Of a DNA stretch of 64,000 nt, positions 1 to 64,000 are shown piece by piece. How positions within the stretch are numbered: the first letter of the stretch is position 1; every line of letters begins with the position of its first letter. Made by a program: the position numbers and the translations under genes. Below the pieces are notes generated by a model. That model did not search any database and had not been told where the DNA came from. It was given only the letters and a program-made list of their open reading frames with translations. The DNA comes from a virus (taxonomy: Duplodnaviria > Caudoviricetes): positions 26,206-90,205 of IMG/VR virus record IMGVR_UViG_3300032280_000786; one strand, written 5' to 3'.

Positions 1-2637
1 ACAGGATCTGCTACTACTAAAATTATACTTGATACTGGAAATGGACAAGGAATTTTTGGAGGTGTTGGAGCTTTAAGTAGTGGTACTAATTTTTATTCTC
101 AAAATCAAGGAACTGGTATAGGTGCATATTTTGATACTTCTTCTACAGGTAGAGCAGTATGGATAGCTTCTGGTGCATCTAGTAGTGGTAGAGTATTAGA
201 TATAACAGCAGGTGGTTCAGGTGATGCAGTATCTATAGCATCTTCTGGATCAGCTAGATTAATTGTTGGTATGAGTGGATCTAATGTAAATTTTACTCTT
301 AATAAGGTAGGAGAAATTTATACTGCGGGTTCAATAAATATAGGAACAGGAACTGCCAGTAATAGTAGATTTGTAGTTTCATCATCAGGTGGTACTACTT
401 CATTCCATGTAAATGAAGCTGGAGATTCTGTTTTTAGAGGTGATACAAAAATAATAGGTGCAACATTTTCTCCTACCGTTCCGTTACCACCTGGTTCTAT
501 TACTTTTGGAAGTAAAACTGCTATATATCCACCTGGTGACAATGAAATTGTTATAGGTACAGATACATTGTTTAGATATGGATGGAAATTTACAGGTTAT
601 CAAATAACAAACTTATGGGGAAATACAATAGAGTTTCAAAATATAATGGGTACTATTGGTAATTTATTTGTTGGTTCAACTTACCAATTTGCAGGATATA
701 ATGTATTTTCTCCAAGTCAACGAAGTACATTATTTGTTAAAGGTACTACAGCAAGTATTATGAGAGTTGTTGGTATAGGTGCAACTTGGAGTAATAGTCA
801 AAGTATATTTGAAATTAATAATAATGGTGCTGTTAGTATAGGTACATCACTATCAATGAGTGGTACTGAGTTATTTATACAATCAAATACTGCATCAACT
901 ACAATAGGTAGTAATGTTATGTTAGACTTATATAATGGACAATTAACTGGAACACCTGGGCAGGTTAGTGAATTAGCATTTTCAGCAGATACATCAGGTG
1001 GTGGTGTAAATGCTTATAATACTCAACATAGATATGCAATTATATCTGGTTATGCAACTACTTGGAATGGTATAGTTACTGGTGGTGGAATTAAATTTTC
1101 AACAAGAGCAACTACTAGTTCAAGTTTAGTTACTTCATTAGTAGTTGATCAAAATGGTAGCGTTTATAATGAGGCTAGAGGTTCAAGTAATACTATATAT
1201 GGTTATCAAGCATTATTAAATGGAACTGCATCATTAAATAATACTGCAATTGGTTATCAAGCATTATTAACTACAACCGCATCATTATATAATACTGCAA
1301 TTGGTTATCGATCATTGTATTCAAATACAACAGGTGATAATAATACTGCACTTGGTTATCAATCATTGTATTCAAATACAACAGGTTTTAATAATACTAC
1401 ACTTGGATTTCAATCATTGCGTAATAATACAACTGGTACTAATAGTGTGGCAATAGGTTATCAAGCATTATATAATAATACAACTGGTTATGATAATGTG
1501 GCAATAGGTTATAGAGCTCTATATTTTAATGAAGAAGATAATTTTGCTAGACCAGGTAGATTTAATGTGGCAATAGGTTCAAGTGCCTTATATATAAATG
1601 AGAGTGGTAAATATAATGTGGCAATAGGTCATCAAGCATTATATTCAAATGAAGTGGATAATAATGTGGCACTTGGTTATCAATCATTATATACAAATTA
1701 TAATGGAGATAATAATACTGCAGTTGGTAGTCAAGCATTATATTCAAGCTATAGTGGTAGTCAAAATACAGCAATTGGTAGAATTTCTTTATGGTCTAAT
1801 ACAACTGGTAGTGGTAATACTGCAGTTGGTCATCAAGCATTATGGTCTAATACAACTGGTGGTCAGAATGTTGGTTTAGGTGCGGGTGCATTAAATGTTA
1901 ATACAACTGGTACTTATAATACTGCACTTGGTTATGGTGCATTACAAGCAAATATTTCGGGATCTTATAATATTGCAATCGGTAATCAAGCAGGTTATTT
2001 CAGTACAACTGGAGTGTTGGCAACAAGTTCAAACAATTCTATTTTTATAGGTTATGATACAAAACCACAACTAAGTAATCAAACTAATCAAGTCGTTATT
2101 GGACATGGTGCCACTGGTAATGGTTCTAATTCTTTTACTTTAGGTAATGATAGTATAACTAAAACAATTGTTAAAGGTAATGTTGGAATTGGTTTAACTG
2201 GACCATCTACTAAACTACATATTTATGCAACACAATCAGGTGCTCTTAGATTAGCAGATGGAACACAAGGAAATGGATATATTCTTACATCTGATACTAA
2301 TGGTGTTGCTTCTTGGACTGCATCATTTGCATTAGGTGTAATAGCAACATCATCAAATATAACAACTGACACATTAGATATAAATGGACTAAGCCAACGA
2401 GGTAGATGTATTATTATAGATAATGGAACATATAGTATCAATTTAACCGTGAATGGTGCTACAGGTTTCAGTTCAACATATTTAAAACATGGTACAGCAA
2501 GTGTTACGTTTGTACAAGGTTCAGGTAGAACATTAGTTCAAGTTGATGGTACGGCAGTACTAAATGGTGTAGCTGGTTCTACTGCAACTTTATTGAGTTA
2601 TGGTACAACTGATTATTTAAGAATAAATAATGCTTAA
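1..2637 (+). CDS. Tail fibre / adhesin-like virion protein, 5'-truncated by the window edge
   Basis: Frame 1 is open from base 1 (TGSATTKIILDTGNGQG...) into the tracked ORF at 271. It is G/S/T/N-rich with about 18 copies of a 14-aa N(T/V)A(I/V/L)GY(Q/R)AL..NTTG repeat typical of beta-helical/YadA-like phage fibre proteins. Confidence 0.8.
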   Translation, partial: TGSATTKIILDTGNGQGIFGGVGALSSGTNFYSQNQGTGIGAYFDTSSTGRAVWIASGASSSGRVLDITAGGSGDAVSIASSGSARLIVGMSGSNVNFTLNKVGEIYTAGSINIGTGTASNSRFVVSSSGGTTSFHVNEAGDSVFRGDTKIIGATFSPTVPLPPGSITFGSKTAIYPPGDNEIVIGTDTLFRYGWKFTGYQITNLWGNTIEFQNIMGTIGNLFVGSTYQFAGYNVFSPSQRSTLFVKGTTASIMRVVGIGATWSNSQSIFEINNNGAVSIGTSLSMSGTELFIQSNTASTTIGSNVMLDLYNGQLTGTPGQVSELAFSADTSGGGVNAYNTQHRYAIISGYATTWNGIVTGGGIKFSTRATTSSSLVTSLVVDQNGSVYNEARGSSNTIYGYQALLNGTASLNNTAIGYQALLTTTASLYNTAIGYRSLYSNTTGDNNTALGYQSLYSNTTGFNNTTLGFQSLRNNTTGTNSVAIGYQALYNNTTGYDNVAIGYRALYFNEEDNFARPGRFNVAIGSSALYINESGKYNVAIGHQALYSNEVDNNVALGYQSLYTNYNGDNNTAVGSQALYSSYSGSQNTAIGRISLWSNTTGSGNTAVGHQALWSNTTGGQNVGLGAGALNVNTTGTYNTALGYGALQANISGSYNIAIGNQAGYFSTTGVLATSSNNSIFIGYDTKPQLSNQTNQVVIGHGATGNGSNSFTLGNDSITKTIVKGNVGIGLTGPSTKLHIYATQSGALRLADGTQGNGYILTSDTNGVASWTASFALGVIATSSNITTDTLDINGLSQRGRCIIIDNGTYSINLTVNGATGFSSTYLKHGTASVTFVQGSGRTLVQVDGTAVLNGVAGSTATLLSYGTTDYLRINNA
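1198..2000 (+). repeat. Coding tandem repeat (~42 bp unit, 14 aa) inside the tail fibre gene
   Basis: Repeated aatactgcaattggttatcaagcatta-like units encode NTAIGYQAL..NTTG. Confidence 0.9.
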
Positions 2638-2639
2638 TT

Positions 2640-3422
2640 ATGTTTAATAATATATATTACGAGTTTGGTGCAATTATTAATTATGAGCCTGAGTATGAGG
2701 CCATATTACAATATGCTATAAGTAATGGTTATACTACACCGAAAAGAAATCAAAATTTCTTAAATAATAAGAAGATTAAACAATTGAAGTCTGAAGGTAT
2801 TTTTACTGAATTAGATATATTATATAATTTCAAACAACAATCTGGATTAGAAGACTTTTGTAAAATAAATTGGGTAAATCCAGGTGTTTATAATGCAACA
2901 CAAAGTACTTTACTTATGCCTACTTTTGAACCAGATAAAGGATTTAAAGGTACAAACTCAACTTATTTTTTTACAAATTATATTCCATCAGTAAATGCAA
3001 GTAATGCACTAATAGATGATATGGGTATTTTCTTTAAAACATATGATGAAGTATTAGGTGTTGTTGCGGGAACTAGAAATGGTTCAGGAAATAACTTTAA
3101 TTTTAGAAAAAACAATGGGACAGGCCTTTTAGATAGTGCAAACTTGTGTGGTTCATCAGGTAGTGGTTTAATTGTATTTGATAATAATTCACATATTGTA
3201 CACTCTAAAAATGGACTTACTCATAGTTATTATGTAAATGGAACATTTAGTACATCTACTACATATGCATCAACAACATTAAGTTCAGTGCAATTAACAC
3301 TTTTTGCTTGGAATTTAAGTGGTACACCCGGACAATTTTTTACAGGAGGTATAGAATACTTTGCATTAGGTAGTTCCTATTTAGGCACAAAGGCTGCAGT
3401 TTTAAAAACTATATTTGAATAA
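2640..3422 (+). CDS. Hypothetical protein, probably virion/tail associated
   Basis: 260-aa ORF starting 2 nt after the fibre stop, with beta-rich N/G/T/S composition. Confidence 0.55.
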   Translation: MFNNIYYEFGAIINYEPEYEAILQYAISNGYTTPKRNQNFLNNKKIKQLKSEGIFTELDILYNFKQQSGLEDFCKINWVNPGVYNATQSTLLMPTFEPDKGFKGTNSTYFFTNYIPSVNASNALIDDMGIFFKTYDEVLGVVAGTRNGSGNNFNFRKNNGTGLLDSANLCGSSGSGLIVFDNNSHIVHSKNGLTHSYYVNGTFSTSTTYASTTLSSVQLTLFAWNLSGTPGQFFTGGIEYFALGSSYLGTKAAVLKTIFE

Positions 3423-4037
3423 TTATTGTAATCTTAATTTAATAAAATTAAGAAGCATTTCAGTTTTCTCTTTTTCACCTTTAGTATTGATCCATTGCCA
3501 AGTAAATGTACTCTCTAAGAATTGTATTCTTCTTTTAAGATCTTCAATCTTGGATTCAATTATTTGATTGTCATCGTCATCTAAGTCATAGTCGATTTCT
3601 AATTCAGTACAAACTTTGTAGATACCAATCTTATCATTATTATCATAATACTTTGTTGCCATTAAGTATAAATCATTTAAACTTTTCATACTAACTTTAT
3701 CTGGATGTGTTAGCTTAACAATCTCACGATAAAGTTTTTTAACTTTAGGTAGTTTAGGGTCTTCGTAAGTAATCACTTGATCCATCTCTAGTTCTTCTTC
3801 TTCAAATAATTCAATAACTTCTTCAGTATTTCTAAGAATACTTTGTTGAATATGATTATCTATCTTTTCATCATATATTTCTTTAAGTTGTGGATGTTCT
3901 TCTAAGAAGTTGTTTACTTGTGTAATAAAATCGGAATCAGCCTCACTGATTATTTCGTTTCGATACTCAAAATCAGATTCTATATAGTCTAATTCTTTAA
4001 ATAACTTTTTAGTTTGTAAGTATTGTAAACGATTCAT
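3423..4037 (-). CDS. J-domain (DnaJ-like, HPD motif) protein
   Basis: KVKKLYREIVKLTHPDKV matches J-domain helix II plus the HPD loop, flanked by coiled-coil segments. Confidence 0.7.
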   Translation of the reverse strand: MNRLQYLQTKKLFKELDYIESDFEYRNEIISEADSDFITQVNNFLEEHPQLKEIYDEKIDNHIQQSILRNTEEVIELFEEEELEMDQVITYEDPKLPKVKKLYREIVKLTHPDKVSMKSLNDLYLMATKYYDNNDKIGIYKVCTELEIDYDLDDDDNQIIESKIEDLKRRIQFLESTFTWQWINTKGEKEKTEMLLNFIKLRLQ

Positions 4038-4090
4038 AAACTATATATTCTAAAGTTATCTTTTGATTTGAAAATATTTATATATAGTTT

Positions 4091-4579
4091 ATGGAAAATT
4101 TATCTTTAATAGAATTGTACCAAATTAAAAGTCGTTTGATTAAAGAATCAATGATTGAGGAACCATTATGGTTTGAAGTTTTAGAATCAATTAAATCAAT
4201 TGAAGATAAAATATTTGAATCTACATCCGCAACGGGTGGTCCCGTTGTTGGTGGAGGCGGTGGAATGACTGGTAACCCAGTTGATTTAGGTAGAACTCCA
4301 CTTGGTCCTAAATGGGCTTCTGGTGGTGGAGATGATAAAAGTTATATTAATGCACCTTATAACCCAGGTGGTGCTGACAGAATGATGCAAAGAATTCCTG
4401 TGATGAGTAAAGACCACGGACCTAGAACCGGTAAAAAGTCAAGAGAGAAAAAACTTGACATTAAAGCTTTAAAACAAGCTTTGGCTAAGAGAAAGGATTT
4501 TCAAAGACAAGAAGGCGAGAAAAAAGTTATGAACTTTGATAACTTCACTAAAGATGAAATAAATACTATTAAGAAGTAA
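4091..4579 (+). CDS. Hypothetical protein (Gly-rich centre, basic C-terminus)
   Basis: 162-aa ORF with a TATATA-type motif just upstream. Confidence 0.6.
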   Translation: MENLSLIELYQIKSRLIKESMIEEPLWFEVLESIKSIEDKIFESTSATGGPVVGGGGGMTGNPVDLGRTPLGPKWASGGGDDKSYINAPYNPGGADRMMQRIPVMSKDHGPRTGKKSREKKLDIKALKQALAKRKDFQRQEGEKKVMNFDNFTKDEINTIKK

Positions 4580-4746
4580 TGAAGTATATTAAGTTATTTG
4601 AAGACATACATATACACGATAGATGGGAACAACAATCTATCGAAGAACAAGATATAGAAGAATTCGCAGAAACTTTATTTGTAAATCTATTAGATGATGG
4701 ATTCACGGTAGATACTGATCGCAGGAGGTTATATATGGAAATATAA
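4579..4746 (+). CDS. Small protein with MKYIKLFE leader (55 aa, not in the ORF track)
   Basis: ATG overlaps the previous stop. Translates to MKYIKLFEDIHIHDRWEQQSIEEQDIEEFAETLFVNLLDDGFTVDTDRRRLYMEI. Confidence 0.65.
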   Translation: MKYIKLFEDIHIHDRWEQQSIEEQDIEEFAETLFVNLLDDGFTVDTDRRRLYMEI

Positions 4747-4793
4747 ACAAATTGCAAAATAATTTGTATAAATAAAAAAAATAATTCATAAGA

Positions 4794-5342
4794 ATGTTTA
4801 AAACAGAAAAAGTAATAATTATCGGCCCTTCGGGGTCGGGTTAAGGAAAAGATTATTTAATGAGAAAATTAGCAGAGAAAGGTATGAAACCTTGCTTAAA
4901 ATGGACTACAAGACCTATAAGAAAATTTGAAAAACAAGGAGTAAATTATAATTTTGTAAATGAACAATTATTTTTACAAACAATAAATGAAGACAAGTTT
5001 TTATCTTGTCAAAAATTTGAAGTAACTCCTGAAAATTCAGAGCCTCAAACTTGGTACTACGGTATTACACTTGAAGAGTTTCACAATTCGGATATTTTTA
5101 TTATGACACCTGGTGAATTTAGAGATTTACCTGCAGAATTAAGAAAAGGTTGTTGTGTTGTTTATTTGAACATAGACAGAGAAACAAGAGAGAAACGACT
5201 ACATAATAGAAAAGATAAAAATGATTCAATACAACGAAGATTAGATGCAGATGAAGAAGATTTTAAACAAAGTTTTGATTATGATTTAGGAATAACAGAT
5301 CCAGACTTTGGAGCAGATGATGTTTATTCACTAATAGATTAA
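4794..5342 (+). CDS. Guanylate kinase-like P-loop kinase interrupted by an in-frame TAA at 4842-4844
   Basis: ATG 4794 gives MFKTEKVIIIGPSGSG*GKDYLMRK, in frame with the tracked ORF at 4860. The downstream TTRPIRKFE..GVNYNFV, WYYG and ETREKRLHNR..DSIQRRL motifs are GMK-like. Confidence 0.75.
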
Positions 5343-5369
5343 AAAAAGAGAGCAATTGCTCTCTTTTTT
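5342..5369. terminator. Bidirectional intrinsic terminator
   Basis: aaaaaagagagc-aatt-gctctctttttt between convergent genes. Confidence 0.85.
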
Positions 5370-5373
5370 ATTA

Positions 5374-6093
5374 TTATGGTTCAGTTTTTCCTTCATATGT
5401 AAGACCGTGTAAAGCGCCATTAATACTATTACAAATACTTTCTGAACTATTTATCGTGTTTTCTAATACTGACATAATAATATTTAGTATAGAATAAACC
5501 TTCAATAAGTTTTTATCACTATCATAAAATTGAGATGAACATATACCTTCAACTAAGTCAATAGTTAAAAGAATATTATCATTATTTTTAATTTTCATTT
5601 TCTCTATAATAACTGCTGGTATACTAACTTCAACCATCTCTCTTTCATAATCATAAACTGTTTGATTTATTAGATTAAGAAAAGATTTAAGTATTTGTGG
5701 TTCATCCATTGTTTCGTATGTTTTACCTGCTACGAACTTCTCAATGTTTCTCTTGTAGTTTTTAAGATAGATTGTTAAGTATTTTCTAAATACCACAGTT
5801 CTATATTCTGTTGAGAATTGAAATGTTGGAACTTTTGAATAAGTCCAGAAGTCAATATAGTTAAATACGTCATGATTATCTATATCAGAAATGTTTATTT
5901 TTCTAACAGATGATTCAACCTCTTTAACTTTATTTGACATGAATTTATCAATAAACCAATCGGAAATTTTACCCATAAAATTTCCAAACCAATTACTTTT
6001 AATTAGTGTATAAATACCAAATAAAACGGCAGAAGTTAAAATTCCTTTTAACCCATGTTTTTCAACAAGTGGTACTAAGTCTGTGTAGTTCAT
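5374..6093 (-). CDS. Hypothetical protein with one N-terminal transmembrane segment
   Basis: Hydrophobic GILTSAVLFGIYTLI near the N-terminus, then a soluble helical domain. Confidence 0.6.
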   Translation of the reverse strand: MNYTDLVPLVEKHGLKGILTSAVLFGIYTLIKSNWFGNFMGKISDWFIDKFMSNKVKEVESSVRKINISDIDNHDVFNYIDFWTYSKVPTFQFSTEYRTVVFRKYLTIYLKNYKRNIEKFVAGKTYETMDEPQILKSFLNLINQTVYDYEREMVEVSIPAVIIEKMKIKNNDNILLTIDLVEGICSSQFYDSDKNLLKVYSILNIIMSVLENTINSSESICNSINGALHGLTYEGKTEP

Positions 6094-6221
6094 CTAATAT
6101 GATTATTTTGTCTTTTTATATATAAAATTTGAAAAGTAAAAAATTAAAATACCTTTATTTTATTCGTTTTTTAGTTAGTGGATAAAATAATTTAATATAT
6201 AATAAAAATTAAATAATCATT

Positions 6222-6548
6222 ATGAGTTTAAGACAAAATATAAACAAAGTTCACTTCGATCTTCAGAATAAATTTGAAGAAGTAACTATCACAGAGAAGT
6301 CTGATTTAAAATTAGGTAACTACTTTGAGTTATCAATTTTAGAAGGAAATAAAGAAGTTAAAGTTATTCTTAGAAAAACTGAGGCAGAGAAAAATGTATT
6401 TGAATGGTCTTACTTTTCAAACCCATTAAATGAGAGTTCTGATCTAGTTGAAAGAACATCAAAACTTGAAATGTTTTCTTTAGATATTCAAGAAGTTTTA
6501 GAGAAAAATAGATTTGATTCTGATTATCTTAACAAAATAAATAACTAA
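6222..6548 (+). CDS. Hypothetical protein
   Basis: 108-aa ORF behind TAATATATA (6193-6201), directly upstream of the baseplate gene. Confidence 0.6.
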   Translation: MSLRQNINKVHFDLQNKFEEVTITEKSDLKLGNYFELSILEGNKEVKVILRKTEAEKNVFEWSYFSNPLNESSDLVERTSKLEMFSLDIQEVLEKNRFDSDYLNKINN

Positions 6549-6552
6549 TAAA

Positions 6553-8277
6553 ATGTCAAATTTTACCTCTATATCATTTACAAATATTAAGTCTGAGATA
6601 GAACGTTTTTTAAAAGAAGAATATAATAAAGCTAATATACTTTTTACTGCGGCAAGTCCGTATGGGCAAATCTTATTAGTTCTAGAAAACTTACATCAGT
6701 TATCATTACTTTATTTAAAAAATGCAATAAATCAATTTGATTTAAGTCAAGTTAATTCTAATAACGAGAGAGTTATTAGAAATGCTGCTATATATGCTGG
6801 ACATAATCCGGGTAGAGGTATATCAGCAACTGGTACTTTAAAGTTTGTTTTAAAGTCTTCTGCTGACATTGAAGCTGATATCCCAGGTGCTAGAATAACA
6901 TTGAGTAATAAAGCAAATATTAAAAATAAGACTAATGGATTAGATTATTCATTAAACTTAGGAACTGATGTTATTACACATAAGATAACTCCTAACTATC
7001 AATTCTTTGTGCCAATTATTCAAGGTAAATGGCAAAGTAAGATCTATACTGGTGATGGGGCTGCTTTACAAACTCTTTCAGTAAAAGAAATAGGTCGTAA
7101 AGATGTTGAGAACTTTAATGTACAAGTTTTAGTTAATGGTGACTTTTGGCCAACTAAGAATCACATTTTTGAAATGTTACCAGGTGAAACAGCTTGTGTT
7201 GTTAGAACTGGATTTGATGGTGGTATTGACATTGTATTTGGTAATGAAGGATTTGGATCAATTCCTACAATTGGTTCTATTATAGAAGTAAGATACTTAA
7301 TTACAGATGGTCAATTAGGAAATATATTTAGAAGAACTTCTAATGATTTTAAATTTATTGATGATATGTTAAGTGCTGATGGTCAAGCAATCAATGTTGA
7401 TAAGGTATTTAATATAGAAATTTATACAGATATAAATTTTGGTGCTGATAAAGAAAGTTTATTATTTACTAAGAATATTTTACCAATATCTTCAAATAAT
7501 TTTGTATTAGCTCTACCTCAACAATATGCTTATGCAATTAAGAGACTTGGAGTATTTTCACATGTTAATGCTTATGAAAGATCAGGAACTATATTCATAG
7601 TTGCAACACCAAACATTAGATTATTTAAAAATCAAAATGCAGATTATTTCTCAATTGATATGGCAGCATTTATTTTAGATAACTATGAGAAGTCTAAAAT
7701 AGATAAGTATTTAAGAACAGGTGGTAATATTCAACTAACAAGAAAGTATAAAGTTGTTTCTCCAGTTATATCATATTATATCATGAACATATTTGTTATA
7801 TCATATTCTGATGTAACAGATGATTCAGTTAATACACAAATATTAAACAAAATATCTGAATACTTTTTAGACTTATCAAGAATTGATAGAGTTCCTAAAT
7901 TAGATATTATTAGAGAGTTATCTACAATTACAGATATTCACTCTGTTGATATACAATTTGTATCTAAAAAGAATGAAGATTACCATAATGAGAATATGGT
8001 AATAGCCGCTAACAAAGTAAATAAATATGCTTCTAGTTTCAACACAGACATCTCTACCGCGACTTTAGTACCTGGTTACAACCCTTATAGTGTACAAGGT
8101 TTAGATCCTGTCTTAGGAGACATTATTTTTGAACCAAATGAAATTCCTGTAATAAGAGGTGGTTTCTATGATAGAAATGGTGTTTATTATTCTGATTCTG
8201 TTGATGGTAATGGATTACGTTCAGTAAACATTATTAAGAAAGGAACAGTTGATTCAAAAAATAGACCTAATACATAA
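6553..8277 (+). CDS. Baseplate wedge subunit, T4 gp6-like
   Basis: N-terminal SFTNIKSEIERFL...GQILLVLE...AINQ..RVIRNAAIYAGHNP, then DIVFGNEGFG.IP..GSIIEVRYLITDGQLGN and GADKES. This follows the gp6/baseplate-J pattern. Confidence 0.75.
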   Translation: MSNFTSISFTNIKSEIERFLKEEYNKANILFTAASPYGQILLVLENLHQLSLLYLKNAINQFDLSQVNSNNERVIRNAAIYAGHNPGRGISATGTLKFVLKSSADIEADIPGARITLSNKANIKNKTNGLDYSLNLGTDVITHKITPNYQFFVPIIQGKWQSKIYTGDGAALQTLSVKEIGRKDVENFNVQVLVNGDFWPTKNHIFEMLPGETACVVRTGFDGGIDIVFGNEGFGSIPTIGSIIEVRYLITDGQLGNIFRRTSNDFKFIDDMLSADGQAINVDKVFNIEIYTDINFGADKESLLFTKNILPISSNNFVLALPQQYAYAIKRLGVFSHVNAYERSGTIFIVATPNIRLFKNQNADYFSIDMAAFILDNYEKSKIDKYLRTGGNIQLTRKYKVVSPVISYYIMNIFVISYSDVTDDSVNTQILNKISEYFLDLSRIDRVPKLDIIRELSTITDIHSVDIQFVSKKNEDYHNENMVIAANKVNKYASSFNTDISTATLVPGYNPYSVQGLDPVLGDIIFEPNEIPVIRGGFYDRNGVYYSDSVDGNGLRSVNIIKKGTVDSKNRPNT

Positions 8278-8522
8278 TGTTATATAGAGACAGACAGTTG
8301 CCGGAACTTTACTATATGAAACATAGACATGATAATGATAATGATTTCGTTGATTATGAGAAAACTATATTAAGTAGAAACCTTTCTCCTTATATGTATG
8401 AGAATAATATGATGAATGGGTTCTTAACAAGACTACAACCTTTAGCTGCATCATTATTTGATAGAATGAATGTTATCAAAAACTTCAAAAATTATATGGT
8501 GGATAAAGATTGGTATAAATAA
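8277..8522 (+). CDS. Hypothetical protein, translationally coupled to the baseplate gene
   Basis: 81-aa ORF with TAATG overlap. Confidence 0.55.
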   Translation: MLYRDRQLPELYYMKHRHDNDNDFVDYEKTILSRNLSPYMYENNMMNGFLTRLQPLAASLFDRMNVIKNFKNYMVDKDWYK

Positions 8523-8590
8523 TATTGAAAAATAAAGAAAACCATTTCTAATATATAATATATAATAAACAATAAAAAAGTAATTAAAAC

Positions 8591-9226
8591 ATGGCAGATA
8601 GTAAAAAAATAGTAAGCTTTAAGAAATTTTCAGATATTAAAGCTGATTCTAGTAAAATAGAAGAAGTTGATCCTTCATTGGATTTAGCTCCTGAGACTGA
8701 TTCTGACAGACCTATGATTCCTAATGTATCATCTTCGACGAATAAAGTAGAGAAACGTTTTTCTTCAAAGAACATTGAACCTACTGATCACGATGAGGAT
8801 TTTGAACAAGATGATGAGAATGATGAGTATCCTGAAAAACCTAAGAATGAAGTAAAAACATATGGAAAAGTGGCAAAGTTTCCTAATGGAGTAAAGGCTT
8901 CTAAAGCTCTAAATTTCTTGGAGAACGTAAAGATCTCGAAAAAATCTATATGGTATATTGTTGTAGAACAACAAAGTGATGAACTTCAGTTAGTTAAATA
9001 TAATTATAATGAGGGTGTAGATTTATCCAAGTTTGTAAATGAATTAAAATCATACTATATTACTAAAAATAGAGGCAATAAAGCCATATGTGAAGCAGTT
9101 GCTAAAATTGGTGTAGATGGTAATGATAAGTATAGTAAGATCACAAACATATCAAAGATTAAAGTAGATGGAAAGCTACTAATCACTAAAATCACAGAAG
9201 ACTTAATCAAGTTACTCTCAAAATAA
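8591..9226 (+). CDS. Hypothetical protein (acidic linker)
   Basis: 211-aa ORF with TAATATATA at 8549 and a terminator after. Confidence 0.6.
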   Translation: MADSKKIVSFKKFSDIKADSSKIEEVDPSLDLAPETDSDRPMIPNVSSSTNKVEKRFSSKNIEPTDHDEDFEQDDENDEYPEKPKNEVKTYGKVAKFPNGVKASKALNFLENVKISKKSIWYIVVEQQSDELQLVKYNYNEGVDLSKFVNELKSYYITKNRGNKAICEAVAKIGVDGNDKYSKITNISKIKVDGKLLITKITEDLIKLLSK

Positions 9227-9260
9227 AAAAAAATAGACACTTTTAAGTGTCTATTTTTTT
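9227..9260. terminator. Intrinsic terminator
   Basis: aaaaaaatagacac-tttta-agtgtctattttttt hairpin with flanking A and T tracts. Confidence 0.8.
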
Positions 9261-9344
9261 TATACTATTTTTTACAAAATATTGATAGAAAATTCTAAAA
9301 AGTAGTTTTATTATTTAATATATAATAAAAAATAAAATAAAATA

Positions 9345-9962
9345 ATGAAACATATTAAAAAATTCAATGATGATAAAATAAATGAAGAATTTTTTGGAGG
9401 TCCTCTTAAAGATTTAATGAATCCAAGAGTTGATGAACTTATAGAATTCTTGGAAGATTATAAGACTAAAATCAATGAACCTAATTCATTTGTTAATAAA
9501 GAGGAAAATAGAAAAGTTGAAAATATGTACCAATATATAATTCATAATTTAGACCTTGATACATTATCTAAATCAAATAGACAAGGTGATAAAGTAAGAG
9601 GGGAAGGTGAAAATTTTTCTCAAAAAGTTAAAAGAAGTATTAAAAATTTTGAAAGTATTTCAGAAGGTAAAGCTGAAAAAGCTTCTAAAAATCCTTACGG
9701 TAACAAAACCAAGGAGGATAAGAAAGACCAATTAAGAAAAGCGGTTGAAGATCATATCAAAACTAAAGAGTGTAAAACTAAACAAGTTGGAGATGATTTT
9801 GAAATTCATTTTGATGGGGAACATATTGGACAAGTTATGTTTCGTGATGAGAAAATCACCGTTAAGAAACAAGGAGAAAAATTCGGCAAAGAATTTAAGT
9901 ATAATGAATTAGGTAAAATTAAAACAGAAATAACTTCTGTAATAAAAGATTGCTGTGAATAA
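9345..9962 (+). CDS. Hypothetical protein with MKHIKKFND leader (putative internal head protein)
   Basis: Leader motif plus INEE, with TAATATATA at 9316. Confidence 0.6.
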   Translation: MKHIKKFNDDKINEEFFGGPLKDLMNPRVDELIEFLEDYKTKINEPNSFVNKEENRKVENMYQYIIHNLDLDTLSKSNRQGDKVRGEGENFSQKVKRSIKNFESISEGKAEKASKNPYGNKTKEDKKDQLRKAVEDHIKTKECKTKQVGDDFEIHFDGEHIGQVMFRDEKITVKKQGEKFGKEFKYNELGKIKTEITSVIKDCCE

Positions 9963-10016
9963 ATGAAAGATTTTTTTAAAGAATCTAGATTTACATAAAA
10001 ATTATTAACAAACTAG

Positions 10017-11045
10017 ATGGAAGAGATAACCCCAAAAAAACGTGTACAATTTATAACATGTGATAGAGTAAAAGACACTTACGGTGTCACTTCGGGGTTA
10101 TTTAACTCTGCTAGCTTTGTTGTTAATTATCTAAATGAGTGCGATTTTGAAGCTAAGATTACGCCAGTAGTTGACTCAAATCAAATTGATAGAGTTGTTA
10201 CTGAATTTAACCCAGATATAGTTATAATTGAAGCTATTTGGGTTCCACCTGCAAAGTTCAAAGAATTGTTTCAATTACAAAGACACAAGAATAGAAGATG
10301 GATAGTTAGGTTACATTCAAAAGCACCATTTTTGGCTAACGAAGGTGTTGCAACTAGATGGATAAAACAATATGCATCAATTGATGATTTGAAAATTGAG
10401 ATAGCTCCAAACACAACAGAACTTACTGAACAATTAACTTATTGTTTCCCATCAGGTAAATTTATATTTTTACCAAATATTTATAAAGCAAAACCATTCA
10501 CACCTGAAAAACATGTGAAAAGTGAAGACTTTGTTGATATTGGTTCTTTTGGTGCGATTAGACCAATGAAAAACACATACCAACAAGCAATGGCTGCAAT
10601 AGAGTTTGTTGAACAAATAGGTAAAACATTAAGATTTCATATAAATGGAACCAGAATAGAACAATCTGGTGACAATGCGTTAAGAAACATTCAAGCGTTA
10701 TTTGAACATTCTGAACATGAGCTTATTGAACATAAATGGTATAAACATGCCGAATTTTTGGAAGCAGCATCTAAAATGGATATAGGTATGCAAGTATCTT
10801 TTTCTGAATCATTTAATATCGTTACCGCTGACTTTGTAACGGCAAAAGTTCCAATAGTAGCTTCTGATGATATAAGTTGGATGCCTTGGATTATGAAGGT
10901 ATCACCTACGTCACACAAGGGTATTGTTCGAAAATTAAAAATAGCATACAAATATAGAGGATTTATTACTTGGTTACAAAGTTTTAGTTTGGGATTTTAT
11001 AACATAAAAGCCAAACTACAATGGTTATTAAAATTAAAAAATTAA
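10017..11045 (+). CDS. Glycosyltransferase, GT-B fold (family 4-like)
   Basis: IGSFGAIRPMKN and MQVSFSESFNIVTADFVTAKVPIVAS match the GT4 C-terminal nucleotide-sugar binding motifs. Confidence 0.75.
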   Translation: MEEITPKKRVQFITCDRVKDTYGVTSGLFNSASFVVNYLNECDFEAKITPVVDSNQIDRVVTEFNPDIVIIEAIWVPPAKFKELFQLQRHKNRRWIVRLHSKAPFLANEGVATRWIKQYASIDDLKIEIAPNTTELTEQLTYCFPSGKFIFLPNIYKAKPFTPEKHVKSEDFVDIGSFGAIRPMKNTYQQAMAAIEFVEQIGKTLRFHINGTRIEQSGDNALRNIQALFEHSEHELIEHKWYKHAEFLEAASKMDIGMQVSFSESFNIVTADFVTAKVPIVASDDISWMPWIMKVSPTSHKGIVRKLKIAYKYRGFITWLQSFSLGFYNIKAKLQWLLKLKN

Positions 11046-11048
11046 AAA

Positions 11049-11219
11049 ATGAGAAAAATTGTAAAAATAATTCTAAGATCTGATCACATTAAAAAAAGAT
11101 TTCTTGATAGAGTAAAATCTAAAATTAAAATGATTCAAAAAGCTAAACAAAAACATAACCAACTTGAGGAAGATGAATTAGATGACCACAACGATTCAAG
11201 TAATTGGTCTTATTGTTAA
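11049..11219 (+). CDS. Small hypothetical protein (56 aa)
   Basis: MRKIVKIILRSDHIKKRFLDRVKSK..., starting 3 nt after the GT stop. Confidence 0.4.
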   Translation: MRKIVKIILRSDHIKKRFLDRVKSKIKMIQKAKQKHNQLEEDELDDHNDSSNWSYC

Positions 11220-11259
11220 TAAAACTAAGAACCCCACCAGAAATAGTATTTCTGGTCAG

Positions 11260-11292
11260 ACACCACTTATTTTTTAAGTGGTGTTTCTTTTT
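11260..11292 (+). terminator. Intrinsic terminator
   Basis: acaccactta-ttttt-taagtggtgt followed by a T-rich tract. Confidence 0.7.
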
Positions 11293-11396
11293 AATTGGTT
11301 TTTTATGATCCTTCCTAACACTTATTTTTGAGTAAAATATATAGATAATGTGAATATACAATCGAATATATTCATAATAAAAAATAAATAAAAACT

Positions 11397-11564
11397 ATGA
11401 ACAAAGAAGAAATTTTAGGTTTACTTAGACACACACTTACATTTGTTGGGGGTGTTTTATTAACTAATGGTTTATTAGAAGCAGGTTTAATCCAAGAAGC
11501 AATTGGTGCAGTAGTTACATTAACTGGTGTTGTTTTATCAGTATTGAACAAAAGAAAAAAATAA
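11397..11564 (+). CDS. Small two-TM putative holin (55 aa, not in the ORF track)
   Basis: MNKEEILGLLRHTLTFVGGVLLTNGLLEAGLIQEAIGAVVTLTGVVLSVLNKRKK resembles the Pam3-gp28-type putative holins (two hydrophobic helices, basic tail). The tracked antisense ORF 11372..11572 is its shadow. Confidence 0.7.
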   Translation: MNKEEILGLLRHTLTFVGGVLLTNGLLEAGLIQEAIGAVVTLTGVVLSVLNKRKK

Positions 11565-11580
11565 AAATACATTTATTTTA

Positions 11581-11613
11581 GAAACATCACTTGAAAAAGT
11601 GATGTTTCTTTTT
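11581..11613 (+). terminator. Intrinsic terminator
   Basis: gaaacatcact-tgaaaa-agtgatgtttc followed by a T tract. Confidence 0.8.
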
Positions 11614-11626
11614 TTATATATAATGT

Positions 11627-12367
11627 ATGGATAATCTAAAAAGACTTTATAACTATCTTAAAAAGAATGACAAAAAGAAAATACTTTTTCTAACTACATC
11701 TAATAGATGGGAAGGAGATAAAGAATTACCTAAATCATCAATAATTGCAGATGAATTACTAAAGAAATTAGGTTCTGACAATATTAATCTTATTAATGTT
11801 TCAAAACTTAAAATATTTCCTTGTGAGGGAAATGTATCAACTAAAAGAGGAAATACCTGTGGTCTTAAACAAGCAAAGTTAGATGATAAGATAAAAAATC
11901 CTACAGGACATATTAGATGTTGGGCAGCATTGAATAATAAAACTGATGAAATGTACAAAGTGGCAAATGCCATTTTTGATGCAGATATAATAATATTTTT
12001 TGGATCTATACGTTGGGGTAAAATGAATTCTATTTATGGTGAATTGATTGAAAGATTAACTTGGTTAGAGAACAGACACGCAACTCTTGGGGAGTCTAAT
12101 TTATTAAAAAATAAAGAATGTGGTATTGTCGCGACCGGTCACAATTGGAATGGTAAAGAAGCAATAAAATTAGAAAAAGAAGTATTGGGATTCTTTGGAT
12201 TTAAGACACCTGATATTCTATCATTTAATTGGCAATGGACTAAAGATAAATTTGATGAAAGTAAGAAAGGTTATCTTGAAGATTTTGGTGACTTTCTCAG
12301 AGAGTTTGATTTCGTAGAAACACTTAATGAAAGTATAATTCGATTTAAAGAATGGATAAAAAAATAA
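11627..12367 (+). CDS. Flavodoxin-like NAD(P)H-dependent FMN reductase / multimeric flavodoxin family protein
   Basis: ILFLTTSNR, IFPCEGNVS...CG...RCW, DEMYKVANAIFDADIIIFFGSIRWG and CGIVATG match this family. Confidence 0.7.
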   Translation: MDNLKRLYNYLKKNDKKKILFLTTSNRWEGDKELPKSSIIADELLKKLGSDNINLINVSKLKIFPCEGNVSTKRGNTCGLKQAKLDDKIKNPTGHIRCWAALNNKTDEMYKVANAIFDADIIIFFGSIRWGKMNSIYGELIERLTWLENRHATLGESNLLKNKECGIVATGHNWNGKEAIKLEKEVLGFFGFKTPDILSFNWQWTKDKFDESKKGYLEDFGDFLREFDFVETLNESIIRFKEWIKK

Positions 12368-12394
12368 AAATCACTCAAATGAGTGATTTTTTTT
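12366..12394. terminator. Bidirectional intrinsic terminator
   Basis: aaaaatcactc-aaat-gagtgatttttttt. Confidence 0.8.
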
Positions 12395-12812
12395 ATACTT
12401 TTAAGGAATTTAATTTTTTAACCGCTCTATTATATATAGCAGTTTCTTTTATAACTTCACTATCTATGTGTTGATTCCACTTGTCACTTACATCGATAAC
12501 TACGAAAGCATATTGTGATGTATCAAAGTTAAAAGATGTTACCCATCTTCTTTCAATACTCATACCATGACTTAATCTCATTGATTTATCGGCATACTTT
12601 TTATTTATCTTATCACATTCTCTGGTCGCACCACCTAAAGTCTTATAAGCTTTTATTTTTAAACTCATTTCTTTTTGTAATTTTCCATTTTTAGTCCAAA
12701 TAAATTCAAATGGTATATCAAAAACTTCGTCAGAGTCACTTAATAGTGACCCTAACTTAGCTTCTCTTTGTGCAGCTTTACTTACTATTACTAGTGTGTA
12801 CATCTTACCCAT
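12393..12812 (-). CDS. Hypothetical protein carrying the REAKLGSLL motif near its N-terminus
   Basis: 139-aa ORF. Confidence 0.55.
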   Translation of the reverse strand: MGKMYTLVIVSKAAQREAKLGSLLSDSDEVFDIPFEFIWTKNGKLQKEMSLKIKAYKTLGGATRECDKINKKYADKSMRLSHGMSIERRWVTSFNFDTSQYAFVVIDVSDKWNQHIDSEVIKETAIYNRAVKKLNSLKV

Positions 12813-12903
12813 TTATATTATAGATCAAAATTATATTAAGTTTATGTGCCTCCACTAATTTCCAATTTTATTTTTTAATATATACTTAAAAATAATTTTG
12901 TTT

Positions 12904-13056
12904 ATGTTAGAAAAAATTTGTAGTGACCATAAAGTACCTATGTGTACAGCAAAAAATGAGAGTGAAGTAATTATGTTAAACCATTATACCAATTTACAAC
13001 CATTATGTAGTAAAATAAATATGTGTATCAAAAGAGATAAACTAGATTATAAATAA
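12904..13056 (+). pseudogene. C-terminal remnant of an HNH homing endonuclease (50 aa)
   Basis: SDHKVPMCTAKNESEVIMLNHYTNLQPLCSKIN matches the C-termini of the HNH ORFs at 23517, 32698 and 37006. It keeps TAATATATA at 12876. Confidence 0.75.
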
Positions 13057-13057
13057 T

Positions 13058-13084
13058 AAAAAAACCCTCAAATGAGGGTTTTTA
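13058..13084. terminator. Bidirectional intrinsic terminator
   Basis: aaaaaccctca-aa-tgagggttttt. Confidence 0.75.
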
Positions 13085-14260
13085 TTATTTAAAGAATTGA
13101 CCATTCATTTCAATTTTTTGCAAATCATCTGGTGTAAATGCACTAGGATTTGATTTAACTGCTTTTAATATTTCCGCATAAACTTTTCTAGCTTCGTCTT
13201 GACGCCCTGTGTAAAAACAAGCAGCTGCATGTCCTTCTGCAAATTTCCAGATGTAAAGTGATTCATCTACGAATAAAAGTTTCTTAGGATAAGGGTTTTT
13301 ACCGTGAAAATTTTCATATCCAAACTTAGTATATAAGTAAGCTAGATGCCATTCTCCCATTTGTAAATAATAATCAACAATTGTTTTAATTGATTCACCT
13401 CTTAACGGATCAATAGCATAAGCCTTTAAACATTGTTGCATTGTTAAGTTCCAAGGATGTTCTAAACTTCTCATAATAGTACCCATACGATAGTGTGAGT
13501 AATATATTTCTTCAACATAACCATCAGTTCTTTCAGTTCTTTCTTTATAGTATTTTAAAGAACGTCTTAATCTTTCTTCATTTTCTTCTCTATTATCAGG
13601 AATAGAAGCAGAATCATGATAAGATTGTGCAGTATAGAAAATCCATCTTGGATCTTGACGATTTTCATTGATATAAGTTTCTAACTTGTGTGAGTGAGAT
13701 AAATACTTTTCAGATATTTTACCTTGCCAAGAAGCACCATCCATACTTACATTTACATGAATACCAGTAGCTAAACCAGAAGTAATATTTTGATCATCAC
13801 ATACAATAAACTCGTGAACGACTCCATACCAGCGAAAGGGCATTGATACTCTAAAAAAAGTATTTCTTGTATATTTCATTTGACCTATATAAGTGTTGAT
13901 CATATAAAGATCCGCGGTGAATTGATTTTTATTAAATGTTGGATCTATAACTAATTGTTCATCACAATCATACCACATACCATGTATTTTAGTTGGATCC
14001 CAACCTAGTTCGTTTACTACGTCTCTAAGTTTCTCCATAGCAAATGTTCTACTTTTATCAAAAGTATCAAAAGGTCTTTCAAATACGTAAGTTGGTGTAT
14101 TATTATCAACACCCCATTTTTTTATTAACTCAATTGTGTTGTCACTTGAACCAGTATCTACTGCAACAACTAAATCTAGAATGTCTTTAGAACTATTCAA
14201 CATTCTCTCTATTACATTCTTTTCATCTTTACATATGAAATTTAATGCTAATTTACCCAT
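13085..14260 (-). CDS. Glycosyltransferase family 2 with TPR-like C-terminal half
   Basis: LNFICKDEKNVIERML, VAVDTGSSDNT, WYDCDE (DxD) and RWYGVVHE, followed by helical repeats. Confidence 0.8.
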   Translation of the reverse strand: MGKLALNFICKDEKNVIERMLNSSKDILDLVVAVDTGSSDNTIELIKKWGVDNNTPTYVFERPFDTFDKSRTFAMEKLRDVVNELGWDPTKIHGMWYDCDEQLVIDPTFNKNQFTADLYMINTYIGQMKYTRNTFFRVSMPFRWYGVVHEFIVCDDQNITSGLATGIHVNVSMDGASWQGKISEKYLSHSHKLETYINENRQDPRWIFYTAQSYHDSASIPDNREENEERLRRSLKYYKERTERTDGYVEEIYYSHYRMGTIMRSLEHPWNLTMQQCLKAYAIDPLRGESIKTIVDYYLQMGEWHLAYLYTKFGYENFHGKNPYPKKLLFVDESLYIWKFAEGHAAACFYTGRQDEARKVYAEILKAVKSNPSAFTPDDLQKIEMNGQFFK

Positions 14261-14314
14261 CTATTTTATATTTTTATTTATTATATAGTATAACTTAGTA
14301 AAGTTTAATATATA

Positions 14315-15067
14315 ATGAAAAAGAAAATAATTGGTATGTTCGTAATTTACAAGGCAGAATTTCCAAATGGTAAAGTTTATATAGGTAAAAGTAAAAATTT
14401 TAATGATAGAAAATTAAAACATTCGTACAGTCCAAAATATTATAGCACTAAATTAACAAATGCTATAAATAAGTATGGATTCGGATCTATAAATTGGGAG
14501 GTCATTTATGAAACAGATGATATAGATGAACTTAATAAAATGGAAATAGAGTTTATTAAAAAATATGACTCTATTAGACTTGGTTACAATACATCTACTG
14601 GTGGTGATGGTGGTGATACCATTTCAAATAATCCTAGAAAACTGGAAATAATAAAACAACAATTATCTACTAAGGGCAAAGATCCTGACAATTATATTGA
14701 AATATCTAGTATTATATCTGATTCAATTTTAGATGATTATATTAATAATAAGTTATCTATACATTCATTAGTTAGAAAGTATGGTATAACAAAAAATAGA
14801 ATTACTCGATTTCTTAAAGTAAAAGAGATTGAAATTGATAAAGAGAGGTGCAAGTTAACTAATTCAAAGGTATTTGATAGTGACTATATAGATAAAGTAA
14901 TAAAAATGTATAAAGATGGCCTTTTGATAAAAGATATTGCAAGAATAGAAAATAAGACCATAATGGTGATAAGTAGGATATTACACGATTCTGGTGTTAG
15001 AATATCTAAAAGATTTGGTGAGGGTAGAGCAAGTGATGGAAGTAAACCAAGAGAAAAAGAAAAATAA
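14315..15067 (+). mobile_element. Free-standing GIY-YIG homing endonuclease with C-terminal HTH-like repeats
   Basis: VIYKAEFPNGKVYIGKS..F..R...H, AINKYG, E...IKKY.S...GYN. The likely start is the internal Met of MFVIY. Confidence 0.85.
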
Positions 15068-15110
15068 GTTTTGTTATTTAATATATACTTTAATAAAAAA
15101 ATTGTATATT

Positions 15111-15668
15111 ATGAAATACTTAAAAAAGTTTAATGAAATGTTAGATCCAATGGGAAGTTGGAATCCTATTCAATTAAATAATGAAGAAGATTTAAAAGAA
15201 GAAGTTTGTACTGAATGTGACTGTATACCTTGTCAATGTACTGGCGAAGATGATGATGAAGATGAAGATTTAAAAGAAGGTTTAGATGATCATTTTAGAG
15301 ATGTCAGAGTAAATTCTTATCTTAAAATTGCAAGAGATAAATATAAAGGTAAATCCTCAGATGATATTGTTGATACTATTGATAAAGGTAATCCTGATTT
15401 AAGATTTATGGACGATAAAGAAAAGGATTTATTTAGAAGCGCTTGGGATAAAGAGAATACAAAAGGAACCTTTAAATACTTTATGTCTTTATCGAATGAT
15501 GAATTAAAAGATTATCAAAATAACTTTTCACATCATGATTTTGATAATCCTACTGAACATAGTCCAGAATTTGTTGCTTGGAAAAAAGCTTGTGAGATAA
15601 AAAAATGTTTCGATAAAGAACCATTTTATCGTTCTAGAAAAGAAAGTGAATTTCCTAGTAGATACTAA
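15111..15668 (+). CDS. Hypothetical protein with MKYLKKFNE leader and a CxxCxCxxCxC cluster
   Basis: The true start is probably 15111 (TAATATATA at 15079) rather than 14994. It contains CTECDCIPCQC and an acidic run. Confidence 0.6.
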   Translation: MKYLKKFNEMLDPMGSWNPIQLNNEEDLKEEVCTECDCIPCQCTGEDDDEDEDLKEGLDDHFRDVRVNSYLKIARDKYKGKSSDDIVDTIDKGNPDLRFMDDKEKDLFRSAWDKENTKGTFKYFMSLSNDELKDYQNNFSHHDFDNPTEHSPEFVAWKKACEIKKCFDKEPFYRSRKESEFPSRY

Positions 15669-15669
15669 T

Positions 15670-15700
15670 AAAAAAGAGAGCTTTTGCTCTCTTTTTTTTT
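15670..15700. terminator. Bidirectional intrinsic terminator
   Basis: aaaaaagagagc-tttt-gctctcttttttttt. Confidence 0.85.
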
Positions 15701-16706
15701 ATCCTAAAATCCATTTAGCATCATGATTTACATTAGTATCATAAAGTGCATATTCAACTTCAACCTTTTCAAATCCGAATTTATCTTCATTAAGTAAAAA
15801 CTTAATCAATTCAACATCACGTTCAAAATCTTCTTTACAAGTCATACTATCTCTATAAGTAAGCATATTTACAAACTTACTACCATCTTTAGACTTCTTA
15901 AAGAAGTTTTGTGATAATTTACAAGTACCACCTAGTTCTATTTGTGATGGTTTACTAAATCCTCTACTCGGTGAAAAGAAACCTGCATTTAACTCTTCAA
16001 CTAAACCTTCTAAATAAGGCTTTTCTTCTGGTGAGATAACAACACCGATGTGACTTTCAAAGTAACATCCATTTGGTATAGGTTCACCTGTATTAAAAGT
16101 AGGTGCTGCAGGGTGCCAAGGAACTGTTTCTATCTTCTTTCTGACAACTTTATATCCAAATGATGTTAGTTCATTAGCAATACGATTAGCTTCTTCATAG
16201 GCAGTCCTATTGTCTCCAAAGTGTTTTGAACTAGTCATTACATCTTTTAAAGTTCCTTCTTTCATTTCTAAATCTAAAACAATTGGTTTTACTTCAATAG
16301 ATTTACAATCTTCTCTAAATTTATCAATAGTAAAATTTGTTTCTAATAGTTTTTCTAAATCAATCGTAATATGTATTTCAAAAGGAAGTGGGAATGTTGC
16401 CGTTTCTTCTTTTAATTGAAGTTGTGCCCACTTCTTTGATTTTTTATTCAGCATATCATTTACTTCTTCATCAGTAAATCCTAATGAATGTGCAATTGAA
16501 ATGTTCGTTAGATAAACATCGACAATCTCTTCTAGGATCTGTTCTCTATCTGAGAAACGATGATTAGTTCCTGGTGCAGAATCATAAGGTAAAATAGCTC
16601 TTGCCAATTCACCTACTTCTTCTGCAAGTTTTAATCCTTTTTGTGAAAGTGTTTTCTTATCTTTAATTGATAAGTCCTTTATAAAATCATCTAAAAATTT
16701 ATTCAT
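15699..16706 (-). CDS. MazG-like nucleotide pyrophosphohydrolase fused to an uncharacterised C-terminal domain
   Basis: KLAEEVGELA...ILEEIVDVYL in the N-terminal ~95 aa, then a domain with FEIHITI and YFESHIGV. Confidence 0.7.
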   Translation of the reverse strand: MNKFLDDFIKDLSIKDKKTLSQKGLKLAEEVGELARAILPYDSAPGTNHRFSDREQILEEIVDVYLTNISIAHSLGFTDEEVNDMLNKKSKKWAQLQLKEETATFPLPFEIHITIDLEKLLETNFTIDKFREDCKSIEVKPIVLDLEMKEGTLKDVMTSSKHFGDNRTAYEEANRIANELTSFGYKVVRKKIETVPWHPAAPTFNTGEPIPNGCYFESHIGVVISPEEKPYLEGLVEELNAGFFSPSRGFSKPSQIELGGTCKLSQNFFKKSKDGSKFVNMLTYRDSMTCKEDFERDVELIKFLLNEDKFGFEKVEVEYALYDTNVNHDAKWILG

Positions 16707-17280
16707 CTGCTATTAAGTTAAATCTCATTGTTAAAACAGATAAGTCTTCTGCATGTTTCTGTCTTTCATATTTATTCGTAGAACTATCTTCAATCATTTT
16801 CAATTTCTCATTGATAACATAAGTAAATGGTGTAATTCTAATACCATTTTGTTCAATAAATTCTGGTAATTCATCAACAATAATTAAATGTACATCAACT
16901 GCACCACGTCTTATAATATCATCTGAATAATCAGGATAAGAAGTCCAAATTTGTTTCTTAATACTAATTACCGTATCAGTTAGATTATAACTAAACTTAA
17001 AATGATCACAGATTTGAAAAGCCATTTTCTTTGTGATTAAAAAATCAAAATCATCTGGTCTTCGATCTAACATTGGATTATCATTTATAGTACAACACTT
17101 CAAAGCACGAGAACCTGTTAGTACACCACCAAGATTGGTGACATACTTAATCAGTTTGTAGTTCAGTTTTAAAAATTGAAATTTACTTCTACTTTTAGAG
17201 GTATCATATTGAACATTATAACCACCAGTTATCATGTTTAAGTTGATGTCTCTTACATAGGATTTTAATGTTCCTGTCAT
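16699..17280 (-). CDS. Pol-beta superfamily nucleotidyltransferase
   Basis: GGVLTGSRAL...RRPDDFDFLI (GS..DxD), a third acidic residue in VDVH, and C-terminal RQKHAEDL. Confidence 0.65.
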   Translation of the reverse strand: MTGTLKSYVRDINLNMITGGYNVQYDTSKSRSKFQFLKLNYKLIKYVTNLGGVLTGSRALKCCTINDNPMLDRRPDDFDFLITKKMAFQICDHFKFSYNLTDTVISIKKQIWTSYPDYSDDIIRRGAVDVHLIIVDELPEFIEQNGIRITPFTYVINEKLKMIEDSSTNKYERQKHAEDLSVLTMRFNLIADE

Positions 17281-18239
17281 TATATCATATTTATTTCGTG
17301 AATACTCTTTTTAGTTGTTAGACCCCAGATGGTTCTCGCGATTATGTTATCACAAGAGATAACTTTTAATTTATCTCCTACTTGATCTTTTTCTTTTTGT
17401 AAAGTTGATGGAATACTATCTGAAACCATTAGTTCTGTTAGTTGTGAAGTATATAAGTTCTCCATTGCAGCACCACTTAGAATACCGTGAGTAGCAATTG
17501 CTCTTACAGATTTAGCTCCTTTCTCCATAATAAGTTCAGAAGCCCTTTTAAGTGTTCCTAATGTATCAGCCATATCATCAACAATAACAACGTTTCTACC
17601 TTCAACGTCACCAACTAATTCCATTGAATGAATTTCATTTGGTTTAATACGTTTTTTGTTTATCATTGCGAATGTAGAATCTGGGAAAGCTTTACAGAAA
17701 TCAGAAGCTCTTTTCACAGCACCTTGGTCAGGAGCAATGATAGTTAAATCTTCAATCTGATTTTTTCTAATATGTTCGATAAAGATTTTATTACCGTTCA
17801 AGTGAATAATTGGTACATCATAAAATCCTTGAATAGAAGAAGCGTGTAAGTCCACGGTGATTATTCTAGACATACCAACGGTTTCTAAGATGTCTGCTAA
17901 CATTTTAGAACCAATAGAAGAACGTAAGTGATCTGTTTTGTCTTGTCTTGAGTAACCTTGGAAAGGTGAGATAAGTGTAAATGATTTACAATCAGCTCGT
18001 TTAGCAGCATCGATAACTAATAATGTTTCCATTATTGTATCAGATGATGTTGTTGACTGTACGAAGAGGATGTCTTCACCTCTTACAGACTCTTCAAATA
18101 GTGGAAGTATTTCACCATCTAAAAATTTGTCAATTTTTAGGCGACCTCTTGTAAAAGATTCGTCTAATGTTTTTTTGTTTAAAATTGCACAGATACTATC
18201 TGCAAGGTCTGGGTTTGATGTTCCACTGAAAATCTTCAT
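17280..18239 (-). CDS. prs: Ribose-phosphate pyrophosphokinase (PRPP synthetase)
   Basis: KIFSGTSNPDLA, FLDGE, GYSRQDK, VDLH...QGFYD, APDQGAVKRA and VDDMADTLGTL...ATHGILSG give a full-length Prs. Confidence 0.95.
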   Translation of the reverse strand: MKIFSGTSNPDLADSICAILNKKTLDESFTRGRLKIDKFLDGEILPLFEESVRGEDILFVQSTTSSDTIMETLLVIDAAKRADCKSFTLISPFQGYSRQDKTDHLRSSIGSKMLADILETVGMSRIITVDLHASSIQGFYDVPIIHLNGNKIFIEHIRKNQIEDLTIIAPDQGAVKRASDFCKAFPDSTFAMINKKRIKPNEIHSMELVGDVEGRNVVIVDDMADTLGTLKRASELIMEKGAKSVRAIATHGILSGAAMENLYTSQLTELMVSDSIPSTLQKEKDQVGDKLKVISCDNIIARTIWGLTTKKSIHEINMI

Positions 18240-18243
18240 AATA

Positions 18244-18564
18244 CTAATTATTTTTATTTAGAATTAAATCTATTGCATTCTGTCTTAAAGTTTGTTTATT
18301 TACTTTAAAATTATGTTGTGTCTTTAATTTATTTATAAAGTGTTTAAAATTAGGTGGGTATTTAGTTATATCTCCCCATCTATTTTTAACTATTGTTGGT
18401 TCAGTTAGATTGTTAAATCGTTTCTCTTGTTTCCATAAGAATAAAACATCGTATTGTTTCTTTGGAGATAGTGATTCAAACCAAACTAAATGATTTGACA
18501 TTTTATTTCTAAGAGATTTCATCTCTTTTATATGTTTTCTCTTTTTTCTTTCCTTCTCTAACAT
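18244..18564 (-). CDS. Hypothetical protein with C-terminal RQNAIDLIL motif
   Basis: Likely start ATG 18564, 4 nt after a TATATTTG box. Confidence 0.55.
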   Translation of the reverse strand: MLEKERKKRKHIKEMKSLRNKMSNHLVWFESLSPKKQYDVLFLWKQEKRFNNLTEPTIVKNRWGDITKYPPNFKHFINKLKTQHNFKVNKQTLRQNAIDLILNKNN

Positions 18565-18582
18565 AGTGCAAATATACAAAAA

Positions 18583-18924
18583 TTATTCTGATTTGGGTAA
18601 AATCTTATTTAATTTAATTTCTCTTAATTCTTGTAAAGAAAAATCAATATACTCAGACGAAGATAAACTTATTGAATAACTATTATTAAATGAATTTTTA
18701 GACTCAATCCTATATCTACCATTCTCTTGTGTAACCTTACAATCTGGATCGATTTTGGCTAGTTTTAATATGTTATTATTGTAATCCCAAACAATTTCAT
18801 ATTTACCTATTTCTTTATACTCAAGAAGTTTTTTAATTTGATCTGTTGTATAAAGTTGTAAACCATTTAACGATCGTCTGGCATTTACTTTATCCTTTAA
18901 CTTTTTTACAAAATAGTTATTCAT
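18583..18924 (-). CDS. Hypothetical protein with C-terminal REIKLNKIL motif
   Basis: 113-aa ORF coupled to the upstream gene. Confidence 0.55.
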   Translation of the reverse strand: MNNYFVKKLKDKVNARRSLNGLQLYTTDQIKKLLEYKEIGKYEIVWDYNNNILKLAKIDPDCKVTQENGRYRIESKNSFNNSYSISLSSSEYIDFSLQELREIKLNKILPKSE

Positions 18925-19387
18925 TGATAATCGTTTTTAAATCTGCAGGTGAATAATTCACAGATTTTAAAACTTTATCATCTTCTTTTCTGTAAACTAA
19001 CCATTTACCATTATTTTCTTTATAGTAACCTTCAGTACCATCTTTTTGTTTATAGTGTTCTAATGTAGATTGTGCTTCTAATTCTGAATTACAAGCTTTA
19101 GACATATTACTTCTTTGTACTTCATTGAATAATTCAACAAACTTATCTCCTAGTCCAAACTCTAATACTGCACCTGAAAGAACATATTGTAAATCAGCTA
19201 AAGCATCTGCAATTTCTACTAAGTCATTATTTTCAATGGCTTCTTTTAATTCATTCAATTCTTCTTGTAATAAAGATACTCTTAATTCACATCTTTGAGA
19301 AGATGGTATTTGAGGTGTATCTAAGATTGGTGCGTTAAAAGTTTTATGAAAGTCTGCTACTTGATTTAGTGAATTTATTTTTTCCAT
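18917..19387 (-). CDS. All-alpha NTP pyrophosphohydrolase (PRA-PH / DR2231-like, MazG fold)
   Basis: VADFHKTF...LRVSLLQEELNELKEA...EIADALADLQYV...EVQRSNMSK. Confidence 0.85.
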   Translation of the reverse strand: MEKINSLNQVADFHKTFNAPILDTPQIPSSQRCELRVSLLQEELNELKEAIENNDLVEIADALADLQYVLSGAVLEFGLGDKFVELFNEVQRSNMSKACNSELEAQSTLEHYKQKDGTEGYYKENNGKWLVYRKEDDKVLKSVNYSPADLKTIINE

Positions 19388-19477
19388 TTAAAAATATATT
19401 TTATTGATTATATTGATTTTTAAAAAATGGTTTTACAAATTTATAAATTAATATATACATAAAAATATGTTATAAAC

Positions 19478-20578
19478 ATGAAATATGTAAATACTTTCGA
19501 ATCATTTAAAACTAAGAGATTACAACCATTGAATGAAGAATTATTAGGTACAGTAATCAACTTTTTTAAAAATATGTGGGCTAAAGCTACTCAAGAGTTG
19601 AAAAAACTTGGAGATAATCCATCATTACAGCAATTAGATCAATGGATTGAGAAAAATCCATTTAATCCTGCTGATGATACTTATGTATTAAAGTCAGTAA
19701 TGGAAGAGTTTAATAAAAAACCAACTGCAAATGATCAAGATTGTTTAACACTTATAGATAGCATATTAGATCCTGAAACTGGTGCATTGGGTAAACAAGG
19801 TATGCAACCATTTTTTGATCAAATAATTAAAGCATTTGGTAATAATGCAGGTCCACTTAATGTAATTCAATATTATATGGAGAGAATTAGAGATAGAGCT
19901 ATTAAAGATTATAAATTTGCAGGTGGACCTGATTTAAAAGTTGGACAACCTGTAAAGTTAGATCCTAAAAAGAAAACATTAGGATTAGATGATGCAACTC
20001 ACTTACCCGATTTTAAGAAGATTTTAAAGGCAGCAACTGATGATAAGAAAAAGAAAGAAGCTACGATTAACTGGGTTAACAAAACATTAGTTCCTAGATT
20101 AGAAAAGTACACAACTGAAGTAACTGAGGATGAAGTTAACGCTTATTTAAAGACTAAAGGTGTTGAAGTGAGTGGTGATTATAAAGTAGGTGATACTGTT
20201 ATTTATAAGAGAGAAAAATTCAATCAAGCTAATTGGGATGCTTTAACTGATGATGATAAGAAAAAACCAAACGAAGGAAAAATAAATGATTTAGAGACCA
20301 AAGAAGAAATTGGAACTAAAAAGATTTCTAAGATAGAAGGTGAGAAAGTTAGCTTTGAAGGTGCAGATTTTACTAAACTAACATCAGATATTTTAATGAA
20401 AATAGAAGTTAATGCGGTAGCAGGTCAAGAAGATTTAACTAATACATTAAAAGATCTAAAAACTAAAAATGCTGATGCAATTCAAAAAATAGATGATATT
20501 TCTAAATTATATATGGATCCTGTTGCGAATAAGGAAAAAATTGAAGAAATTGAAAAAGCCATTGGAGGTGGAGCATAA
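19478..20578 (+). CDS. Hypothetical protein with MKYVNTFES leader (putative internal head protein)
   Basis: Leader plus LNEE, with TAATATATA at 19449. Confidence 0.6.
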   Translation: MKYVNTFESFKTKRLQPLNEELLGTVINFFKNMWAKATQELKKLGDNPSLQQLDQWIEKNPFNPADDTYVLKSVMEEFNKKPTANDQDCLTLIDSILDPETGALGKQGMQPFFDQIIKAFGNNAGPLNVIQYYMERIRDRAIKDYKFAGGPDLKVGQPVKLDPKKKTLGLDDATHLPDFKKILKAATDDKKKKEATINWVNKTLVPRLEKYTTEVTEDEVNAYLKTKGVEVSGDYKVGDTVIYKREKFNQANWDALTDDDKKKPNEGKINDLETKEEIGTKKISKIEGEKVSFEGADFTKLTSDILMKIEVNAVAGQEDLTNTLKDLKTKNADAIQKIDDISKLYMDPVANKEKIEEIEKAIGGGA

Positions 20579-21459
20579 TGACAACAAATACAAAAAGAAT
20601 TGAAAGTATTCGTTCAAGATTAGATAAAATTGCACTTAAAGGTAAAGATAATTACCTTGAGTTTAGTAACTATTTCAACGATTTATCTACTACTGGTGAT
20701 TATGATAATTTACTACAATGTTTATATATTCATTACTCTGCAAAAGTTGATGATATAAAAAACTATGAATCATTTAAAAAGGGTGTTTGGAAAGAAGTTC
20801 TATTCAAAACAGATAGTAATATGAATAAAAGAATAAAAAAGCTGTATGATAAGAAACTAGTTTACCAAACAGGTTTTGATATTTATAGTTCTGATACAAA
20901 CTTATCAACTATTACTTTATCTAATCCATTATCTTCAACATATTCGACTACTAATCTTTCTAAAGGTATATCACTAACATATTCTAATAAAGTTATTAGT
21001 TTAAATAGAACAAATAATCGTGTTTATGACGTAATAATAAGTAAGGCAATTTGGGCAACTGCATCAAATATACCGACAAAAGTTCAGGAGTTTCAAAGAA
21101 TAATTGGTTTAACACAATCTACATATAAAACTGAGATACCGACTACTCACGATACTCAATGGTTAATAACAACTTATGAGAGGCCGAATTATAAAGTACT
21201 TAACTATAAATTAAATGTTAATAAAACTAATAATTATTTAGGTCAAATCATTGAAGATGGTATTTATACAGACGAGTATAAGTATTTAATAAAGAATAGA
21301 GAATACGCTAGAATTACTAAAACTAGAAAAACTTTTCTAGAAGTTAAAAAATTTGGAGCTACTCAATCTGTTATAATAGACCAAGACAATCTACAATTAT
21401 CAGAAGATAATAATCTTTATAATAGATATGTAATAGCAGTAAACTTATTGTTATCATAA
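20578..21459 (+). CDS. Hypothetical protein
   Basis: 293-aa ORF with TAATG coupling. Confidence 0.6.
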   Translation: MTTNTKRIESIRSRLDKIALKGKDNYLEFSNYFNDLSTTGDYDNLLQCLYIHYSAKVDDIKNYESFKKGVWKEVLFKTDSNMNKRIKKLYDKKLVYQTGFDIYSSDTNLSTITLSNPLSSTYSTTNLSKGISLTYSNKVISLNRTNNRVYDVIISKAIWATASNIPTKVQEFQRIIGLTQSTYKTEIPTTHDTQWLITTYERPNYKVLNYKLNVNKTNNYLGQIIEDGIYTDEYKYLIKNREYARITKTRKTFLEVKKFGATQSVIIDQDNLQLSEDNNLYNRYVIAVNLLLS

Positions 21460-21485
21460 ATATATAACCAATAAAAATATATATT

Positions 21486-21917
21486 ATGATAATTAAAGTA
21501 GTAAACTTTGAAACCTTATCAAGACATTATAAAAACTACCAAGACGGTATTACTAACATAACTGATGTTAAAAAGGATTTCATTGCAAAATTAGAACCAT
21601 TCAAAAAAGAATTAGAATCTATTATAAATAGATCCCAAGGTGGTGAAAAACTTGATGATGCAACTCAAGCAAGATTTAATGAATTGCAAGAGTATGCAAT
21701 GAGTGTTGATGAAGAGTTTAAAGCAACGATGAGAAAAATGAATGATGAACTTTCTAAAACTATCTATGGTGAATTAGCACAATTTATTGAAGAATGGTCT
21801 GAGAAAAATGAAATTGATATGGTTATTGGAAGTACAGAAGTAGTTTTCTTAAAAGATGAACACGATGTAACTGAACAAGTTTTAGAAATCATTAGAGAAA
21901 AAGGATTACACGTATAA
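21486..21917 (+). CDS. OmpH/Skp-like chaperone lacking a signal peptide
   Basis: Starts at IKVVNFETL (mature Skp beta-1), has a coiled-coil middle, and ends FIEEWSEKNEIDMVIGSTEVVFLKDEHDVTEQVL, matching the OmpH C-terminal pattern. Confidence 0.7.
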   Translation: MIIKVVNFETLSRHYKNYQDGITNITDVKKDFIAKLEPFKKELESIINRSQGGEKLDDATQARFNELQEYAMSVDEEFKATMRKMNDELSKTIYGELAQFIEEWSEKNEIDMVIGSTEVVFLKDEHDVTEQVLEIIREKGLHV

Positions 21918-21945
21918 AAAAAGAGAGCCATTGGCTCTCTTTTTT
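21916..21945. terminator. Bidirectional intrinsic terminator
   Basis: aaaaaaagagagcc-att-ggctctctttttt. Confidence 0.85.
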
Positions 21946-21946
21946 A

Positions 21947-22645
21947 TTATCTTTCCCATCCATTATCTTTATGACTTAAATCCTCATTAACAAGTTCTTC
22001 TAACATTTTAGAAATACTATTATATCTAACTTTTCTACCGTATAAGTTTGTAATATATAATTCTGTTTCACTTACATAAAGTACAAAGTCTAAATCTACC
22101 GTACTAAAGTAATAACTCACATAAAATTTCACTGCATTACCTACACCAAAATACTCACCACGTTCTCTACTATTAGTATCTACTTTTTTAAGATTTTCTC
22201 CTAAAAACTTTATAGTATTAACTTGTTGTTCATTTTCTGTATAACCTTCTGCCAAATCTTCATCATCATTATCAAATGAGTGTGATGTCGTTATTGCAAA
22301 TGTAGTTTGATTTGTAACTCTATTATACCCATAATCATGTACACCTAATAATTCTTGATAAAATTCTCTAGCCAAATCATATTGTTTTTGATTTACACCT
22401 TCATGATGTTCAAATATAAAATCTAATTGTTCTTGATTAAAATCAAATATACTTTCAGGTAAAGTTTTTGCAAACTCTGTAACACTATTAGTTTTTCTAT
22501 ATTCAAGAATACTTCTTATTGAAGCCATTTCTTCTTGAAGTTCTGTCATTTGTAATTGAAGATCCTCTAACTTAGCTTCTAATGTTTCTGTACTGATTGC
22601 ATTAAGATAACTTGATTCCTTTATAAACTCTAAATACTTTTTCAT
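21947..22645 (-). CDS. Hypothetical protein with MKKYLEFIKES leader
   Basis: Likely start at the internal Met 22645, with an N-terminal coiled coil. Confidence 0.55.
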   Translation of the reverse strand: MKKYLEFIKESSYLNAISTETLEAKLEDLQLQMTELQEEMASIRSILEYRKTNSVTEFAKTLPESIFDFNQEQLDFIFEHHEGVNQKQYDLAREFYQELLGVHDYGYNRVTNQTTFAITTSHSFDNDDEDLAEGYTENEQQVNTIKFLGENLKKVDTNSRERGEYFGVGNAVKFYVSYYFSTVDLDFVLYVSETELYITNLYGRKVRYNSISKMLEELVNEDLSHKDNGWER

Positions 22646-22690
22646 ATAAGTATATATAAAACTTTTCATTTCAAAATCAATATAAATAAA

Positions 22691-23524
22691 ATGATAGACT
22701 TATACCAAATCGCTAATGAAATAAGAGTTTTATTAGAAGAAAGAAGAAAAGAACTAAATCTATACTTTATAGAAGATAATCATAAATACTTTATGAACAA
22801 TGAACAAGGTCAATCCAAAAGTAATTGGCCATCTGTTTCAAAAGTACTTAAAAGTTTTTATCCACCATTTCCCACTCAGGAAGCATCACTTAAAAAAGCT
22901 AAAGGTGATGTAGTTCTACAAAAGAAACTTATTAAAGAATGGTCTCAAATGGCAGACTATGCTAACAATACCGGAAGTAGAGTTCACTACTTCTTAGAAA
23001 AGAAAATCATTGAACGATTTGAATTAGATAAAGAAGTAAGAGAACCAGAGTTCGATTGCGACTTTGAACAAATTATCACGTCAGATCATATGATTAATTA
23101 TGGTGTTCAGTTCTATGAAAAGATGATTAAGAATGGTGCTGTTCTTATTGACACAGAGGTTGTAATGGGTGATCCTGATTTAGGATATACCGGACAAGCT
23201 GATAAGATTTGGTTAGTAGCTAATAAAGAGAAAACACAATTAGGTATTGTAGTAACCGATTGGAAGACAAATTTTTTAAAAAATTTCGTTGAGACAAAGT
23301 GGACAACTAGAATGTATGAACCATATGAAGACTTACCCAATACTGCATTAGGTCATTATTATGTACAATTATCACTATATGCAAAATTATTTAAAAAAAT
23401 GTTACAAGGAACTAAATATGAAGATATTAAAATAGTAAGAATGATAATTGTGTTGTTAAGTGATAATTCATATGAAGAATACAAAGTACCTATTGATATA
23501 ATAGATAGACAAATTGTTATATAA
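22691..23524 (+). CDS. PD-(D/E)XK (Cas4/RecB-like) exonuclease
   Basis: PSVSKVL, GSRVH, EVVMGD...GQADKI, DWKT and YYVQLSLY. Confidence 0.8.
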   Translation: MIDLYQIANEIRVLLEERRKELNLYFIEDNHKYFMNNEQGQSKSNWPSVSKVLKSFYPPFPTQEASLKKAKGDVVLQKKLIKEWSQMADYANNTGSRVHYFLEKKIIERFELDKEVREPEFDCDFEQIITSDHMINYGVQFYEKMIKNGAVLIDTEVVMGDPDLGYTGQADKIWLVANKEKTQLGIVVTDWKTNFLKNFVETKWTTRMYEPYEDLPNTALGHYYVQLSLYAKLFKKMLQGTKYEDIKIVRMIIVLLSDNSYEEYKVPIDIIDRQIVI

Positions 23525-24071
23525 TTCTATCACCTTTTTTATAGTTATCATCTGCCCACATAGGTTGAAGATTTGTATAGTGACATAATTTATGGACATC
23601 ATCATTATTTTCACATGCTGCAAGTGGTATAATATGATCGATGTGCCAACCCCTAAATCCATAATTTTCCCAACTCATACCTTCCAAAAATTGTTTTTGA
23701 ATATGATCTTTTAATTCAGTAGGGGTACATCCTACTATATTAAAAGTTCCATTTTTGATTTTATCAAAATTTGAACTTTTTAAAAAGTGTTTAATTCTAT
23801 TTCTTGTATTGATTTTTAATCTATACAAAATATCAGTATCATATTTCTTCTTAACCCTTATATTTCTTGAAACTCTTACAGAAGATTTATTATTATTTTG
23901 ATAGTTTGTTTGTCTTTCTATTTCTCTTTCTTTATTATTCTCATAATAAATACTATATCGTTTTTTAGTACATTCTCTACAACTATATTTAAGTCCATCT
24001 GGTGCACTTTTATCTTTGTTGAATTGATCTAATTCTTTATCTACCTTACAACTACTACAATTTTTAATCAT
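23517..24071 (-). mobile_element. Free-standing HNH homing endonuclease
   Basis: N-terminal CSSC...CRECT zinc finger and C-terminal WHIDHIIPL...LCHYTNLQPMW..DN..K. Confidence 0.85.
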
Positions 24072-24149
24072 TATAAATTAATTTAATTTTTAATTATTAA
24101 AGTATATATTAAATTTATAAAATGACTTTTTGATATAAAAAAAGAGCCA

Positions 24150-25778
24150 TTAAAATGGCTCTTCATTATTTTCTGTCTCTGATTCACTCAAATCCATTGA
24201 GGTCCAAGCAGATGTATCATACCAATCCGAATAGTAATTTCCTCTAGGTAGGGTTATACCTTCTACTGCACCTTCGATTGGTGGTGCTTCATTTGTTGTT
24301 TCAATATCTGCAACAACTCGATCCGTCATAGATTGCCAATAACCTCTAGTGACAGGCTCTCTTTCTACTTCTCTTTCTACACGACCTTCCGTAGGAACTT
24401 CCTCAAGTCTTGTAGGTCTAGCAACTTCTTCTTCATTTTGTCTTGTTCTTTGTGGTCTAGTACGTCTAAGCATATCACGTAGTTCTGCACCATTTGGTAT
24501 ACCACCTCCACCATATACCGAGGTTAAATCTCCCCAACCACGTAAAGTTGCGGCAACTCCGTCAAGTTCTTCGATTAGCTCTTTAGTACCTTTTTTATCT
24601 TTTAATTTTTTATAAGCTTCTTGTCTAGCTTCTTCTTCTTTTTGACGTTGTTCAATAAGTTTAAGAACTCTCTCACTATTCTTATCATTATTCTCTTCGT
24701 TGAAGATATAATCATCCAACAAGTTCTCATAACGAGCATCTTTGTTAAGAATCCACTTATCGTTGTAATTTGAATATGTTACGTTTTGTCTGCCAGTCCA
24801 AATGTTAAGATAGGTAATATAAGCGGCATCATTTCTGTATCTCATTACAAAGTCAATCTCGTCGAATACCAAGTAATCAGACGGGTGTTTACCACCATCA
24901 GAAGATGTTAAAGTTTTTAAACTAGACGTATCTTCTGGGATATAGTTATACAAAATACCTTTATCAAGATCAATGAACTTGAAGGTATCCATGTATGGAT
25001 AGTAATGTTGTTTAATGTTTGGTAATTTTACCTCAAGTTTAAACTCTTTTTTACCAGAACCGATTTGTTCAAAGAACATAGTATTGAACCAGTTTTGTTC
25101 TGATTTATAGAAGTAACCGTGTTCAGTTGCCCATTGTTTAAAGTAGAATGATAACTCTTCGTCATTGTAAGTGTAAATTCTATCCATAATTTTATGAGTA
25201 TCAAAATCCCATAAAAGTGCACGACCAATTAAACGATTTTTATCGTTAAACATAGCCAACATAGAAACATTTTCTTGGTTCTCTGTATATAAGTCAAAGA
25301 ATTTTTGGCAGTGTTCGTGTTTCATACAAGACACACCTAAAGAACCTCTCTCATTAGATTGGTAGCTTTCGTAGTAGTAAAAATCTTTGATTGCATCACC
25401 TTTAACAACTTCAAAACGGAAAGGAGCTTTCACTGCTTGAGATCTGAAAAGGTTAGAGAATTTCTCTACTTCTTTTGCAGAAATGTTATTGAAAACTTTG
25501 ACGATAAAAGCACCTGGCTTTGCAATATATCTACGAGAAGAAGTCCAATACTCTTGTGGATCAAGTGTATCAACTCTATCTTGAGATAGATAAGATAGTT
25601 TAGTTCTATCTTGTTTAGAGATAGATATATAGTTCACATAAGATTCCGCTAAATCTTCTCTGTTGTGTCTTCTTTTTAAAAGAAGTGCGGCAACTTCTGA
25701 TTCTGCTTCAATCACGTTTAATACATTTCTTAGATCATCAGAAATTTGAATATCAACGGTTTTTCTTTCGTAAGGCAT
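24150..25778 (-). CDS. Conserved-looking phage hypothetical protein
   Basis: 542 aa with SCM, GRALLW, MDRIY and YPYMDTF blocks and a low-complexity R/E-rich tail. A TATCTTTG promoter lies upstream. Confidence 0.6.
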   Translation of the reverse strand: MPYERKTVDIQISDDLRNVLNVIEAESEVAALLLKRRHNREDLAESYVNYISISKQDRTKLSYLSQDRVDTLDPQEYWTSSRRYIAKPGAFIVKVFNNISAKEVEKFSNLFRSQAVKAPFRFEVVKGDAIKDFYYYESYQSNERGSLGVSCMKHEHCQKFFDLYTENQENVSMLAMFNDKNRLIGRALLWDFDTHKIMDRIYTYNDEELSFYFKQWATEHGYFYKSEQNWFNTMFFEQIGSGKKEFKLEVKLPNIKQHYYPYMDTFKFIDLDKGILYNYIPEDTSSLKTLTSSDGGKHPSDYLVFDEIDFVMRYRNDAAYITYLNIWTGRQNVTYSNYNDKWILNKDARYENLLDDYIFNEENNDKNSERVLKLIEQRQKEEEARQEAYKKLKDKKGTKELIEELDGVAATLRGWGDLTSVYGGGGIPNGAELRDMLRRTRPQRTRQNEEEVARPTRLEEVPTEGRVEREVEREPVTRGYWQSMTDRVVADIETTNEAPPIEGAVEGITLPRGNYYSDWYDTSAWTSMDLSESETENNEEPF

Positions 25779-25801
25779 ATTTTATTGTTTTTTTATTTCT
25801 A

Positions 25802-25809
25802 CAAAGATA
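25802..25809 (-). promoter_or_regulatory. Bacteroidota-type -7 promoter element TATCTTTG
   Basis: Matches the TAnnTTTG consensus, 23 nt upstream of ATG 25778. Similar sites lie at 18569, 31299, 32543, 34997, 41764, 46172, 47899, 50983, 56903, 58080 and 58886 (all minus strand). Confidence 0.7.
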
Positions 25810-25907
25810 AGTAATTATATTTAATATACAAATATTTTATTAAGTTTCCTAATTATTTTTTTAGTTATCAACAATTATTTGTTTTACAAAGATATGAATT
25901 TTATTTT

Positions 25908-25916
25908 TAATATATA
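25908..25916 (+). promoter_or_regulatory. Putative phage late-promoter motif TAATATATA
   Basis: The same 9-mer recurs just upstream of starts at 6193, 8549, 9316, 12876, 14306, 15079, 19449, 26941, 32685, 33616, 35025, 36811, 41793, 46253 and 47919. Confidence 0.55.
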
Positions 25917-25923
25917 CTATTGT

Positions 25924-26595
25924 ATGAAACATTTAAAAGTATTTGAAAATTTTGATAAACAAGAAGATCAGTTTGACATTGAAAATGTTATGCTTTATAT
26001 GGTCAATGTACTTGACAACTATAAAGTAAACTTCTTTGATGTTGATAATAATATGATCAATTCTAATGATGAAAATATAAATGATTTTCAACTAACAAAA
26101 GATTTCCATAGTATTAGAAGAAGTAGATTTATGATAGAGATTATGCAAGATAATTCTAAACAACTTAGTATTCACGATATCGCAGAAATTTCAATTGAAA
26201 TGAGTACTACTATAAAACACTTAGAAAGAGAAGGTTGGATTTTATCTAGTTACCACCTTAATCAAACAAAACTTTCAAGTCATTTGAATGGAAAAGTTGT
26301 ATTTTATTATATTCATTATACTTTTTCAAAAGAAGATCAAGAAATTGAACCTACTAAAAGTTTACAAGATACTATACCTACTAATACAATATTAAGAGCA
26401 TTTAAAAAAGAAGGTATTGAAATTGAAAAACAAGATATTAAACATTTAGATGATTGTATTGAAATTGAAGATTGGTACACTGAGTATCTATCAAATAATG
26501 AAGTAGAAGATTCTCTTGATAAAATAACAGATCTTTTAGGTGCTACTGAATGGGAATGGTATCATGGAACAAATGGTATAAGATTTCAATTCTAA
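25924..26595 (+). CDS. Hypothetical protein with MKHLKVFEN leader
   Basis: The true start is probably 25924, just after TAATATATA, not 25879. Confidence 0.6.
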   Translation: MKHLKVFENFDKQEDQFDIENVMLYMVNVLDNYKVNFFDVDNNMINSNDENINDFQLTKDFHSIRRSRFMIEIMQDNSKQLSIHDIAEISIEMSTTIKHLEREGWILSSYHLNQTKLSSHLNGKVVFYYIHYTFSKEDQEIEPTKSLQDTIPTNTILRAFKKEGIEIEKQDIKHLDDCIEIEDWYTEYLSNNEVEDSLDKITDLLGATEWEWYHGTNGIRFQF

Positions 26596-26939
26596 GAATA
26601 TAAAAAGTCTTGATACTTTTCTTCGTCAGTTAAATCTATCTCAATCACACAATCCTTCTTTAAAGGTGTAGTAAATACAACACAAACAGACTTTAAATAT
26701 TCTGTTTCAATACCATTTAAAAGTTCATCTAAGATTAAATCTCTTTCATCTTCTTTAGAAAGTTTCTCACCGGTGTCTATATAGATGTTTATCTTCCAAG
26801 GTAGACGCTTATTTACAAAACCCATAACAGACTGCTTAAAAACATTTGGTTGTCTTAATTGTCTTTTAAATGTAAAAACTGCAAAGATTACAACTCTTAT
26901 AATATATTGATGATAAACTTCATTTATGTCTAATTTCAT
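26592..26939 (-). CDS. Hypothetical protein (internal RDLILDELL motif)
   Basis: 115-aa ORF. Confidence 0.5.
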   Translation of the reverse strand: MKLDINEVYHQYIIRVVIFAVFTFKRQLRQPNVFKQSVMGFVNKRLPWKINIYIDTGEKLSKEDERDLILDELLNGIETEYLKSVCVVFTTPLKKDCVIEIDLTDEEKYQDFLYS

Positions 26940-26968
26940 TTAATATATATAAATAAAAAAGCTATTCA

Positions 26969-27367
26969 ATGGATATAAAAAAATATGCTGACCAGTTTAT
27001 TGGTGAGTATTCTAAAAAGTATGATTTAAGATTAGGTAAATCATTTGATAAAGAAAAAGCTAATTGTTCTTGGTTTACAAATGTTTTTTGTGACTGGGCT
27101 AAAGAAAAGGATTTACCAGTTAAAGTAGTTTATTTTGATTCTAATGAAGAAGCACATACGGCTCCTATTATTGATGGTAAGATTATTGATTTTACAATCA
27201 AACAATTTACTAAAAATCCTAATGATGATTATAAGATTACAAAACCAGAAGATTATAAAAAGTATGGTTATGATAAATCTGAAATTTTAGATAAAGTACC
27301 AAATTGGTTTACAATTAGAAAAGCAGATAAGATACTTGAAAGGATAAAAAGATATGATCAATTTTAA
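26969..27367 (+). CDS. Putative transglutaminase/papain-like fold protein
   Basis: ANCSWF...EAHTAP..DGKIIDFTIKQF gives Cys-His-Asp spacing. Confidence 0.45.
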   Translation: MDIKKYADQFIGEYSKKYDLRLGKSFDKEKANCSWFTNVFCDWAKEKDLPVKVVYFDSNEEAHTAPIIDGKIIDFTIKQFTKNPNDDYKITKPEDYKKYGYDKSEILDKVPNWFTIRKADKILERIKRYDQF

Positions 27368-27369
27368 AC

Positions 27370-27400
27370 AAGAAACCCACTAATTTAGTGGGTTTCTTTT
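27370..27400. terminator. Bidirectional intrinsic terminator
   Basis: aagaaacccacta-att-tagtgggtttctttt. Confidence 0.85.
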
Positions 27401-27992
27401 ATTCATTAGCTTTTGCTTTCATTTCTTCTATTCTATCTCTTACTTTACATGCTATCTCAAATTCCTCATTAGCGACTGCGTGCTCTAACATCTTCTCTAA
27501 GTTTTCAATAGAAGTAGTTTTTTCTTCCACAGTTACTTCATCTTCGTCATCCATATCTTCATCAGATAGTGCTGTTCCATCATCATTGATTAAAACTCCG
27601 GCAGAGTTCATAACATCAGAAGAAACAAAAATAGGACAACCATAAATGTTTGCTAAGATAACTGCATCACCAATAGATGATTCAATTTCTACATCTGCAG
27701 TACCATTTGTAAAAATAATTTTAGTATAAAAAATACCTTCTGCAAGAGAGTAAACAAATACTTCTTGTATATCAAGACCAAACGCATTAGTCATTGATAA
27801 AAACAAATCGTGTGTTAAAGGTTTAGTAGATTTAATACCTTCTAAATCTAACGCAATACGTTGAGCATCTTGTGGTTTAATTATTACTGGTAGCTTAACT
27901 TTCCCTTTCATTTCTGAAAGAACTAGTACGTAAGAACCAATTTGACTTTGACTATAAGATAGTCCTAAAATTTTTACTTTTCTTTTTTTCAT
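27399..27992 (-). CDS. Bifunctional nuclease (DUF151/BFN) with C-terminal UvrB/C motif
   Basis: LSYSQSQIGSYVLVL..KLPVII...AQRIAL...PLTHDLF...EGIFY...DAVILA and C-terminal LEHAVANEEFEIACKVRDRI. Confidence 0.9.
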   Translation of the reverse strand: MKKRKVKILGLSYSQSQIGSYVLVLSEMKGKVKLPVIIKPQDAQRIALDLEGIKSTKPLTHDLFLSMTNAFGLDIQEVFVYSLAEGIFYTKIIFTNGTADVEIESSIGDAVILANIYGCPIFVSSDVMNSAGVLINDDGTALSDEDMDDEDEVTVEEKTTSIENLEKMLEHAVANEEFEIACKVRDRIEEMKAKANE

Positions 27993-28009
27993 TATTTTAT
28001 GTTATACTA

Positions 28010-28405
28010 TTATTTGTTTAATATACTTGAAAGTTTAAAATGTCTTTGATACTCTTTTATACAAGCATCATTTTTCTTAATACAATTTATCATTTCTGCA
28101 TTCGACTTAATTTCTATTTTCTCTTCTATATTTTCTACCTTTTTTAGATGTGATGATACATTATAAAAACTACTAGTTCTATTTGGATAACCTTTTTTAT
28201 CTAAATCAAAAGTACCTTTGGATTTAATAAAATAAACCTTATCATTCTCGTAAAGAATTGAATAAATTCGGTCGGGTGCATGAAATACCCATGGATATTC
28301 CTTAGCCCAATGGTTCATAACCCAACCGAATTTATATAAAAAAATTGTATTTACTTCAAACATTCGGGTTCTGTTTACATTTATCAAAATGCCATCTTTT
28401 ACCAT
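28010..28405 (-). CDS. Hypothetical protein with C-terminal RHFKLSSIL motif
   Basis: 131-aa ORF. Confidence 0.5.
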   Translation of the reverse strand: MVKDGILINVNRTRMFEVNTIFLYKFGWVMNHWAKEYPWVFHAPDRIYSILYENDKVYFIKSKGTFDLDKKGYPNRTSSFYNVSSHLKKVENIEEKIEIKSNAEMINCIKKNDACIKEYQRHFKLSSILNK

Positions 28406-29114
28406 TTCCTATATCAACAAACTTTCCACAATGAGGACACTCTGTCTTTTCCATTTCTTTTCCTTTATTCCAAGCCTCTTGTAATCCTTTAGTTCCTTTA
28501 TTCCAAGGTTCTACTCCTTTTGAATGATGTTCCTGTGTTTTCCATCTTTCTTTTAAAGTTTTTGATCTCTTTTCTTTTTCTTCATCTGTCATAGGTCCTA
28601 ATTCTAATCCTTTGTTCCATCCTTCTTGAACACCTTTTAAACCTTTATTCCAAGGTTCTACACCTTTTAAGTGATGTTCTATAATTTTATATCTTTCCTT
28701 TAATATAAAAGACATATTACTTTTTTGTTCTTCTGTCGGATTGTAACTAAAGGTTCTTTTTTCTATCTCACCACTCTCATACTTTCGTTTAAGAGTTTCT
28801 GAAATTTTCTTTTTAGATTCATCTGATAGAATACCAGCAGATTGACCACCGGTTTTTAAATTGTAGTTTGATTTATCCTTTACCCATTCTTCATCAACAT
28901 ATATTGCCTCTTTTTCTAAAAGTTCATCATATGACTCACAAAATTCTAAAATTTCTCTTCTAAAATTTTCTTTACCATATTTTTTGATAGATTTTTCAAG
29001 GGCTAGACCACTACCGAGATAACCATCTTCTAATTTAGAAGTTTTGTGAATACCTCGGTAGTTTTTACCATTGATTAGGTTCGTTGTTTCGTATAATATA
29101 TAATAATTTTCCAT
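28356..29114 (-). mobile_element. Free-standing GIY-YIG (Seg-like) homing endonuclease with NUMOD3-type repeats
   Basis: YILYETTNLINGKNYRGIH...DGYLGSG..L..SIKKYG, repeated PWNKG/WNKG, and a C-terminal CPHC...C. Confidence 0.9.
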
Positions 29115-29154
29115 ATACTATATATAAAATAATCCTCCTCCCCTGCTGATAAAA

Positions 29155-29802
29155 TTACCCCTTTAATAGTAAATCCGCGGCCGATGTTGCGCTAAACGCG
29201 AGCGGTTTTGCCCATACTCTAAATCCTAGAGCTCTTAACCAAGGTACGTAACTTTTGTAAGCAATAAATGATTTATTTCTATGACCTTTCTCATATTGAG
29301 AACTTTCAAATGGGTTGAAATCAACGTGTAAGTCAATAACTTTTGTATCCATTAAATCAACATCTGTCATAACTAAGTTTCTAACAACTGCTTCTTCATT
29401 GTGTAATTCAATGTTTGCGTATTCACCTGCACTTTTTTGTAAGTGATACTTATATTTTCTTTTCTCTAATTCAGGTAAGTCTCTTGTAACACCAACTTTC
29501 TCTAACTCGTCATTAATCCAAGTACCAACATCGTGTAAAAATTGTGCTTCTTTATATAATCTCTCTTGAGTTTCTCTGATTTTTGGACATGATTCTCTAA
29601 AGAATACAACGTGTGCACCTTTTTTGACCTCGGTATCATAAATCATGACAGTTACAGCATAGATGGTTCTTCTACGAACTTGAATAGAGTCACAACCAAC
29701 AGATACAACTGATCCTGGTTCTCTCTCCATAATTTCTCTTATGTATTCTATAACGTCGGGGATTTGTTCTCCACCGAACTTTTTGAAACGACTGTTATAC
29801 AT
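29155..29802 (-). CDS. RNase H-like YkuK (DUF458) family protein
   Basis: VSVGCDS...YAVTV...GAHV...RLYKEA...LHVDFN...WAKP..FSATSAAD. Confidence 0.75.
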   Translation of the reverse strand: MYNSRFKKFGGEQIPDVIEYIREIMEREPGSVVSVGCDSIQVRRRTIYAVTVMIYDTEVKKGAHVVFFRESCPKIRETQERLYKEAQFLHDVGTWINDELEKVGVTRDLPELEKRKYKYHLQKSAGEYANIELHNEEAVVRNLVMTDVDLMDTKVIDLHVDFNPFESSQYEKGHRNKSFIAYKSYVPWLRALGFRVWAKPLAFSATSAADLLLKG

Positions 29803-30031
29803 CTTCTAGTATTATTTTTTTAATTTTTAATATTGATTTTTGAACTATCTCTGGTGCAAAAACCATGAAACTACCATCTTCACAAGTTAGGTCAAAACTA
29901 CCATTGGTATAAAAACCTTTTGCTACTTTGATTATACTTTCATAATCTTCTTTAGTTACAATGAATTTTCTACCACTGAATTCTCCGAACTCATTAGTGA
30001 TAACCATTTGTATTTCTATTTTAGATCCCAT
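29795..30031 (-). CDS. Hypothetical protein
   Basis: 78-aa ORF coupled to the YkuK-like gene. Confidence 0.55.
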   Translation of the reverse strand: MGSKIEIQMVITNEFGEFSGRKFIVTKEDYESIIKVAKGFYTNGSFDLTCEDGSFMVFAPEIVQKSILKIKKIILEDV

Positions 30032-30068
30032 ATGATTATATATAGAAATCTTTATTAGTTGTTAAACA

Positions 30069-30097
30069 AAAAAGGAGTATCAGTTACGATACCCCTT
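30069..30097 (-). terminator. Intrinsic terminator after the AAA ATPase
   Basis: On the minus strand: ggggtatc-gtaact-gatactcc-tttttt. Confidence 0.75.
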
Positions 30098-30117
30098 AAT
30101 TCAACTCACTCACACTA

Positions 30118-31266
30118 TTACTTAGTACTACCAGGCTTGTTGATTTTCTTGATAGTTACTAACAAATCTTGAAACTTCAACAAGAAACGTTTAAGTTTTG
30201 GATTTGTAACATCTGCGATATTATCCAAGATGTGTAACAAGTATGCAGTTTTTTCATCATCACCTACTTGGTTCAAGAACTTCTCACAGTTGTCAAGTTG
30301 CTTGTCGGATAACTTAGTGATGTCCATTTCTTTCAAACTTTGGATAAGTTCAGAATTTTTATCACGGTTATATTTCTTCAAGTCTTCCTTAACTTTATCA
30401 AAGTTATTAAGTACGTCCATAATGTTGATGTTCATCATATCTTCACAATAAGTGACAAACTTCATTGCTGAGTTTCCGATGTAACCAGCGGCTACTTCTT
30501 TCAACAAAGGTAGAAACTCTCTTGGAGAAGAATTCATACCGTAGTTTGCTACGATGAACTCAGACATCATAGTCCAAGAACGTGGGGTTGCATAACCTTT
30601 TGCATTGTCACTTGTTTTGTACATATGCTCAGGGTGTGTGTTGATGTAAGACACAATCATTGGGTGTACATTCTCTGTAGCGAAATCGTCAACCCACTCT
30701 TTTACATCTAAAGTGTGGTTAATGTGTACTAAACGGTTGTTTAGAGCACTATCAAACTCTTCTACGTCTGTACCATCTTCGTCACCTAAGTTACCAGAAG
30801 ACATCATAAGAACGTTATCATTGAATTTGAAATCTGTACCGATTTGACGCTCCAACAGGATTTGAAGTGCTGCGTTACGAACTTGTTGAGAAGCTCTATT
30901 CAACTCTTCAAAGTGAATGATTGTTGGTTGTTTGTTAGCTTCAATAGCCCAACGAGGAACTACGAAATCTAAACATTTTACGGTTCTAGTACCATTCTCG
31001 TCTGTTACGTCGATTTCTGATACATTTGGATAAAGACCTACGTCAGTTTCATCAACCATAGATAAACGAATATCCATATATCTAAAGCCCATTTTGTCTG
31101 CGATTGAGCGACCAATCGCTGATTTTGCGATACCTGGTTTAGAGGTAATATTAAGAACTCCGTACTTTGCCCACATAATGGCCATATACTTTCTTTCTTT
31201 TAAAGTTAGTGTAGCTAACTTCTCAACCATTGCCTCGGGCATCAACTTTGAATTTTTCTCTGTCAT
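30118..31266 (-). CDS. MoxR-like AAA+ ATPase
   Basis: Walker A SKPGIAKS, Walker B IIHFEELNRA, sensor GN, R-finger LNNRLVH and TPRSW. Confidence 0.85.
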   Translation of the reverse strand: MTEKNSKLMPEAMVEKLATLTLKERKYMAIMWAKYGVLNITSKPGIAKSAIGRSIADKMGFRYMDIRLSMVDETDVGLYPNVSEIDVTDENGTRTVKCLDFVVPRWAIEANKQPTIIHFEELNRASQQVRNAALQILLERQIGTDFKFNDNVLMMSSGNLGDEDGTDVEEFDSALNNRLVHINHTLDVKEWVDDFATENVHPMIVSYINTHPEHMYKTSDNAKGYATPRSWTMMSEFIVANYGMNSSPREFLPLLKEVAAGYIGNSAMKFVTYCEDMMNINIMDVLNNFDKVKEDLKKYNRDKNSELIQSLKEMDITKLSDKQLDNCEKFLNQVGDDEKTAYLLHILDNIADVTNPKLKRFLLKFQDLLVTIKKINKPGSTK

Positions 31267-31352
31267 ATTGAATTATTTATTTTTTTATTATTATTGTACA
31301 AATGTATAACTTTTTTTTGAATAAAAAAGCATTTTGTTAAAATTTTTATTTT

Positions 31353-31877
31353 TTATTGGATTTCGTATTTAATGAAATGTTCGTCAAATTTACCATAAAT
31401 TTCTTCTGCAAAAAGATTTCTTGACTTTAGTGTACCAATACCATTATCAGTAACAATCCAAATAATTGGTTTGATTTTACTAATATAATCCGCAATACCC
31501 TCTGGAACTTCAGCATCTTTGTATTCTTTAGCCATATCATCAATCTTAACATAGTAGTTATTACCAGTAGTACAAACATTTACATCTTTAATACAAGTGT
31601 AAAGTTGCCACTTACCAGGAAACATTTCTAATTCTAAATTGATTAGATAATCATCTTGAATTTGTAGTTCTTGTCTATAGTCTTGTAATTGAGCACGGTA
31701 TTCGACCATTCTCTCTTTATTTTCGGGAATAGTGAAGTCAATATCGGAGTCAAGAAGTTTATTCAAAACATCTTGTTTAGCACTTTCAGATTGTGCTTCG
31801 TTAAATTCTTTTTCAAATATGTCAAGAGTATAACTTTCGTTATACTCTACACCAGTTATTTCTTTAGTATCGTTCAT
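31353..31877 (-). CDS. Hypothetical protein
   Basis: 174-aa ORF. Confidence 0.55.
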   Translation of the reverse strand: MNDTKEITGVEYNESYTLDIFEKEFNEAQSESAKQDVLNKLLDSDIDFTIPENKERMVEYRAQLQDYRQELQIQDDYLINLELEMFPGKWQLYTCIKDVNVCTTGNNYYVKIDDMAKEYKDAEVPEGIADYISKIKPIIWIVTDNGIGTLKSRNLFAEEIYGKFDEHFIKYEIQ

Positions 31878-31879
31878 TA

Positions 31880-32503
31880 TTATCCTTTGATTACTTCTAC
31901 GTTTTTAAGAGCAACTACTGGTTTAGTAGCGTCCATCATTTCAGCAACACTATCTCCTAATTTAGAGAAGTTATCGATTGTACCTTTAGCCACAGAGTAA
32001 GTAGTAACGGCTTTGATGATTTTTTCTTTGTCTCTTTCAGAGATTTCAGCACTTTCTTCGATCAAACGAGAAAGAACTTCACCATATTTTTCAATCATTT
32101 CGTTATCAAAAGCGAAAGTTGTTTTCTCTTCAACGATGTCCTCACCGTACATTTCTTGTAACTCGGTAGCACGATCTTCGTTGATAGAAATATAACGATC
32201 AGTCGGTACAAACATAAATTGTGCCGTGTCGTCTAAGTCATTTACAGACTCTAACATAACAGAACCTGGGTTTTTACCAGTTCTATCATATAATTTAGCC
32301 CACTCATTTTGAGCTAAGTCTTTCAACTCGTCTGCAATCATATCGGCCTTAGCTTTATCTCTCTTCATGTTGTCTTGAAGTTGAGATAATCTAGCTACAT
32401 TACCGAAGAAGTCTTGGTTATCAACTGTAATTCTTACTTTTGTATCTTTTGCAGCTGCTTTTACTGGTGCTGCTTTCTTCGCTTTTGTAAATAAATTAGA
32501 CAT
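31880..32503 (-). CDS. Hypothetical protein, probably highly expressed early
   Basis: 207 aa with a TATCTTTG promoter at 32543 and frequent C-ending codons. Confidence 0.6.
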   Translation of the reverse strand: MSNLFTKAKKAAPVKAAAKDTKVRITVDNQDFFGNVARLSQLQDNMKRDKAKADMIADELKDLAQNEWAKLYDRTGKNPGSVMLESVNDLDDTAQFMFVPTDRYISINEDRATELQEMYGEDIVEEKTTFAFDNEMIEKYGEVLSRLIEESAEISERDKEKIIKAVTTYSVAKGTIDNFSKLGDSVAEMMDATKPVVALKNVEVIKG

Positions 32504-32697
32504 AGTGTATATTTTTTAGTGAGTGAGTTATTATTTCTTCTACAAAGATAAGGAATATTTTTAATTATACAAACTTTATTTTAATTTATTTTTAAAGTCT
32601 TTTGAGTAATTAAATATGTTCCTCATTTGTTTTACAAAGATACAAAAATTATTTGATAAAACAATAAAGGGACACATATATTTTTAATATATATAAT

Positions 32698-33618
32698 ATG
32701 AAAGAAATTAAAAAGTGTAAGTGGTGTAATAAAGAGATAGTTGAACTAAGATCAGATGCTATATTTTGTAGAAGGCTTGTAAAAATATTTACAGAAGATC
32801 TGAAAAAAATAAAAGAGTTAAGAATGAGAGTTTGTAATGTATGTGAAATTGAAAAAGAAATGACTGAATATAATCTTACTAAGGAAGGTAAGTATAAATA
32901 CAAATGTTGTAAGTCTTGTTATTCTATTAAAAGAAAGGTAGGTAGTAAAATTTACTATGAAGAAAACAAAGATATACTAAATGAGAAAAGTAGAAAATAC
33001 TATCAGGAAAATAAAGAAGTTATCTATGAAAAATATAAGTTATATCTTACTAATAATAAAGATAAGATAAATGAATATATCAAAGATTGGAGGGAAGAGA
33101 ATAAAGAAATTATAAAAGAAAAGAGTTTGAAATATAGAGAAGAAAATAAAGATACTTTAATAGAGAGTAAAAAATTATATTATCAAAATCTATCAACTGA
33201 TGAGAAAGAAAAGTTGAAAGAACAAAAGAGAATAAACTATAATAATAATTTAGAAGAGAATAGAATAAAAAAGAATAACTATATCAAACAAAAAATGAAT
33301 GATCCATTATTCAAATTATGTTTTAATACACGAACTCTTATCAGAAACTCTATTAAAAGACAATTCACTAAAAAATCTAAAAAAACACAAGAAATACTTG
33401 GATGTTCGTTTGAAGAGTTTAAGATATATTTAGAAGAACAATTTGATGAAAATATGAACTGGGATAACCAAGGTTCGTATTGGCACATGGATCATAAAAA
33501 ACCTATATCATTGGCAATGACTGAAGAAGAAGTTTATAAATTAAATCATTATACCAATTTTCAACCACTTTATTGGGAGGATAATTTAAGTAAAGGAAAT
33601 AAATATAATTTTATTTAA
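32698..33618 (+). mobile_element. Free-standing HNH homing endonuclease
   Basis: CNVC...CCKSC zinc finger, K/E/Y-rich helical repeats, and WHMDHKKP...LNHYTNFQPLY.EDN..K. Confidence 0.85.
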
Positions 33619-33629
33619 TATATACTTTA

Positions 33630-34493
33630 ATGAAATATATTAAAACATACGAAGGTTTATTCGACTACTTCAAAAAAGAAAGTAAAGATAAACGCACTAA
33701 GACTAAACAGATTAAACAAGGTCTTACTAAACTAATAAATGATTATAAGTTAAGAATTGATAATAATTGGTCTCGTACTTTAATTCCTATCAGTGGTAAA
33801 GGAAATACACAACTTAATACAAATGATGGTAAAATTTGGATAAACATAAATGATGATTTTACAGTAGATGTTGCAGGTAATGTTGCTATGCGTTTTGGCT
33901 ATGACAAAGATTTACCTTGTAAGTTTAATAGAATAAATGGTAATTTCTTTATTGAGTTAAGTTTTTCTATCGATGATTTTATTGATAAATTTCCTGAAAG
34001 GGTTGAGGGTAAACTAAGTATAACTAATTGTGGATTGGATTCACTAAAAAATCTACCAACAAAATATGTTGGTAAAGACTTTGATTGTAGTTCTAATAAT
34101 TTAGAAACACTTGAAGGATTACCAGAACATATTGGTATTGAAATTAACGCAGAGTCAAATGATATTTATGCATTTGATGGTTTAGAAAATTATGGAATTA
34201 CTATTCATACATATCTTAACCCAATCATAAACGTTAAATTTTATGATAAAATTAGTAATGATTATATCAATTTAGAAACACTTATTTTAAGTACTAGTAT
34301 TCATAACCGTCATGATTTAAAAGATAGAGATTCAAATCTTGATATATATAAAGCGTGTGATCCAATTCATCCACCTTTAAAGAAAGGAGATAAACCTATC
34401 ATCTATCTTAATAGAATGGAAGCATTTGCTAGTGAACTAGATATAGAATTTAAGGTAACTGATCTTTTAAAACGATACTATGATGTAAGATAA
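33630..34493 (+). CDS. Leucine-rich-repeat-like protein with MKYIKTYE leader
   Basis: LDSLKNLPTKYVGKDFDCSSNNLETLEGLPEHIG matches phage LRR-type repeats. Confidence 0.6.
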   Translation: MKYIKTYEGLFDYFKKESKDKRTKTKQIKQGLTKLINDYKLRIDNNWSRTLIPISGKGNTQLNTNDGKIWININDDFTVDVAGNVAMRFGYDKDLPCKFNRINGNFFIELSFSIDDFIDKFPERVEGKLSITNCGLDSLKNLPTKYVGKDFDCSSNNLETLEGLPEHIGIEINAESNDIYAFDGLENYGITIHTYLNPIINVKFYDKISNDYINLETLILSTSIHNRHDLKDRDSNLDIYKACDPIHPPLKKGDKPIIYLNRMEAFASELDIEFKVTDLLKRYYDVR

Positions 34494-34985
34494 TTATAGG
34501 AGAACATCTAACGCTCTTTCTACATCAACGAAACCTACTTGTGGATTTACTTTAATAACTTTCCAATCTGGAATTATATCAACTATATCAGAAATTTGAT
34601 CATCAATAACTAAATACTTTGTAAAATGATTACTATTTAACCAATCTTGTATTTCTAAACCTCTGTGTCCTATTGGGATTGGACTACCATCTTTTAAATG
34701 TCCTAATCCGGTTTTACCAATAACTTCACCGATAACACCTCTATCTTTAAAGATTTTTTGAAGTTCTTCTAATGATAGATGTATTCTCCAGTTTGAAGTA
34801 ACAACAATCTTAGCGTTGGTTAAAAAGATAACTTCATTTAGATTATCAACTAATTCTTTATCAAATAAACGATTGACACCACGATATACGGGTGCTACAA
34901 GTTTTTTAGACCAATCTAAATCACTTTTATGAGTTCTTAAAACTCCGTCTATATCTAAAAAGATTATTTTTGTTGTGAAGATCAT
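34494..34985 (-). CDS. HAD phosphatase, Swiss-Army-knife RNA-repair type (HAD_SAK_2-like)
   Basis: IIFLDIDGVL, KIVVTSNWR, RGLEIQDWL and YLVIDD. Confidence 0.8.
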   Translation of the reverse strand: MIFTTKIIFLDIDGVLRTHKSDLDWSKKLVAPVYRGVNRLFDKELVDNLNEVIFLTNAKIVVTSNWRIHLSLEELQKIFKDRGVIGEVIGKTGLGHLKDGSPIPIGHRGLEIQDWLNSNHFTKYLVIDDQISDIVDIIPDWKVIKVNPQVGFVDVERALDVLL

Positions 34986-35057
34986 TTTATTTTTTACAAA
35001 TATACAAAAAAGTATGATAAGATTTAATATATAGTATAATAAAAATAAAATACCTAC

Positions 35058-36218
35058 ATGAGAAATCTGTATAAATTCATAGATTTTATAAAAGAAGAAC
35101 TTAGAATTGATAAAATGAATTCTGAAGATTTGGAAAGAATAAAGATTGATTTATTAAAAAGAATTGATGAATATAAAGTTTTCATATTAAATAATATAGA
35201 ATACGACCTTAAAACTAATAAAATTGTTTATAAAGGATTTGAAGAAATAAATGTTGATTTAATAGTAACTGAATTAAATAATGAATTTGGTGCTGAAGTT
35301 ATACAAGATTTAAACATTGAAACCTTACTTCTAAAAGTAGAACAACTTTTAGAACTTAAAAGAAGAGATACTAAAAAAAATATCAGAAAACAGTTTGATG
35401 ATTTTGCCAAAACAATTGATAATAGAATATCTGTTATTAAAACTGGTGAAGAAGCTCAACACTTTGATGAATTTGAAGGAGAAAGTTCTCTTATTAAAAG
35501 AAAAGAATTTGAGGCAGAGAAATATCATATACAAGTAGAACTTTTAAAACTTCAAGAATGGGTAATAGCTAATAAAAAAAGAGTTGCCATAGTTTTTGAA
35601 GGAAGAGATTCTGCAGGAAAAGGATCTACAATCAAAAGATTTATTGAATATCTTAATCCAAAGGGATTTAGAGTAGTTGCTTTAGGAGTTCCAACACCAG
35701 AAGAGAAAGAAAATTGGTTTGCAAGATATGAAGCTCAGATGCCAAAAGAAGGAGAAATTGTTTTCTTTGATAGATCTTGGTATAATAGAGCGGTGGTAGA
35801 ACCAGCAATGGGATATTGTACTGAAGAACAATATAAAGATTTTATGGAAAATGTTGTCAAGTGGGAAGAAAAGATGATAAGAAAACAAGATCTTTATTTA
35901 GTAAAATTATGGTTTTCTATAACAAAAGAAAAACAATTAAAACGTTTTGATTTAAGACAACAAAGCCCTTTAAAATATTGGAAGTTTTCTCCTAATGATG
36001 CAAAGGTTGTAGATAAATGGGATGTAATAGGTGAATATAAAAATCAAATGTTTACTGTAACTTCAAGTAGAACAACACCTTGGGTAATAATAAACTCTAA
36101 TGATAAGAAGATAGGAATGCTCAATGCAATGAGATATGTACTTTCTAAAATACCCTATGATGGTAAAAATAGAAAAATAAGTGAATACTATCCAGAAGTA
36201 GTAAGTGTATTAACATAA
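35058..36218 (+). CDS. ppk2: Polyphosphate kinase 2 with a ~130-aa N-terminal extension
   Basis: IVFEGRDSAGKGSTIKRF, FRVVALGVPTPEE, FDRSWYNRAVVEPAMGYC and WKFSPND. Confidence 0.95.
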   Translation: MRNLYKFIDFIKEELRIDKMNSEDLERIKIDLLKRIDEYKVFILNNIEYDLKTNKIVYKGFEEINVDLIVTELNNEFGAEVIQDLNIETLLLKVEQLLELKRRDTKKNIRKQFDDFAKTIDNRISVIKTGEEAQHFDEFEGESSLIKRKEFEAEKYHIQVELLKLQEWVIANKKRVAIVFEGRDSAGKGSTIKRFIEYLNPKGFRVVALGVPTPEEKENWFARYEAQMPKEGEIVFFDRSWYNRAVVEPAMGYCTEEQYKDFMENVVKWEEKMIRKQDLYLVKLWFSITKEKQLKRFDLRQQSPLKYWKFSPNDAKVVDKWDVIGEYKNQMFTVTSSRTTPWVIINSNDKKIGMLNAMRYVLSKIPYDGKNRKISEYYPEVVSVLT

Positions 36219-36245
36219 AAAAACTCTTTATATAAAGAGTTTTTT
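36217..36245. terminator. Bidirectional intrinsic terminator
   Basis: aaaaaaactcttta-ta-taaagagtttttt. Confidence 0.7.
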
Positions 36246-36250
36246 ATTTA

Positions 36251-36529
36251 CTAGTAATCATCATTATCAAAAGAGTCGTCTGACCAACCATCATCATCCC
36301 AATCATCATCTTCTTCACCATGTTCTAAATCTTCAAATATGTCATTTTCTTCAAAAAGATCAATTAGTTGTTCAACTTCAGTTTCGTCTAAGTCAATGTC
36401 TTCAATTTTTAACATATCTCCGTTTAGGTCATACTCAATTTTTCCTTCGTTTTTAAGTGATTTTAGTTTCGCTAAAACACCTTTTCTGTCGATACATTCA
36501 TCCATGTTCCACCATTTTTCTAGTTCCAT
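36251..36529 (-). CDS. Small acidic hypothetical protein
   Basis: 92 aa with a D/E-rich tail. Confidence 0.55.
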   Translation of the reverse strand: MELEKWWNMDECIDRKGVLAKLKSLKNEGKIEYDLNGDMLKIEDIDLDETEVEQLIDLFEENDIFEDLEHGEEDDDWDDDGWSDDSFDNDDY

Positions 36530-36547
36530 AATATATAATTATTTTTT

Positions 36548-36733
36548 TTAAAATTTTTTAATAACATCCTTACCTCTTTTTTCCATATCATTTCTAATGA
36601 GGTTTTCAATATATTTAGACTTATTAGAGATTTCATTATCGTCTAAATATTTTTCAAATAATTCTACAACTTTTTCATCAATTGTAAGTGTCATTTTCTC
36701 TTTTTTCTTATCATCTGGTATTCTATGTCTCAT
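36548..36733 (-). CDS. Ribbon-helix-helix DNA-binding protein
   Basis: KMTLTIDEKVVELFEKYLDDNEISNKSKYIENLI gives the beta-strand plus two helices of the RHH/CopG pattern. Confidence 0.7.
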   Translation of the reverse strand: MRHRIPDDKKKEKMTLTIDEKVVELFEKYLDDNEISNKSKYIENLIRNDMEKRGKDVIKKF

Positions 36734-36843
36734 AACTTATAAAGTTTTTTATTTTTTTATAAAAAAATACTAAAAAAACACAAAAATAATACTTTTTGAC
36801 TTTTTTTATTTAATATATATATTATAAAAAATTAGTAAATTAT

Positions 36844-37005
36844 ATGAAAAAGAAAAGTAAAGTTGTTTTATCGGTATCAGTTGATAGACAATTATCGGAT
36901 TTAATGAAAGAAAATATATCAAATAAGTCTAAATATATTGAATGGTTGATATATCAAGATATGAAGAATAATAATGTAAATGGAATAGAAAAAATAATAA
37001 TATAA
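36844..37005 (+). CDS. Second ribbon-helix-helix protein, divergent paralogue (53 aa, not in the ORF track)
   Basis: MKKKSKVVLSVSVDRQLSDLMKENISNKSKYIEWLIYQDM shares ISNKSKYIE.LI with 36548..36733. Its stop abuts the HNH ATG. Confidence 0.7.
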   Translation: MKKKSKVVLSVSVDRQLSDLMKENISNKSKYIEWLIYQDMKNNNVNGIEKIII

Positions 37006-37713
37006 ATGAAAATCTGTAATACTTGTAGTGAATTAAAAGACATAGAATTGTTCTTTAGAAATAAAAATACTAAAGATGGTAGACATTCATCATGTAAAGA
37101 TTGTCAAAATAAATCTAAAAATTATGATAAGATAAAAAGAAAAGAGTATTATGATAATACTAAACATAGAGACAATGAAAAAATAAAAATGAGACGTAGA
37201 AATTATTATTTGAATAACAAAGAAAAAGAAAATAAACTATCTGTGGAGTATAAAGAAAAAAACAGAGAAAATATAAATAAATATGCTATAGATTATTATT
37301 ATACTAATAAAGATACAGAGAAATATAAAGAAACTAAAAGAAATTACTATAAAAATAGATTAGATAATGATACTTTGTATAAAATTAGACATTATTTAAC
37401 TTGTATGTTAGGAACTTACTTTAGAAATGGTGGATTTACAAAGAAGACTAGAACATATGAAATATTAGGATGTTCATTTGAAGAGTTCAAATTACACCTA
37501 GAAAGTAAGTTTGAACCTTGGATGAATTGGGAAAATAGAGGTTTATATAATGGTGAAGTAAATTATGGATGGGACCTAGATCATATTATACCAATTTCCT
37601 CGGCCGAAACCGAGGAAGATATAATTAAACTAAACCACTATACTAATTTAAGACCTTTGTGTAGTTATGTAAACAGAGTAATCAAGAAGGACAAACTAGG
37701 TTTCTCTTTTTAA
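37006..37713 (+). mobile_element. Free-standing HNH homing endonuclease
   Basis: CNTC...CKDC and WDLDHIIP...LNHYTNLRPLCSYVN. Confidence 0.85.
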
Positions 37714-38442
37714 AATTCTTGAAATTTCAGTTTCTGGTAATCTCGGCAAATCTTTATCTGCTGAGTACTTTGTCGCAATCCAAAATTTCTCTCCTTCTTC
37801 CATATAAGTCACATCCATAAAATCTCCATCAACTTTTACTTTTAGTGTAGTATCTGTGATTTGTAATGGTATAACCTCAGCTTTTGGATCAGAATTGTAA
37901 TTTTCAATTTTTCTAACAAATTTCCAATTATCTCTTTTATAAAATTCTTGTGCCAAAAGTTGTAAAAATTTTGAACTTTTTTTCATTACTTCATTCTTTC
38001 TAATCCCAAATACATCTTTGAAATTAAATCCTAAGGTAACGTGAAAATCATGATTATTAAGTTCATATCTTTTTCTAACTGCATCAAGCTTATCTGAATT
38101 ACAGACAATAAAGAAAGCTCTATTCTCATTACGAGTAGCTGTTCCAATTCCCATAAACTTTAAGTCGTCTATTGGATATTTAAAAATAGTATCTAAAGAA
38201 GAAACAAATTTATCAATTCCTACTTCTTTACATATTTTATTATAATCAGCAACATTTATTACCGTTATATGGTACTCACCACTATCTCTTCTTTGTTGGT
38301 TCTCTGTAAATACATTGTAGTCTTCTTCACCTAATACCTCTTTTAACTCATTTAGGTACAATTGTAGAGACCCATTTGGTATTTTGATACCAAGATAGTT
38401 GTTACCGATTGTGTCACGAAGATGTGTTATATAGTGTGTCAT
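37696..38442 (-). CDS. 2H phosphoesterase (Swiss-Army-knife RNA-repair type)
   Basis: Two HxT motifs, YHITVI and FHVTLGF. Confidence 0.75.
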   Translation of the reverse strand: MTHYITHLRDTIGNNYLGIKIPNGSLQLYLNELKEVLGEEDYNVFTENQQRRDSGEYHITVINVADYNKICKEVGIDKFVSSLDTIFKYPIDDLKFMGIGTATRNENRAFFIVCNSDKLDAVRKRYELNNHDFHVTLGFNFKDVFGIRKNEVMKKSSKFLQLLAQEFYKRDNWKFVRKIENYNSDPKAEVIPLQITDTTLKVKVDGDFMDVTYMEEGEKFWIATKYSADKDLPRLPETEISRILKRET

Positions 38443-38476
38443 ATTTATAATTTTATGTAATTCATCTAAGACTTTT

Positions 38477-39655
38477 TTATAATAGTTTCTTAAAGTTTTC
38501 TACTTCTAATTCTTTAATTTTAATTCCAAGATCACGGCCAGTAATACCTTTAGCCATCAATTCTTCTGCTGATGTACTTGGTTTGTATTCTAAGAACTTA
38601 ATCTTAACTGGATCATTGATAGAACTAACCTTAATCCACTCTAATATAGTTGTATCAGTAATGAAACATTGCTCTTTCTTTTTAAACATTTCAAAGGCTG
38701 TCTCTGGTGTCAAAGTGTTGAAAGATAATAAGAAAATTACTTTCTTAGCTATATCACCTTCTATTTTATAATCTTGAACTAGTTTAGTTTCTAATCTGTT
38801 TAAAGGTTCATTTTTAAATAAGTTAGCAATCACTACAACAAAGTCAGAAGATTTCACCAAGTCAGTGTTTATATTAGCACCAGGAAAAACTTGTTCCCAC
38901 ATATCGAACTTAGTAAAGAAGTTCAAGTAGAAGTTGAAATCTTTAGCTTGTTTCCAAGCTTTCTTAATTTCTTCCCATATTCTTTCTTGAGAAATTCTTT
39001 TCATTTCACCAGTTTCTAGGTCAATGTTTTCTAATTGTTTTCTTTTCGCAATCGCTGCTTCAGTATCTTTATGTAATGGATGTTCGTATCTTGAAGCAAA
39101 TCTAAATGCTCTCAAAATTCTTAAACTATCTTCGTCAAATCTTTCAATAGGATCACCTACCATTCTTGTTATACCAGCTTCTAAGTCACCTTTACCACCA
39201 ACTAAATCAACTATCTCTCTTTTATCAAGATCATAGAATAAAGAGTTGTATGTTAAATCTCTTCGTTTAACATCATCTTCAATTGTTACTCCTAATTTAA
39301 CTTCTGGGTTTCTACCTTTAGAGGTATCTTCTCTAAAAGTTGCGATTTCCATTCCTTCTGGAACTTCTTTAGTGAAAACAACTACAACACCAAATGCCTT
39401 ACCTTGTAAGTTAGTTCTGTATGTTTTACTAACAATGTCAATAACTTCATCAGGAAGTGCATCAGTTGCTAAGTCAAAGTCTTTTGGTTTATCTCCAGTT
39501 AAAAAATCACGCACTGATCCACCAACAAGGTAAAGTTTCTTACCGTGTTCTTTGAATAGTTCGTTAAGATCTTTTACTGATTGAGGAATTATATCCCACA
39601 TATCTTTTGTTTGTATTGATTCCAAGAATTTATTATATTTAGTAATTAGTTTCAC
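38477..39655 (-). CDS. cca: CCA-adding tRNA nucleotidyltransferase (class II)
   Basis: YLVGGSVRD..KDFDLAT, EIATFRED, DVKRRDLTYNSL and RFDEDSLRILRAFRFA. GTG start. CCA addition versus poly(A) polymerase activity cannot be fully settled by eye. Confidence 0.85.
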   Translation of the reverse strand: MKLITKYNKFLESIQTKDMWDIIPQSVKDLNELFKEHGKKLYLVGGSVRDFLTGDKPKDFDLATDALPDEVIDIVSKTYRTNLQGKAFGVVVVFTKEVPEGMEIATFREDTSKGRNPEVKLGVTIEDDVKRRDLTYNSLFYDLDKREIVDLVGGKGDLEAGITRMVGDPIERFDEDSLRILRAFRFASRYEHPLHKDTEAAIAKRKQLENIDLETGEMKRISQERIWEEIKKAWKQAKDFNFYLNFFTKFDMWEQVFPGANINTDLVKSSDFVVVIANLFKNEPLNRLETKLVQDYKIEGDIAKKVIFLLSFNTLTPETAFEMFKKKEQCFITDTTILEWIKVSSINDPVKIKFLEYKPSTSAEELMAKGITGRDLGIKIKELEVENFKKLL

Positions 39656-39670
39656 AAAGATACATTATTT

Positions 39671-40453
39671 TTATTGTTTAAAAAAGGAGTTAGGGTTAAC
39701 TTTGCCAATATACTCTGCAAAATCTTCCATTCCTATTCCACATTCTGTTGATATACCTGGTTCTGCAAGAACTTGACTTAATAAAGTTCTATACATTGTT
39801 TTATCACTAAATGGTACTGGATAGTTTATAGAACTATCTGCAAAGAATTTCTTTAATAAGATTTTTATTCTACCTGCACTTGGTCTATCTGCTAAAGAAA
39901 CTTTAGTACCTGCTGTAAAACTACCATCATTATAATAAAAGTTATTCGGTTCTCCGTTAAGTTCAAAGTGATTAGGTTCTAATTCTAAATATATTGCAAA
40001 TGTATTTGTTTGAAATCCAAATGTAGGCTCATAGTAATCAGGTTTTAATAGACCATACATTCTATCAAATTGTTCTCTTGTTTGTGGAATTACCCACATT
40101 TCAAAATAAATTGGTGTACTCTCTATTTTCCATCCTAGTTCATTTAGACGAGTATTATCTTTAGTTAAAAAACGTGTATCGTCTTTATACGGTTCTAAGT
40201 AAGGATAAAAACAAAAATAAACTTCTTCTTCAGTCTCCAACTCTTTAGTCTGTATTAGAATTTTGATTTTACCATACTTAGAATATGTTTCTACGTGTTT
40301 TTTCCAGTTATCAATAGCTTCTTTCCCGGCAATATCCTCACTATGTTTGTGAAGAATACTTGCTCTAGTATGATGTCCTAATCTAGCTAGTTTATCTGCA
40401 GCGTCTTTATAAGTTTTTGACTTTAATTCTTCGTTATATTTTAAGTATCTCAT
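39671..40453 (-). CDS. Hypothetical protein with MRYLKYNEE leader
   Basis: TAATATATA on the minus strand at 40460-40468. Confidence 0.6.
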   Translation of the reverse strand: MRYLKYNEELKSKTYKDAADKLARLGHHTRASILHKHSEDIAGKEAIDNWKKHVETYSKYGKIKILIQTKELETEEEVYFCFYPYLEPYKDDTRFLTKDNTRLNELGWKIESTPIYFEMWVIPQTREQFDRMYGLLKPDYYEPTFGFQTNTFAIYLELEPNHFELNGEPNNFYYNDGSFTAGTKVSLADRPSAGRIKILLKKFFADSSINYPVPFSDKTMYRTLLSQVLAEPGISTECGIGMEDFAEYIGKVNPNSFFKQ

Positions 40454-40486
40454 AATTCATATATATTATTTTTTATATATAGATTT

Positions 40487-40741
40487 ATGAGATACTTAAA
40501 AGTTTATGAAGATTTTAAAAAGAATAACCTAGAAGGTTCTTTAATTACAATAGAAGATGTACTTAAATGTATTAAGTCTGGTGGTGTAATTTACGCTACA
40601 ACCGTTAAAGAATTTGCGGATAATGATCCTAAAGCACCTCTAAGACCTGTAAATATAGATGAAGATGGTGAAGTAACCGTTGAGTTTGAAGGTAAAGAGT
40701 ATGAAGTAAATCTAAGAAATATAGAGTCTATTGAATTTTAA
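40487..40741 (+). CDS. Small protein with MRYLKVYED leader
   Basis: 84 aa with an SH3/Sm-like beta-rich C-terminal half. Confidence 0.55.
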   Translation: MRYLKVYEDFKKNNLEGSLITIEDVLKCIKSGGVIYATTVKEFADNDPKAPLRPVNIDEDGEVTVEFEGKEYEVNLRNIESIEF

Positions 40742-41199
40742 AACAATAAACTCTTTAGTTTAATATCCCTACTAAATGATTTTATATCATCTATATAAGT
40801 ACATTCATATTTATCTAAAATTTCACTATAACAAGCCCATCTATCTTTTCTCTTTGACCAAAAAGAAACCATTGGATCATCTGATCTACCAATCGGTACA
40901 TACAAGTCTTTATTATTCTCTAAACAATAATCTACTAGCTCTTGTATTTTAGAAGGATCATTTATAAAAATGTCCAAGTGATAAACCATTATACAATCTT
41001 GTTCAATTTTAGAATAATCGATTTTATCTGGATTATTTATACCCAACTTTCTAACACCAATAAAATCATTTAGTTTGTACTTATATAAAAGTAAAGTACT
41101 TAAATCGTTTCTATTGAGAGTTTTGTATATTTCTATAAGTTCCTTTCTTTCTTGGAATTTTCCCTCCCAGGACCATTTATCATCTATTCTATAAATCAT
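40738..41199 (-). CDS. Hypothetical protein with C-terminal RDIKLKSLL motif
   Basis: 153-aa ORF. Confidence 0.55.
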   Translation of the reverse strand: MIYRIDDKWSWEGKFQERKELIEIYKTLNRNDLSTLLLYKYKLNDFIGVRKLGINNPDKIDYSKIEQDCIMVYHLDIFINDPSKIQELVDYCLENNKDLYVPIGRSDDPMVSFWSKRKDRWACYSEILDKYECTYIDDIKSFSRDIKLKSLLF

Positions 41200-41200
41200 A

Positions 41201-41758
41201 TTACTTTAAATAAGACATTATCTTTTGTTTTATACCTGCTTGTTTGATTCCTTCATTTTGTCGTTTGGTATGAACAAAATTAGTTAAATCAGCTGACATA
41301 TTCAAATCATCAACCGCAACCCAATGAGTAACCTCTGGGTGTAAAGCCAACCATTTTTTGATCTCTATTGCTCGTTCATCTTCAAATCCTTTTTTACCAT
41401 TGGCTTCAAGGTATTTAAAGTCTTCAACTTCAAGTGTTGGTGTATAATCGATTGGTCCTTTAACAACACCAAACATATCATAAAACTCTTTCATTTCGGT
41501 TAAAGTACAATCAAAACGCCAGTCGGAAGATACAACGATTTCTGCACCGGTTTCTAATAAGATTTCATTTAAAACACGAACTGTTTTATAATTGAAATCA
41601 TCGAAACGATACTGGACATCCATTGTGTTTAAATCACAATCATACATAACAGATCGTTCTGGATACGTTCGGTTCCAAAGTAGTTGTTTCTTACGTCGGC
41701 CTCCCCATTCAGTGGCAAGACACATAACACCATCATGATCTAAAAATATTACCTTCAT
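41201..41758 (-). CDS. Second HAD phosphatase of the HAD_SAK_2-like type
   Basis: VIFLDHDGVM, EIVVSSDWR, RAIEIKKWL and WVAVDD. Confidence 0.8.
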   Translation of the reverse strand: MKVIFLDHDGVMCLATEWGGRRKKQLLWNRTYPERSVMYDCDLNTMDVQYRFDDFNYKTVRVLNEILLETGAEIVVSSDWRFDCTLTEMKEFYDMFGVVKGPIDYTPTLEVEDFKYLEANGKKGFEDERAIEIKKWLALHPEVTHWVAVDDLNMSADLTNFVHTKRQNEGIKQAGIKQKIMSYLK

Positions 41759-41820
41759 AAATACAAATATACGACTTTTAATTATATATATTTAATATAT
41801 AACAAAAAAGATTTTTTTGA

Positions 41821-42339
41821 ATGAAACACTTAAAACAATTTGAAAACTGGACATCAACTAGTACTGGTGATAAAGAAGTTGAATATGATTATACTAGTAA
41901 AGATTCTATTTATCATGGAATTCGTGATATAAATGTATCAAGAGATGGTATTAGAACAAAAGCTAAAGCAAAGTTTGATTCTGGTGCACGTTCATCTAGT
42001 ATTGACTTTAAAGTAGCTAAAAGATTAGGTATATCAGATGATTTTATTAAAAAATGTAAAGAGTTGGACTCAATTGACTTAGGTAATTATGTTAAAAATC
42101 CTAAGATTATATCTAAACTAGAACAAACTAAAGTTGAAAATTTATTTTTGAAACAACTAAAGGTTCAATTTCCTGAATTGTCAGATGTTAAATTAGTTAA
42201 ATCTTCATCCGGATTCTCGCTTAGAATGGTGATTCGTTTAAATCTAGAGTTTAATGGTAAAGTTATATCAACTGACGCAAATATTCGTGATAGAGCAGGT
42301 TTAGCTTGTGAAATGTTAGTTGGATTAAAAGATATGTAA
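41821..42339 (+). CDS. Retropepsin-fold protease (RimK-associated 'ATP-dependent Zn protease' type) with MKHLKQFEN leader
   Basis: AKFDSGARSSSID (D-[ST]-G-A) and a C-terminal NIRDR..L...MLVG. Confidence 0.7.
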   Translation: MKHLKQFENWTSTSTGDKEVEYDYTSKDSIYHGIRDINVSRDGIRTKAKAKFDSGARSSSIDFKVAKRLGISDDFIKKCKELDSIDLGNYVKNPKIISKLEQTKVENLFLKQLKVQFPELSDVKLVKSSSGFSLRMVIRLNLEFNGKVISTDANIRDRAGLACEMLVGLKDM

Positions 42340-42343
42340 TAAT

Positions 42344-42670
42344 ATGAAACACATAAAAGTATTTGAAGAGTTTGGTGGTAGAGAAAAAGAAGTAGTATTT
42401 ACCGGTAAAAGAAACCCAAGATTAGTAATCAAAGTTGTTAAATCACCTGATGGTAGAATAATAGAAATTGAGAATGAAACTGGAATTAGATTTCCATTTT
42501 CAGTTGGACAAATCTTAAATAGAAACGCTGAAGTTTGGGCTTGTAATAATAATTTCTTAATGGATGGTAAAGATATGTGTCCAGAAGAGAAAGTATTTGG
42601 TATTAGAAAAAAAGATATACCACAAGGACACGAATTAAGAATGATGTTCCCCGGAAAGTTTAGAAATTAA
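42344..42670 (+). CDS. Hypothetical protein with MKHIKVFEE leader
   Basis: 108-aa ORF. Confidence 0.6.
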   Translation: MKHIKVFEEFGGREKEVVFTGKRNPRLVIKVVKSPDGRIIEIENETGIRFPFSVGQILNRNAEVWACNNNFLMDGKDMCPEEKVFGIRKKDIPQGHELRMMFPGKFRN

Positions 42671-42672
42671 TT

Positions 42673-43824
42673 ATGAAATGGATAAAGTTATTTGAAAATT
42701 TTAATGAGATAAATAATATAGTTATAATAGGAGCTGGTATATCATCTCTTTATTCGGCATATATTTTAAAGAAAAATTATCCAAAAATCAAATACACTAT
42801 AATAGAAAAGTCTGATGAGTGTGGTGGTAGAGTTAAAATGTCAAATTTAGGAGATGTTAAAATAACAACTGGTGCTTATTTTACCAGAGTTGATAAAGAT
42901 AAAACATTGTTAAAGCTAGTAAAAGATCTTGATATAAAGTTAAATCCATATGTATTAGATATAGACTATTCTTTTAAAGAATTAGATGTTAATGAGTTAG
43001 TAGATAAATTAAAACAAGCACTACCTAAATATGATAGGAGTAAAATAAAATTTAAAGAATTTGCCAAAGATGTTTTAGGTAAGGATTATGATAACTTTAT
43101 TAATATGATGGGTTATACTGATTTTGAAAATGCTGATATAAATGATACTTTATTTAATTATGGTTTAGAAGATAATATACCTGGTTATAAAGTTATGAAT
43201 TTGGATTGGAGTAAAGTTATAGAAAAGTTAGTTAACTTTATAGGAAAAGAAAATATTGTATTAAATACAGAAGTTAAATCAATAAAAGAAAAAAATGATT
43301 CTTTTCTAATAAATTCTAAATATGAGTGTGATGGTGTGATAATAGGAGTTACTATAAACTCATTAAAGAGCCTTTTAGATAACAAAATTTACAATCAAAT
43401 TGAATCTCAAGAATTTATAAAAGTTTTTGCAAAATCTAAAGACTTAGATGTAAATAAATATACTGTTGTTAATTCAGAACTAAGAAAGGTTATACCAGTC
43501 AAAGATGATGTTTATACAATTGCTTACTCTGATAATAAAGATGCCATATCTCTAAAGTCAAAAGGCACTAGTTATTTTGAGGAATTATTGTCTAAAGATT
43601 TTAATAAAGATATAAAAATTACTAATGTGAAAAAGTTTTTTTGGGAAGAAGGAACACATTATTATAAACCTTTAATTGGATATAAAAGTAGAAAGGAATT
43701 CATAAAAGACGCGCAGCATCCAAAGAATAATATATGGGTAGTTGGTGAGGTAGTTGCAGAAAGACAAGGTTGGGTAGAAGGTGCTCTTTCGTCTGTTGAG
43801 AAAATAAGTTTATTCAAGAAGTGA
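42673..43824 (+). CDS. FAD-dependent oxidoreductase (flavin amine oxidase-like) with MKWIKLFEN leader
   Basis: IVIIGAGISSLYSA...IIEKSDECGGRV...TGA and C-terminal VVGE...QGWVEGALSS. Confidence 0.85.
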   Translation: MKWIKLFENFNEINNIVIIGAGISSLYSAYILKKNYPKIKYTIIEKSDECGGRVKMSNLGDVKITTGAYFTRVDKDKTLLKLVKDLDIKLNPYVLDIDYSFKELDVNELVDKLKQALPKYDRSKIKFKEFAKDVLGKDYDNFINMMGYTDFENADINDTLFNYGLEDNIPGYKVMNLDWSKVIEKLVNFIGKENIVLNTEVKSIKEKNDSFLINSKYECDGVIIGVTINSLKSLLDNKIYNQIESQEFIKVFAKSKDLDVNKYTVVNSELRKVIPVKDDVYTIAYSDNKDAISLKSKGTSYFEELLSKDFNKDIKITNVKKFFWEEGTHYYKPLIGYKSRKEFIKDAQHPKNNIWVVGEVVAERQGWVEGALSSVEKISLFKK

Positions 43825-43916
43825 AACATTTAAGAAAATTTAATGAAGGTAAAGACTGGGTTGAAAAAGAAATTCAAAAAATTTTAGATAAGAATGATAC
43901 TGACAAAAGAAATTAA
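43821..43916 (+). pseudogene. Truncated leader-bearing ORF (31 aa) cut by the downstream endonuclease gene
   Basis: GTG start overlapping the previous TGA, translating to (V/M)KHLRKFNEGKDWVEKEIQKILDKNDTDKRN. Confidence 0.5.
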
Positions 43917-44574
43917 AGTAGAACTTACTCAATTTAATTACCACCACTATAAAAGAATAGGTTATGATACTGATAATAAGGAGTTTATTATGGTTCGTAT
44001 CGAAGATATAGGGAAAAGAACACCGATTAAAATTGATGTAAAATGTGATTTGTGTGGTAAAGAAAAAAGAATAAATTATAGAAAATATAGTGATAATATA
44101 TCAAAGTATAACATATACACATGTTCTAATAAATGTGCTATGTTTAAAAATGAAATGACTAATTTAGAAAAATATGGTAATAAACATCAGTGTAGAAATG
44201 AAAAGGTACAAGATAAGATACTATCAACTAAACTAGATAGAGGACTTATATCAAATTCGTTTGAGGACTTCTTCAATTATAGAAGAGTTGTGAATAATCT
44301 AACAAATAGAGTTAAGAAAAGTTTATATAAAAATTGGGATGGTTATGATTACTATGATAAAGATTATATACAAGAAAACCTACTACTCGGTTTTAATAAT
44401 ATAGATTATCCTACGATAGACCATAAGATTTCAGTTTTTATAGGATACAAAGAAGGTTTATTACCAATAGAAATTGCGAGTATTGAGAACCTTTGTATAA
44501 CAAAAAGAAAAAATAATTCATCCAAAGGATATAAAAACGAAGAAGATTATATAAAACAAAAAATCCAGTCATAG
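43894..44574 (+). mobile_element. Putative HNH-like homing endonuclease
   Basis: CDLC...TCSNKC zinc finger, KYG repeat, and C-terminal PTIDHKISV...IASIENLCITKRKNNSSK. Confidence 0.65.
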
Positions 44575-44586
44575 ACTGGATTTTTT
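44558..44586. terminator. Bidirectional intrinsic terminator
   Basis: aaaaatccagtc-ata-gactggattttt. Confidence 0.8.
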
Positions 44587-44587
44587 G

Positions 44588-46141
44588 TTATTTTTCGTTT
44601 GCTTCTAAAACGATTTGTTTAATTCTACCATGACCAGCATCCGCAATTGGGCATTTAGTACCAACTGATATAATCAAGGTTTTACCTTTAATACCTTTGA
44701 AGTTCAGATGATCCGTGTAACCGTCAGTTAAAATTACATTGTTGAAATCATTAAAGTTTTCTCTAATGTAATCAATAGCTGGATTTAGACAAGTACCACC
44801 TAAACCTTTAATTGGAATAGTTTCAAGTCTTCTTTTACTTTTGATGTTCTCTACCCAATTTACTTGTGTATCGGACTCCATTAAGTTTATTTCTATATCA
44901 TTACGATATACATAAGAAAGAACTCTCTCAAACGTGCCACTTCCGCCCATCGAACCTGATGTGTCGAGTACAACATTGATTTTGGTTTTAACCTTTCTAT
45001 TACCTTTAAGACCAGCGATTTGACGTCTGTTTGGTTTAACGATAGTTTTTTGTTTTATCGTACCGAAAATCATATTAGACACTGCTCTTTTGATTTCTTT
45101 AAGGTAATCTTTTCTTTTCTTTCTTAACTTGTTAAGAGTAGTTTCAACATTACCAGCAGATAAACCACGAGCAGCTAATCTTTCCATAACGTCTCTTACC
45201 ATCGCTTCACGCATCTCTTCTGGAACGTCGTCTCCCATGTGTTTATCTAAATACTCACCTGTACCGTTTTCGTAATCTTCAAAGATTTGCTCAGTTGACC
45301 AAGTATCGATTTCACCACCACTTTTACCAGGATTTTTACCGTAAGGACCGTATGAAGGTTTACCAGTAGAGTCTTTACCAGACTCACCACCATCTTTACC
45401 AGTTCCACCACAATCTGGACATGGCTCACCATGGCCTCCTTCGCCTTGACCATCACCTTTTTGATCTGATTGTCCTTCACCTTGACCGTCACCTTGTTCT
45501 TGACCATCTTTACCTTTTCCTTGACCTTCTGATTTATCTTGTGGTTGACCATCACCTTCACCAGGCTCTTGACCTTTACCTTTATCAGATTTATCTTGAG
45601 GTTTTTGACCACTACCATTACAAGTAGAACACTCACATTTAGATTTTTGTTCTTTGTTCCACTCGTCTTTTTTCTCTTTCATCCACTCGTATAACTCTTC
45701 AAAGATAAGTTTACCCTCATATTCTTTTGGAACAAAAAGAGCCATATTCTTACCATCTGGAGATTTAGGAATTTCAACGAAGTTATGAGAAATGTCTTCC
45801 CAGATAATATGATTGATAATCATATCTTGTACAATGTTAGACAATTTGTGGTCGTATTGACCAGTAATAGTTCTTTTTGGGTGGTTGAAAAGTAAGTGGA
45901 AATCCTCGTGAAGAGTGATAAAGTTTACTTCTTTTTGAGACATATCCGCCAAGAACTTTGGAGAGTAGTAAAAGTTCATACCTTTTGTCCCCACATTAAC
46001 TCCACAAGTACCTACTGCATCATTCTCGTGAAAGTTGATGTGTAGGTTAAATTCACCGTAGTATGGAAGATTGATCTTGGTATCAATAAGCATTGACTGA
46101 ACACTGGCTAATAGTTTCTCGTGTATATTCTTTATTACCAT
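44588..46141 (-). CDS. DUF2201-type metallopeptidase-like / VWA domain protein
   Basis: FITLHEDFHLL (HExxH), NIVQDMIIN, and C-terminal MIDAS VLDTSGSM...GGT...ILTDG. Confidence 0.85.
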   Translation of the reverse strand: MVIKNIHEKLLASVQSMLIDTKINLPYYGEFNLHINFHENDAVGTCGVNVGTKGMNFYYSPKFLADMSQKEVNFITLHEDFHLLFNHPKRTITGQYDHKLSNIVQDMIINHIIWEDISHNFVEIPKSPDGKNMALFVPKEYEGKLIFEELYEWMKEKKDEWNKEQKSKCECSTCNGSGQKPQDKSDKGKGQEPGEGDGQPQDKSEGQGKGKDGQEQGDGQGEGQSDQKGDGQGEGGHGEPCPDCGGTGKDGGESGKDSTGKPSYGPYGKNPGKSGGEIDTWSTEQIFEDYENGTGEYLDKHMGDDVPEEMREAMVRDVMERLAARGLSAGNVETTLNKLRKKRKDYLKEIKRAVSNMIFGTIKQKTIVKPNRRQIAGLKGNRKVKTKINVVLDTSGSMGGSGTFERVLSYVYRNDIEINLMESDTQVNWVENIKSKRRLETIPIKGLGGTCLNPAIDYIRENFNDFNNVILTDGYTDHLNFKGIKGKTLIISVGTKCPIADAGHGRIKQIVLEANEK

Positions 46142-46265
46142 AATTTTTAATTAGTTTTATTATTTATTCTACAAAGATATGTATAAAAAGTTTAATAAAA
46201 AATAAATTATAATCTTTTTTCAAAAAAAAACTAATAGGGAGAGTTTAGTTTTTAATATATACTAT

Positions 46266-47123
46266 ATGATAATAGATAAAAATATAGAGGTTAAAATCGC
46301 AAAGTATAACATAGAACACTATAAAAATTACTTTGACGTTAAGTTAGGTGATATAATTACAATTGATACTGAATTACACCTACAAAAAGAAAGTAATAAG
46401 AAAATAAATGTTCAATGCGACATTTGTAAAGTACAAAGATATATAAAATTTCAAGCATATACAAAGAATATAAACTCAAATAAGAATTATCCAATTTATA
46501 CTTGTGATAAATGTTCTCATGTAAAGTTAAAGGATTTTAATAAACAAAAGTATGGTGTTGAGTATTACTCACAACATCCTGATAGAAATGATAAAGTTAA
46601 AAAGACTAGTATTGAGAAATATGGTACTGAACATTTTTCTAAAAGTTCTTATTTTAGAGAAAAGATTTCTAAAACCAACTTAGAAAAGTTTGGTTTTATA
46701 AATCCATTTATGGATAAAGAAAGAATAAAAACCATTTTTAAGAATAAGTATGGTGTTGAGCATCCATCACAGGTAGAAGAGTTTTATGATAAGATTAGAA
46801 CATCTAATGAAAATAATAAAAATTGGACTGATAGAAATTTAATGAAAGACTTCAACATTTATAAAAACAAAGTAAGAAATAAAACTAAACAGAACATTAA
46901 ACTATTAGAATGGGACGGAACAGATTTTTATGATAATGAGTATATAGAGGATAATTTTAATTTAGACTATAATGATAATAACTATCCAACAATAGACCAT
47001 AAGATTTCTATATTTGAAGGATTTATGAATAATAAGTCTATTGAAGAAATAGCATCGGTTGATAATTTATGTTGGACTAAACGAATTATAAACATTACTA
47101 AAAACAAAAAATCTCACAATTAA
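46266..47123 (+). mobile_element. Putative HNH-like homing endonuclease with KYGxE repeats
   Basis: Paralogue of 43894: CDIC...TCDKC, repeats KYGVEYYSQ/KYGTEHFSK/KYGVEHPSQ, and PTIDHKISI...IASVDNLCWTKRIIN. Confidence 0.7.
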
Positions 47124-47137
47124 GTGAGATTTTTTTT
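47106..47137. terminator. Bidirectional intrinsic terminator
   Basis: aaaaaatctcac-aattaa-gtgagattttttt. Confidence 0.75.
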
Positions 47138-47387
47138 AATAAATTTTATAAACCTCTAGGTCTTTATGACTTTTCTTTAATAAACCTTTCTCAGTTTTAA
47201 TAGTAAAGATTGTGTTCCCATTGAAATCCTCTTTATCTACTATCTCACCATCCATTAAGGATTTACCAAGGTGAAATGTTATCTTATCACCTATGTTCAA
47301 TTCTTTAACTTCTGTTAAGGAAAAACCTTTTTCACCAGAACCGTCTAAGTATGACTTTCCTTCACTAAATCTTTTTAAGTATCTCAT
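47136..47387 (-). CDS. Small SH3-like protein with MRYLKRFSE leader
   Basis: TAATATATA on the minus strand at 47406-47414. Confidence 0.55.
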   Translation of the reverse strand: MRYLKRFSEGKSYLDGSGEKGFSLTEVKELNIGDKITFHLGKSLMDGEIVDKEDFNGNTIFTIKTEKGLLKKSHKDLEVYKIY

Positions 47388-47427
47388 ATAATAATTATTT
47401 TTTTTTATATATTAAAAATTAAAAACG

Positions 47428-47709
47428 TTATTTTAACAATTCCCTTAATCTTTCTTCTCTAAATTCTTCAAGTGTTGTGAATACAGATTTTGGATAAAGG
47501 CAAGTACTACCACTATCATCAACTAATCTGTAATTATCATTTTCACCTATCTTGTTATTGGTTCTAACAAATTCACTTTGGTATGTTTTACCAATAGTTA
47601 AATTTGGAAATCCAAAACCTGGTTTTCCTTTACTCCAAGTTCCTTGCCATAAAGGTCTTTGTAGTTGGTGTGAACCATATAAATTTGTTTTACATACTAT
47701 TTGTATCAT
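47428..47709 (-). CDS. Hypothetical protein with C-terminal REERLRELL motif
   Basis: 93-aa ORF. Confidence 0.55.
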   Translation of the reverse strand: MIQIVCKTNLYGSHQLQRPLWQGTWSKGKPGFGFPNLTIGKTYQSEFVRTNNKIGENDNYRLVDDSGSTCLYPKSVFTTLEEFREERLRELLK

Positions 47710-47894
47710 TTTAACAATTCGTCTATCTTTTTAGATTTTAAAAAGTTTTTGTATGATTGAACTTCAAGTGGATCAACACTTTCAATCAAAGTTTCAAAGT
47801 CAATTTTATTCAAAAAGTAATTGTCTAATAAACTTGTGTCTATTAGAACTTGATTTTCAATTAAGTATTGTATGTATTCTTTTTCGTAATTCAT
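47706..47894 (-). CDS. Small hypothetical protein ending KSKKIDELLK
   Basis: Likely start 47894, 4 nt after TATATTTG. Confidence 0.5.
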   Translation of the reverse strand: MNYEKEYIQYLIENQVLIDTSLLDNYFLNKIDFETLIESVDPLEVQSYKNFLKSKKIDELLK

Positions 47895-47932
47895 AGCACA
47901 AATATACAAAAATTTATTTAATATATACTATT

Positions 47933-48040
47933 ATGATTAAAAAATTTAATGATTTTGTTTTAGAAGAACTAGCTTATCTATCCGGACATAGACAACCACT
48001 TTATCATTTTACTTCTGCTTTAAAAGTATCCACATATTAA
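47933..48040 (+). pseudogene. Truncated leader-bearing ORF (35 aa)
   Basis: TAATATATA at 47919, translating to MIKKFNDFVLEELAYLSGHRQPLYHFTSALKVSTY*. Confidence 0.5.
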
Positions 48041-48105
48041 AGTTTATAATATAGATAAAGATAATCATAGAAAGAAGGTTGAAATTACTGATAAGTATAT
48101 CAATC

Positions 48106-48588
48106 CTAAACCGGTTGATAGTTATCAAACTGATCTAAAAACTTAAATTGACTTACATCTAATTTAAACCCATCAAATTTATTTAGGAAATCAATAAACT
48201 CTTTGAGTGAATTACTATCTAGAGCAAATATAGTGTTAGATGGATCAGTTTTAGATTTAAACGAAGTATATTCAATAACACCGACTTTACTTGGACTATC
48301 GATATAAAATTCACAAGCCATCGCATCTCCCCAGGTTATATCTATATCTATTCTCATTTTTGGATCTTCCGAGAAATAAAAGTCAAATTCTAGTGTACTA
48401 GGAGCACCCCATTCATTATTTGAATTTTCATATGTGACTTGTATCATATCGGCATTCTTCATTATATTTCCAAGATTGAATGTATGTTCCCCATCTTTAA
48501 TTACAACCATTTGTTGAGGAAGAATTGTTTTCCAATCTACATCATAGATGTTTGATTCAAATAGAATATATGATTTTAAGTATTTCAT
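48106..48588 (-). CDS. Hypothetical protein with MKYLKSYILFES leader
   Basis: 160-aa ORF. Confidence 0.6.
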   Translation of the reverse strand: MKYLKSYILFESNIYDVDWKTILPQQMVVIKDGEHTFNLGNIMKNADMIQVTYENSNNEWGAPSTLEFDFYFSEDPKMRIDIDITWGDAMACEFYIDSPSKVGVIEYTSFKSKTDPSNTIFALDSNSLKEFIDFLNKFDGFKLDVSQFKFLDQFDNYQPV

Positions 48589-48598
48589 ATACTATATA

Positions 48599-48628
48599 TA
48601 AAAACCACACATTAAATGTGTGGTTTTT
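48599..48628. terminator. Intrinsic terminator
   Basis: aaaaaccacaca-ttaaa-tgtgtggttttt. Confidence 0.8.
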
Positions 48629-48637
48629 AAGATTTTT

Positions 48638-49132
48638 TTATAAAATACCATCTAACTTTCTACCTATTGTTTTATAAACTGGTAGATTTTGATGTGGTTC
48701 ACTCTTTCCTATTGCAGGTTCTATTATGATCCCACCTTCTTTTTCATAAAGTTTATAATAATTGTTTACTCTTTGTTCTGTTACTCTTTTGTTACCTCCC
48801 CATCCCCAAGATCCTTTTATTACATAAATGGTTGCACAAGGAAATGTTCGTTTTACTACTTGAAATAACTTTTTTATATTTCCGGTTTCTGCTCTAAAAT
48901 TATTATTTGTTCCTATACATAACACAATATTTTTTATGTCAGGTGATGTTTTGTAATTTAAAACCATTGAAGTTAGTTTATCAACTCCTATTCCACCTTT
49001 CCACAATGATGTCACTTTTTCTACCTTAGTTGAATTTTTATCAATGTAAGGTGTTTGTGAATCTCCTATTATGAGATTCTGTGAATGACATAATAGGGGA
49101 ATAAAATATAATATGTATAATAGTTTCTTCAT
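48638..49132 (-). CDS. Exported SGNH/GDSL-like hydrolase
   Basis: Signal peptide MKKLLYILYFIPLLCHS/Q, block I IIGDS, and block III LCIGTNN. Confidence 0.6.
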   Translation of the reverse strand: MKKLLYILYFIPLLCHSQNLIIGDSQTPYIDKNSTKVEKVTSLWKGGIGVDKLTSMVLNYKTSPDIKNIVLCIGTNNNFRAETGNIKKLFQVVKRTFPCATIYVIKGSWGWGGNKRVTEQRVNNYYKLYEKEGGIIIEPAIGKSEPHQNLPVYKTIGRKLDGIL

Positions 49133-50958
49133 TATGATAGAACTGCAGTGATTTTATCGTCTCTTAAAGCAGCAGTAACCGTACTTAAATCGTGATTTTT
49201 AATCTCATATAGTTCAGTTCCCTCTGGGAAGTTTATAACTACATCCGCATACCCTTCAAATTGATGTGAGATATAATCGTCTAAATCAAATTCATTTGAG
49301 AACGAACCATCCTCTAACTTGGCAGAAATTCCAATTGTTCCTACAAAACCAGGTATTAGATAAGCATCAACCATATCAGTACTATCTTCTAAATCATTAT
49401 TTTGTTGCCAGTATTTATACTCATTTAAAGTCATAACAGAACCAAATCCAAAACAACATACATCGTGTTTGTATTCACCTCCGACAAAAATCTCAAATCC
49501 ACTTTCATCATCAGTTATTTGAAATTCATCACCATCGCCAATAACAACAATCGTTTCTGGTTTGTCAAATGTCCGTAAGATTTTTTGTTTAAACTCTGGG
49601 TTCTCTACATTTTTAAACTGTTGTTTAAAATTTGTTGGATGAACTGTATTAGGCTCAGTTTTTTCTTCAATAAGAACAAACTCACCATCAGAACCTTCCG
49701 CACCACCAGTTTTCACTTCGTATGAATTAGAACCTGCAACTTTATCGAACTCTGGTTCTTGTTCAAAACCTTTCTTCAACATTTTTGCAGTAAGTTGGTG
49801 CCAATTCAATTTACCTCTGTATTCAAACTCACCTTCTGCGGTAACTGTAAACTTACCAAATAAGTCAACAGATTGAATTAATTTATAAATTTCTTTAGTA
49901 GTTTCTTTATCTTCGAAGTTATCCTTCTTAGCGATAGAGATTTTGTAGAAACTTTCAGTTAAATGTTTAATCAAAACATCTTTTTTAAGTTTCATTAGTT
50001 CAGAAATTCTACCTACTAACTCAGTATCAGAGTCAGATAAACCAATTTCACTTTTTTGTTCGTCAGAAACTAAGAAAACATATCCATTAGAAACAGCGTT
50101 AGGAACTAATGACTCTAAACGAGTTTCTAAAATAGAAAGTGCTTCAGATGATTTCTCTGCATTAGCTTCAGCATGTTTAGCTTCTGAATTATATCTTTTA
50201 ATCTCTGTCTCAGTCTTTTCAATACGTTCTTTCAACTCATTGATTTTATCTTCATTCATTTTGTTGAATTGCTCTTCCATATAAGTAAGTGCGATTGGTT
50301 TTTCAACAACAACTTCTTCGATAACTTCTTCAACTACCGGTGTTTCGTCCTCAATGGTTTCGATAGTTTCACCTGATAATAACATATCAAGAAAACTTAA
50401 ACCTTTTTCAGATAATTCAGTAGTTTCTTCTTTTTGTTTTTCTTCTTCAAAAAGGTTCATAAGTTTATCATAAGGTTTAACGTGTTCTACTTCAAGAAAA
50501 CATTTATAACCATCTTGATCTTCAAATTCTAAGCCAGCAACAATAAACTTTTGAGCATAACCAGTTACATCAGTTGAGTCAATTTCATTGATCAAACGTT
50601 GTTTCATTGCAGTATCTGCTAAGTTAGTACCTTCAACTTCTTCAAAGTTTATAGTTCCTTCATCACAAATAGTAATTTTAAATTTAGCACGTTCTAACAT
50701 ACCAGATAGTTTTCTACCTTCGATAAAAGCAGTTTCTCTGATCAAACGTATTTTCTTACCGGAAATAGCAGAAACAAAACTTAAAAACTTTCTTTTGGGT
50801 TTGAACTCACCAATAACTGGTTCTTTAACTTCAACTTCTGTTTCAGTATCTTCTTTATCTACAGAGATACCTTCATCACTAAAAGTAACTTTACCAAGTC
50901 CTAAGTTTTTTGCCATTTCTTGAATAGAATTCATCATTCCTTTTTTATCTTCACTCAT
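49132..50958 (-). CDS. Large acidic hypothetical protein with central coiled coil, ending RDDKITAVLS
   Basis: 608 aa with a TATATTTG promoter at 50983. Confidence 0.6.
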   Translation of the reverse strand: MSEDKKGMMNSIQEMAKNLGLGKVTFSDEGISVDKEDTETEVEVKEPVIGEFKPKRKFLSFVSAISGKKIRLIRETAFIEGRKLSGMLERAKFKITICDEGTINFEEVEGTNLADTAMKQRLINEIDSTDVTGYAQKFIVAGLEFEDQDGYKCFLEVEHVKPYDKLMNLFEEEKQKEETTELSEKGLSFLDMLLSGETIETIEDETPVVEEVIEEVVVEKPIALTYMEEQFNKMNEDKINELKERIEKTETEIKRYNSEAKHAEANAEKSSEALSILETRLESLVPNAVSNGYVFLVSDEQKSEIGLSDSDTELVGRISELMKLKKDVLIKHLTESFYKISIAKKDNFEDKETTKEIYKLIQSVDLFGKFTVTAEGEFEYRGKLNWHQLTAKMLKKGFEQEPEFDKVAGSNSYEVKTGGAEGSDGEFVLIEEKTEPNTVHPTNFKQQFKNVENPEFKQKILRTFDKPETIVVIGDGDEFQITDDESGFEIFVGGEYKHDVCCFGFGSVMTLNEYKYWQQNNDLEDSTDMVDAYLIPGFVGTIGISAKLEDGSFSNEFDLDDYISHQFEGYADVVINFPEGTELYEIKNHDLSTVTAALRDDKITAVLS

Positions 50959-51013
50959 AAATATTATAATTTAATTTAGTTACAAATATACAAACAATTT
51001 TTTAATAAAAAAA

Positions 51014-51430
51014 CTATTCTACTTCTTTTTCGTCGTCAATTAAATCAATTCTAATATCACGAACTTGTTCCTTTGTATAAACCTCTGCAACTTTATTGTC
51101 TGCTGAATCCACAATGAACTCGGTTTCAATGTAAGTATCTCCTGTTTCTTTAACTAGTTCAAGTAATACTTCATTTGTTACTTCTTTATCGTCTTGAACA
51201 TCAAATATTTCCATAATTTGTTTTTCAAACGGTAAGAAGTTATGTTTTACGACTGTGTTTTCGTCGTCATGTTTATCTAAACAAAGTATAAGTAATAAAT
51301 ACAACTCTCTTTCTGAAAGTTCATTCATTCTTTCTACTTGACTATAAACATTGAAATGTTTGTAGCAGTCCATAAATAAATCTGACACTACTACTTTCTT
51401 AATCTTAGCTTTTTCTCCCATATAAATCAA
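51014..51430 (-). CDS. Hypothetical protein (RDIRIDLI motif)
   Basis: 138-aa ORF. Confidence 0.55.
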   Translation of the reverse strand: MIYMGEKAKIKKVVVSDLFMDCYKHFNVYSQVERMNELSERELYLLLILCLDKHDDENTVVKHNFLPFEKQIMEIFDVQDDKEVTNEVLLELVKETGDTYIETEFIVDSADNKVAEVYTKEQVRDIRIDLIDDEKEVE

Positions 51431-51433
51431 TTT

Positions 51434-51886
51434 TTAAATTCCTAATTTTTCTAATTGGTAATCTCGATAATCTTGTTTAGATACCGTACCCAATTCATAA
51501 GCTCTAAAAAAGAATACATCAAAAATGTGTTCTTGTTTTAAATCTCTTGCAGCCATTGCTCTATTGATGGCTTTATGTTCATCAGTAATTCTAATGGCTT
51601 GTGTTCTTGCTAACCTAATAGCTTTTTCTTCATCACCATCACTTTTAGTCATGATGTCTTTTACTCTTGTAAAGTTTTTTGTGTATTCTGCTTTTGTTTG
51701 TCCGTTGTACGTACCTTGTTGTTTAGGCATAAGTTTTAGTTCTATTAGTTTAGATTCAAGCATCAATTCAAATTGTTTCTTAGTTCTTTCACCATTCCAT
51801 ACTTGGTTAAAGTTAAAAACATTTGCGGATTGATACTTATTCCAAAAGTAATATAAATCCATTAAATCTACAAATTTATTATTCAT
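51434..51886 (-). CDS. Hypothetical protein (RDYQLEKL motif)
   Basis: 150-aa ORF. Confidence 0.55.
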   Translation of the reverse strand: MNNKFVDLMDLYYFWNKYQSANVFNFNQVWNGERTKKQFELMLESKLIELKLMPKQQGTYNGQTKAEYTKNFTRVKDIMTKSDGDEEKAIRLARTQAIRITDEHKAINRAMAARDLKQEHIFDVFFFRAYELGTVSKQDYRDYQLEKLGI

Positions 51887-52605
51887 TATTCTGTAATTTC
51901 ATCAATTCGTGCAGTTCTACTCCAAGTTAAATCTTCTTCTCTCATATATAATACTCTACCATACTTAATAACGGTATCTGCTGAGTTACTTATTATTTCT
52001 ACAACTTTATATGAAATACCAACATCATAAATATATTTTAAGACTAAATAATCCATTGATCTATCTTTCACGGTTGATACAACTTCTGATAATTTAAACT
52101 TAGGTTCTAATTGTAAGAACTCAATAGTATCATCGATATGTTTTACATAACCCATTATATCTCCTAAATGTCCTTCAAAAACATAATGAAATTTAATATA
52201 CTCTTTTTTAAATAAAGTGTGTTGTTCTGTTACTAAATCAACTTTAACTCTATCTAAATTTATGTTTCGATTACTATCACCAGTACTAACAGGTGTTTTT
52301 ATTTCTCTAAGTTTAATTTCATTGTATATTTCATCAAACTTGTCAATCTTATCAAAATCTATTGAAAATATTAAGTTAAATTTTATATGTGGTTCTGGTA
52401 CTGAATTTTCTGCTTGATAAAGATTTGTACCCCATTTAGTTTTATTTGTATTTGGATATTGTGTTATATCTAGGTCAAATCCTATTACTGGACTATATGC
52501 AGAATTTGCAACATACTTAGGTCTTATTATAATTCCAAGTTGATGATCTTGCAATCGTTCATTCCATTGCAGTATCTCAGTATCCGTAAGTTTAGTCATT
52601 ATCAT
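51886..52605 (-). CDS. Hypothetical protein (RTARIDEI motif)
   Basis: 239-aa ORF. Confidence 0.55.
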   Translation of the reverse strand: MIMTKLTDTEILQWNERLQDHQLGIIIRPKYVANSAYSPVIGFDLDITQYPNTNKTKWGTNLYQAENSVPEPHIKFNLIFSIDFDKIDKFDEIYNEIKLREIKTPVSTGDSNRNINLDRVKVDLVTEQHTLFKKEYIKFHYVFEGHLGDIMGYVKHIDDTIEFLQLEPKFKLSEVVSTVKDRSMDYLVLKYIYDVGISYKVVEIISNSADTVIKYGRVLYMREEDLTWSRTARIDEITE

Positions 52606-52840
52606 TTCTAAGTATTTGAGTTATCTTCTCGTCTCTATTATCTTCTATTGTACAAAAAAATTTATCAAAAGTTTTCTTTGATAAAGGAACAAATTCATTT
52701 TTCTCAGATTTTATTTTTTTATAAACACCGAAACCTAATTCATAATCTTTTGGATCTAACATTTCATAGGTTTTATTTTTTATAAAATAAATGTTATCAT
52801 CTTCCATAAATGTTCTTTTACAAAATATTCTCGTTATCAT
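52592..52840 (-). CDS. Hypothetical protein (RDEKITQIL motif)
   Basis: 82-aa ORF. Confidence 0.55.
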   Translation of the reverse strand: MITRIFCKRTFMEDDNIYFIKNKTYEMLDPKDYELGFGVYKKIKSEKNEFVPLSKKTFDKFFCTIEDNRDEKITQILRNDND

Positions 52841-52871
52841 AGGGATTATATAGTTTTGAATATATAAGTTT

Positions 52872-53177
52872 ATGTTTTCAAGTAATGAATTATGGATAAT
52901 GTTATTTGGTGTTTTAATATCACTTGGCTTTATAATAGGCTTAGTAGTCTATGTAAGCAAACTATTTGTAAATCAAACAAAGGATGTTTTAGTTAGATTT
53001 ATATTGCTCGTATTTGCTGCATTAGTTGGAATATTTATTGTGGATAAAGTAATTGCATTTAAAATTGACTTATTAACAAAAGAAATGGATAATCAACTAT
53101 TTGATTTAATTAAAAATCTAATACTTATGATTTTTTCATATTATTTTGGAACACAGAAAAAGGAAGATAAAGACTAG
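52872..53177 (+). CDS. Small membrane protein with 2-3 TM helices
   Basis: Hydrophobic helices and an ending IFSYYFGTQKKEDKD, a pattern seen in holin-like proteins. Confidence 0.55.
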   Translation: MFSSNELWIMLFGVLISLGFIIGLVVYVSKLFVNQTKDVLVRFILLVFAALVGIFIVDKVIAFKIDLLTKEMDNQLFDLIKNLILMIFSYYFGTQKKEDKD

Positions 53178-53224
53178 GAACTATATAATTATAAATATAT
53201 AATTTTATAAAAAAATAAAACATT

Positions 53225-53944
53225 ATGAAAAAACTATTTATTATACTATTTGTATTATTTGTTAACCTTATATTCTCACAAGAAGATTATAATGATCTAT
53301 ATAAAAGCTCAATACAAAATTCTATTTATCCAGCTAGTGCAGTAATAGATACTTCCTTAGTTAAAATTAACAAAGAAAATAAAGACTTAATAAGAAAAAA
53401 TATTAACGGTGAAGAATATATTTTAGTTGTTAGTAGTAAACAAAGTATTAGTTATTATACAGATTCTTCGGGCAATCCATTAAAAACCTATAATACTGGA
53501 AACTATCCAATTTGGATAACAACCGCACCGGAATTAAAACAATGGTTTTATAAAAAAACATTTAAAGATAGAAATTTAAGATTAGTACAATTATTAGGAT
53601 TACCACCTAACTCTAAGTGTAATTATTTTATTGAGTTTTGGGTAAGACCTCAAGATTTATTTAGACCTTGCCCAGATAAAGAAATTACTGATGGTAAGTG
53701 TGATCTATGTTTACCTAATGATATTACAGAAGAGCATTTAAAATGGATTAATGAAAATAGGATAAGTAGATATTATCAATGTGACTTATCTAATCAATAC
53801 CCTTGGACACAATTAGGATATACTTATGATTGGGAACCATCAAATAAAACACATATTGGTTTAAGTGAGTTTATTATTAACAGTAACTCGACTATTTATA
53901 TAAATTCAATTTATACAACTGATGAATATTTAGATAAAAAATAA
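53225..53944 (+). CDS. Secreted hypothetical protein of bacterial type
   Basis: Signal peptide MKKLFIILFVLFVNLIFS/Q, with blocks RLVQLLGLPP, LFRPCPD and YPWTQLGYTYDW. Confidence 0.65.
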   Translation: MKKLFIILFVLFVNLIFSQEDYNDLYKSSIQNSIYPASAVIDTSLVKINKENKDLIRKNINGEEYILVVSSKQSISYYTDSSGNPLKTYNTGNYPIWITTAPELKQWFYKKTFKDRNLRLVQLLGLPPNSKCNYFIEFWVRPQDLFRPCPDKEITDGKCDLCLPNDITEEHLKWINENRISRYYQCDLSNQYPWTQLGYTYDWEPSNKTHIGLSEFIINSNSTIYINSIYTTDEYLDKK

Positions 53945-53968
53945 AAAAAACCCTCTAATGAGGGTTTT
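53943..53968. terminator. Bidirectional intrinsic terminator
   Basis: aaaaaaaaccctc-taat-gagggtttt. Confidence 0.75.
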
Positions 53969-53972
53969 AATT

Positions 53973-54986
53973 TTATAGTGCCGATTTTACGGTTTTAATA
54001 ATTCGAGCTGCAATTTTATAAGGATCACCATTCGATGCGGGTCTTCTATCTTCTAGATAACCTTTCCATCCATTTTTTACTGTATAAAGAGGAATTCTAA
54101 TTGAAGCTCCTCTATCAGATACTCCATAAGAGAAATCGTCTATAGATGCAGTTTCATGTTTTCCAGTTAGACGTTGGTCGTTATGTGCACCATAAACAGC
54201 TATGTGTTCATTTACAACTGGTCTGAAAGCCTCACAAACTTTATCATAAATTGCTTTATCGCCACAGGTTCTTAATACTTCATTAGAGAAGTTAGCATGC
54301 ATCCCTGAACCATTCCAATCTGTATCACCTAATGGTTTAGGATGATACTCAATATAGTAGCCATATTTTTCAGTTAAACGATCTAATAGATAACGAGCAA
54401 TCCATATTTCATCACCGGCTTTTTTTGCTCCTTTTGCAAATAATTGAAACTCCCATTGACCACAAGCAACTTCTTGATTTATGCCTTCAAAGTTGATTCC
54501 TGCTGCGATACATAAATCTGCGTGTTCTTCTACTAATTTTCTTCCGTGAGTATTTTTACCACCAACTGAACAGTAATACATTCCTTGTGGTGCTGGATAA
54601 CCACCTATTGGAAATCCTAATGGTAATAAAGTTTTGGTATCCATTATAAAGTATTCTTGTTCAAAACCGAACCAGAAATCTCCATCATCATCAATAGTAG
54701 ATCTACCATTTGATGGGTGTGGTGTTCCATCTGCATACATAACTTCTGTCATAACTAAATAACCATTCAAACGAGTTGGATCAGGATAAATAGCAACAGG
54801 TACTAATAAACAGTCAGATGAACCACCTTCTGCTTGTTTTGTTGATGAGCCATCAAAAGACCAATTTCCTATTTCTTCTAATGTTCCTTTGAAGTTTTCG
54901 TGTTCTTCAACCTTAGTTTTACTTCTAAGATTTTGTGTTGGTTCGTATCCGTCTAACCAAATATACTCTAATTTTATTTTTGTCAT
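53973..54986 (-). CDS. glnII: Glutamine synthetase type II
   Basis: KLEYIWLDG..NLRSKTK, WSFDGSST, WFGFEQEY, EGINQEVACGQWEFQ, DWNGSGMHANFS, RLTGKHET, DRGASIRIP and YLEDRRPASNGDPY. Confidence 0.95.
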   Translation of the reverse strand: MTKIKLEYIWLDGYEPTQNLRSKTKVEEHENFKGTLEEIGNWSFDGSSTKQAEGGSSDCLLVPVAIYPDPTRLNGYLVMTEVMYADGTPHPSNGRSTIDDDGDFWFGFEQEYFIMDTKTLLPLGFPIGGYPAPQGMYYCSVGGKNTHGRKLVEEHADLCIAAGINFEGINQEVACGQWEFQLFAKGAKKAGDEIWIARYLLDRLTEKYGYYIEYHPKPLGDTDWNGSGMHANFSNEVLRTCGDKAIYDKVCEAFRPVVNEHIAVYGAHNDQRLTGKHETASIDDFSYGVSDRGASIRIPLYTVKNGWKGYLEDRRPASNGDPYKIAARIIKTVKSAL

Positions 54987-55059
54987 AAATTAAATAATCT
55001 TTTTATTTTTATCCTTCTATTATATTTTCTATTAATAGATGGGTAATGGGGTAGTGGCA

Positions 55060-55632
55060 TTATTGTTTACTACTTTTATCTAGGAATTCTTTTTCCTCTG
55101 GTGTTAGTGATTGAATACCATCGGTTGAGATTTTATCTAAAATAAGATCAATGTCGAACATTGGTTCCATATCTACATCTTCATCACCTCGGATAATTCT
55201 GTATTGAACAATTTTAGAATCAACTTCTGGAATTGATTTGATTACTTTTTTGTCTTGGTGATACTCTCCTTCAACCATCATTCTTACCTTGGTAATTTCG
55301 GTAACAATATTTTTAATGTCTTCTGGTATAGTACCTTTCTCTAAACGATTTGTCATTGTGAAGTTACCAATTTTAATAGTAACATCTACTCTAACTTTTG
55401 ATAGTTCAAGTTTTAAACGTTTTTTAAATTTTAGTTTAAATATGTCGTCATTTGTTAGAGCTACTTCACCTTCTTTAGGTTTAGTTACAAAGAAGCCATA
55501 AGAGTAATAAGTTTGAATTTTAGAGTTATCTACCTCAGTTTTTAAAACTTTTTTATGGATTGTTTTAATCCATTTTTCTACTTGTGAAAATTCTTCACAA
55601 ACTTTTTCAATTTCAGTGTCGATTATATACAT
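55060..55632 (-). CDS. Hypothetical protein with a C-terminal IDxILDKIxxxGxxSLTxEEKxFL module
   Basis: The C-terminus DIDLILDKISTDGIQSLTPEEKEFLDKSS resembles DUF6576. Confidence 0.55.
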   Translation of the reverse strand: MYIIDTEIEKVCEEFSQVEKWIKTIHKKVLKTEVDNSKIQTYYSYGFFVTKPKEGEVALTNDDIFKLKFKKRLKLELSKVRVDVTIKIGNFTMTNRLEKGTIPEDIKNIVTEITKVRMMVEGEYHQDKKVIKSIPEVDSKIVQYRIIRGDEDVDMEPMFDIDLILDKISTDGIQSLTPEEKEFLDKSSKQ

Positions 55633-55646
55633 ATTTTTCTATTTTT

Positions 55647-56348
55647 TTATCTTCTTCTACCAGTTGAACGTCCGCCATCAGTTGAACGTCCGCCATCAGT
55701 TGAACGTCCGCCATCAGTTGAAGTTCTTGGTGAACTAGAGGGTGTATAACTTCTTGGAGATTCAGTTCTTGGTGTATTTGGTGTATTATTAGTTCTTGGT
55801 GTATTATTAGTTCTTGGTGTAGAATAAGTTCTTGGTGTATTTGGTGTATTATTAGTTCTTGGTGTATTTGGTGTATTATTAGTTCTCGGTGTAGAGTAAG
55901 TTCTCGGTGTATAATTATAATTTTGTCTTGGTGTATTTACCGTAGATCCTCTACGTCCAGGTGAGTAATAGTAATTATTCCAATTGTTATTGCCAATATG
56001 GTATGGTCTTGGAAAATAAGTATAATGTGGTTGATAATAGATTGGATAGTAACAATTATATCCGTTATATGGATAGTAATTGTAATAGTAAGGATTATAT
56101 ACAAAGTAATCATTACTATAGTAGTTATTTGTATAAGGCCAGTGATTAGTATAAATGTTATTTGTATGTAAATAACTATTATACCAATAAGGATTAGTAT
56201 TGTAAGTATAAACAATATTTAGTGTTGGACTTACCGTAGGAGAGTTAGAAAAATAATTTGGTCTTTCTTCTTCTCTTACATAAGTAGAAGTGGTTGTACA
56301 AGAGATTGATAACATAGCTATCAAAAGTAAAATTAGAAACTTTTTCAT
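55647..56348 (-). CDS. Lipoprotein with Y/N-rich body and low-complexity repetitive tail
   Basis: Lipobox MLSIS-C, repeats PRTNNTPNT/PRTYST and STDGGR x3. Confidence 0.75.
   Translation of the reverse strand: MKKFLILLLIAMLSISCTTTSTYVREEERPNYFSNSPTVSPTLNIVYTYNTNPYWYNSYLHTNNIYTNHWPYTNNYYSNDYFVYNPYYYNYYPYNGYNCYYPIYYQPHYTYFPRPYHIGNNNWNNYYYSPGRRGSTVNTPRQNYNYTPRTYSTPRTNNTPNTPRTNNTPNTPRTYSTPRTNNTPRTNNTPNTPRTESPRSYTPSSSPRTSTDGGRSTDGGRSTDGGRSTGRRR
55661..55722. repeat. Exact 18-bp tandem repeat x3.4 (coding STDGGR)
   Basis: cagttgaacgtccgccat at 55661, 55679 and 55697, plus a partial copy. Confidence 0.95.
55765..55908. repeat. Imperfect 9/18-bp coding repeats (PRTNNT/PNT/PRTYST)
   Basis: Recurrent ttggtgtatt, attagttc and gttcttggtg units. 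Confidence 0.85.
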
Positions 56349-56397
56349 ATGATTTATTTTTTTCTATTATATATTTTATAATTATTTATTCAAAAGT

Positions 56398-56898
56398 TTA
56401 AACTAATAAACATAATTGATAATCTCTACCAATAGAGATTTCATTTTTCCAAGTATCTAGTTTTCTAACAAGATTAGTGTGCATGTGATTGTATAATTCT
56501 TTGTTTATTCTTTCTGGTGAACCAACTAACTCTTCAAATAATGAGATTAAGTCAGATGTCATCCAAACTAATTCAGAAAGTGGTTTCATCGAACCATCTT
56601 GCATCATCATAGGTCTAATGTAGAAATGTTTTTCATTAGCTCTAATAATAAAGTTAATTATATCTTTCATTTCAATAAAAATGTGGTCATTAACATGCCA
56701 CTTATCTCGCCATTGATTAACTTGTGGATCTAACATTGATTCTAAAGTTTTATCATAAGAGATAGGTTTAGGTCTAAACCCAATATATTTATCCCACTTC
56801 TCTTTAATATAAGAAGGATCACAATTAATGAAGTCATTATGTGATTTGTGAAAAGCGAAACTGAACCTAATAAGGTTATCGATTTGATTTTTATCCAT
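56398..56898 (-). CDS. Hypothetical protein ending RDYQLCLLV
   Basis: ATG lies 4 nt after TATCTTTG (56903). Confidence 0.55.
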   Translation of the reverse strand: MDKNQIDNLIRFSFAFHKSHNDFINCDPSYIKEKWDKYIGFRPKPISYDKTLESMLDPQVNQWRDKWHVNDHIFIEMKDIINFIIRANEKHFYIRPMMMQDGSMKPLSELVWMTSDLISLFEELVGSPERINKELYNHMHTNLVRKLDTWKNEISIGRDYQLCLLV

Positions 56899-56945
56899 AA
56901 AACAAAGATAAGATAAAAATATATAAATAAAAATAAAAATTATTA

Positions 56946-57668
56946 ATGAAATTAAAACACAAAGTAATTAAAGAGTTTCAGTTTTTAACAACTGATAAAA
57001 AGATTTTAATATTAAAAGCAAATAGTGTTCTAGAAGATTATGTTTATACTCAAAAAGGTGAGTCAGTAAATATTGAAAAGGATATTGTTGATAATAATCC
57101 AGATTTCTTTATTGAGATTGATTGGAAAACAGATCTAATATCATATTTAAAGACTAATAAAATACCACAACCTGCAGTTTTAAGTAAAAAACTATTCCCT
57201 TTTGTTGAAGATCTTTTGAAAAATAATTCTGTAATAAAAGAAGAAGTTATTTTCAAAGAAGAAATTATTTTCAAAGAAGAAGTTATAGTTAACGAAACTA
57301 AAGAATTAGAAATAAAAAAGAGAGAGAAAAAGATTATATCTGATGAAGAGGATATAGAATTAAGACTTAAAAGACTTGAGAAAAGGGAAGAAGATTATAA
57401 AAAAGATTCTCTAATTTTAAAACAAAAAGAAGAAGATCTAAATGATAAACTTATCGAGTTAGATTCTATTAATGAGAGAGAGTCAAAAATAAAAGACTAT
57501 CTAGAATTTAAAAGTGAAGTTGAAGAGTATAATGAGTATCTTATTTCTAAATTAAAAGAAGTATCTAATTGGTGGTCTCAGACAGAACCACATTATATAC
57601 ATTTATCTCGTTTAGGTATTCCTAACTTCCCAACTATAGAATACCAAGAAATAAAAAAGACATCATAA
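56946..57668 (+). CDS. Hypothetical coiled-coil protein
   Basis: 240 aa, with TATAAATA at 56922 and a terminator at 57653-57680. Confidence 0.6.
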   Translation: MKLKHKVIKEFQFLTTDKKILILKANSVLEDYVYTQKGESVNIEKDIVDNNPDFFIEIDWKTDLISYLKTNKIPQPAVLSKKLFPFVEDLLKNNSVIKEEVIFKEEIIFKEEVIVNETKELEIKKREKKIISDEEDIELRLKRLEKREEDYKKDSLILKQKEEDLNDKLIELDSINERESKIKDYLEFKSEVEEYNEYLISKLKEVSNWWSQTEPHYIHLSRLGIPNFPTIEYQEIKKTS

Positions 57669-57681
57669 GATGTCTTTTTTA

Positions 57682-58062
57682 TTAGAATGGTAAAGAATTT
57701 TCTACCGATAATTTCTCTCTAAGTTTTATTAGATTAAAGATTTGAGTATTTCTATAATTATAAAATCTAAAACGGGTTTGTACCATCCATCTTAAATCTT
57801 TAATTCTTTTATTGCAGTGATGAATATACATCACGTTGTATCTTAATCTACTTGCTTCTATATCTGCATAGTCTTTTCTTGCTAAAATATTGGCAACATC
57901 AACATCTGGGTAGTCACGTTTAATGATACCCTTAAACTTCTCAACTCTTTCAGATAATTCTGAAACAAGGTCAAGAATACAAAGTTCTTTCAGTTTGTCT
58001 GCGATGTTCTTATCTACAAGATTTGCTACGTTGTTGTATTTTAAAGTGTTACCTGATGTCAT
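57682..58062 (-). CDS. Hypothetical protein
   Basis: 126 aa with a TACTTTTG box at 58080. Confidence 0.5.
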   Translation of the reverse strand: MTSGNTLKYNNVANLVDKNIADKLKELCILDLVSELSERVEKFKGIIKRDYPDVDVANILARKDYADIEASRLRYNVMYIHHCNKRIKDLRWMVQTRFRFYNYRNTQIFNLIKLREKLSVENSLPF

Positions 58063-58099
58063 TTCTATTTAATTTTTTACAAAAGTAAAAATAATTTTT

Positions 58100-58345
58100 T
58101 TAATTTCCTAATATTTGATTTAATTTTTCTTCTCGTATCTCTTCTATTGTTTCAAAACAGTTAGTAAAGTTTTCCTCAGTACCAATCCAATCACAAAAGT
58201 CAAAGGAATAGATCCTTACACCTTCTTCGTGTTCTCTTACTAATACACTATAGTATTCACCTTCTTCAAATCGAAAATAAGGTTGTGTTAAGTTCCAATA
58301 AAAGCTTTCTTTGCATCTACATCTTTCTTTACTTATCTCCTTCAT
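58100..58345 (-). CDS. Hypothetical protein ending REEKLNQIL
   Basis: 81-aa ORF. Confidence 0.55.
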   Translation of the reverse strand: MKEISKERCRCKESFYWNLTQPYFRFEEGEYYSVLVREHEEGVRIYSFDFCDWIGTEENFTNCFETIEEIREEKLNQILGN

Positions 58346-58712
58346 TTAATATATTTTCTATTTTTAAATTTCTTTTGTATTGTAAAGTTACATCATCAAA
58401 AATAAATGAGTTTAAATCAATCATTTCTTTACTTAGAATAGTTTCCTGTTCTATATCAATTTTTTCATCATCACTTATGTAAAAATCTAAATAAGTATAA
58501 GTAGTTGTTGTTTGATGTGATTTAAAGAAACGAGTACAAATGATGTCACCTTTTTTTAAATCTAATGTATAGGTTAAATCATCCCAATCATTTATATTAC
58601 GTAAGTCTCTTTCTCTAGCATTGTCCAATACAGATATAGTAAAGTCATTCAACATTTCATAATAATGAAATTGTTGATACTTCTCATGAATATATCTTGG
58701 TACGTATTCCAT
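58329..58712 (-). CDS. Hypothetical protein ending RNLKIENIL
   Basis: 127-aa ORF. Confidence 0.55.
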   Translation of the reverse strand: MEYVPRYIHEKYQQFHYYEMLNDFTISVLDNARERDLRNINDWDDLTYTLDLKKGDIICTRFFKSHQTTTTYTYLDFYISDDEKIDIEQETILSKEMIDLNSFIFDDVTLQYKRNLKIENILNEGDK

Positions 58713-58870
58713 TAAAGTTCTTTCTCTTTGTTTCTATTATCAATAACAACTCTTTTACAACCATCACAAACAACGACTGGTCCGTCTTGTGTCATTACAA
58801 CTTTTCTTAAACATTCTCCCTCACAGAACTTAGTTCCAAGTGGTGCGTATTTTCTTAATTCATTATCCAT
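58712..58870 (-). CDS. Small zinc-ribbon protein (52 aa, not in the ORF track)
   Basis: MDNELRKYAPLGTKFCEGECLRKVVMTQDGPVVVCDGCKRVVIDNRNKEKEL, with TATCTTTG at 58886. Confidence 0.6.
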   Translation of the reverse strand: MDNELRKYAPLGTKFCEGECLRKVVMTQDGPVVVCDGCKRVVIDNRNKEKEL

Positions 58871-58961
58871 AATTCGTATTTTATACAAAGATAAGAATTA
58901 AATTAGAATAAACAAAGAAAAATTTTTTACTATATATAAGACAAAAAATCAAGTTTTATAA

Positions 58962-60800
58962 ATGTCAATAGATAAAAAATACCAAAAACTCGATGATATA
59001 TCTCACGTTATTGCCAGACCCGGAATGTATATCGGTTCTATTAAACCACACACAGCAAATAAATGGGTGTTAGATAACGATAAGATGGTTCAACAAGAAC
59101 TAACTTATAATCCAGGGTTTCTTAAAATTTTTGATGAGATTATTACTAACTCTGTCGATGAAAGTAAGCGAACAGGATCTAAATTAAATACCGTTAAAGT
59201 TACAATCAAAGACAATACTATCTCAATCTGGGATAACGGTGGAATACCCGTAGTTAAACACACAGAACATAACGAATGGATTCCTGAAATGATTTTCTCA
59301 AATCTTAAATCTGGTTCAAACTTTGATGATACAGAAGAAAGATCTTGGGCAGGAACAAATGGTGTGGGTTCTACACTAACAAACATCTATTCATTAGAGT
59401 TTATAATCTCTACTTGTGATGGTAAAAATCATTTCTATCAAACTTATAAAAATAATATGAGAGATAGAGTTGACGCAACAATTAAAAAGTCTAAATCAGC
59501 GCATACTGAAATTACATTTAAACCTGACTTTGAAAAGTTTGGATTAGATGGTATCGATGAAGATCATTTTAAAATGATACAAAAAAGAATATATGACTTA
59601 GCTGCTTGTAATACACACTTAAAAATACATTTCAATAATGATTTAGTAAATCTTAATTCATTTGAAGATTACATTAAATTATATACGACCGAATACTTTT
59701 ACGAAACTAATAAAGATAAAACGTGGTCAATAGCAATTGCTCTTTCAGAGAATGGGTTTCAACAAATTAGTTTTGCAAACTCAACAGAAACATATGATGG
59801 TGGAACACACGTTGATTATATAATGAATCAAATAGTAGTAGAATTAAGAGAGTTCTTTGCTAAGAAACATAAAGTAGATATAAAACCATCAGAGTTAAAA
59901 AGTCATATGTTTTTGTTCTTAGATTCAACGGTAATCAACCCTTCGTTCTCTTCTCAAACAAAAGAGAAATTAATTACAGAAGTTAAGGATTTTGGTTGTA
60001 CCTTTGAGGTTAGTAAAAAATTAACTCAACTTATATTAAAATCTGAGATTGTTAATTCAATTTTAGATTGGATTGAACAAAAGAAAAGTGCTGAAAATAA
60101 TAAGTTAGAAAGAGAACTAAACAAAAAGTTATCTAAAATCAAAGTTGAGAAACTTATTGATGCTAAAGGCAAAGACCGTTGGAAATGTTCATTAGGATTA
60201 TTCGAGGGAGATTCTGCATCAGGTGCTTTTAGAAAGTATCGTTCACCAGAGACAATGGGAGCGTTCTCTTTAAAAGGAAAGTTTATAAATGTATCTGAGA
60301 TTACTAATCAAAAGTTAGTTCAAAATACAGAAGCGGTGAACTTAATGGCAGCAATTGGTTTAAAATTAGGACAAGCAGTTGAGTTAAAACATTTGAGATA
60401 TGGTAAAGTTTTACTTTATACAGATGCAGATGTCGATGGTAATTCAATTTCCGCTTTGTTGATTAATTTTTTCTATAAGTATTGGCCAGAAGTATTCGAC
60501 AGAGGAATGATTTACAAAGTAGAGACACCTATTGTTGTAGCAGTACCGAAAGCTAAGAAATCTAAAAAGATTTTATTCTATACACAAACAGAGTATAATG
60601 ATTGGGCAGACAAAGCTGATATGAAACAATATGAGATTAAGTATAAGAAAGGTTTAGCAGCACTAGTTGATGATGAGTATCAAGACATTATAAATAGTCC
60701 AAGAATGACTAAGATCTCAAAAGATGATATATCAACAGAGTATTTAGATATATGGTTTGGTAAGAATGCGGATTTAAGAAAAACAGAATTATTAAAATAA
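58962..60800 (+). CDS. DNA topoisomerase II (type IIA) ATPase/TOPRIM subunit, T4 gp39+gp60-like
   Basis: HVIARPGMYIG, EIITNSVDE, WDNGGIP, GTNGVG, FEGDSA, LKGKFINV, YTDADVDG and YKKGL. Confidence 0.92.
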   Translation: MSIDKKYQKLDDISHVIARPGMYIGSIKPHTANKWVLDNDKMVQQELTYNPGFLKIFDEIITNSVDESKRTGSKLNTVKVTIKDNTISIWDNGGIPVVKHTEHNEWIPEMIFSNLKSGSNFDDTEERSWAGTNGVGSTLTNIYSLEFIISTCDGKNHFYQTYKNNMRDRVDATIKKSKSAHTEITFKPDFEKFGLDGIDEDHFKMIQKRIYDLAACNTHLKIHFNNDLVNLNSFEDYIKLYTTEYFYETNKDKTWSIAIALSENGFQQISFANSTETYDGGTHVDYIMNQIVVELREFFAKKHKVDIKPSELKSHMFLFLDSTVINPSFSSQTKEKLITEVKDFGCTFEVSKKLTQLILKSEIVNSILDWIEQKKSAENNKLERELNKKLSKIKVEKLIDAKGKDRWKCSLGLFEGDSASGAFRKYRSPETMGAFSLKGKFINVSEITNQKLVQNTEAVNLMAAIGLKLGQAVELKHLRYGKVLLYTDADVDGNSISALLINFFYKYWPEVFDRGMIYKVETPIVVAVPKAKKSKKILFYTQTEYNDWADKADMKQYEIKYKKGLAALVDDEYQDIINSPRMTKISKDDISTEYLDIWFGKNADLRKTELLK

Positions 60801-61058
60801 ATGGATATAATAATTAAATATCATGAAAAAACATCTGGTGAAAATCAGATGTTTCTTTTAGATTTAACTAAACATTATCAAATTTTGCCAATAAATACCC
60901 CACAATCAAAAGTAGATTTATCTAAATATGATGGTAAAATGGTCTATGGTACTTTTGGAGGTTATGGACGTAATGATGGTCATTCTATTTTTATACTAGA
61001 TAAAGTACAAATAGATAGAGATTTAAAAATAAATGACATTTTAAAAATAGATGAATAA
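60801..61058 (+). CDS. Hypothetical protein ending RDLKINDIL
   Basis: 85-aa ORF abutting the topoisomerase stop. Confidence 0.55.
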   Translation: MDIIIKYHEKTSGENQMFLLDLTKHYQILPINTPQSKVDLSKYDGKMVYGTFGGYGRNDGHSIFILDKVQIDRDLKINDILKIDE

Positions 61059-61378
61059 TGAGAGACCGAGAATGGAGACGATACCAAGAAGAGGTCAAGT
61101 TAATAAAACGACTTGATCGGGTTATTCGTGTCTATTGGCGAGGTCATAAAGATAAAAATGGTGTTTATTATATAAACCCTACAATTAAACATTTTATAGG
61201 TTCTGATGCTTATAAGATGTTTAAAACTTATACTACAAAAGATTATGATACTCGTTTTAAAACAAAGTATTCTCCAAATCATATGAAATCTTATTGGAGA
61301 GATAGTAACAAAAAAGGAAAAAGAGAATCCGATAAAGTAAAATTTTTAAAACTATTAAAGGAATATGGAATTAAGTAG
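61058..61378 (+). CDS. Basic hypothetical protein
   Basis: 106-aa ORF. Confidence 0.5.
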   Translation: MRDREWRRYQEEVKLIKRLDRVIRVYWRGHKDKNGVYYINPTIKHFIGSDAYKMFKTYTTKDYDTRFKTKYSPNHMKSYWRDSNKKGKRESDKVKFLKLLKEYGIK

Positions 61379-61886
61379 TTTAATACCAAATAATTCCAAA
61401 AGTTGGAACATAAAGAATGGAACTCTTTTTTATAAGAAACTCCACAATATACCTATGGCTCAAATTGAAGATAAGGTAGTTTATATTTTCTTAGAATGTT
61501 CTTTACCTAGAATAACTTTACAACTAATTAAACACGTAATGAGTTTAGGTGTTCAGTTTTATATGTTACCACCTTCTTTTTCACATCCTGCTTGTGTAAT
61601 TGACAACTCTTATGTTATAAGACATTACTTTACTGCTTATTCAAATCAAGAGTTCTTTGATGGTTTTAATAAAATTGGTTTTGATTTAACTTCAAATCTA
61701 GTAGGTTGGTGTAAAAAAGAGGATTGTGTTTCTTTGATAAAAGAAAACTATGATAAGATAAATACTGATATACAGAAAACTTACTATGATTATTATGCTA
61801 ATAAAGATGTGAGTGATTACTCAGTAGAAGTTAGAGAAGAGTTTAGAACTTTATATCGTGATATACAAATTTCTATGATTTTATAA
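61365..61886 (+). CDS. Hypothetical protein ending RDIQISMIL
   Basis: 173-aa ORF. Confidence 0.55.
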   Translation: MELSSLIPNNSKSWNIKNGTLFYKKLHNIPMAQIEDKVVYIFLECSLPRITLQLIKHVMSLGVQFYMLPPSFSHPACVIDNSYVIRHYFTAYSNQEFFDGFNKIGFDLTSNLVGWCKKEDCVSLIKENYDKINTDIQKTYYDYYANKDVSDYSVEVREEFRTLYRDIQISMIL

Positions 61887-61930
61887 CTTATTGATTATTT
61901 TTAATATAAATAAAAAATAATCATTTTAAA

Positions 61931-62284
61931 ATGGCTAATAATAGTTTTTGGAATACAACAAGTACTGCTTTAGGTTCACTAGGTAGTGCAGTAACTACAC
62001 TAGCAAATACTAGTGGTGCAATAACATTAGGTTCAAGTGGTACATCTAATTATACAATACAACAAGAAAAAACAACTTATCATATTTTAGGAGAATATGT
62101 TGAAGTAAAAGGTTGGTCTGATCCTTATCTAACAATGGCAATTTCTACTTTAAACATATTAAAGAAACCTTATTATGAAGAATTGAGAAAGAATAATTTT
62201 AAGTTTCCTACAGAGATTGAGGAATACTTAAAAATAGCTTTTAGAGACGATTTAATTGATGAGATAATAAAGCCTACTTTTTAG
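61931..62284 (+). CDS. Hypothetical protein ending RDDLIDEII
   Basis: 117 aa with an S/T/G-rich N-terminus and TATAAATA at 61905. Confidence 0.55.
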   Translation: MANNSFWNTTSTALGSLGSAVTTLANTSGAITLGSSGTSNYTIQQEKTTYHILGEYVEVKGWSDPYLTMAISTLNILKKPYYEELRKNNFKFPTEIEEYLKIAFRDDLIDEIIKPTF

Positions 62285-62353
62285 TAGGTTTTTATATTAT
62301 ATCTACAACATAAGTGTTATTTTCTATATAAATAAAAAATAAGATAAAACTAC

Positions 62354-63325
62354 ATGAGAGTAGATTTAATAATTGATGGTAACTACATTTTAAGTAAGTT
62401 AGTTTTTACCCTACACAAACACAACTTACTTTTCGGTGGATTACACAAAGCATTAGAAGTAGCAGTTGGTAATTACAGAAAGTGGTACCCTTTCACAAAC
62501 ATTTATTTAGTATCCGATTCAAAAGAGAAATCTTGGAGAAAAGACTATACTGATAATTATAAAGGTACAAGAAAAAAAGATACTGACATTGACTGGAATT
62601 TTGTTTATACTGCATATGACGAGTTTAAACAATCAATCAAATCCCAAATGACCGTATTAGAAGCACCAAAGGTAGAAGGTGATGACTGGATTTCTTACTT
62701 AGTTGAGAAAGCAAATGATGAAGAAAGATGTGTTATTATAGTTTCAAATGACTATGACATCAAACAATTGGTAAATTATCGTTTAGATCCTTTAACAATA
62801 AACATAATGACAAATGAAATGTATAATAAAGAGAAGTTATTCTTACCTAAAAACTATCAAATCTTTGTCAATAAAGTTTCTAAACTTCCAAACGATGACA
62901 TCTTTAATCTTAATGATAACACAGAGTTTTTATTATTATTGAACAGATTTATCGATAAATATGAGATACACGAAATAAACCCAACAGAATCTTTAATTGT
63001 AAAGATTATTTCAGGAGACCAAAGCGATAACATTGGTTCAGTTTGGAGTGTTACTAAGAATGGTAAAAAGAGAGGTATCGGTGCAGCAGGTGCTCAAACA
63101 ATTTATAATGAGTATCTAACAGAGTTTGGTGAAATTAGTTTAACTGATCCTGACTTATATGAAAATATTGCAGATTTAATTTGTGAGAAAAAGAAGTTAA
63201 GTAAAAGTCAAATCACACCGATTGTTACCAACATAGAAAGAAATGTTAAGTTGATTGATTTAAGGTTGATAAACTTACCAGAAGAGATTATAGAAAGAAT
63301 GGACGAAGTTTATAATAATAGATAA
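62354..63325 (+). CDS. rnh: 5'-3' exonuclease / T4 RNase H-like (FEN family)
   Basis: LIIDGNY, WRK...NYKGTR, EGDDWI, IVSNDYDIKQL and KIISGDQSDNI. Confidence 0.85.
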   Translation: MRVDLIIDGNYILSKLVFTLHKHNLLFGGLHKALEVAVGNYRKWYPFTNIYLVSDSKEKSWRKDYTDNYKGTRKKDTDIDWNFVYTAYDEFKQSIKSQMTVLEAPKVEGDDWISYLVEKANDEERCVIIVSNDYDIKQLVNYRLDPLTINIMTNEMYNKEKLFLPKNYQIFVNKVSKLPNDDIFNLNDNTEFLLLLNRFIDKYEIHEINPTESLIVKIISGDQSDNIGSVWSVTKNGKKRGIGAAGAQTIYNEYLTEFGEISLTDPDLYENIADLICEKKKLSKSQITPIVTNIERNVKLIDLRLINLPEEIIERMDEVYNNR

Positions 63326-63711
63326 TGGCAGAACTAATAGACGTTTTTAAAGCAATGATGCGAAAAGGTAGTTGGGATAAAATTACCGTTGAAGAAAAAG
63401 AAAAAAACTTTTTCATATTTAACAGGTACTTTAGTAAAGTCTACCCTGAACAAGCACAACTTTTGAACTTAAAAAACATAGATAAAGTAGTAGGTATGGA
63501 ACTTTGGTATCAGTTTATGAAAACTGAACCTTACCCAGATTGGTTTTGGTCTAAAAGTGAGAAATCAGATAAACCAATACTTGCACCAAAAGATTACAAA
63601 ATGTTATTGGTCAGTTTAAAGGTTAAACCAGATGATTTAGATTACTTAATTGAGAAACATTACGAGTTTGTTAAAGAAGAGTTATCATATCTAAAAAAAG
63701 TAAATACATAA
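63325..63711 (+). CDS. Hypothetical protein, possibly a T4 gp62-like clamp-loader small subunit
   Basis: FFIFNRYFSKVYPEQAQLLN...WYQFMK..P..WFWSK loosely resembles gp62. Weak. Confidence 0.35.
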   Translation: MAELIDVFKAMMRKGSWDKITVEEKEKNFFIFNRYFSKVYPEQAQLLNLKNIDKVVGMELWYQFMKTEPYPDWFWSKSEKSDKPILAPKDYKMLLVSLKVKPDDLDYLIEKHYEFVKEELSYLKKVNT

Positions 63712-63727
63712 AAATAAAATATAATAT

Positions 63728-63931
63728 ATGAATACGAAAGAACAAATTTTTGAAATAGTAGTGGTTGCTAAAAAAATACTAACAAATGAAGAAATGCTAA
63801 TAGTCGCAAAAGATTTTGTGAATAGGCTTCAAGGATACACAACTGAATGTCCGGAGGAATTGAAAGGTGCTAAAATTGATATAAGACCACGTTTTGTAAA
63901 TGAGAATCCAGAAATTAAAAATAAAATATAA
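63728..63931 (+). CDS. Small hypothetical protein
   Basis: 67-aa ORF. Confidence 0.5.
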   Translation: MNTKEQIFEIVVVAKKILTNEEMLIVAKDFVNRLQGYTTECPEELKGAKIDIRPRFVNENPEIKNKI

Positions 63932-63934
63932 TAT

Positions 63935-64000
63935 ATGAAATTAGGAGATTATTATTTAGATCTTGATAAAGTATCAGCTCTAAAAACACAAGAAGAAAGA
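63935..64000 (+). CDS. Partial ORF running off the window
   Basis: MKLGDYYLDLDKVSALKTQEER..., no stop before the end. Confidence 0.45.
   Translation, partial: MKLGDYYLDLDKVSALKTQEER

Follow-up and report, generated by a model that had tools for sequence, protein, structure and literature searches.

About one in ten genes on the fragment studied here open with a common short peptide which resembles the tag of bacteriophage T4, MKTYQEFIAE (PMC8442874). Sequence comparisons suggest, with about even chances of being right, that this leader is a T4-type capsid-targeting propeptide used on a far larger scale. The window is a stretch of 64,000 nucleotides of a 90-kb contig, which is a 27% fragment of a Mahaphage-clade megaphage of about 635 kb, a phage of Bacteroidota. 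There is no cultured member among this phage and its relatives.

All 15 starts listed in the sequence-only reading bear the leader, each named start translating as claimed, and the looser copies are likewise present on PPK2 (35058), on the CCA enzyme (39655, minus strand, GTG start) and on a 35-aa ORF (47933). The ORFs are as follows, with scores in bits from the matrix described below:

4579..4746, plus strand: tagged ORF of 55 aa, MKYIKLFED, 13.5 bits, without the promoter-like motif; its start overlaps the stop of 4091-4579, and a Pfam search gave no match
9345..9962, plus strand: tagged ORF of 205 aa, MKHIKKFND, 18.0 bits, with TAATATATA upstream; neither a Pfam nor a PHROG match
15111..15668, plus strand: tagged ORF of 185 aa, MKYLKKFNE, 22.9 bits, closest to the tag consensus; no match in family searches (Pfam, PHROG)
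19478..20578, plus strand: tagged ORF of 366 aa, MKYVNTFES; its LR745206.1 ortholog (52% identity) retains the tag as MKYVRTFES
21947..22645, minus strand: ORF of 232 aa with the T4-like tag MKKYLEFIKES (compare T4 MKTYQEFIAE, PMC8442874); its LR745206.1 homolog opens with MKYLRKYNES
25924..26595, plus strand: tagged ORF of 223 aa, MKHLKVFEN, 18.1 bits; TAATATATAC ends 6 nt 5' of the ATG
33630..34493, plus strand: tagged ORF of 287 aa, MKYIKTYEG, 10.7 bits
35058..36218, plus strand: PPK2 with the loose T4-like tag MRNLYKFIDFIKEE at the front of a 146-aa N-terminal extension; PF03976 over residues 147-372
38477..39655, minus strand: CCA-adding enzyme (tRNA nucleotidyltransferase) with the loose tag (V)KLITKYNKFLES; PF01743 from residue 41; an ortholog opens with MILKKYKMFLES
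39671..40453, minus strand: tagged ORF of 260 aa, MRYLKYNEEL, 8.8 bits; a paralog/ortholog pair in LR745206.1 opens with MKYLRKFNEEL
40487..40741, plus strand: tagged ORF of 84 aa, MRYLKVYED, 12.1 bits, divergent from 40453 (minus strand)
41821..42339, plus strand: tagged ORF of 172 aa, MKHLKQFEN, 19.8 bits, opening a row of three adjoining tagged genes; C-terminal PF05618 (Zn_protease) match
42344..42670, plus strand: tagged ORF of 108 aa, MKHIKVFEE, 16.2 bits, operon-internal and without a promoter-like motif of its own
42673..43824, plus strand: tagged FAD/NAD(P)-binding amine-oxidase-like enzyme of 383 aa, MKWIKLFENFNE; Rossmann strand from residue 15
43821..43916, plus strand: ORF of 31 aa with the perfect tag (V)KHLRKFNEG, 22.8 bits; its GTG start overlaps the stop of the preceding gene and its 3' end lies slightly within ORF 43894-44574; probably a remnant
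47136..47387, minus strand: tagged ORF of 83 aa, MRYLKRFSE, 17.4 bits
47933..48040, plus strand: ORF of 35 aa, MIKKFNDFVLEE, the tag form dominant in the 735-kb relative
48106..48588, minus strand: tagged ORF of 160 aa with the long tag form MKYLKSYILFES, 16.8 bits

The tag is a strictly N-terminal, positional, protein-level signal. A scoring matrix trained only on LR745206.1, a 634-kb relative, was applied to the 90-kb contig with a cut-off of at least 10 bits. As proposed, the enrichment is confined to N-termini: all 18 matches stand right behind a start codon (3,633 start-codon positions scored) and none falls on the 77,832 non-start positions. Translated in six frames, the contig contains the core [KR][YHWN][LIV][KRN].[FY] 35 times, 19 of them immediately after a start codon. 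Synonymous codon use in the tag is that of the whole genome (Lys AAA 74% in both, Glu GAA 71% vs 72%), so selection on the tag is at the amino-acid level. The DNA 5' of tagged genes and its spacing vary from gene to gene, and operon-internal genes are tagged too.

The bodies behind the tag are indeed unrelated, since the 99 tagged proteins of the contig and LR745206.1, with the first 14 residues removed, fall into 89 BLASTP clusters. The description of an 'enzyme-rich cargo' is not supported: just two of the 82 tagged proteins of LR745206.1 contain a Pfam domain, nearly all are ORFans, and the tags on PPK2 and the CCA enzyme are loose versions. The proposed 'protease' body goes no further than the C-terminal PF05618 match, and the 'LRR' body has no LRR in any Pfam search.

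The FAD oxidoreductase allows the tag to be followed within one family. The AlphaFold model of 42673-43824 has a mean pLDDT of 92, with residues 1-10 below 50, and the tag is thus predicted to be a free, disordered peptide outside the fold. Nearly all of the 120 best homologs retain it. Among 42 orthologs of less than 72% identity, residues 1-10 are 81% identical, residues 11-15 26% and the remainder 61%, and Glu8 is invariant; by this comparison the tag of the family is under purifying selection. In some orthologs a fresh tag stands in front of a decayed one.

In LR745206.1, 83 of 955 ORFs are tagged, scattered across the 634 kb. To our knowledge, no known case comes near a cargo of 9-13% of all genes, which speaks against a T4-type role. 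Variants of the tag are found in LR756502, LR756504 (at least 33 tags) and LR756500, and a 735-kb phage has the form MIKKF.LFE. Homologs in LR745206.1 exist for 10 of the 16 tagged genes of the contig. When contig and LR745206.1 are compared, exact identity is no higher in the tag (54%) than in the bodies (58%), which counts against capsid targeting.

In the T4 tag, Tyr4 and Phe7 act in targeting, Ile8 and Glu10 in processing (PMC9026906), and the T-even internal proteins are a diverse set with the tag as sole common element (PMC3012670). The aromatic pair and the Glu are conserved in the megaphage tags, matching these mapped determinants. A Glu lies at residues 8-13 in 80 of the 83 tags, compared with 38% of other N-termini; it is directly followed by Ser, Asn, Glu, Ala or Gly in 64 of these 80, and the residue two before it is hydrophobic in 58. 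In about a quarter of the tags, Thr, Lys or Ala occupies the position two residues ahead of the first Glu, which does not favour T4-type processing. The tags of LR756500 read MKYIKEYEDFINEA.

The head genes of the lineage carry part of the argument. LR745206.1 encodes a portal protein (Pfam: PF07230), a head maturation protease (phrog_207, E = 4e-30) and a capsid protein (Pfam: PF07068). The head module is absent from the contig, and the protease data come from relatives with about 70-80% identical proteins. T4 gp21 (5JBL) is the top match of the protease-family profile (E = 2.9e-5), and the columns aligned with the His and Ser motifs of T4 show no variation. In LR745206, LR756502, LR756504 and LR756501 the protease is fused to 11-14 tandem YSEY[IL]AEN repeats, which resemble the T4 tag core YQEFIAE and have the [IL]-x-E cutting motif; in some family members the units are YQEYIAEA. 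Furthermore, the capsid propeptide of six Mahaphages has at its end a conserved [ILM]-x-E, with N or D as the next residue, and thus obeys the Glu rule of the tag, which we count in favour of the T4-type reading. The analogy with T4 capsid targeting drawn from the contig alone therefore gains a T4-type portal, a gp21-family protease and a gp23-type capsid protein in the lineage, protease-fused repeats that are almost the T4 tag, and tags that end in Glu as in gp21 substrates. Evidence against it comes from the repeats as well: with the scaffold-repeat matrix the N-terminal enrichment is only 4-8-fold, from a handful of matches that all have the T4-like form, and the poor score of the dominant short tag MK[YH]LK.F[NE]E counts against the T4-type reading. 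Tags and protease repeats are found together in five megaphages, and both are absent from Lak-A2 and Tenacibaculum phage PTm1, a correlation with two negatives only and confounded by phylogeny.

From these features we infer how binding, cleavage, packaging and ejection of the tagged proteins might proceed. They would be expressed from a phage promoter type shared with head and baseplate genes. The free N-terminal peptide, with a basic start, two aromatics 3-4 apart and a hydrophobic-x-Glu end, would bind the prohead core, where the likeliest partner would be the repeat region of the protease-scaffold protein because its units have the grammar of the tag. The gp21-family protease would then cleave after the Glu, freeing the body in the head, and leader and scaffold fragments would exit. 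The cargo may stay with the DNA and be ejected into the next host, or it may work in assembly only.

Appreciably less probable is a role in docking or sorting, with the tag as a short linear motif that addresses another partner or destination. This could be a chaperone of the phage, an intracellular compartment, part of the tail or baseplate, or a protease of phage or host that times degradation. A disordered, conserved N-terminal peptide suits any docking motif, and the contig has four of its tagged genes within its tail-fibre and baseplate region. Moreover, a second tag, RDxKIxxIL, is found at C-termini and never on N-tagged proteins, so the phage uses more than one address. The tagged proteins are also small and acidic (median pI 4.8, 87% below pI 6), which would be awkward beside packed DNA; as T4 internal proteins are highly basic (PMC8442874), this counts against the T4-type reading. 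A docking motif would leave unexplained the near-universal Glu with its small next residue, the match to the T4 determinants, the likeness to the protease-scaffold repeat unit and the tagged-gene arrays of distant relatives, in which about ten MIK.F[DE]EF[ILV].E genes come straight after the portal, protease-scaffold and capsid genes.

It is improbable that the tagged proteins are auxiliary core or scaffold parts, led into the prohead by the tag and then degraded and expelled in maturation instead of injected. They share their acidity with the repeat part of the protease-scaffold protein (pI 4.2), and LR745206.1 has an 83-aa protein built of three scaffold-like repeats, but it is hard to see filler in 89 unrelated bodies, one of them an FAD enzyme whose conserved active-site fold is intact. 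The rapid turnover of the gene set, with LR745206.1 homologs for only part of it, is more like that of an arms-race cargo, as the T-even internal proteins are.

Slightly less probable still is a shared start without a function of its own, brought along as new genes are picked up behind a shared promoter and start cassette, or one aiding translation initiation on leaderless mRNAs. The claim that most tagged genes lie behind TAATATATA is borne out on the contig, where 11 of 16 tagged genes and 38 of 104 others have ATATATA in the 60 nt upstream; in LR745206.1 the counts are 43 of 83 and 196 of 872 (odds ratio 3.7, p = 4e-8). There the motif ends 3-9 nt before the ATG in 28 of the 83 tagged genes, whose mRNAs may thus be leaderless, and the orthologs with a new tag ahead of a decayed one would also fit. 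Against this, the motif is missing from 40 of the 83 tagged genes, and it stands at a distance of up to 9 nt in 86 genes without a tag. It also precedes the portal, protease and capsid genes, which are themselves untagged; this promoter link between tagged genes and head genes, with the 3.7-fold enrichment, speaks for the T4-type reading. Synonymous sites of the tag are as free as elsewhere, the FAD-family tag is under purifying selection, and the grammar is maintained between phages with only 32-41% identical baseplate proteins. A 'late' class for the motif is not established, as ATATATA also lies upstream of a topoisomerase gene, a point against the T4-type reading.

A recognition leader for a modifying enzyme of the radical-SAM type is very improbable: one such gene of LR745206.1, at about 134.4 kb, adjoins tagged genes at 132.1 and 133.4 kb, but the 83 tags are dispersed over 634 kb, the contig and LR756504 gave no radical-SAM match, and the tag lacks the Cys, Ser or Thr pattern usual in substrates of this kind.

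Returning to the T4-type propeptide, several known systems are comparable. Encapsulin cargo-loading peptides sit in most cases at the C-terminus, attach to the shell protein itself and stay uncleaved. They too are short disordered terminal peptides addressing unrelated enzymes into an HK97-fold shell, and have no sequence likeness to the megaphage tag.

The giant phages phiKZ, 201phi2-1 and SPN3US have head and ejection proteins with N-terminal propeptides, which a gp21-like protease cuts after Glu and which are thought to direct proteins into the prohead (PMC5694885). As would hold here, many head-internal proteins are processed C-terminal to Glu; those propeptides are mostly longer than 100 residues, with an A/S/G-x-E motif and no common short consensus, and were shown by mass spectrometry (PMC5694885), whereas the megaphage tags are read from sequence.

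The closest system is T4 itself. Both tags are about ten residues at the extreme N-terminus of unrelated, fast-evolving proteins, with an M-K start, two aromatics, a hydrophobic-x-Glu end and then a small residue; MKKYLEFIKES and MKYIKEYEDFINEA are near-identical in grammar to MKTYQEFIAE, and both lineages encode a gp21-family protease with T4-type portal and capsid proteins. The megaphages differ in having at least 83 tagged genes per genome (9-13% of ORFs) instead of a handful, an acidic instead of a basic cargo, and a dominant form, MK[YH]LK.F[NE]E, with an aromatic spacing of 4 instead of 3 and a shorter end (F-N-E or F-E); the function of their tag is read from sequence.

The T4 scaffolding core (gp22, gp67, gp68) is cut into small peptides by gp21. 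With one [IL]-A-E site per 14 residues, the megaphage repeat region would be chopped into small peptides like gp22. Unlike the T4 core, this scaffold-like part is a regular tandem repeat and is fused to the protease.

All 15 starts in the window that the sequence-only reading had listed as tagged, that is, as opening with a short shared peptide such as MKYLKKFNE, translate as claimed, and so do the three looser starts on PPK2, the CCA enzyme and the ORF at 47933. A six-frame translation of the contig contains the core of the tag, [KR][YHWN][LIV][KRN].[FY], 35 times, in 19 cases directly after a start codon. We took residues 2-12 of the tags in LR745206.1, a 634-kb relative in the Mahaphage clade, as the only training set of a position matrix and then ran the matrix over the contig. 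At a threshold of 10 bits there were 18 matches, all at start codons (3,633 scored), and none at the 77,832 other positions, so the tag is enriched at N-termini only, as that reading had proposed to check with a profile scan. AT-rich N-terminal bias is excluded as the source of the tag. Fourteen strict matches are located within the window and 4-5 further ones in the 26 kb upstream of it. The bodies behind the tags are indeed unrelated, with 99 tagged proteins falling into 89 BLASTP clusters. The observation of a shared leader is confirmed and is widened here to a clade.

The contig, a viral one from IMG/VR, is linear, 90,205 bp long with 28% G+C, and has a CheckV completeness of 27%; the window spans its bases 26,206-90,205. 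The baseplate wedge protein shows 74% identity to its counterpart in LR745206.1 (634,780 bp) and 71% to the one in LR756502.1 (642 kb), with lower identities to LR756504.1 (41%), LR756501.1 (735 kb, 38%), LR756500.1 (32%) and the Lak megaphages of Prevotella (28%). These relatives include the largest genomes of the 'Mahaphage' clade, the predicted hosts of which are Bacteroidetes (PMC7162821). A 635,274-bp contig encodes a protein 99% identical to one of this contig's, so the full genome is probably about 635 kb long. Proteins nearly identical to those of this phage are present in well over 100 public assemblies. Synteny aligns the contig with 486-569 kb of LR745206.1. It carries genes for tail fibre, baseplate, topoisomerase II and nucleotide metabolism. 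Family searches of the contig fragment found no head genes, including the gp21-family protease; a DNA similarity search against cultured phages gave no match, and there are no tRNAs in the window. Five paralogous ORFs starting with MK[IV]C..C, similar to LR745206.1 197781-198470, are present at 23517-24071(-), 32698-33618(+), 37006-37713(+) and at two places upstream of the window. They have no Pfam match, are dispersed among conserved genes and are missing from the syntenic positions of the relative.

In LR745206.1, 83 of the 955 ORFs are tagged, in two subtypes, MKYLK.F[NE]ES and MKYLK.YK[IL]FES. Using an exact DNA pattern for the tag, with the reversed pattern as control, we found 57 sites (control 1) in LR756502, 33 (control 2) in LR756504 and 13 (control 0) in LR756500, where the tags read MKYIKEYE[ED]F[IV]NE[AS]. 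The exact pattern had no site in the 735-kb phage, in Lak-A2 or in the cultured Tenacibaculum, Flavobacterium, Chryseobacterium and Sphingomonas phages. In the 400 kb scanned of the 735-kb phage, about 30 of 555 ORFs carry a separate form, MI[KT]KF..[FY].E. With a looser grammar such an N-terminus is found on 9-13% of the ORFs in three genomes, and the tag family is absent from Lak-A2 (with TAG read as sense) and PTm1.

Just two of 82 tagged LR745206.1 proteins have a Pfam domain (Peptidase_M15_4 and DUF6576). Among the tagged ORFs of the window, domains were seen in just two, 41821 (partial PF05618) and 42673 (FAD/NAD-binding, amine-oxidase-like), and the loose tags ride on extensions, of 146 residues in PPK2 and 40 in the CCA enzyme. 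Family searches with tagged proteins were almost empty, and 19478-20578 had no match in the ESM Atlas. The tagged bodies have a median length of 149 aa and a median pI of 4.8, with 4% above pI 9; a pI below 6 is found for 87% of tagged versus 53% of other proteins (p = 1e-12). Membership in the T4 internal protein class (IPI-III), which is small, highly basic and DNA-associated, was rejected, as the tagged bodies are small yet acidic. A 129-aa NFACT-R_1 RNA-binding protein (PF05670, E = 1.5e-16), encoded immediately after the capsid gene of LR745206.1 (202508-202897), opens with a tag variant, MIKKYKLFKEG. Two well-tagged short ORFs, 43821-43916 (31 aa) and 47933-48040 (35 aa), lie beside a repeated ORF family starting with MI[IL][TD]K.I.V, with members at 43894-44574 and 46266-47123, the second of which matches DUF7487. 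Both tagged genes look truncated, perhaps by insertion of ORFs of this family.

A promoter-like motif, ATATATA, is found at most 60 nt upstream of 52% of tagged versus 22% of other LR745206.1 genes (p = 4e-8). In front of the portal, protease and capsid genes of that phage it lies at 19-31 nt. The distances fall into two groups, 4-5 nt and 20-27 nt. Since the topoisomerase gene at 58962 also has ATATATA upstream, the label 'late' for this motif is one that we infer. In many genes, among them 25924, 33630, 40453(-), 40487, 48588(-) and 47933, TAATATATA(C/G) ends just 4-6 nt before the ATG, so that their mRNAs may be leaderless or nearly so. The motif ends close to the ATG in 28 of 83 tagged and 86 of 872 untagged LR745206.1 genes.

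The T4 tag MKTYQEFIAE is removed once, by the head protease (PMC8442874). Targeting depends on its residues 4 and 7 (Tyr and Phe) and processing on residues 8 and 10 (PMC9026906), and the T-even internal proteins are diverse, with only this tag in common (PMC3012670). The aromatic residues of the megaphage tags are most conserved at positions 3 and 7 (or 7 and 10), whereas those of T4 are at 4 and 7. The T4-type spacing of 3 is limited to the long and T4-like forms, while the short form, MK[YH]LK.F[NE]E, has a spacing of 4. Glu occurs within residues 8-13 in 80 of 83 tags, and among other N-termini in 38%. Of these 80 tags, 58 have a hydrophobic residue two positions before the Glu, and in most of them Ser, Asn, Ala or Gly follows it. 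This hydrophobic-x-Glu ending corresponds to the processing determinants in T4.

The head module of LR745206.1 is of the T4 type, with a portal (PF07230), a 707-aa protease protein and a capsid protein (PF07068). The 707-aa protein is a head protease of the gp21 family (S77) fused to tandem repeats:

LR745206.1 198546-200669 (locus L058:8546-10669), protease-scaffold gene, with orthologs in L100-L103

Residues 1-265 give a match to head maturation proteases (phrog_207, E = 4e-30). A single-sequence search against PDB sequences gave no match and T4 gp21 was reached by a family profile only, which was built from 24 diverse members and had gp21 (5JBL) as its best PDB match (E = 2.9e-5). The DHP and SSR columns, aligned with the T4 catalytic His and Ser motifs, are invariant in the family. 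The non-protease remainder is acidic (pI 4.2). In it a 14-residue unit, YSEY[IL]AEN[LV]DK.I, is repeated 11 times in tandem, and behind the repeats come an acidic stretch of low complexity and a C-terminal domain that is conserved. The repeat number is 11-14 in LR756502, LR756504 and the 735-kb phage; the repeats are degenerate in LR756500 and there are none in Lak-A2. The family has about 2,810 representatives (E <= 0.001), and 88 of 150 have at least four units. Some units read YQEYIAEA, which is the core of the T4 tag with one Phe replaced by Tyr. Every unit holds [IL]-x-E, the motif after which T4 gp21 cuts, and the capsid propeptide of six Mahaphages ends in a conserved [ILM]-x-E, then N or D, before a variable stretch. 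There are also divergent protease genes with the units FAEHVAEH and WSEHVTET, and no clear co-variation of repeat unit and tag was seen in the longer IMG/VR loci. A set of about ten genes starting with MIK.F[DE]EF[ILV].E comes directly after the portal, protease-scaffold and capsid genes in the distant relatives L142 and L149.

Over the repeat region, the PDB profile search matched designed coiled coils as well. An 83-aa LR745206.1 protein at 460435(-) consists of three repeat units (..YEDYIAES.., ..YSEYISEN.., ..YCDYLCEN..) and may be a free mini-scaffold.

The best reading of these sequences, for and against which we see the case as evenly balanced, is that about a tenth of the proteome carries a capsid-targeting propeptide of the T4 type. 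On this reading the protease-scaffold repeat is the likely receptor of the tag, with the same cutting rule. A more specific version is tentative and rather doubtful. The tag would imitate one unit of the 14-residue YSEY[IL]AEN repeat, by this mimicry the tagged protein would be woven into the prohead core, and the tag would then be cut under the scaffold's own rule. The T4 tag (YQEFIAE) would be a relic of an ancient scaffold repeat, and about a tenth of the genes of the largest known phages, encoding at least 80 acidic and mostly unknown proteins per genome, would be given over to cargo that is loaded into the head and probably injected. When a scaffold-repeat matrix was run against all proteins, N-termini were only weakly enriched, which limits the support for mimicry to the T4-like subset of tags.

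Several points count against the capsid reading. Head genes are missing from the fragment, the match between the dominant short tag and the scaffold repeat is poor, and a quarter of the tags have no hydrophobic residue two before the first Glu. Moreover, the cargo is acidic and the T4 internal proteins are basic, and we know of no precedent for so many tagged genes. Two rivals were weighed beside it, namely that the tag docks to another partner and that the tagged proteins are core components which are degraded. Two others are largely rejected. A hitch-hiking or translation element is disfavoured, as synonymous codon use is the same in tags and gene bodies (Lys AAA 74% vs 74%, Glu GAA 71% vs 72%, Asn AAT 82% vs 81%). 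On the same grounds an mRNA-level start element such as a downstream box or leaderless enhancer was rejected. Residue swaps at each tag position are conservative (Tyr/His/Trp/Phe, Leu/Ile/Val, Lys/Arg, Phe/Tyr), the DNA upstream of tagged genes and its spacing are variable, and the operon-internal genes 42344, 42673 and 4579 are tagged without having the promoter-like motif. A leader for a radical-SAM or other modifying enzyme is disfavoured, as neither the contig nor LR756504, with at least 33 tags, has a PF04055 match. A Sec, Tat or lipoprotein signal peptide was also rejected: positions 2-12 are Lys/Arg, aromatic and Glu/Asn, a hydrophobic core of at least 10 residues is absent, and genuine signal peptides in the same genomes look different.

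The tagged FAD enzyme (42673-43824, 383 aa) carries the tag at the start of nearly all of its 120 best homologs, down to 54% identity. Across 42 orthologs with less than 72% identity, the identity to the window enzyme is 81% over residues 1-10, drops to 26% over residues 11-15 and is 61% over the remainder. Glu8 is invariant across 30 orthologs. The AlphaFold model has a mean pLDDT of 92 and a pTM of 0.90, with residues 1-10 below 50 and a Rossmann strand from residue 15. In this predicted structure the tag is a free peptide outside the body fold. Between the contig and LR745206.1 the tags keep their motif, with an exact identity (54%) no higher than the bodies have (58%), so the tighter conservation in the FAD family is not general. 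Directly C-terminal to the tag there is an Asp/Glu-rich stretch. Two FAD-enzyme orthologs (P0075 and P0088) have a fresh tag (MKNLLTYEEFLAES and MKYLKIFKKFDED) before a decayed old copy (..YKLFENFNE and ..PLFESFNN), which shows that a tag can be exchanged or duplicated as a module.

There is also a second shared tag, R[DE]x[KRQ][IL]xx[IL][LI], typically IRDxKIxxIL, within the last 15 residues of 58 ORFs in LR745206.1 and of the following ORFs in the window:

18583-18924, minus strand, ORF with the C-terminal tag
40738-41199, minus strand, ORF with the C-terminal tag
47428-47709, minus strand, ORF with the C-terminal tag
52592-52840, minus strand, ORF with the C-terminal tag
58100-58345, minus strand, ORF with the C-terminal tag
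60801-61058, plus strand, ORF with the C-terminal tag
61365-61886, plus strand, ORF with the C-terminal tag

None of the N-tagged proteins has it (0 of 83 in LR745206.1 and 0 of 16 here). In LR745206.1, 55 of the 58 genes have no ATATATA upstream, and eight C-terminal tag genes are preceded by TATATTTG, which resembles the Bacteroidetes promoter consensus TAnnTTTG. The C-terminal tag looks like a separate address for a different class of genes, perhaps early ones.

If the capsid reading is wrong, a clade-wide and strictly N-terminal address carried by dozens of unrelated proteins, along with a mutually exclusive C-terminal one, would still be a sign of an undescribed protein-sorting logic in megaphages. 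If it is true, the tag would mark about 10% of the unannotated genes in the largest phage genomes as one functional class, head cargo. Such proteins would be candidate first-minute effectors against host defences, and the tag would be a natural, modular signal by which foreign proteins could be brought into very large capsids. How the T4 tag reaches the prohead core is a question standing since 1996. If the T4 tag is a copy of a scaffold repeat unit, to which these distant relatives point, this becomes testable with peptides and recombinant repeat domains. Literature searches with the motif strings and with 'capsid targeting sequence' plus huge phages found no description of the megaphage tag, and Al-Shayeb et al. 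2020 do not mention it. Compared with known systems, the tag would be a variant of the T4-type tag system, with no prior description in the literature searched.

Follow-up and report, generated by a model that had tools for sequence, protein, structure and literature searches.

Does a giant phage whose guanylate kinase gene is interrupted by an in-frame stop codon still make the enzyme and, if so, how does the ribosome get past the stop? The gene lies in a stretch of 64,000 nucleotides, referred to here as the window, which is part of a 90-kb IMG/VR record estimated to hold 27% of its genome. The DNA has a G+C content of 28.7% and uses the standard code; open reading frames of 100 aa or more make up 90% of its length, and 85 of the 99 end in TAA. 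The nearest relatives in GenBank are the uncultured phages LR745206 (635 kb) and LR756502 (642 kb). On the plus strand, to which all coordinates of the gene refer, an ATG at 4794–4796 opens 16 sense codons (4794–4841, MFKTEKVIIIGPSGSG), the last of which is GGT (4839–4841). Read directly from the sequence, this codon is followed by TAA (4842–4844), whose next base is G, and by GGA (4845–4847), which is in frame with an ATG at 4860 and with the stop codon at 5340–5342. The letters around the site, ATC GGC CCT TCG GGG TCG GGT TAA GGA AAA GAT, and the frame that joins ATG 4794, TAA 4842 and GGA AAA GAT were found to be as given in the first-pass annotation, which had proposed that the ribosome hops over the stop. 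The rest of the gene (4848–5342) is intact: it codes for KDYLMRKL...SLID before its own TAA and keeps the TTRPxR...YNF motif of the GMP site. Upstream of the start, at 4767–4774 on the plus strand, stands the motif TATAAATA, which had also been pointed out before. It is kept in all 13 aligned alleles and forms the left edge of the tract common to the window and contig L028. This motif is a putative promoter; it is not enriched in the window, where 26 copies were found and 20 ± 4 were expected.

As written, the gene has no contiguous Walker A motif (GxxGxGK), since TAA 4842 splits it into GPSGSG-stop-GK, and only the skipping of six nucleotides restores it. The motif restored in this way, as claimed at first reading, has the spacing of 200 of the 211 family proteins that we retrieved. 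The remaining 11 are 10 truncated forms and one Gly-to-Trp variant with the same spacing, and a two-residue insertion at the P-loop was seen in none of the 211. Neither an uninterrupted version of the cassette nor a two-residue insertion made of sense codons was present among the cluster representatives. The insert is exactly 6 nt long, its placement being ambiguous (GGTTAA, GTTAAG, TTAAGG or TAAGGA), and it is composed of a stop and a synonymous duplicate of the codon that follows, set between the last Gly and the Lys of Walker A. Gene callers annotate this gene as shortened, namely as a 160-aa protein, named guanylate kinase or unnamed, which begins at the internal Met codon 4860–4862. This Met is conserved, the same residue (FLMRKL) being present in uninterrupted relatives. 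The 160-aa ORF is without the P-loop, as had been stated: its match to Pfam Guanylate_kin (PF00625, cut-off 25.2 bits) begins only at profile position 33 and scores 35.9 bits, while the whole frame, with X at the stop, matches from position 3 with 49.2 bits. The uninterrupted relative P0131, which has 2 differences from the window over the shared 160 aa, matches 19 guanylate kinases in the PDB, the best being 7u5f (E = 2e-8, residues 9–172). To judge from these matches, the gene is a member of the guanylate kinase family with a broken Walker A. A search of the phage's own genome found one guanylate kinase copy in the 90-kb record, and this is the copy which carries '1 TAA' inside. One 160-aa cluster representative, P0026, was rejected as an artefact of a scaffold gap of Ns.

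Exact-protein look-ups, followed by inspection of the DNA, located the identical GGT-TAA-GGA and hairpin in 11 further contigs from at least three studies. The 12 carriers (the window, L025–26, L028–30 and L036–41) come from ENA, JGI and Logan assemblies. ORF variant P0121, which is that of the window, is carried by L025 and L026 from two ENA samples, variant P0134 by L028, L029 and L030 from ENA, JGI and Logan, and variant P0145 by L036–L041 from five samples of another ENA study and from SRR6220867. The window's 160-aa ORF was found on 5 contigs, and other 160-aa variants belong to the same and to neighbouring 90% clusters. In the rest of the gene the carriers represent three kinase backgrounds which are 7–12% apart (33–58 of 486 nt). 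The same study also yielded uninterrupted alleles (L031–L035) whose flanking genes are 98% identical, and the site is therefore a polymorphism in the phage metapopulation. In it, insert alleles are about as frequent as individual uninterrupted alleles, with 3–8 contigs each from several studies. The first-pass annotation had suggested conservation of the insert and the hairpin in related phages as a check, and would have taken relatives without TAAGGA as a sign of an error or a private mutation. Both elements are identical in the three backgrounds, but they are absent from every uninterrupted relative; the 11 contigs that carry TAAGGA base for base tip the balance in favour of the earlier reading. 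Three further 160-aa kinase forms, P0237, P0238 and P0148, start at the same internal Met, and each occurs on 3–4 contigs with lengths up to 400 kb; two of the forms are in a cluster only ~69% identical to the window's kinase. Going by their protein sequences, they may be extra backgrounds that bear the interruption. Their coding DNA was not found in IMG/VR, GenBank phages or GTDB.

How much does this group of phages depend on the gene? All uninterrupted relatives, from 46% to 99% protein identity, have a gapless G-x-S-G-x-G-K-D and read TCG/AGT-GGA/GGT-AAA-GAT, with a single Gly codon at the position of GGT TAA GGA. Twelve distant relatives were found through the neighbouring 239-aa gene (53–64% identity there) and not through the kinase, and beside that gene all 12 have an intact kinase of 46–67% identity. 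Because every one of them keeps an intact copy, the kinase is not dispensable in the clade, and by this distribution it is a core gene. Pairwise dN/dS in the kinase family is 0.08–0.16, a range obtained from relatives 70–88% identical and uninformative on the insert once uninterrupted relatives of 98% identity are known. Branch counts gave 7 synonymous against 4 non-synonymous changes, which are small numbers.

Directly at the site there is a hairpin with a cUUCGg tetraloop (4822–4839, plus strand). The first-pass annotation had already described a UUCG hairpin here; it is longer than was then thought, with 7 bp and -10.9 kcal/mol, and its 3' arm takes in TCG, the codon of the E site, and the first G of GGT, the proposed take-off codon. 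The same stretch of seven uninterrupted alleles gave -1.1 to -7.0 kcal/mol, and the 7-bp hairpin occurs only in insert alleles. No covariation in the hairpin was found among the carriers, in which the cassette is nearly invariant. This conservation reflects the youth of the cassette, whose sequences vary too little to reveal selection on the proposed signals. The P-loop codons, which had been singled out as unusually GC-rich, are indeed scarce in the genome (GGC 2.8%, TCG 2.8% and GGG 2.9% of their families), but their rarity is only partly allele-specific, because GGC, GGG and TCG are also used in the P-loop of uninterrupted close relatives. Nowhere else in the 90-kb record do a hairpin, a stop and an ORF that runs on beyond it occur together; the search returned only antisense or repeat-derived false positives. 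Collagen-like Gly-X-Y repeats (GPVGPTGP...) on the minus strand at G000:C1 3700–7400, outside the window, give rise to strong antisense hairpins and long spurious ORFs. Another hairpin, of -12.8 kcal/mol, lies at window positions 4226–4249 (GCAACGGG TGGT CCCGTTGT) in the glycine-rich part of the ORF at 4091–4579 and has no stop nearby.

Our best reading of the locus, to which we give a little less than an even chance, is a +6 stop-hop from GGU to GGA, aided by the upstream hairpin. From the reading frames, such a hop would be the only route to the canonical protein. The ribosome would reach the site with GGU in the P site and UAA in the A site, and slow termination would give the GC-rich cUUCGg hairpin time to refold behind it. 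As the 3' arm reaches over the codon in the E site and by one base into the take-off codon, refolding would weaken the pairing in the E and P sites and favour forward movement of the mRNA, and the completed hairpin would draw the mRNA onward over a distance close to that of the hop. Peptidyl-tRNA-Gly would leave GGU and re-pair with the landing codon GGA 6 nt downstream, and decoding would restart at AAA 4848, the codon of the Walker A lysine. The product of the hop would be a 180-aa kinase with the canonical GPSGSGKD loop, and ribosomes that terminate would release a peptide of 16 aa. The hop may be inefficient, and perhaps the insert also throttles the level of the kinase.

Several published observations bear on this mechanism. 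With 70S ribosomes, forward (+1) shifting at CUU-UGA is stimulated by hairpins that refold adjacent to the E site (PMC6321510; compare PMC3639245). The hairpin does lie 5' of the stop, which the first-pass annotation had listed as a caveat, but this stimulation weakens the objection. A 5' stem-loop has been proposed to aid forward movement in T4 gene 60 (bioRxiv 10.1101/2022.08.31.505936). In E. coli, hopping over a stop between matched codons is established for synthetic constructs (Weiss 1987, reviewed in PMC5009743); such hops are low-efficiency events (PMC5009743; bioRxiv 10.1101/2022.08.31.505936), and the main review knows no natural in-frame stop-hop, only synthetic constructs (PMC5009743). 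The site itself has synonymous codons on either side of the stop (GGT TAA GGA) and a landing in the zero frame. Against the hop counts the mismatch at the wobble base between the take-off GGU and the landing GGA. The earlier caveat that these two codons are read by different tRNA-Gly species also stands; LR745206 has separate genes for tRNA-Gly(GCC), in one copy, and for tRNA-Gly(UCC), in two. Because the nascent chain is only 16 residues long, a peptide signal of the gene 60 type is not possible and drop-off would be likely. The 90-kb record contains no second such site, which also counts against the hop. On the other side stands the form of the lesion. Random disabling mutations would rarely look like an in-frame codon-stop copy whose exact removal restores the family spacing, and functional recoding is favoured by this form, by the occurrence of the insert in a core gene and in several of its backgrounds, and by the hairpin that is specific to the allele. 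The earlier interpretation is supported in part: the insert is neither an error nor private, sits in a core gene and comes with a hairpin of its own, but it lacks defining features of gene 60. What is shown are the sequence, its occurrence in many assemblies and in three backgrounds, its movement as a short tract, the hairpin and the gene's core status; that ribosomes hop, how efficiently they do so and what the hairpin contributes are what we infer from this evidence.

Could the insert instead simply kill the kinase? A loss-of-function allele, which moves because the end of the gene is a recombination hot spot and which perhaps gives immunity at the target site of a homing endonuclease, is a serious rival, and we regard it as a real if doubtful possibility. 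A stop within Walker A is the simplest null, and the way in which the insert travels also fits. Every pair of the three backgrounds shares an identical tract from -66 to +12 around the TAA (window 4776–4854, 79 nt, plus strand); this minimal cassette consists of the 5' leader, the 16 codons, TAA and GGA AAA GAT. Carriers differ by 0–1 nt over the 60 coding bases up to GAT, the sole change being a synonymous one from AAA to AAG, and the 79-nt segment differs by 26–35% from uninterrupted alleles. When the window is compared with the uninterrupted L031, the 5' part differs at 16 of 54 positions and the 3' part at 17 of 486 (Fisher P 4e-9); for L036 and the uninterrupted L017 the counts are 14 of 54 and 9 of 486 (Fisher P 8e-10). 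The right-hand crossover points differ between backgrounds, at +13 and +77, and there must therefore have been at least two transfers of the stop-containing tract into diverged genomes. Shared tracts that are short (79–143 nt), centred on the insert and variable in their ends are what is expected of conversion around a break. However, two alleles that are both uninterrupted, L031 and L035, also differ at 11 of 57 positions in the 5' end and at 0 of 486 downstream. These comparisons point to the kinase 5' end as a general recombination hot spot at which uninterrupted alleles, too, exchange their ends. Because the 5' end behaves in this way even without the insert, the spread of the tract need not imply selection for it.

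In the immunity variant of the null allele, an endonuclease may cut the conserved DNA that codes for the P-loop, and repair of the break would copy the short tract into sensitive genomes by biased gene conversion. The gene upstream of the kinase varies among relatives (55, 158, 161, 165 or 180 aa), and in LR756502 a GIY-YIG/NUMOD homing-endonuclease gene (L002:721–1524, positions 543467–544270 of LR756502) lies immediately 5' of the uninterrupted kinase, at the place where other relatives have unrelated genes of 55–180 aa; both points speak for this variant. So does a 250-aa ORF in the window's own record (window 14315–15067), whose GIY-YIG domain scores 23.3 bits, just over the cut-off. It is the only one in the 90-kb record, lies 9.5 kb from the kinase and shows a weak identity of 29% over 87 aa, within the catalytic domain, to the endonuclease of LR756502. 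The insert of T4 gene 60 was reported to protect against cutting by MobA (bioRxiv 10.1101/2022.08.31.505936), and we count this for immunity as well. On the other hand, no endonuclease families were found within 3 kb of the kinase in the three insert-bearing backgrounds. More generally, a null allele should be selected against, because the kinase is retained in 12 of 12 distant relatives at a dN/dS of ~0.1; yet insert alleles are about as common as single uninterrupted ones, and a codon-stop-synonymous-codon form with a new stable hairpin would be rare for a random null. Further lesions are lacking in the downstream 160-aa ORF, which is intact in P0121, P0134, P0145 and P0148 (for P0148 in the protein sequence only), but this says little, because the cassette is so young, at most ~1% diverged, that few lesions would be expected. 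Of the two objections raised at first, a pseudogene or an assembly error, the former has kept its weight in the shape of the null allele and the latter has fallen away. That the gene end behaves as a hot spot and that the tract is young are reasons why we keep this rival next to the hop. As an observation on the same region, the 55-aa ORF at window 4579–4746 is the N-terminal remnant of a 161-aa gene which is intact in L031–L033, and ~320–360 nt are missing directly before the kinase leader in the window when it is compared with the intact gene.

Simple read-through of the stop is improbable in our view. A near-cognate tRNA at the TAA would yield a 182-aa protein with ...GPSGSG-X-GKDYL, in which the shifted loop SGSGXGKD fits the family pattern [GSA]xxGxGKD, and relatives do have S or A at the P-loop's first position (SPSGGGKD, AKSGGGKD). 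A TAA followed by G is also unusual for genuine stops in this genome, where the next base is A or T in 77 of 85 cases and G in 4 of 85. However, none of the 211 family proteins has the two-residue insertion, and read-through would place a bulky residue where the family has S, G or A. Of the three stop codons, UAA is in general read through least efficiently. TAA is moreover the main stop of this phage; the 90-kb record has no tRNA genes, and hence no suppressor, and there is no TAA suppressor among the 58 tRNAs of LR745206. Because TAA is an ordinary stop (it ends 85 of 99 long ORFs) and neither place yielded a suppressor tRNA, an alternative code in which TAA is a sense codon was rejected.

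A functional 160-aa protein made from ATG 4860 is less probable still, and we consider it very unlikely. It would be a non-catalytic nucleotide binder without a P-loop, for which the insert supplies both a stop and, in TAAGGA, a ribosome-binding site. The ORF is predicted by gene callers in all carriers, and TAAGGA, which stands 12 nt before ATG 4860, is similar to the 5' half of a consensus Shine-Dalgarno site. But a Shine-Dalgarno motif precedes only 6 of 99 genes, compared with 8% in background sequence, so the phage does not use such motifs, and a role of TAAGGA in restart at ATG 4860 was rejected as unlikely. The ATG is also no new start, being the conserved internal Met of all uninterrupted relatives, and a product that lacks the central beta-1 strand and the P-loop would be unlikely to fold. 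Finally, an artefact of sequencing or assembly, or a private mutation of a single genome, has a negligible chance: the 6 nt are absent from all uninterrupted relatives, and scans of IMG/VR, JGI metagenome contigs and GTDB genomes with exact and degenerate site patterns found no match outside records close to the window, which were left out of them, but these scans also missed the JGI contig L029, which fits the pattern, and error and single-genome mutation are excluded because the insert is identical, and present in three backgrounds, in 12 contigs which differ in assembler, sample and study.

How does the proposed hop relate to recoding that is already known? The parallel with T4 gene 60 that was drawn at the outset holds for several features: both are phage genes in which a Gly take-off codon is directly followed by a stop, with a Gly landing codon and a cUUCGg-capped hairpin at the site, and in both the insert interrupts a highly conserved coding stretch and belongs to a short tract that moves horizontally between related genomes. 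The differences are considerable. Gene 60 has a coding gap of 50 nt (the MobA cassette) in place of 6 nt, and matched GGA/GGA codons where the kinase has GGU (4839–4841) and GGA (4845–4847). Its take-off codon lies within the 5' arm of a hairpin that forms in the A site, whereas the kinase hairpin is 5' of the codon and includes only its first base, in the 3' arm. A KKYK-type nascent-peptide signal acts from ~14–30 residues upstream in gene 60, while only 16 residues precede the stop here; a homing endonuclease (MobA or a replacement) is linked there, and none is present within 3 kb here. The two sites have no sequence homology. Since four defining features of gene 60 were tested and none was found, namely matched codons, hairpin position, peptide signal and linked endonuclease, the resemblance is one of function and not of membership. 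Could the whole history nevertheless be of the gene 60 kind? The mobile 79-nt tract, with its stop, duplicated Gly codon and driver hairpin, would then be a natural minimal 6-nt stop-hop cassette in the most conserved DNA of a core kinase. It would have been spread by break-induced gene conversion through the destroyed target of a homing endonuclease, as in T4 gene 60, would be skipped by the ribosome so that the enzyme is kept, and would be one member of a broader, as yet unrecognised class of short hops that hairpins drive in giant phages of fresh water. We think this full scenario unlikely.

Other systems are closer in one respect or another. By analogy, the site resembles a synthetic stop-hop in its geometry and a prfB-type or hairpin-stimulated shifty stop in its architecture. 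The stop-hops engineered in E. coli (Weiss et al. 1987; PMC5009743) likewise consist of a codon, a stop and a similar codon, spend nine bases on one amino acid and land in the zero frame; they are, however, low-efficiency constructs, whereas the kinase site is natural, occurs in several phage lineages and has an adjacent hairpin. Shifty stops of the prfB type, driven by an internal Shine-Dalgarno sequence or by a refolding hairpin (PMC6321510, PMC3639245), share with it a stop in the A site, a duplex that ends at the E-site codon and a favoured forward move. In contrast, they move by +1 to an overlapping codon, while a move of +6 to a non-overlapping codon is needed here, and the kinase site has an mRNA hairpin as its duplex, the phage making no use of Shine-Dalgarno pairing. 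The byp elements of Magnusiomyces capitatus mitochondria are also short inserts in conserved genes that are skipped in translation and spread like small mobile elements, but they are 27–55 nt long, mitochondrial and many per genome, with an unused sense codon in the A site, unlike the single 6-nt site with a stop described here. The 'savior indel' of the herpesvirus thymidine kinase (PMC5009743) is similar in that a disabling indel in a viral nucleotide kinase could be tolerated through rare recoding which supplies a little enzyme; there, however, the event is a frameshift at a G-run under drug selection, and no selective agent is known here.

Whichever reading is right, the site has consequences. 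As reviews know synthetic cases only (PMC5009743), the +6 hop at the kinase would be a candidate for a natural in-frame stop-hop. The site is simple, comprising nine bases and one hairpin, the activity of its product hinges on the exact rejoining of Walker A, and the uninterrupted alleles of the same study are natural controls. If the hop is true, translational bypassing is possible without the elaborate signals of gene 60, a non-overlapping forward move can be driven by an upstream refolding hairpin, and gene callers systematically mis-annotate such genes as truncated. If it is false, a null allele of a core gene is making its way through diverged genomes of giant phages in the form of a short conversion tract; this would point to a selfish or defence-related driver.

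Some minor observations concern the surrounding genomes. Among its 58 tRNA genes LR745206 has two odd ones: the first, tRNA-like and located at 407364–407437 (in L048), has an anticodon loop of eight members (ARAGORN 'gtag'), and the second, at 419836–419923, has a two-base anticodon call. Behind the kinase of the window, between it and the convergent 239-aa gene, lies a palindromic, terminator-like hairpin, AAAAAAGAGAGCAATTGCTCTCTTTTTT (5343–5369). The palindrome recurs with 86–94% identity at no fewer than 4 other places in the 90-kb record and looks like a shared bidirectional terminator motif.

Follow-up and report, generated by a model that had tools for sequence, protein, structure and literature searches.

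A C-terminal helical tag on unrelated small proteins of huge phages, probably a protein address

In phage T4, the CTS of the internal proteins and of Alt is a short peptide address common to unrelated phage proteins; it lies at the N-terminus of late proteins, from which the prohead protease cleaves it off. A different kind of system, described in bacterial conflict islands by Kaur et al. (2020; PMC7159879), combines a zincin with small diverging proteins, and the C-terminal peptides of the latter fall into four types that include FxSxx-COOH, RxD and acidic forms. Substrate peptide capture was ascribed to vWA-MoxR systems, which in some instances are associated with a zincin peptidase and with small proteins that diverge rapidly but have a conserved peptide at the C-terminus (PMC7159879). 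Other short terminal peptides include the ssrA tag and the SspB XB adaptor-docking tails, which are C-terminal and send proteins to an AAA+ machine; the encapsulin cargo-loading and microcompartment encapsulation peptides, which are partly hydrophobic, sit on unrelated cargo and are read by a shell; and the PIP-box and sliding-clamp motifs, which are often C-terminal.

Here we describe a C-terminal tag encoded in a 64,000-nucleotide stretch of viral DNA (the window) and in related huge phages, no description of which was found in the literature searched, in agreement with the earlier note, which had not recognized it as a described family. Like the T4 CTS, the tag is a short peptide common to unrelated phage proteins, and the setting is similar in that relatives encode a T4 gp23-like capsid protein, but the tag is C-terminal, is found on non-late proteins and never coincides with the distinct CTS-like leader that other proteins of the same genomes have at the N-terminus. 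As in the systems of Kaur et al., small variable proteins share a conserved C-terminal peptide, and the window encodes an HExxH zincin, a VWA domain with a MIDAS and a MoxR-like ATPase. The present peptide nevertheless lies outside the four described types, the zincin and the VWA domain are fused in one protein, more than 100 carriers are spread genome-wide instead of one adjacent precursor, and the system belongs to a phage rather than a bacterial conflict island. The ssrA/SspB systems are similar in setting, as relatives encode ClpC-like and ClpP proteins, but their tails have no sequence likeness to the tag and involve a few terminal residues rather than a ten-residue conserved helix; moreover, ssrA is added by tmRNA, whereas the tag is encoded in more than 100 genes. 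The encapsulin shell shares its fold family with phage capsids, but no BMC shell gene was present, no Gly/Pro-rich or otherwise flexible linker was found upstream of the tag, and the carriers are non-late and depleted near structural genes. The PIP-box and sliding-clamp motifs have the same spacing as the tag, with a polar and three hydrophobic positions (i, i+3, i+6, i+7), but the tag contains no aromatic pair, its carriers are not replication enzymes, and searches of the two complete relatives yielded neither a gp45-type nor a beta-type clamp domain.

The window comes from a 90-kb record that is a 27%-complete huge-phage fragment, collinear with 634-kb and 642-kb "Mahaphage" genomes, and the predicted hosts of the nearest complete relatives are Bacteroidetes (PMC7162821); the host supposed in the earlier note was Flavobacterium. 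Within seven residues of the C-terminus, a strict form of the pattern occurred 7 times in the 90-kb record, whereas 0.002 occurrences were expected from whole-protein shuffles and 0.018 when only the last 18 residues were shuffled; a looser form was found at 14 C-termini against 0.09 expected. The observation of the earlier note thus stands and exceeds chance by a very wide margin (7 strict C-terminal matches against 0.002 to 0.02 from shuffles). Internal matches to the core pattern numbered 7 against 3.5 expected, and the N-terminal and internal occurrences that had been counted as part of the system (12393, 16699 and 26592) were thus at background level. In the 634-kb relative, 112 C-terminal matches were found alongside 15 internal matches in 182,867 residues. 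These 112 carriers make up 11.6% of the 967 ORFs of that complete genome, and the share of the proteome that bears the tag is about 12 to 16% in the Mahaphage-type clade of huge phages, a far larger scale than the roughly 19 proteins first listed. Codons at each conserved position tracked genome-wide synonymous usage, with a slight shift toward A-ending codons at positions 8 and 9, and the synonymous variation among tags indicates selection on the peptide. The analysis as a whole supports a genuine helical motif at the C-terminus that is selected as a peptide and is present on proteins unrelated to one another.

About one in six of the window's ORFs (14 to 17 of ~92) ended in R-[DEN]-x-[KRQ]-[IL]-x-x-[IL]-[LG]-x. 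All 17 C-terminal instances reported earlier were present in the ORFs named, three of them in degenerate form (47706, 51014 and 51886), and the coordinates given for them were correct as ORF ends but were not the positions of the motif. On the minus strand, the tag was located at 18259..18285 (ORF 18244-18579, 111 amino acids [aa]), four residues before the stop and kept in the ortholog of the 634-kb relative; at 18598..18624 (ORF 18583-18924, 113 aa); at 28019..28045 (ORF 28010-28405, 131 aa), with an ortholog that keeps the tag at a body identity of 29%; and at 40744..40770 (ORF 40738-41199, 153 aa), in a gene that has no same-strand gene downstream and converges on ORF 40487-40741. Further minus-strand tags were found at 47434..47460 (ORF 47428-47709, 93 aa) and, as a variant with K at position 1, at 47712..47738 (ORF 47706-47909, 67 aa). 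The only large carrier, ORF 49132-50958 (608 aa), bore the tag at 49138..49164 on the same strand, and its homologs of 622 aa in the 642-kb phage and 731 aa in the 634-kb phage have the same tag at their ends. Two minus-strand tags were degenerate in that position 9 was not hydrophobic: 51035..51061 (ORF 51014-51430, 138 aa), which is followed by an acidic extension and is canonical in the ortholog of the 634-kb relative, and 51892..51918 (ORF 51886-52605, 239 aa), the orthologs of which have a canonical tag and in one case a weak Prok-E2_A match. Between these two lay a G-I-ending form at 51440..51466 (minus strand; ORF 51434-51886, 150 aa). The remaining minus-strand tags were at 52610..52636 (ORF 52592-52840, 82 aa), at 56401..56427 (ORF 56398-56898, 166 aa), where the tag runs up to the stop codon, at 58109..58135 (ORF 58100-58345, 81 aa) and at 58347..58373 (ORF 58329-58712, 127 aa), which is kept in an ortholog with 32% body identity. 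Plus-strand tags were found at 61017..61043 (ORF 60801-61058, 85 aa), at 61857..61883 (ORF 61365-61886, 173 aa), again directly before the stop codon and kept in the ortholog, and at 62243..62269 (ORF 61931-62284, 117 aa), where position 4 is L but is K in the ortholog.

The full anatomy of the tag was Phi-x-x-Phi-R-[DEN]-x-K-[LI]-x-x-[IL]-[LG]-[I/x], an amphipathic pattern with hydrophobic spacing i, i+3, i+4, and we interpret it as a capped amphipathic helix of about 10 residues. Hydrophobic residues came last. For 80% of tags, 0 to 2 residues lay between the tag and the free C-terminus, and the other 20% were followed by 3 to 9 extra residues. About one-fifth of the tags had N, H, S or Q at position 2, which was K or R in distant relatives, drifting from D/E/N with phage divergence. 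In an AF2 model of ORF 51434-51886 (mean pLDDT, 82; ~80 to 84 across the last two 10-residue blocks), the tag formed the final helix and was preceded by a 4-residue loop. The bodies that bear the tag differed, as one prediction was all-helical and another, of low confidence, was beta-rich. The carriers were soluble, fast-evolving, small accessory proteins (median, 106 aa in the 634-kb genome) and had no significant matches in Pfam or PHROGs. A BLAST comparison of 58 tail-trimmed carriers, taken from the window and from two relatives, gave 49 unrelated clusters with no paralog pair among the window carriers, which bears out the proposal that they are unrelated. The tag was kept in 10 of 10 ortholog pairs at body identities of only 29 to 54%, and the tail of the ORF 51434-51886 family was nearly invariant among the 120 homologs listed of 471 found, which were ~57% identical overall. 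The tag was confined to AT-rich huge-phage contigs akin to genomes predicted to infect Bacteroidetes, some with arrays in which 21 of 34, 12 of 19 and 10 of 15 ORFs were tagged at the end.

Carriers occurred in non-late runs of closely spaced genes in which host-type promoters were enriched; the next gene overlapped or abutted 58% of them, against 37% of other small ORFs, and 29% had no coupled downstream gene. In the 634-kb relative, TAnnTTTG was present at the head of 35% of runs with the tag, 14% of untagged runs and 6% of runs with the N-terminal leader, consistent with the earlier suggestion that tag operons have this element. By contrast, TATATA stood at the head of 88% of N-leader runs and also upstream of the gp23-like capsid gene. 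The late-type motif was directly upstream of 9% of carriers and 49% of N-leader genes and headed 40% of tag runs and 88% of N-leader runs; the leader is thus a mark of late-promoter genes. Moreover, tag and leader were never found on one ORF (112 and 69 carriers in the 634-kb relative; P = 1.5e-4), so that their mutual exclusion, first noticed in the window, holds in both, and only 2 of 419 gene runs held both. Near the structural module of the 634-kb genome, tag carriers were depleted, with 0 to 2 in each 20 kb from 140 to 260 kb. It seems that the phage labels its proteins in two mutually exclusive ways, one for each of two classes.

We conclude that the tag is probably a protein-level C-terminal address or docking tag. 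One shared partner would read the face of the helix on which R1, K4 and the hydrophobic residues at 5, 8 and 9/10 lie. The tag could instead be a C-terminal degron by which non-late accessory proteins are cleared on time by an AAA+ protease, either a phage ClpC that lacks the N-domain together with two ClpP paralogs or a host protease, and we regard this as unlikely but worth serious attention. The hydrophobic ending of the tag would suit a degron, as would its closeness to the free C-terminus (0 to 2 residues for 80% of tags) and its restriction to non-late proteins, late-class proteins never being tagged. Both complete relatives encode two ClpP genes and a ClpC-like ATPase of 701 aa (634-kb genome) or about 710 to 720 aa (the other), which is 82% conserved across the two genomes and has a short acidic stretch in place of the Clp N-domain, and one carrier lies immediately downstream of a ClpP gene. 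However, ten conserved helical positions with an invariant R and K exceed the usual need of pore-engaged degrons, 20% of tags have 3 to 9 residues beyond them, the Clp genes are absent from the 90-kb fragment, though this is only 27% of the genome, and a 192.6-kb phage with tailed small ORFs lacks a ClpC-type ATPase. It is more doubtful still that the tag docks varied host-takeover proteins, with bodies that bring different activities, on one Bacteroidota host protein such as a transcription, translation or proteostasis component. Small orphan carriers do sit behind host-type promoters, as host-takeover genes do in other large phages, and the tag is found only in contigs related to predicted Bacteroidetes infectors, but more than 100 proteins vying for one host site sits badly with function, and tag drift with phage divergence is explained no less well by a reader that the phage itself encodes and that co-evolves with the tag.

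There is a slight chance that no common reader exists and that the helix is a self-association or stabilizing element, such as an oligomerization helix or generic C-terminal cap, that was acquired repeatedly. The amphipathic i, i+3, i+4 spacing is compatible with such an element, and the helix, of fair confidence (~80 to 84) in one good model, may pack on the body; yet the same R, K and hydrophobic positions recur on all-helical and, at low confidence, beta-rich bodies, the pattern is kept across 49 unrelated families, and a near-fixed distance from the C-terminus with strict exclusion of the late class would be unexpected for a generic structural element. Marginally less credible is a cargo-loading peptide for the procapsid interior, by which small proteins would be packed in the huge head and injected, in analogy to encapsulin cargo peptides and their HK97-fold shell. 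Huge heads could have room for many internal proteins, the relatives have a gp23-like (HK97-fold) capsid protein, and the tag is a short peptide at the C-termini of small proteins that are unrelated. Against this, carriers are depleted near the structural module, the late-type motif is much rarer upstream of them than of N-leader genes, no Gly/Pro-rich linker precedes the tag, and the T4-CTS-like leader on late genes already suits a packaging role. Finally, hardly any likelihood attaches to the tag as a by-product of composition or of nucleotide constraints at gene junctions (A-rich initiation regions, recombination linkers). The excess of carriers whose ends overlap or touch the next gene and the slight A-ending shift at positions 8 and 9 are in its favor, but the tail-only shuffle gave 0.018 against 7 observed, synonymous usage at conserved positions matches that of the genome, there is no downstream gene coupled to 29% of carriers, and residue order is kept in orthologs at 29 to 54% body identity. 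As far as sequence analysis tells, the shuffles, codons and orthologs refute this explanation.

For the address tag, our best guess at a reader, and a doubtful one, is a candidate pair comprising a zincin-VWA protein (44588..46141, minus strand; 517 aa; Pfam DUF2201_N and DUF2201) and a MoxR-like AAA+ ATPase (30118..31266, minus strand; 382 aa; assigned by motifs and a weak AAA_5 match below the Pfam cutoff). The VWA or zincin part would capture the tag, and the machine formed with the ATPase would remodel or trim tagged proteins. Taken whole, address tag plus proposed reader is the best explanation we have, held tentatively. The zincin-VWA protein has HExxH at residue 78, an intact DxSxS MIDAS at residue 393 and a CxxC zinc-ribbon region within a Gly/Gln-rich linker, and its more than 1,885 homologs give a mean column identity of 78%. 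The ATPase has variant Walker A (SKPGIAKS) and Walker B (IIHFEE) motifs, 6,074 relatives and 80% identity to its ortholog in the 634-kb relative. Both are among the clade's most conserved proteins (71 to 82%), and TAnnTTTG is found upstream of both genes, 38 nt upstream in the case of zincin-VWA. In the 192.6-kb phage, which is complete and of another group, a canonical MoxR/DUF2201 pair adjoins an array of small ORFs with a different common C-terminal tail, but those ORFs resemble paralogs, and the case is therefore weaker than it seems. Tag density beside the zincin-VWA gene and its close homologs was 13 to 16% of ORFs, about the genome-wide level of 11.6%, and the neighborhood therefore does not single out this protein. 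The variation at tag position 2 (N/H/S/Q, K/R) would poorly suit an acidic residue that completes the MIDAS site. A further point against the pair is a PA5oct-type Pseudomonas jumbo phage in which a related zincin gene lies near an ATPase gene but no common tail was visible in the 24 kb inspected. The phage ClpC/ClpP is the runner-up as reader, and the ClpC-like ATPase, at 82%, is as conserved as the candidate pair.

The tag, a C-terminal helix of the form R-[DEN]-x-[KRQ]-[IL]-x-x-[IL]-[LG]-x, was present in window ORFs at all 17 of the C-terminal sites where an earlier note had reported it, three of which (47706, 51014, and 51886) held degenerate instances. When the strict pattern was sought in the whole record, it occurred seven times at 7 or fewer residues from the C terminus and once elsewhere. 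The tag was enriched over shuffled controls, as 0.002 C-terminal matches were expected from shuffling whole proteins and 0.018 from shuffling only the last 18 residues, a control that keeps local composition; under the latter control, a looser form of the tag was expected 0.09 times and was observed 14 times. Carriers, the ORFs that end in the tag, were also unrelated as proposed, in that 58 tail-trimmed carriers drawn from the window and from two 42-kb loci of its relatives fell into 49 BLAST-unrelated clusters, and because every multi-member cluster consisted of orthologs from different genomes, no two window carriers were paralogous. The three named N-terminal or internal occurrences were at background frequency and were excluded from the system. 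Moreover, the complete 634-kb genome of a relative (LR745206) contained 112 carriers among 967 ORFs (11.6%), or 141 with a looser pattern, and 15 internal tag matches in 182,867 residues. We conclude that the observation is confirmed and that its scale is much larger than first reported (about 19 proteins).

Tag codons varied synonymously from instance to instance, and among 223 non-redundant instances the codon choice at each conserved position tracked genome-wide usage, AGA accounting for 79% of the tag's Arg codons versus 76% genome-wide. A small shift to A-ending codons was seen at positions 8 and 9. No coupled gene lay downstream of 29% of the carriers in the 634-kb genome, and the ends of several carriers in the window fell at convergent or long intergenic junctions. 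Because of the codon usage and the carriers without a coupled downstream gene, neither an RNA element at the junction nor a recombination linker explains the motif, and a junction or composition artefact was rejected on these observations together with the tail-only shuffles; that the tag is an artefact is extremely improbable. When orthologs were paired across the window's genome and the 634-kb relative, all 10 pairs kept the tag, with bodies only 29 to 54% identical. In the family of the 150-aa carrier (51434-51886), the last 11 residues were nearly invariant among the 120 homologs listed of 471, with about 57% identity overall. Distant relatives retained the core R-x-x-[KR]-[IL]-x-x-[IL]-Phi, and position 2 drifted from D/E/N to K/R.

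The anatomy of the tag was taken from the same 223 instances, for which the search pattern imposed R at position 1. At position 2, D was found in 60%, E in 21%, and N in 13%; position 4 was K in 83%, R in 11%, and Q in 7%; position 5 was L in 62% and I in 37%; I and L together accounted for 95% of position 8; and position 9 was L in 47%, G in 35%, and F in 4%, often followed by I at position 10. On a helix, R1 and K4 share one face with the hydrophobic residues at 5, 8, and 9/10. Upstream, K, I, or L occupied position -4 and L or I occupied position -1, and no enrichment of Gly, Pro, or Ala was found across positions -8 to -1, among which -1 and -4 were hydrophobic. The stop codon followed position 10 directly in 54% of the 223 instances, and in 80% the end of the tag lay 0 to 2 residues from the stop. 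For the family of the 150-aa carrier, AF2 modeling with 44 sequences (mean pLDDT, 82) predicted the tag to be the last helix, residues 137 to 148, after a four-residue loop, with pLDDT of about 80 to 84 over the last two 10-residue blocks versus 92 to 97 in the core. A fold search of the PDB with that model gave no match at an E value of ≤0.001, returning weak helical-repeat rows only. The AF2 model of the 82-aa carrier (52592-52840; pLDDT, 42) gave a hint only of a beta-rich body with a terminal tag helix, and matches in the ESM Atlas were limited to unnamed viral clusters.

The 90,205-bp source record, of which the window covers bases 26206-90205, has about 28% GC and was estimated by CheckV to be 27% complete. 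BLAST matches in LR745206 were obtained for 78 of its 121 ORFs, and most of them were collinear, in inverted order, with 486 to 569 kb of that genome at protein identities of 30 to 80%. LR745206 (634,780 bp) and a second relative, LR756502 (642,428 bp), are both uncultured phage genomes. LR756502 encoded a homolog of the 608-aa carrier (49132-50958), and the 42 kb around the homolog were rich in tag-bearing ORFs; a peptide-pattern search of IMG/VR returned no further relatives of the 608-aa carrier. An identical copy of the window's 150-aa protein was found on contigs of up to 169 kb. Based on the collinearity with LR745206, the estimated completeness, and the presence of the same 150-aa protein on longer contigs, we conclude that the window is a piece of a huge phage. 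The phage genomes of more than 634 kb described by Al-Shayeb et al. 2020 (PMC7162821) were predicted there to replicate in Bacteroidetes.

Survey of related phages indicated that the tag is widespread both in the complete 634-kb genome and on AT-rich IMG/VR contigs. One tag form, searched as a DNA pattern, was found in 21 places in IMG/VR, nearly all of them on contigs of 26 to 30% GC and 77 to 476 kb, and in some tag-rich arrays on IMG/VR contigs carriers made up 21 of 34, 12 of 19, and 10 of 15 ORFs. A literature search found no paper describing it. In the 634-kb genome, carriers had a median size of 106 aa versus 144 aa for all ORFs, and only one exceeded 250 aa. Carriers were mostly soluble, and no significant family match was obtained for 48 of them in Pfam or for 10 in PHROGs; the scans covered carriers of the window (Pfam and PHROGs) and ten larger carriers of the 634-kb genome (Pfam). 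The sole family leads were a weak match to BtpA and a weak match to Prok-E2_A. The 642-kb phage ortholog of the 239-aa carrier at 51886-52605(-) gave a weak match to prokaryotic E2 family A that fell short of the cut-off (E = 0.0019), and a glutamine-synthetase-like gene lies near that carrier, at 53973-54986. For three ORFs, 18244-18579(-), 47706-47909(-), and 58712-58888(-), the longest-ORF calls started at a TTG a few codons before an ATG. The internal ATGs are probably the real starts, and they would put a TAnnTTTG box at a plausible promoter distance.

A second label, the N-leader, has the consensus M-[KR]-x-Phi-[KRN]-x-[FY] and resembles the capsid targeting sequence of phage T4. The T4-type sequence lies directly after the initiating Met on late-expressed proteins and is removed by the prohead protease; the tag, instead, is C-terminal. 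The reported mutual exclusion of the two labels held in the 634-kb genome, where none of 69 leader ORFs carried the tag, versus about 8 expected (P = 1.5e-4). Moreover, only 2 of 419 gene runs held both labels, and same-strand neighbor pairs of one tagged and one leader-bearing gene were almost absent. The labels were also split by promoter class. The T4 gp23-like capsid gene had a TATATA-type motif about 30 nt upstream, and in the 634-kb genome this late-type motif was found upstream of the first gene in 88% of N-leader runs but in only 40% of tag runs, with 46% for unlabeled runs. Conversely, the association of carriers with TAnnTTTG boxes was borne out, as the box headed 35% of tag runs versus 14% of unlabeled and 6% of N-leader runs. 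Few tags lay in the vicinity of the capsid gene of that genome.

The same split of label and promoter was seen in the window. N-leader ORFs were found there at 9345, 19478, 33630, 35058, 40487, 41821, 42344, 42673, 47387(-), and 48588(-), among others, and the motif AATATATA lay about 27 to 30 nt upstream of most of them; it was seen at 7 of 12 window matches to the N-leader pattern, or before the first gene of the run containing them. Because of the label exclusion, the promoter split, and the scarcity of tags near the capsid gene, we conclude that the tag marks a class of small proteins distinct from the late, head-targeted class, and a role of the tag in loading cargo into the head is very improbable. 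The tagged class may be called early, to judge by promoter type only.

The tag was compared with other terminal or linear motifs. The PIP-box, Q-x-x-[LIM]-x-x-[FY]-[FY], ends in an aromatic pair; the tag has I/L and L/G instead at positions 8 and 9. The fragment and the two complete relatives gave no match to PF09116 or PF00712, the two sliding clamp families searched. A clamp-binding motif was rejected, as there was no aromatic pair and no gp45 C-domain or beta-clamp domain was found, and the carriers are not replication proteins. No BMC domain was found, and a microcompartment cargo peptide was rejected on that result and on the lack of a flexible linker before the tag, such as precedes both encapsulin and microcompartment cargo peptides. 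Encapsulin-type cargo is, moreover, co-expressed with its shell, whereas the gp23-like capsid gene lies here under the late motif that is mostly missing from tag runs. We conclude that the tag belongs to none of four systems with which it was compared (the T4 capsid targeting sequence, the described zincin-processed peptides, clamp-binding motifs, and encapsulin or microcompartment cargo peptides), and we infer that it may work like a terminal address peptide.

One parallel module is that in which vWA-MoxR pairs are thought to capture a substrate peptide and then remodel the substrate (PMC7159879). Some such systems are linked to a zincin peptidase and to small proteins that diverge fast but share a conserved C-terminal peptide, which belongs to one of four types (FxSxx, RxD, acidic, and FtsH-associated) and whose precursor genes lie beside the peptidase (PMC7159879). 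Like that module, the window encodes a zincin with HExxH, a vWA domain with a MIDAS, and a MoxR-like AAA+ ATPase, and the carriers are small, rapidly diverging proteins (49 unrelated clusters) with a conserved C-terminal peptide. Unlike it, the tag logo matched none of the four described peptide types, and carriers were dispersed. Clear adjacency of small tailed ORFs to the pair was seen only in a distant 192.6-kb phage. The zincin-VWA protein (517 aa; 44588-46141, minus strand) matched DUF2201_N at E = 5e-15, with HExxH at residue 78, and consists further of a zinc-ribbon-like linker and a DUF2201 VWA-like domain with an intact MIDAS (DxSxS at residue 393). The MoxR-like ATPase (30118-31266, minus strand) had variant Walker A (SKPGIAKS) and Walker B (IIHFEE) motifs, and its AAA_5 score was below the Pfam cut-off. 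The genes of these presumed partners are 14 kb apart rather than side by side, both have TAnnTTTG boxes upstream, and their products rank with the best-conserved proteins of the huge-phage clade (71 to 82%). A PDB sequence search with both proteins gave no match.

The same ten-residue helix thus sits on dozens of unrelated bodies at a near-fixed distance from the free C terminus, is under strong purifying selection on fast-evolving orphans, and is strictly excluded from another protein class. For these reasons, the tag is likely an address or docking module read by something shared; the docking interpretation is plausible, and a structural role with no reader is improbable. The shared reader could, tentatively, be the MoxR-like ATPase and zincin-VWA pair. 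In a complete 192.6-kb phage of another group, a DUF2201 zincin-VWA gene and an AAA_5 gene form an adjacent, canonical MoxR/DUF2201 pair (L143, G001:C1:100001-120000, at 13291-19117) and are preceded by about 10 small same-strand ORFs that start with M-K-x-G-D-L-V (SH3-like), 5 of which share an E-V-I-S-E-x-R tail differing from the tag. That genome contained no ClpC-type ATPase, and the case is weak evidence because its tailed small ORFs look paralogous. Against the pair as reader, tag density in the 20 kb around homologs of the zincin-VWA gene (13 to 16%) was about the genome-wide 11.6% and no higher than elsewhere, the residue at tag position 2 is sometimes non-acidic, and no tag was seen in the 24 kb inspected of a PA5oct-type phage that encodes a related zincin. 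Two other weak zincin-VWA matches outside the clade covered only one domain.

The runner-up, that the tag is a degron for a phage ClpC and ClpP, is unlikely but shares features with Clp C-terminal degrons, as the tag lies at the extreme C terminus and is modeled as a terminal helix after a loop. LR745206 encodes a ClpC-like protein (423224-425329; 701 aa, double AAA+), with a short acidic stretch in place of the Clp N-domain, and two ClpP paralogs (123556-124221 and 75119-75859; loci L050, L035, and L032, respectively), and one of the ClpP genes is followed directly by a tag carrier (122918-123550). In favor of a degron, the N-domain-less ClpC and both ClpP paralogs were present in both complete relatives and were conserved equally to the MoxR/zincin-VWA pair. 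The Clp genes were absent from the 90-kb fragment, itself 27% complete. That the tag docks on a hub of the host is quite unlikely. One possible though doubtful model is that the clade runs a private two-label protein sorting code, with different tag dialects in other huge-phage clades. The N-leader on late-promoter genes would route proteins to the head, and the C-terminal helix would route more than 100 non-late orphans to a phage AAA+ machine, either MoxR with zincin-VWA or ClpC/ClpP, that would process, assemble, or clear them.

Most genes of huge phages are orphans without a functional clue. A shared, strongly selected tag on 12 to 16% of the proteome puts more than 100 orphans into one functional class and predicts a single reader, for which a single peptide could serve as bait. 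Should that reader prove to be a phage AAA+ machine, this would be the first bacterial virus with its own proteome-wide addressing or clearance system, and if the two-label code is true, a viral proteostasis and addressing system would extend over a sixth of the proteome. In Bacteroidota, the tag could also serve as a portable stability, processing, or localization handle, and metagenomic sequences of this phage clade could be recognized by it.

Other features of the window were recorded. Homing-endonuclease-like ORFs (HNH-type and other) are located at 12898-13056, 23517-24071(-), 32698-33618, 37006-37713, 43894-44574, and 46266-47123; the last of these separates the zincin-VWA gene from the main carrier cluster, and the two are contiguous in the relatives. 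The 233-aa protein encoded at 55647-56348(-) has a signal-peptide-like N terminus and ends in tandem S-T-D-G-G-R repeats. The 92-aa protein encoded at 36251-36529(-) has a strongly acidic C-terminal tail, with D/E runs studded by the aromatic residues W, F, and Y, that is kept in both megaphage relatives and resembles the acidic tails of single-strand-binding proteins.
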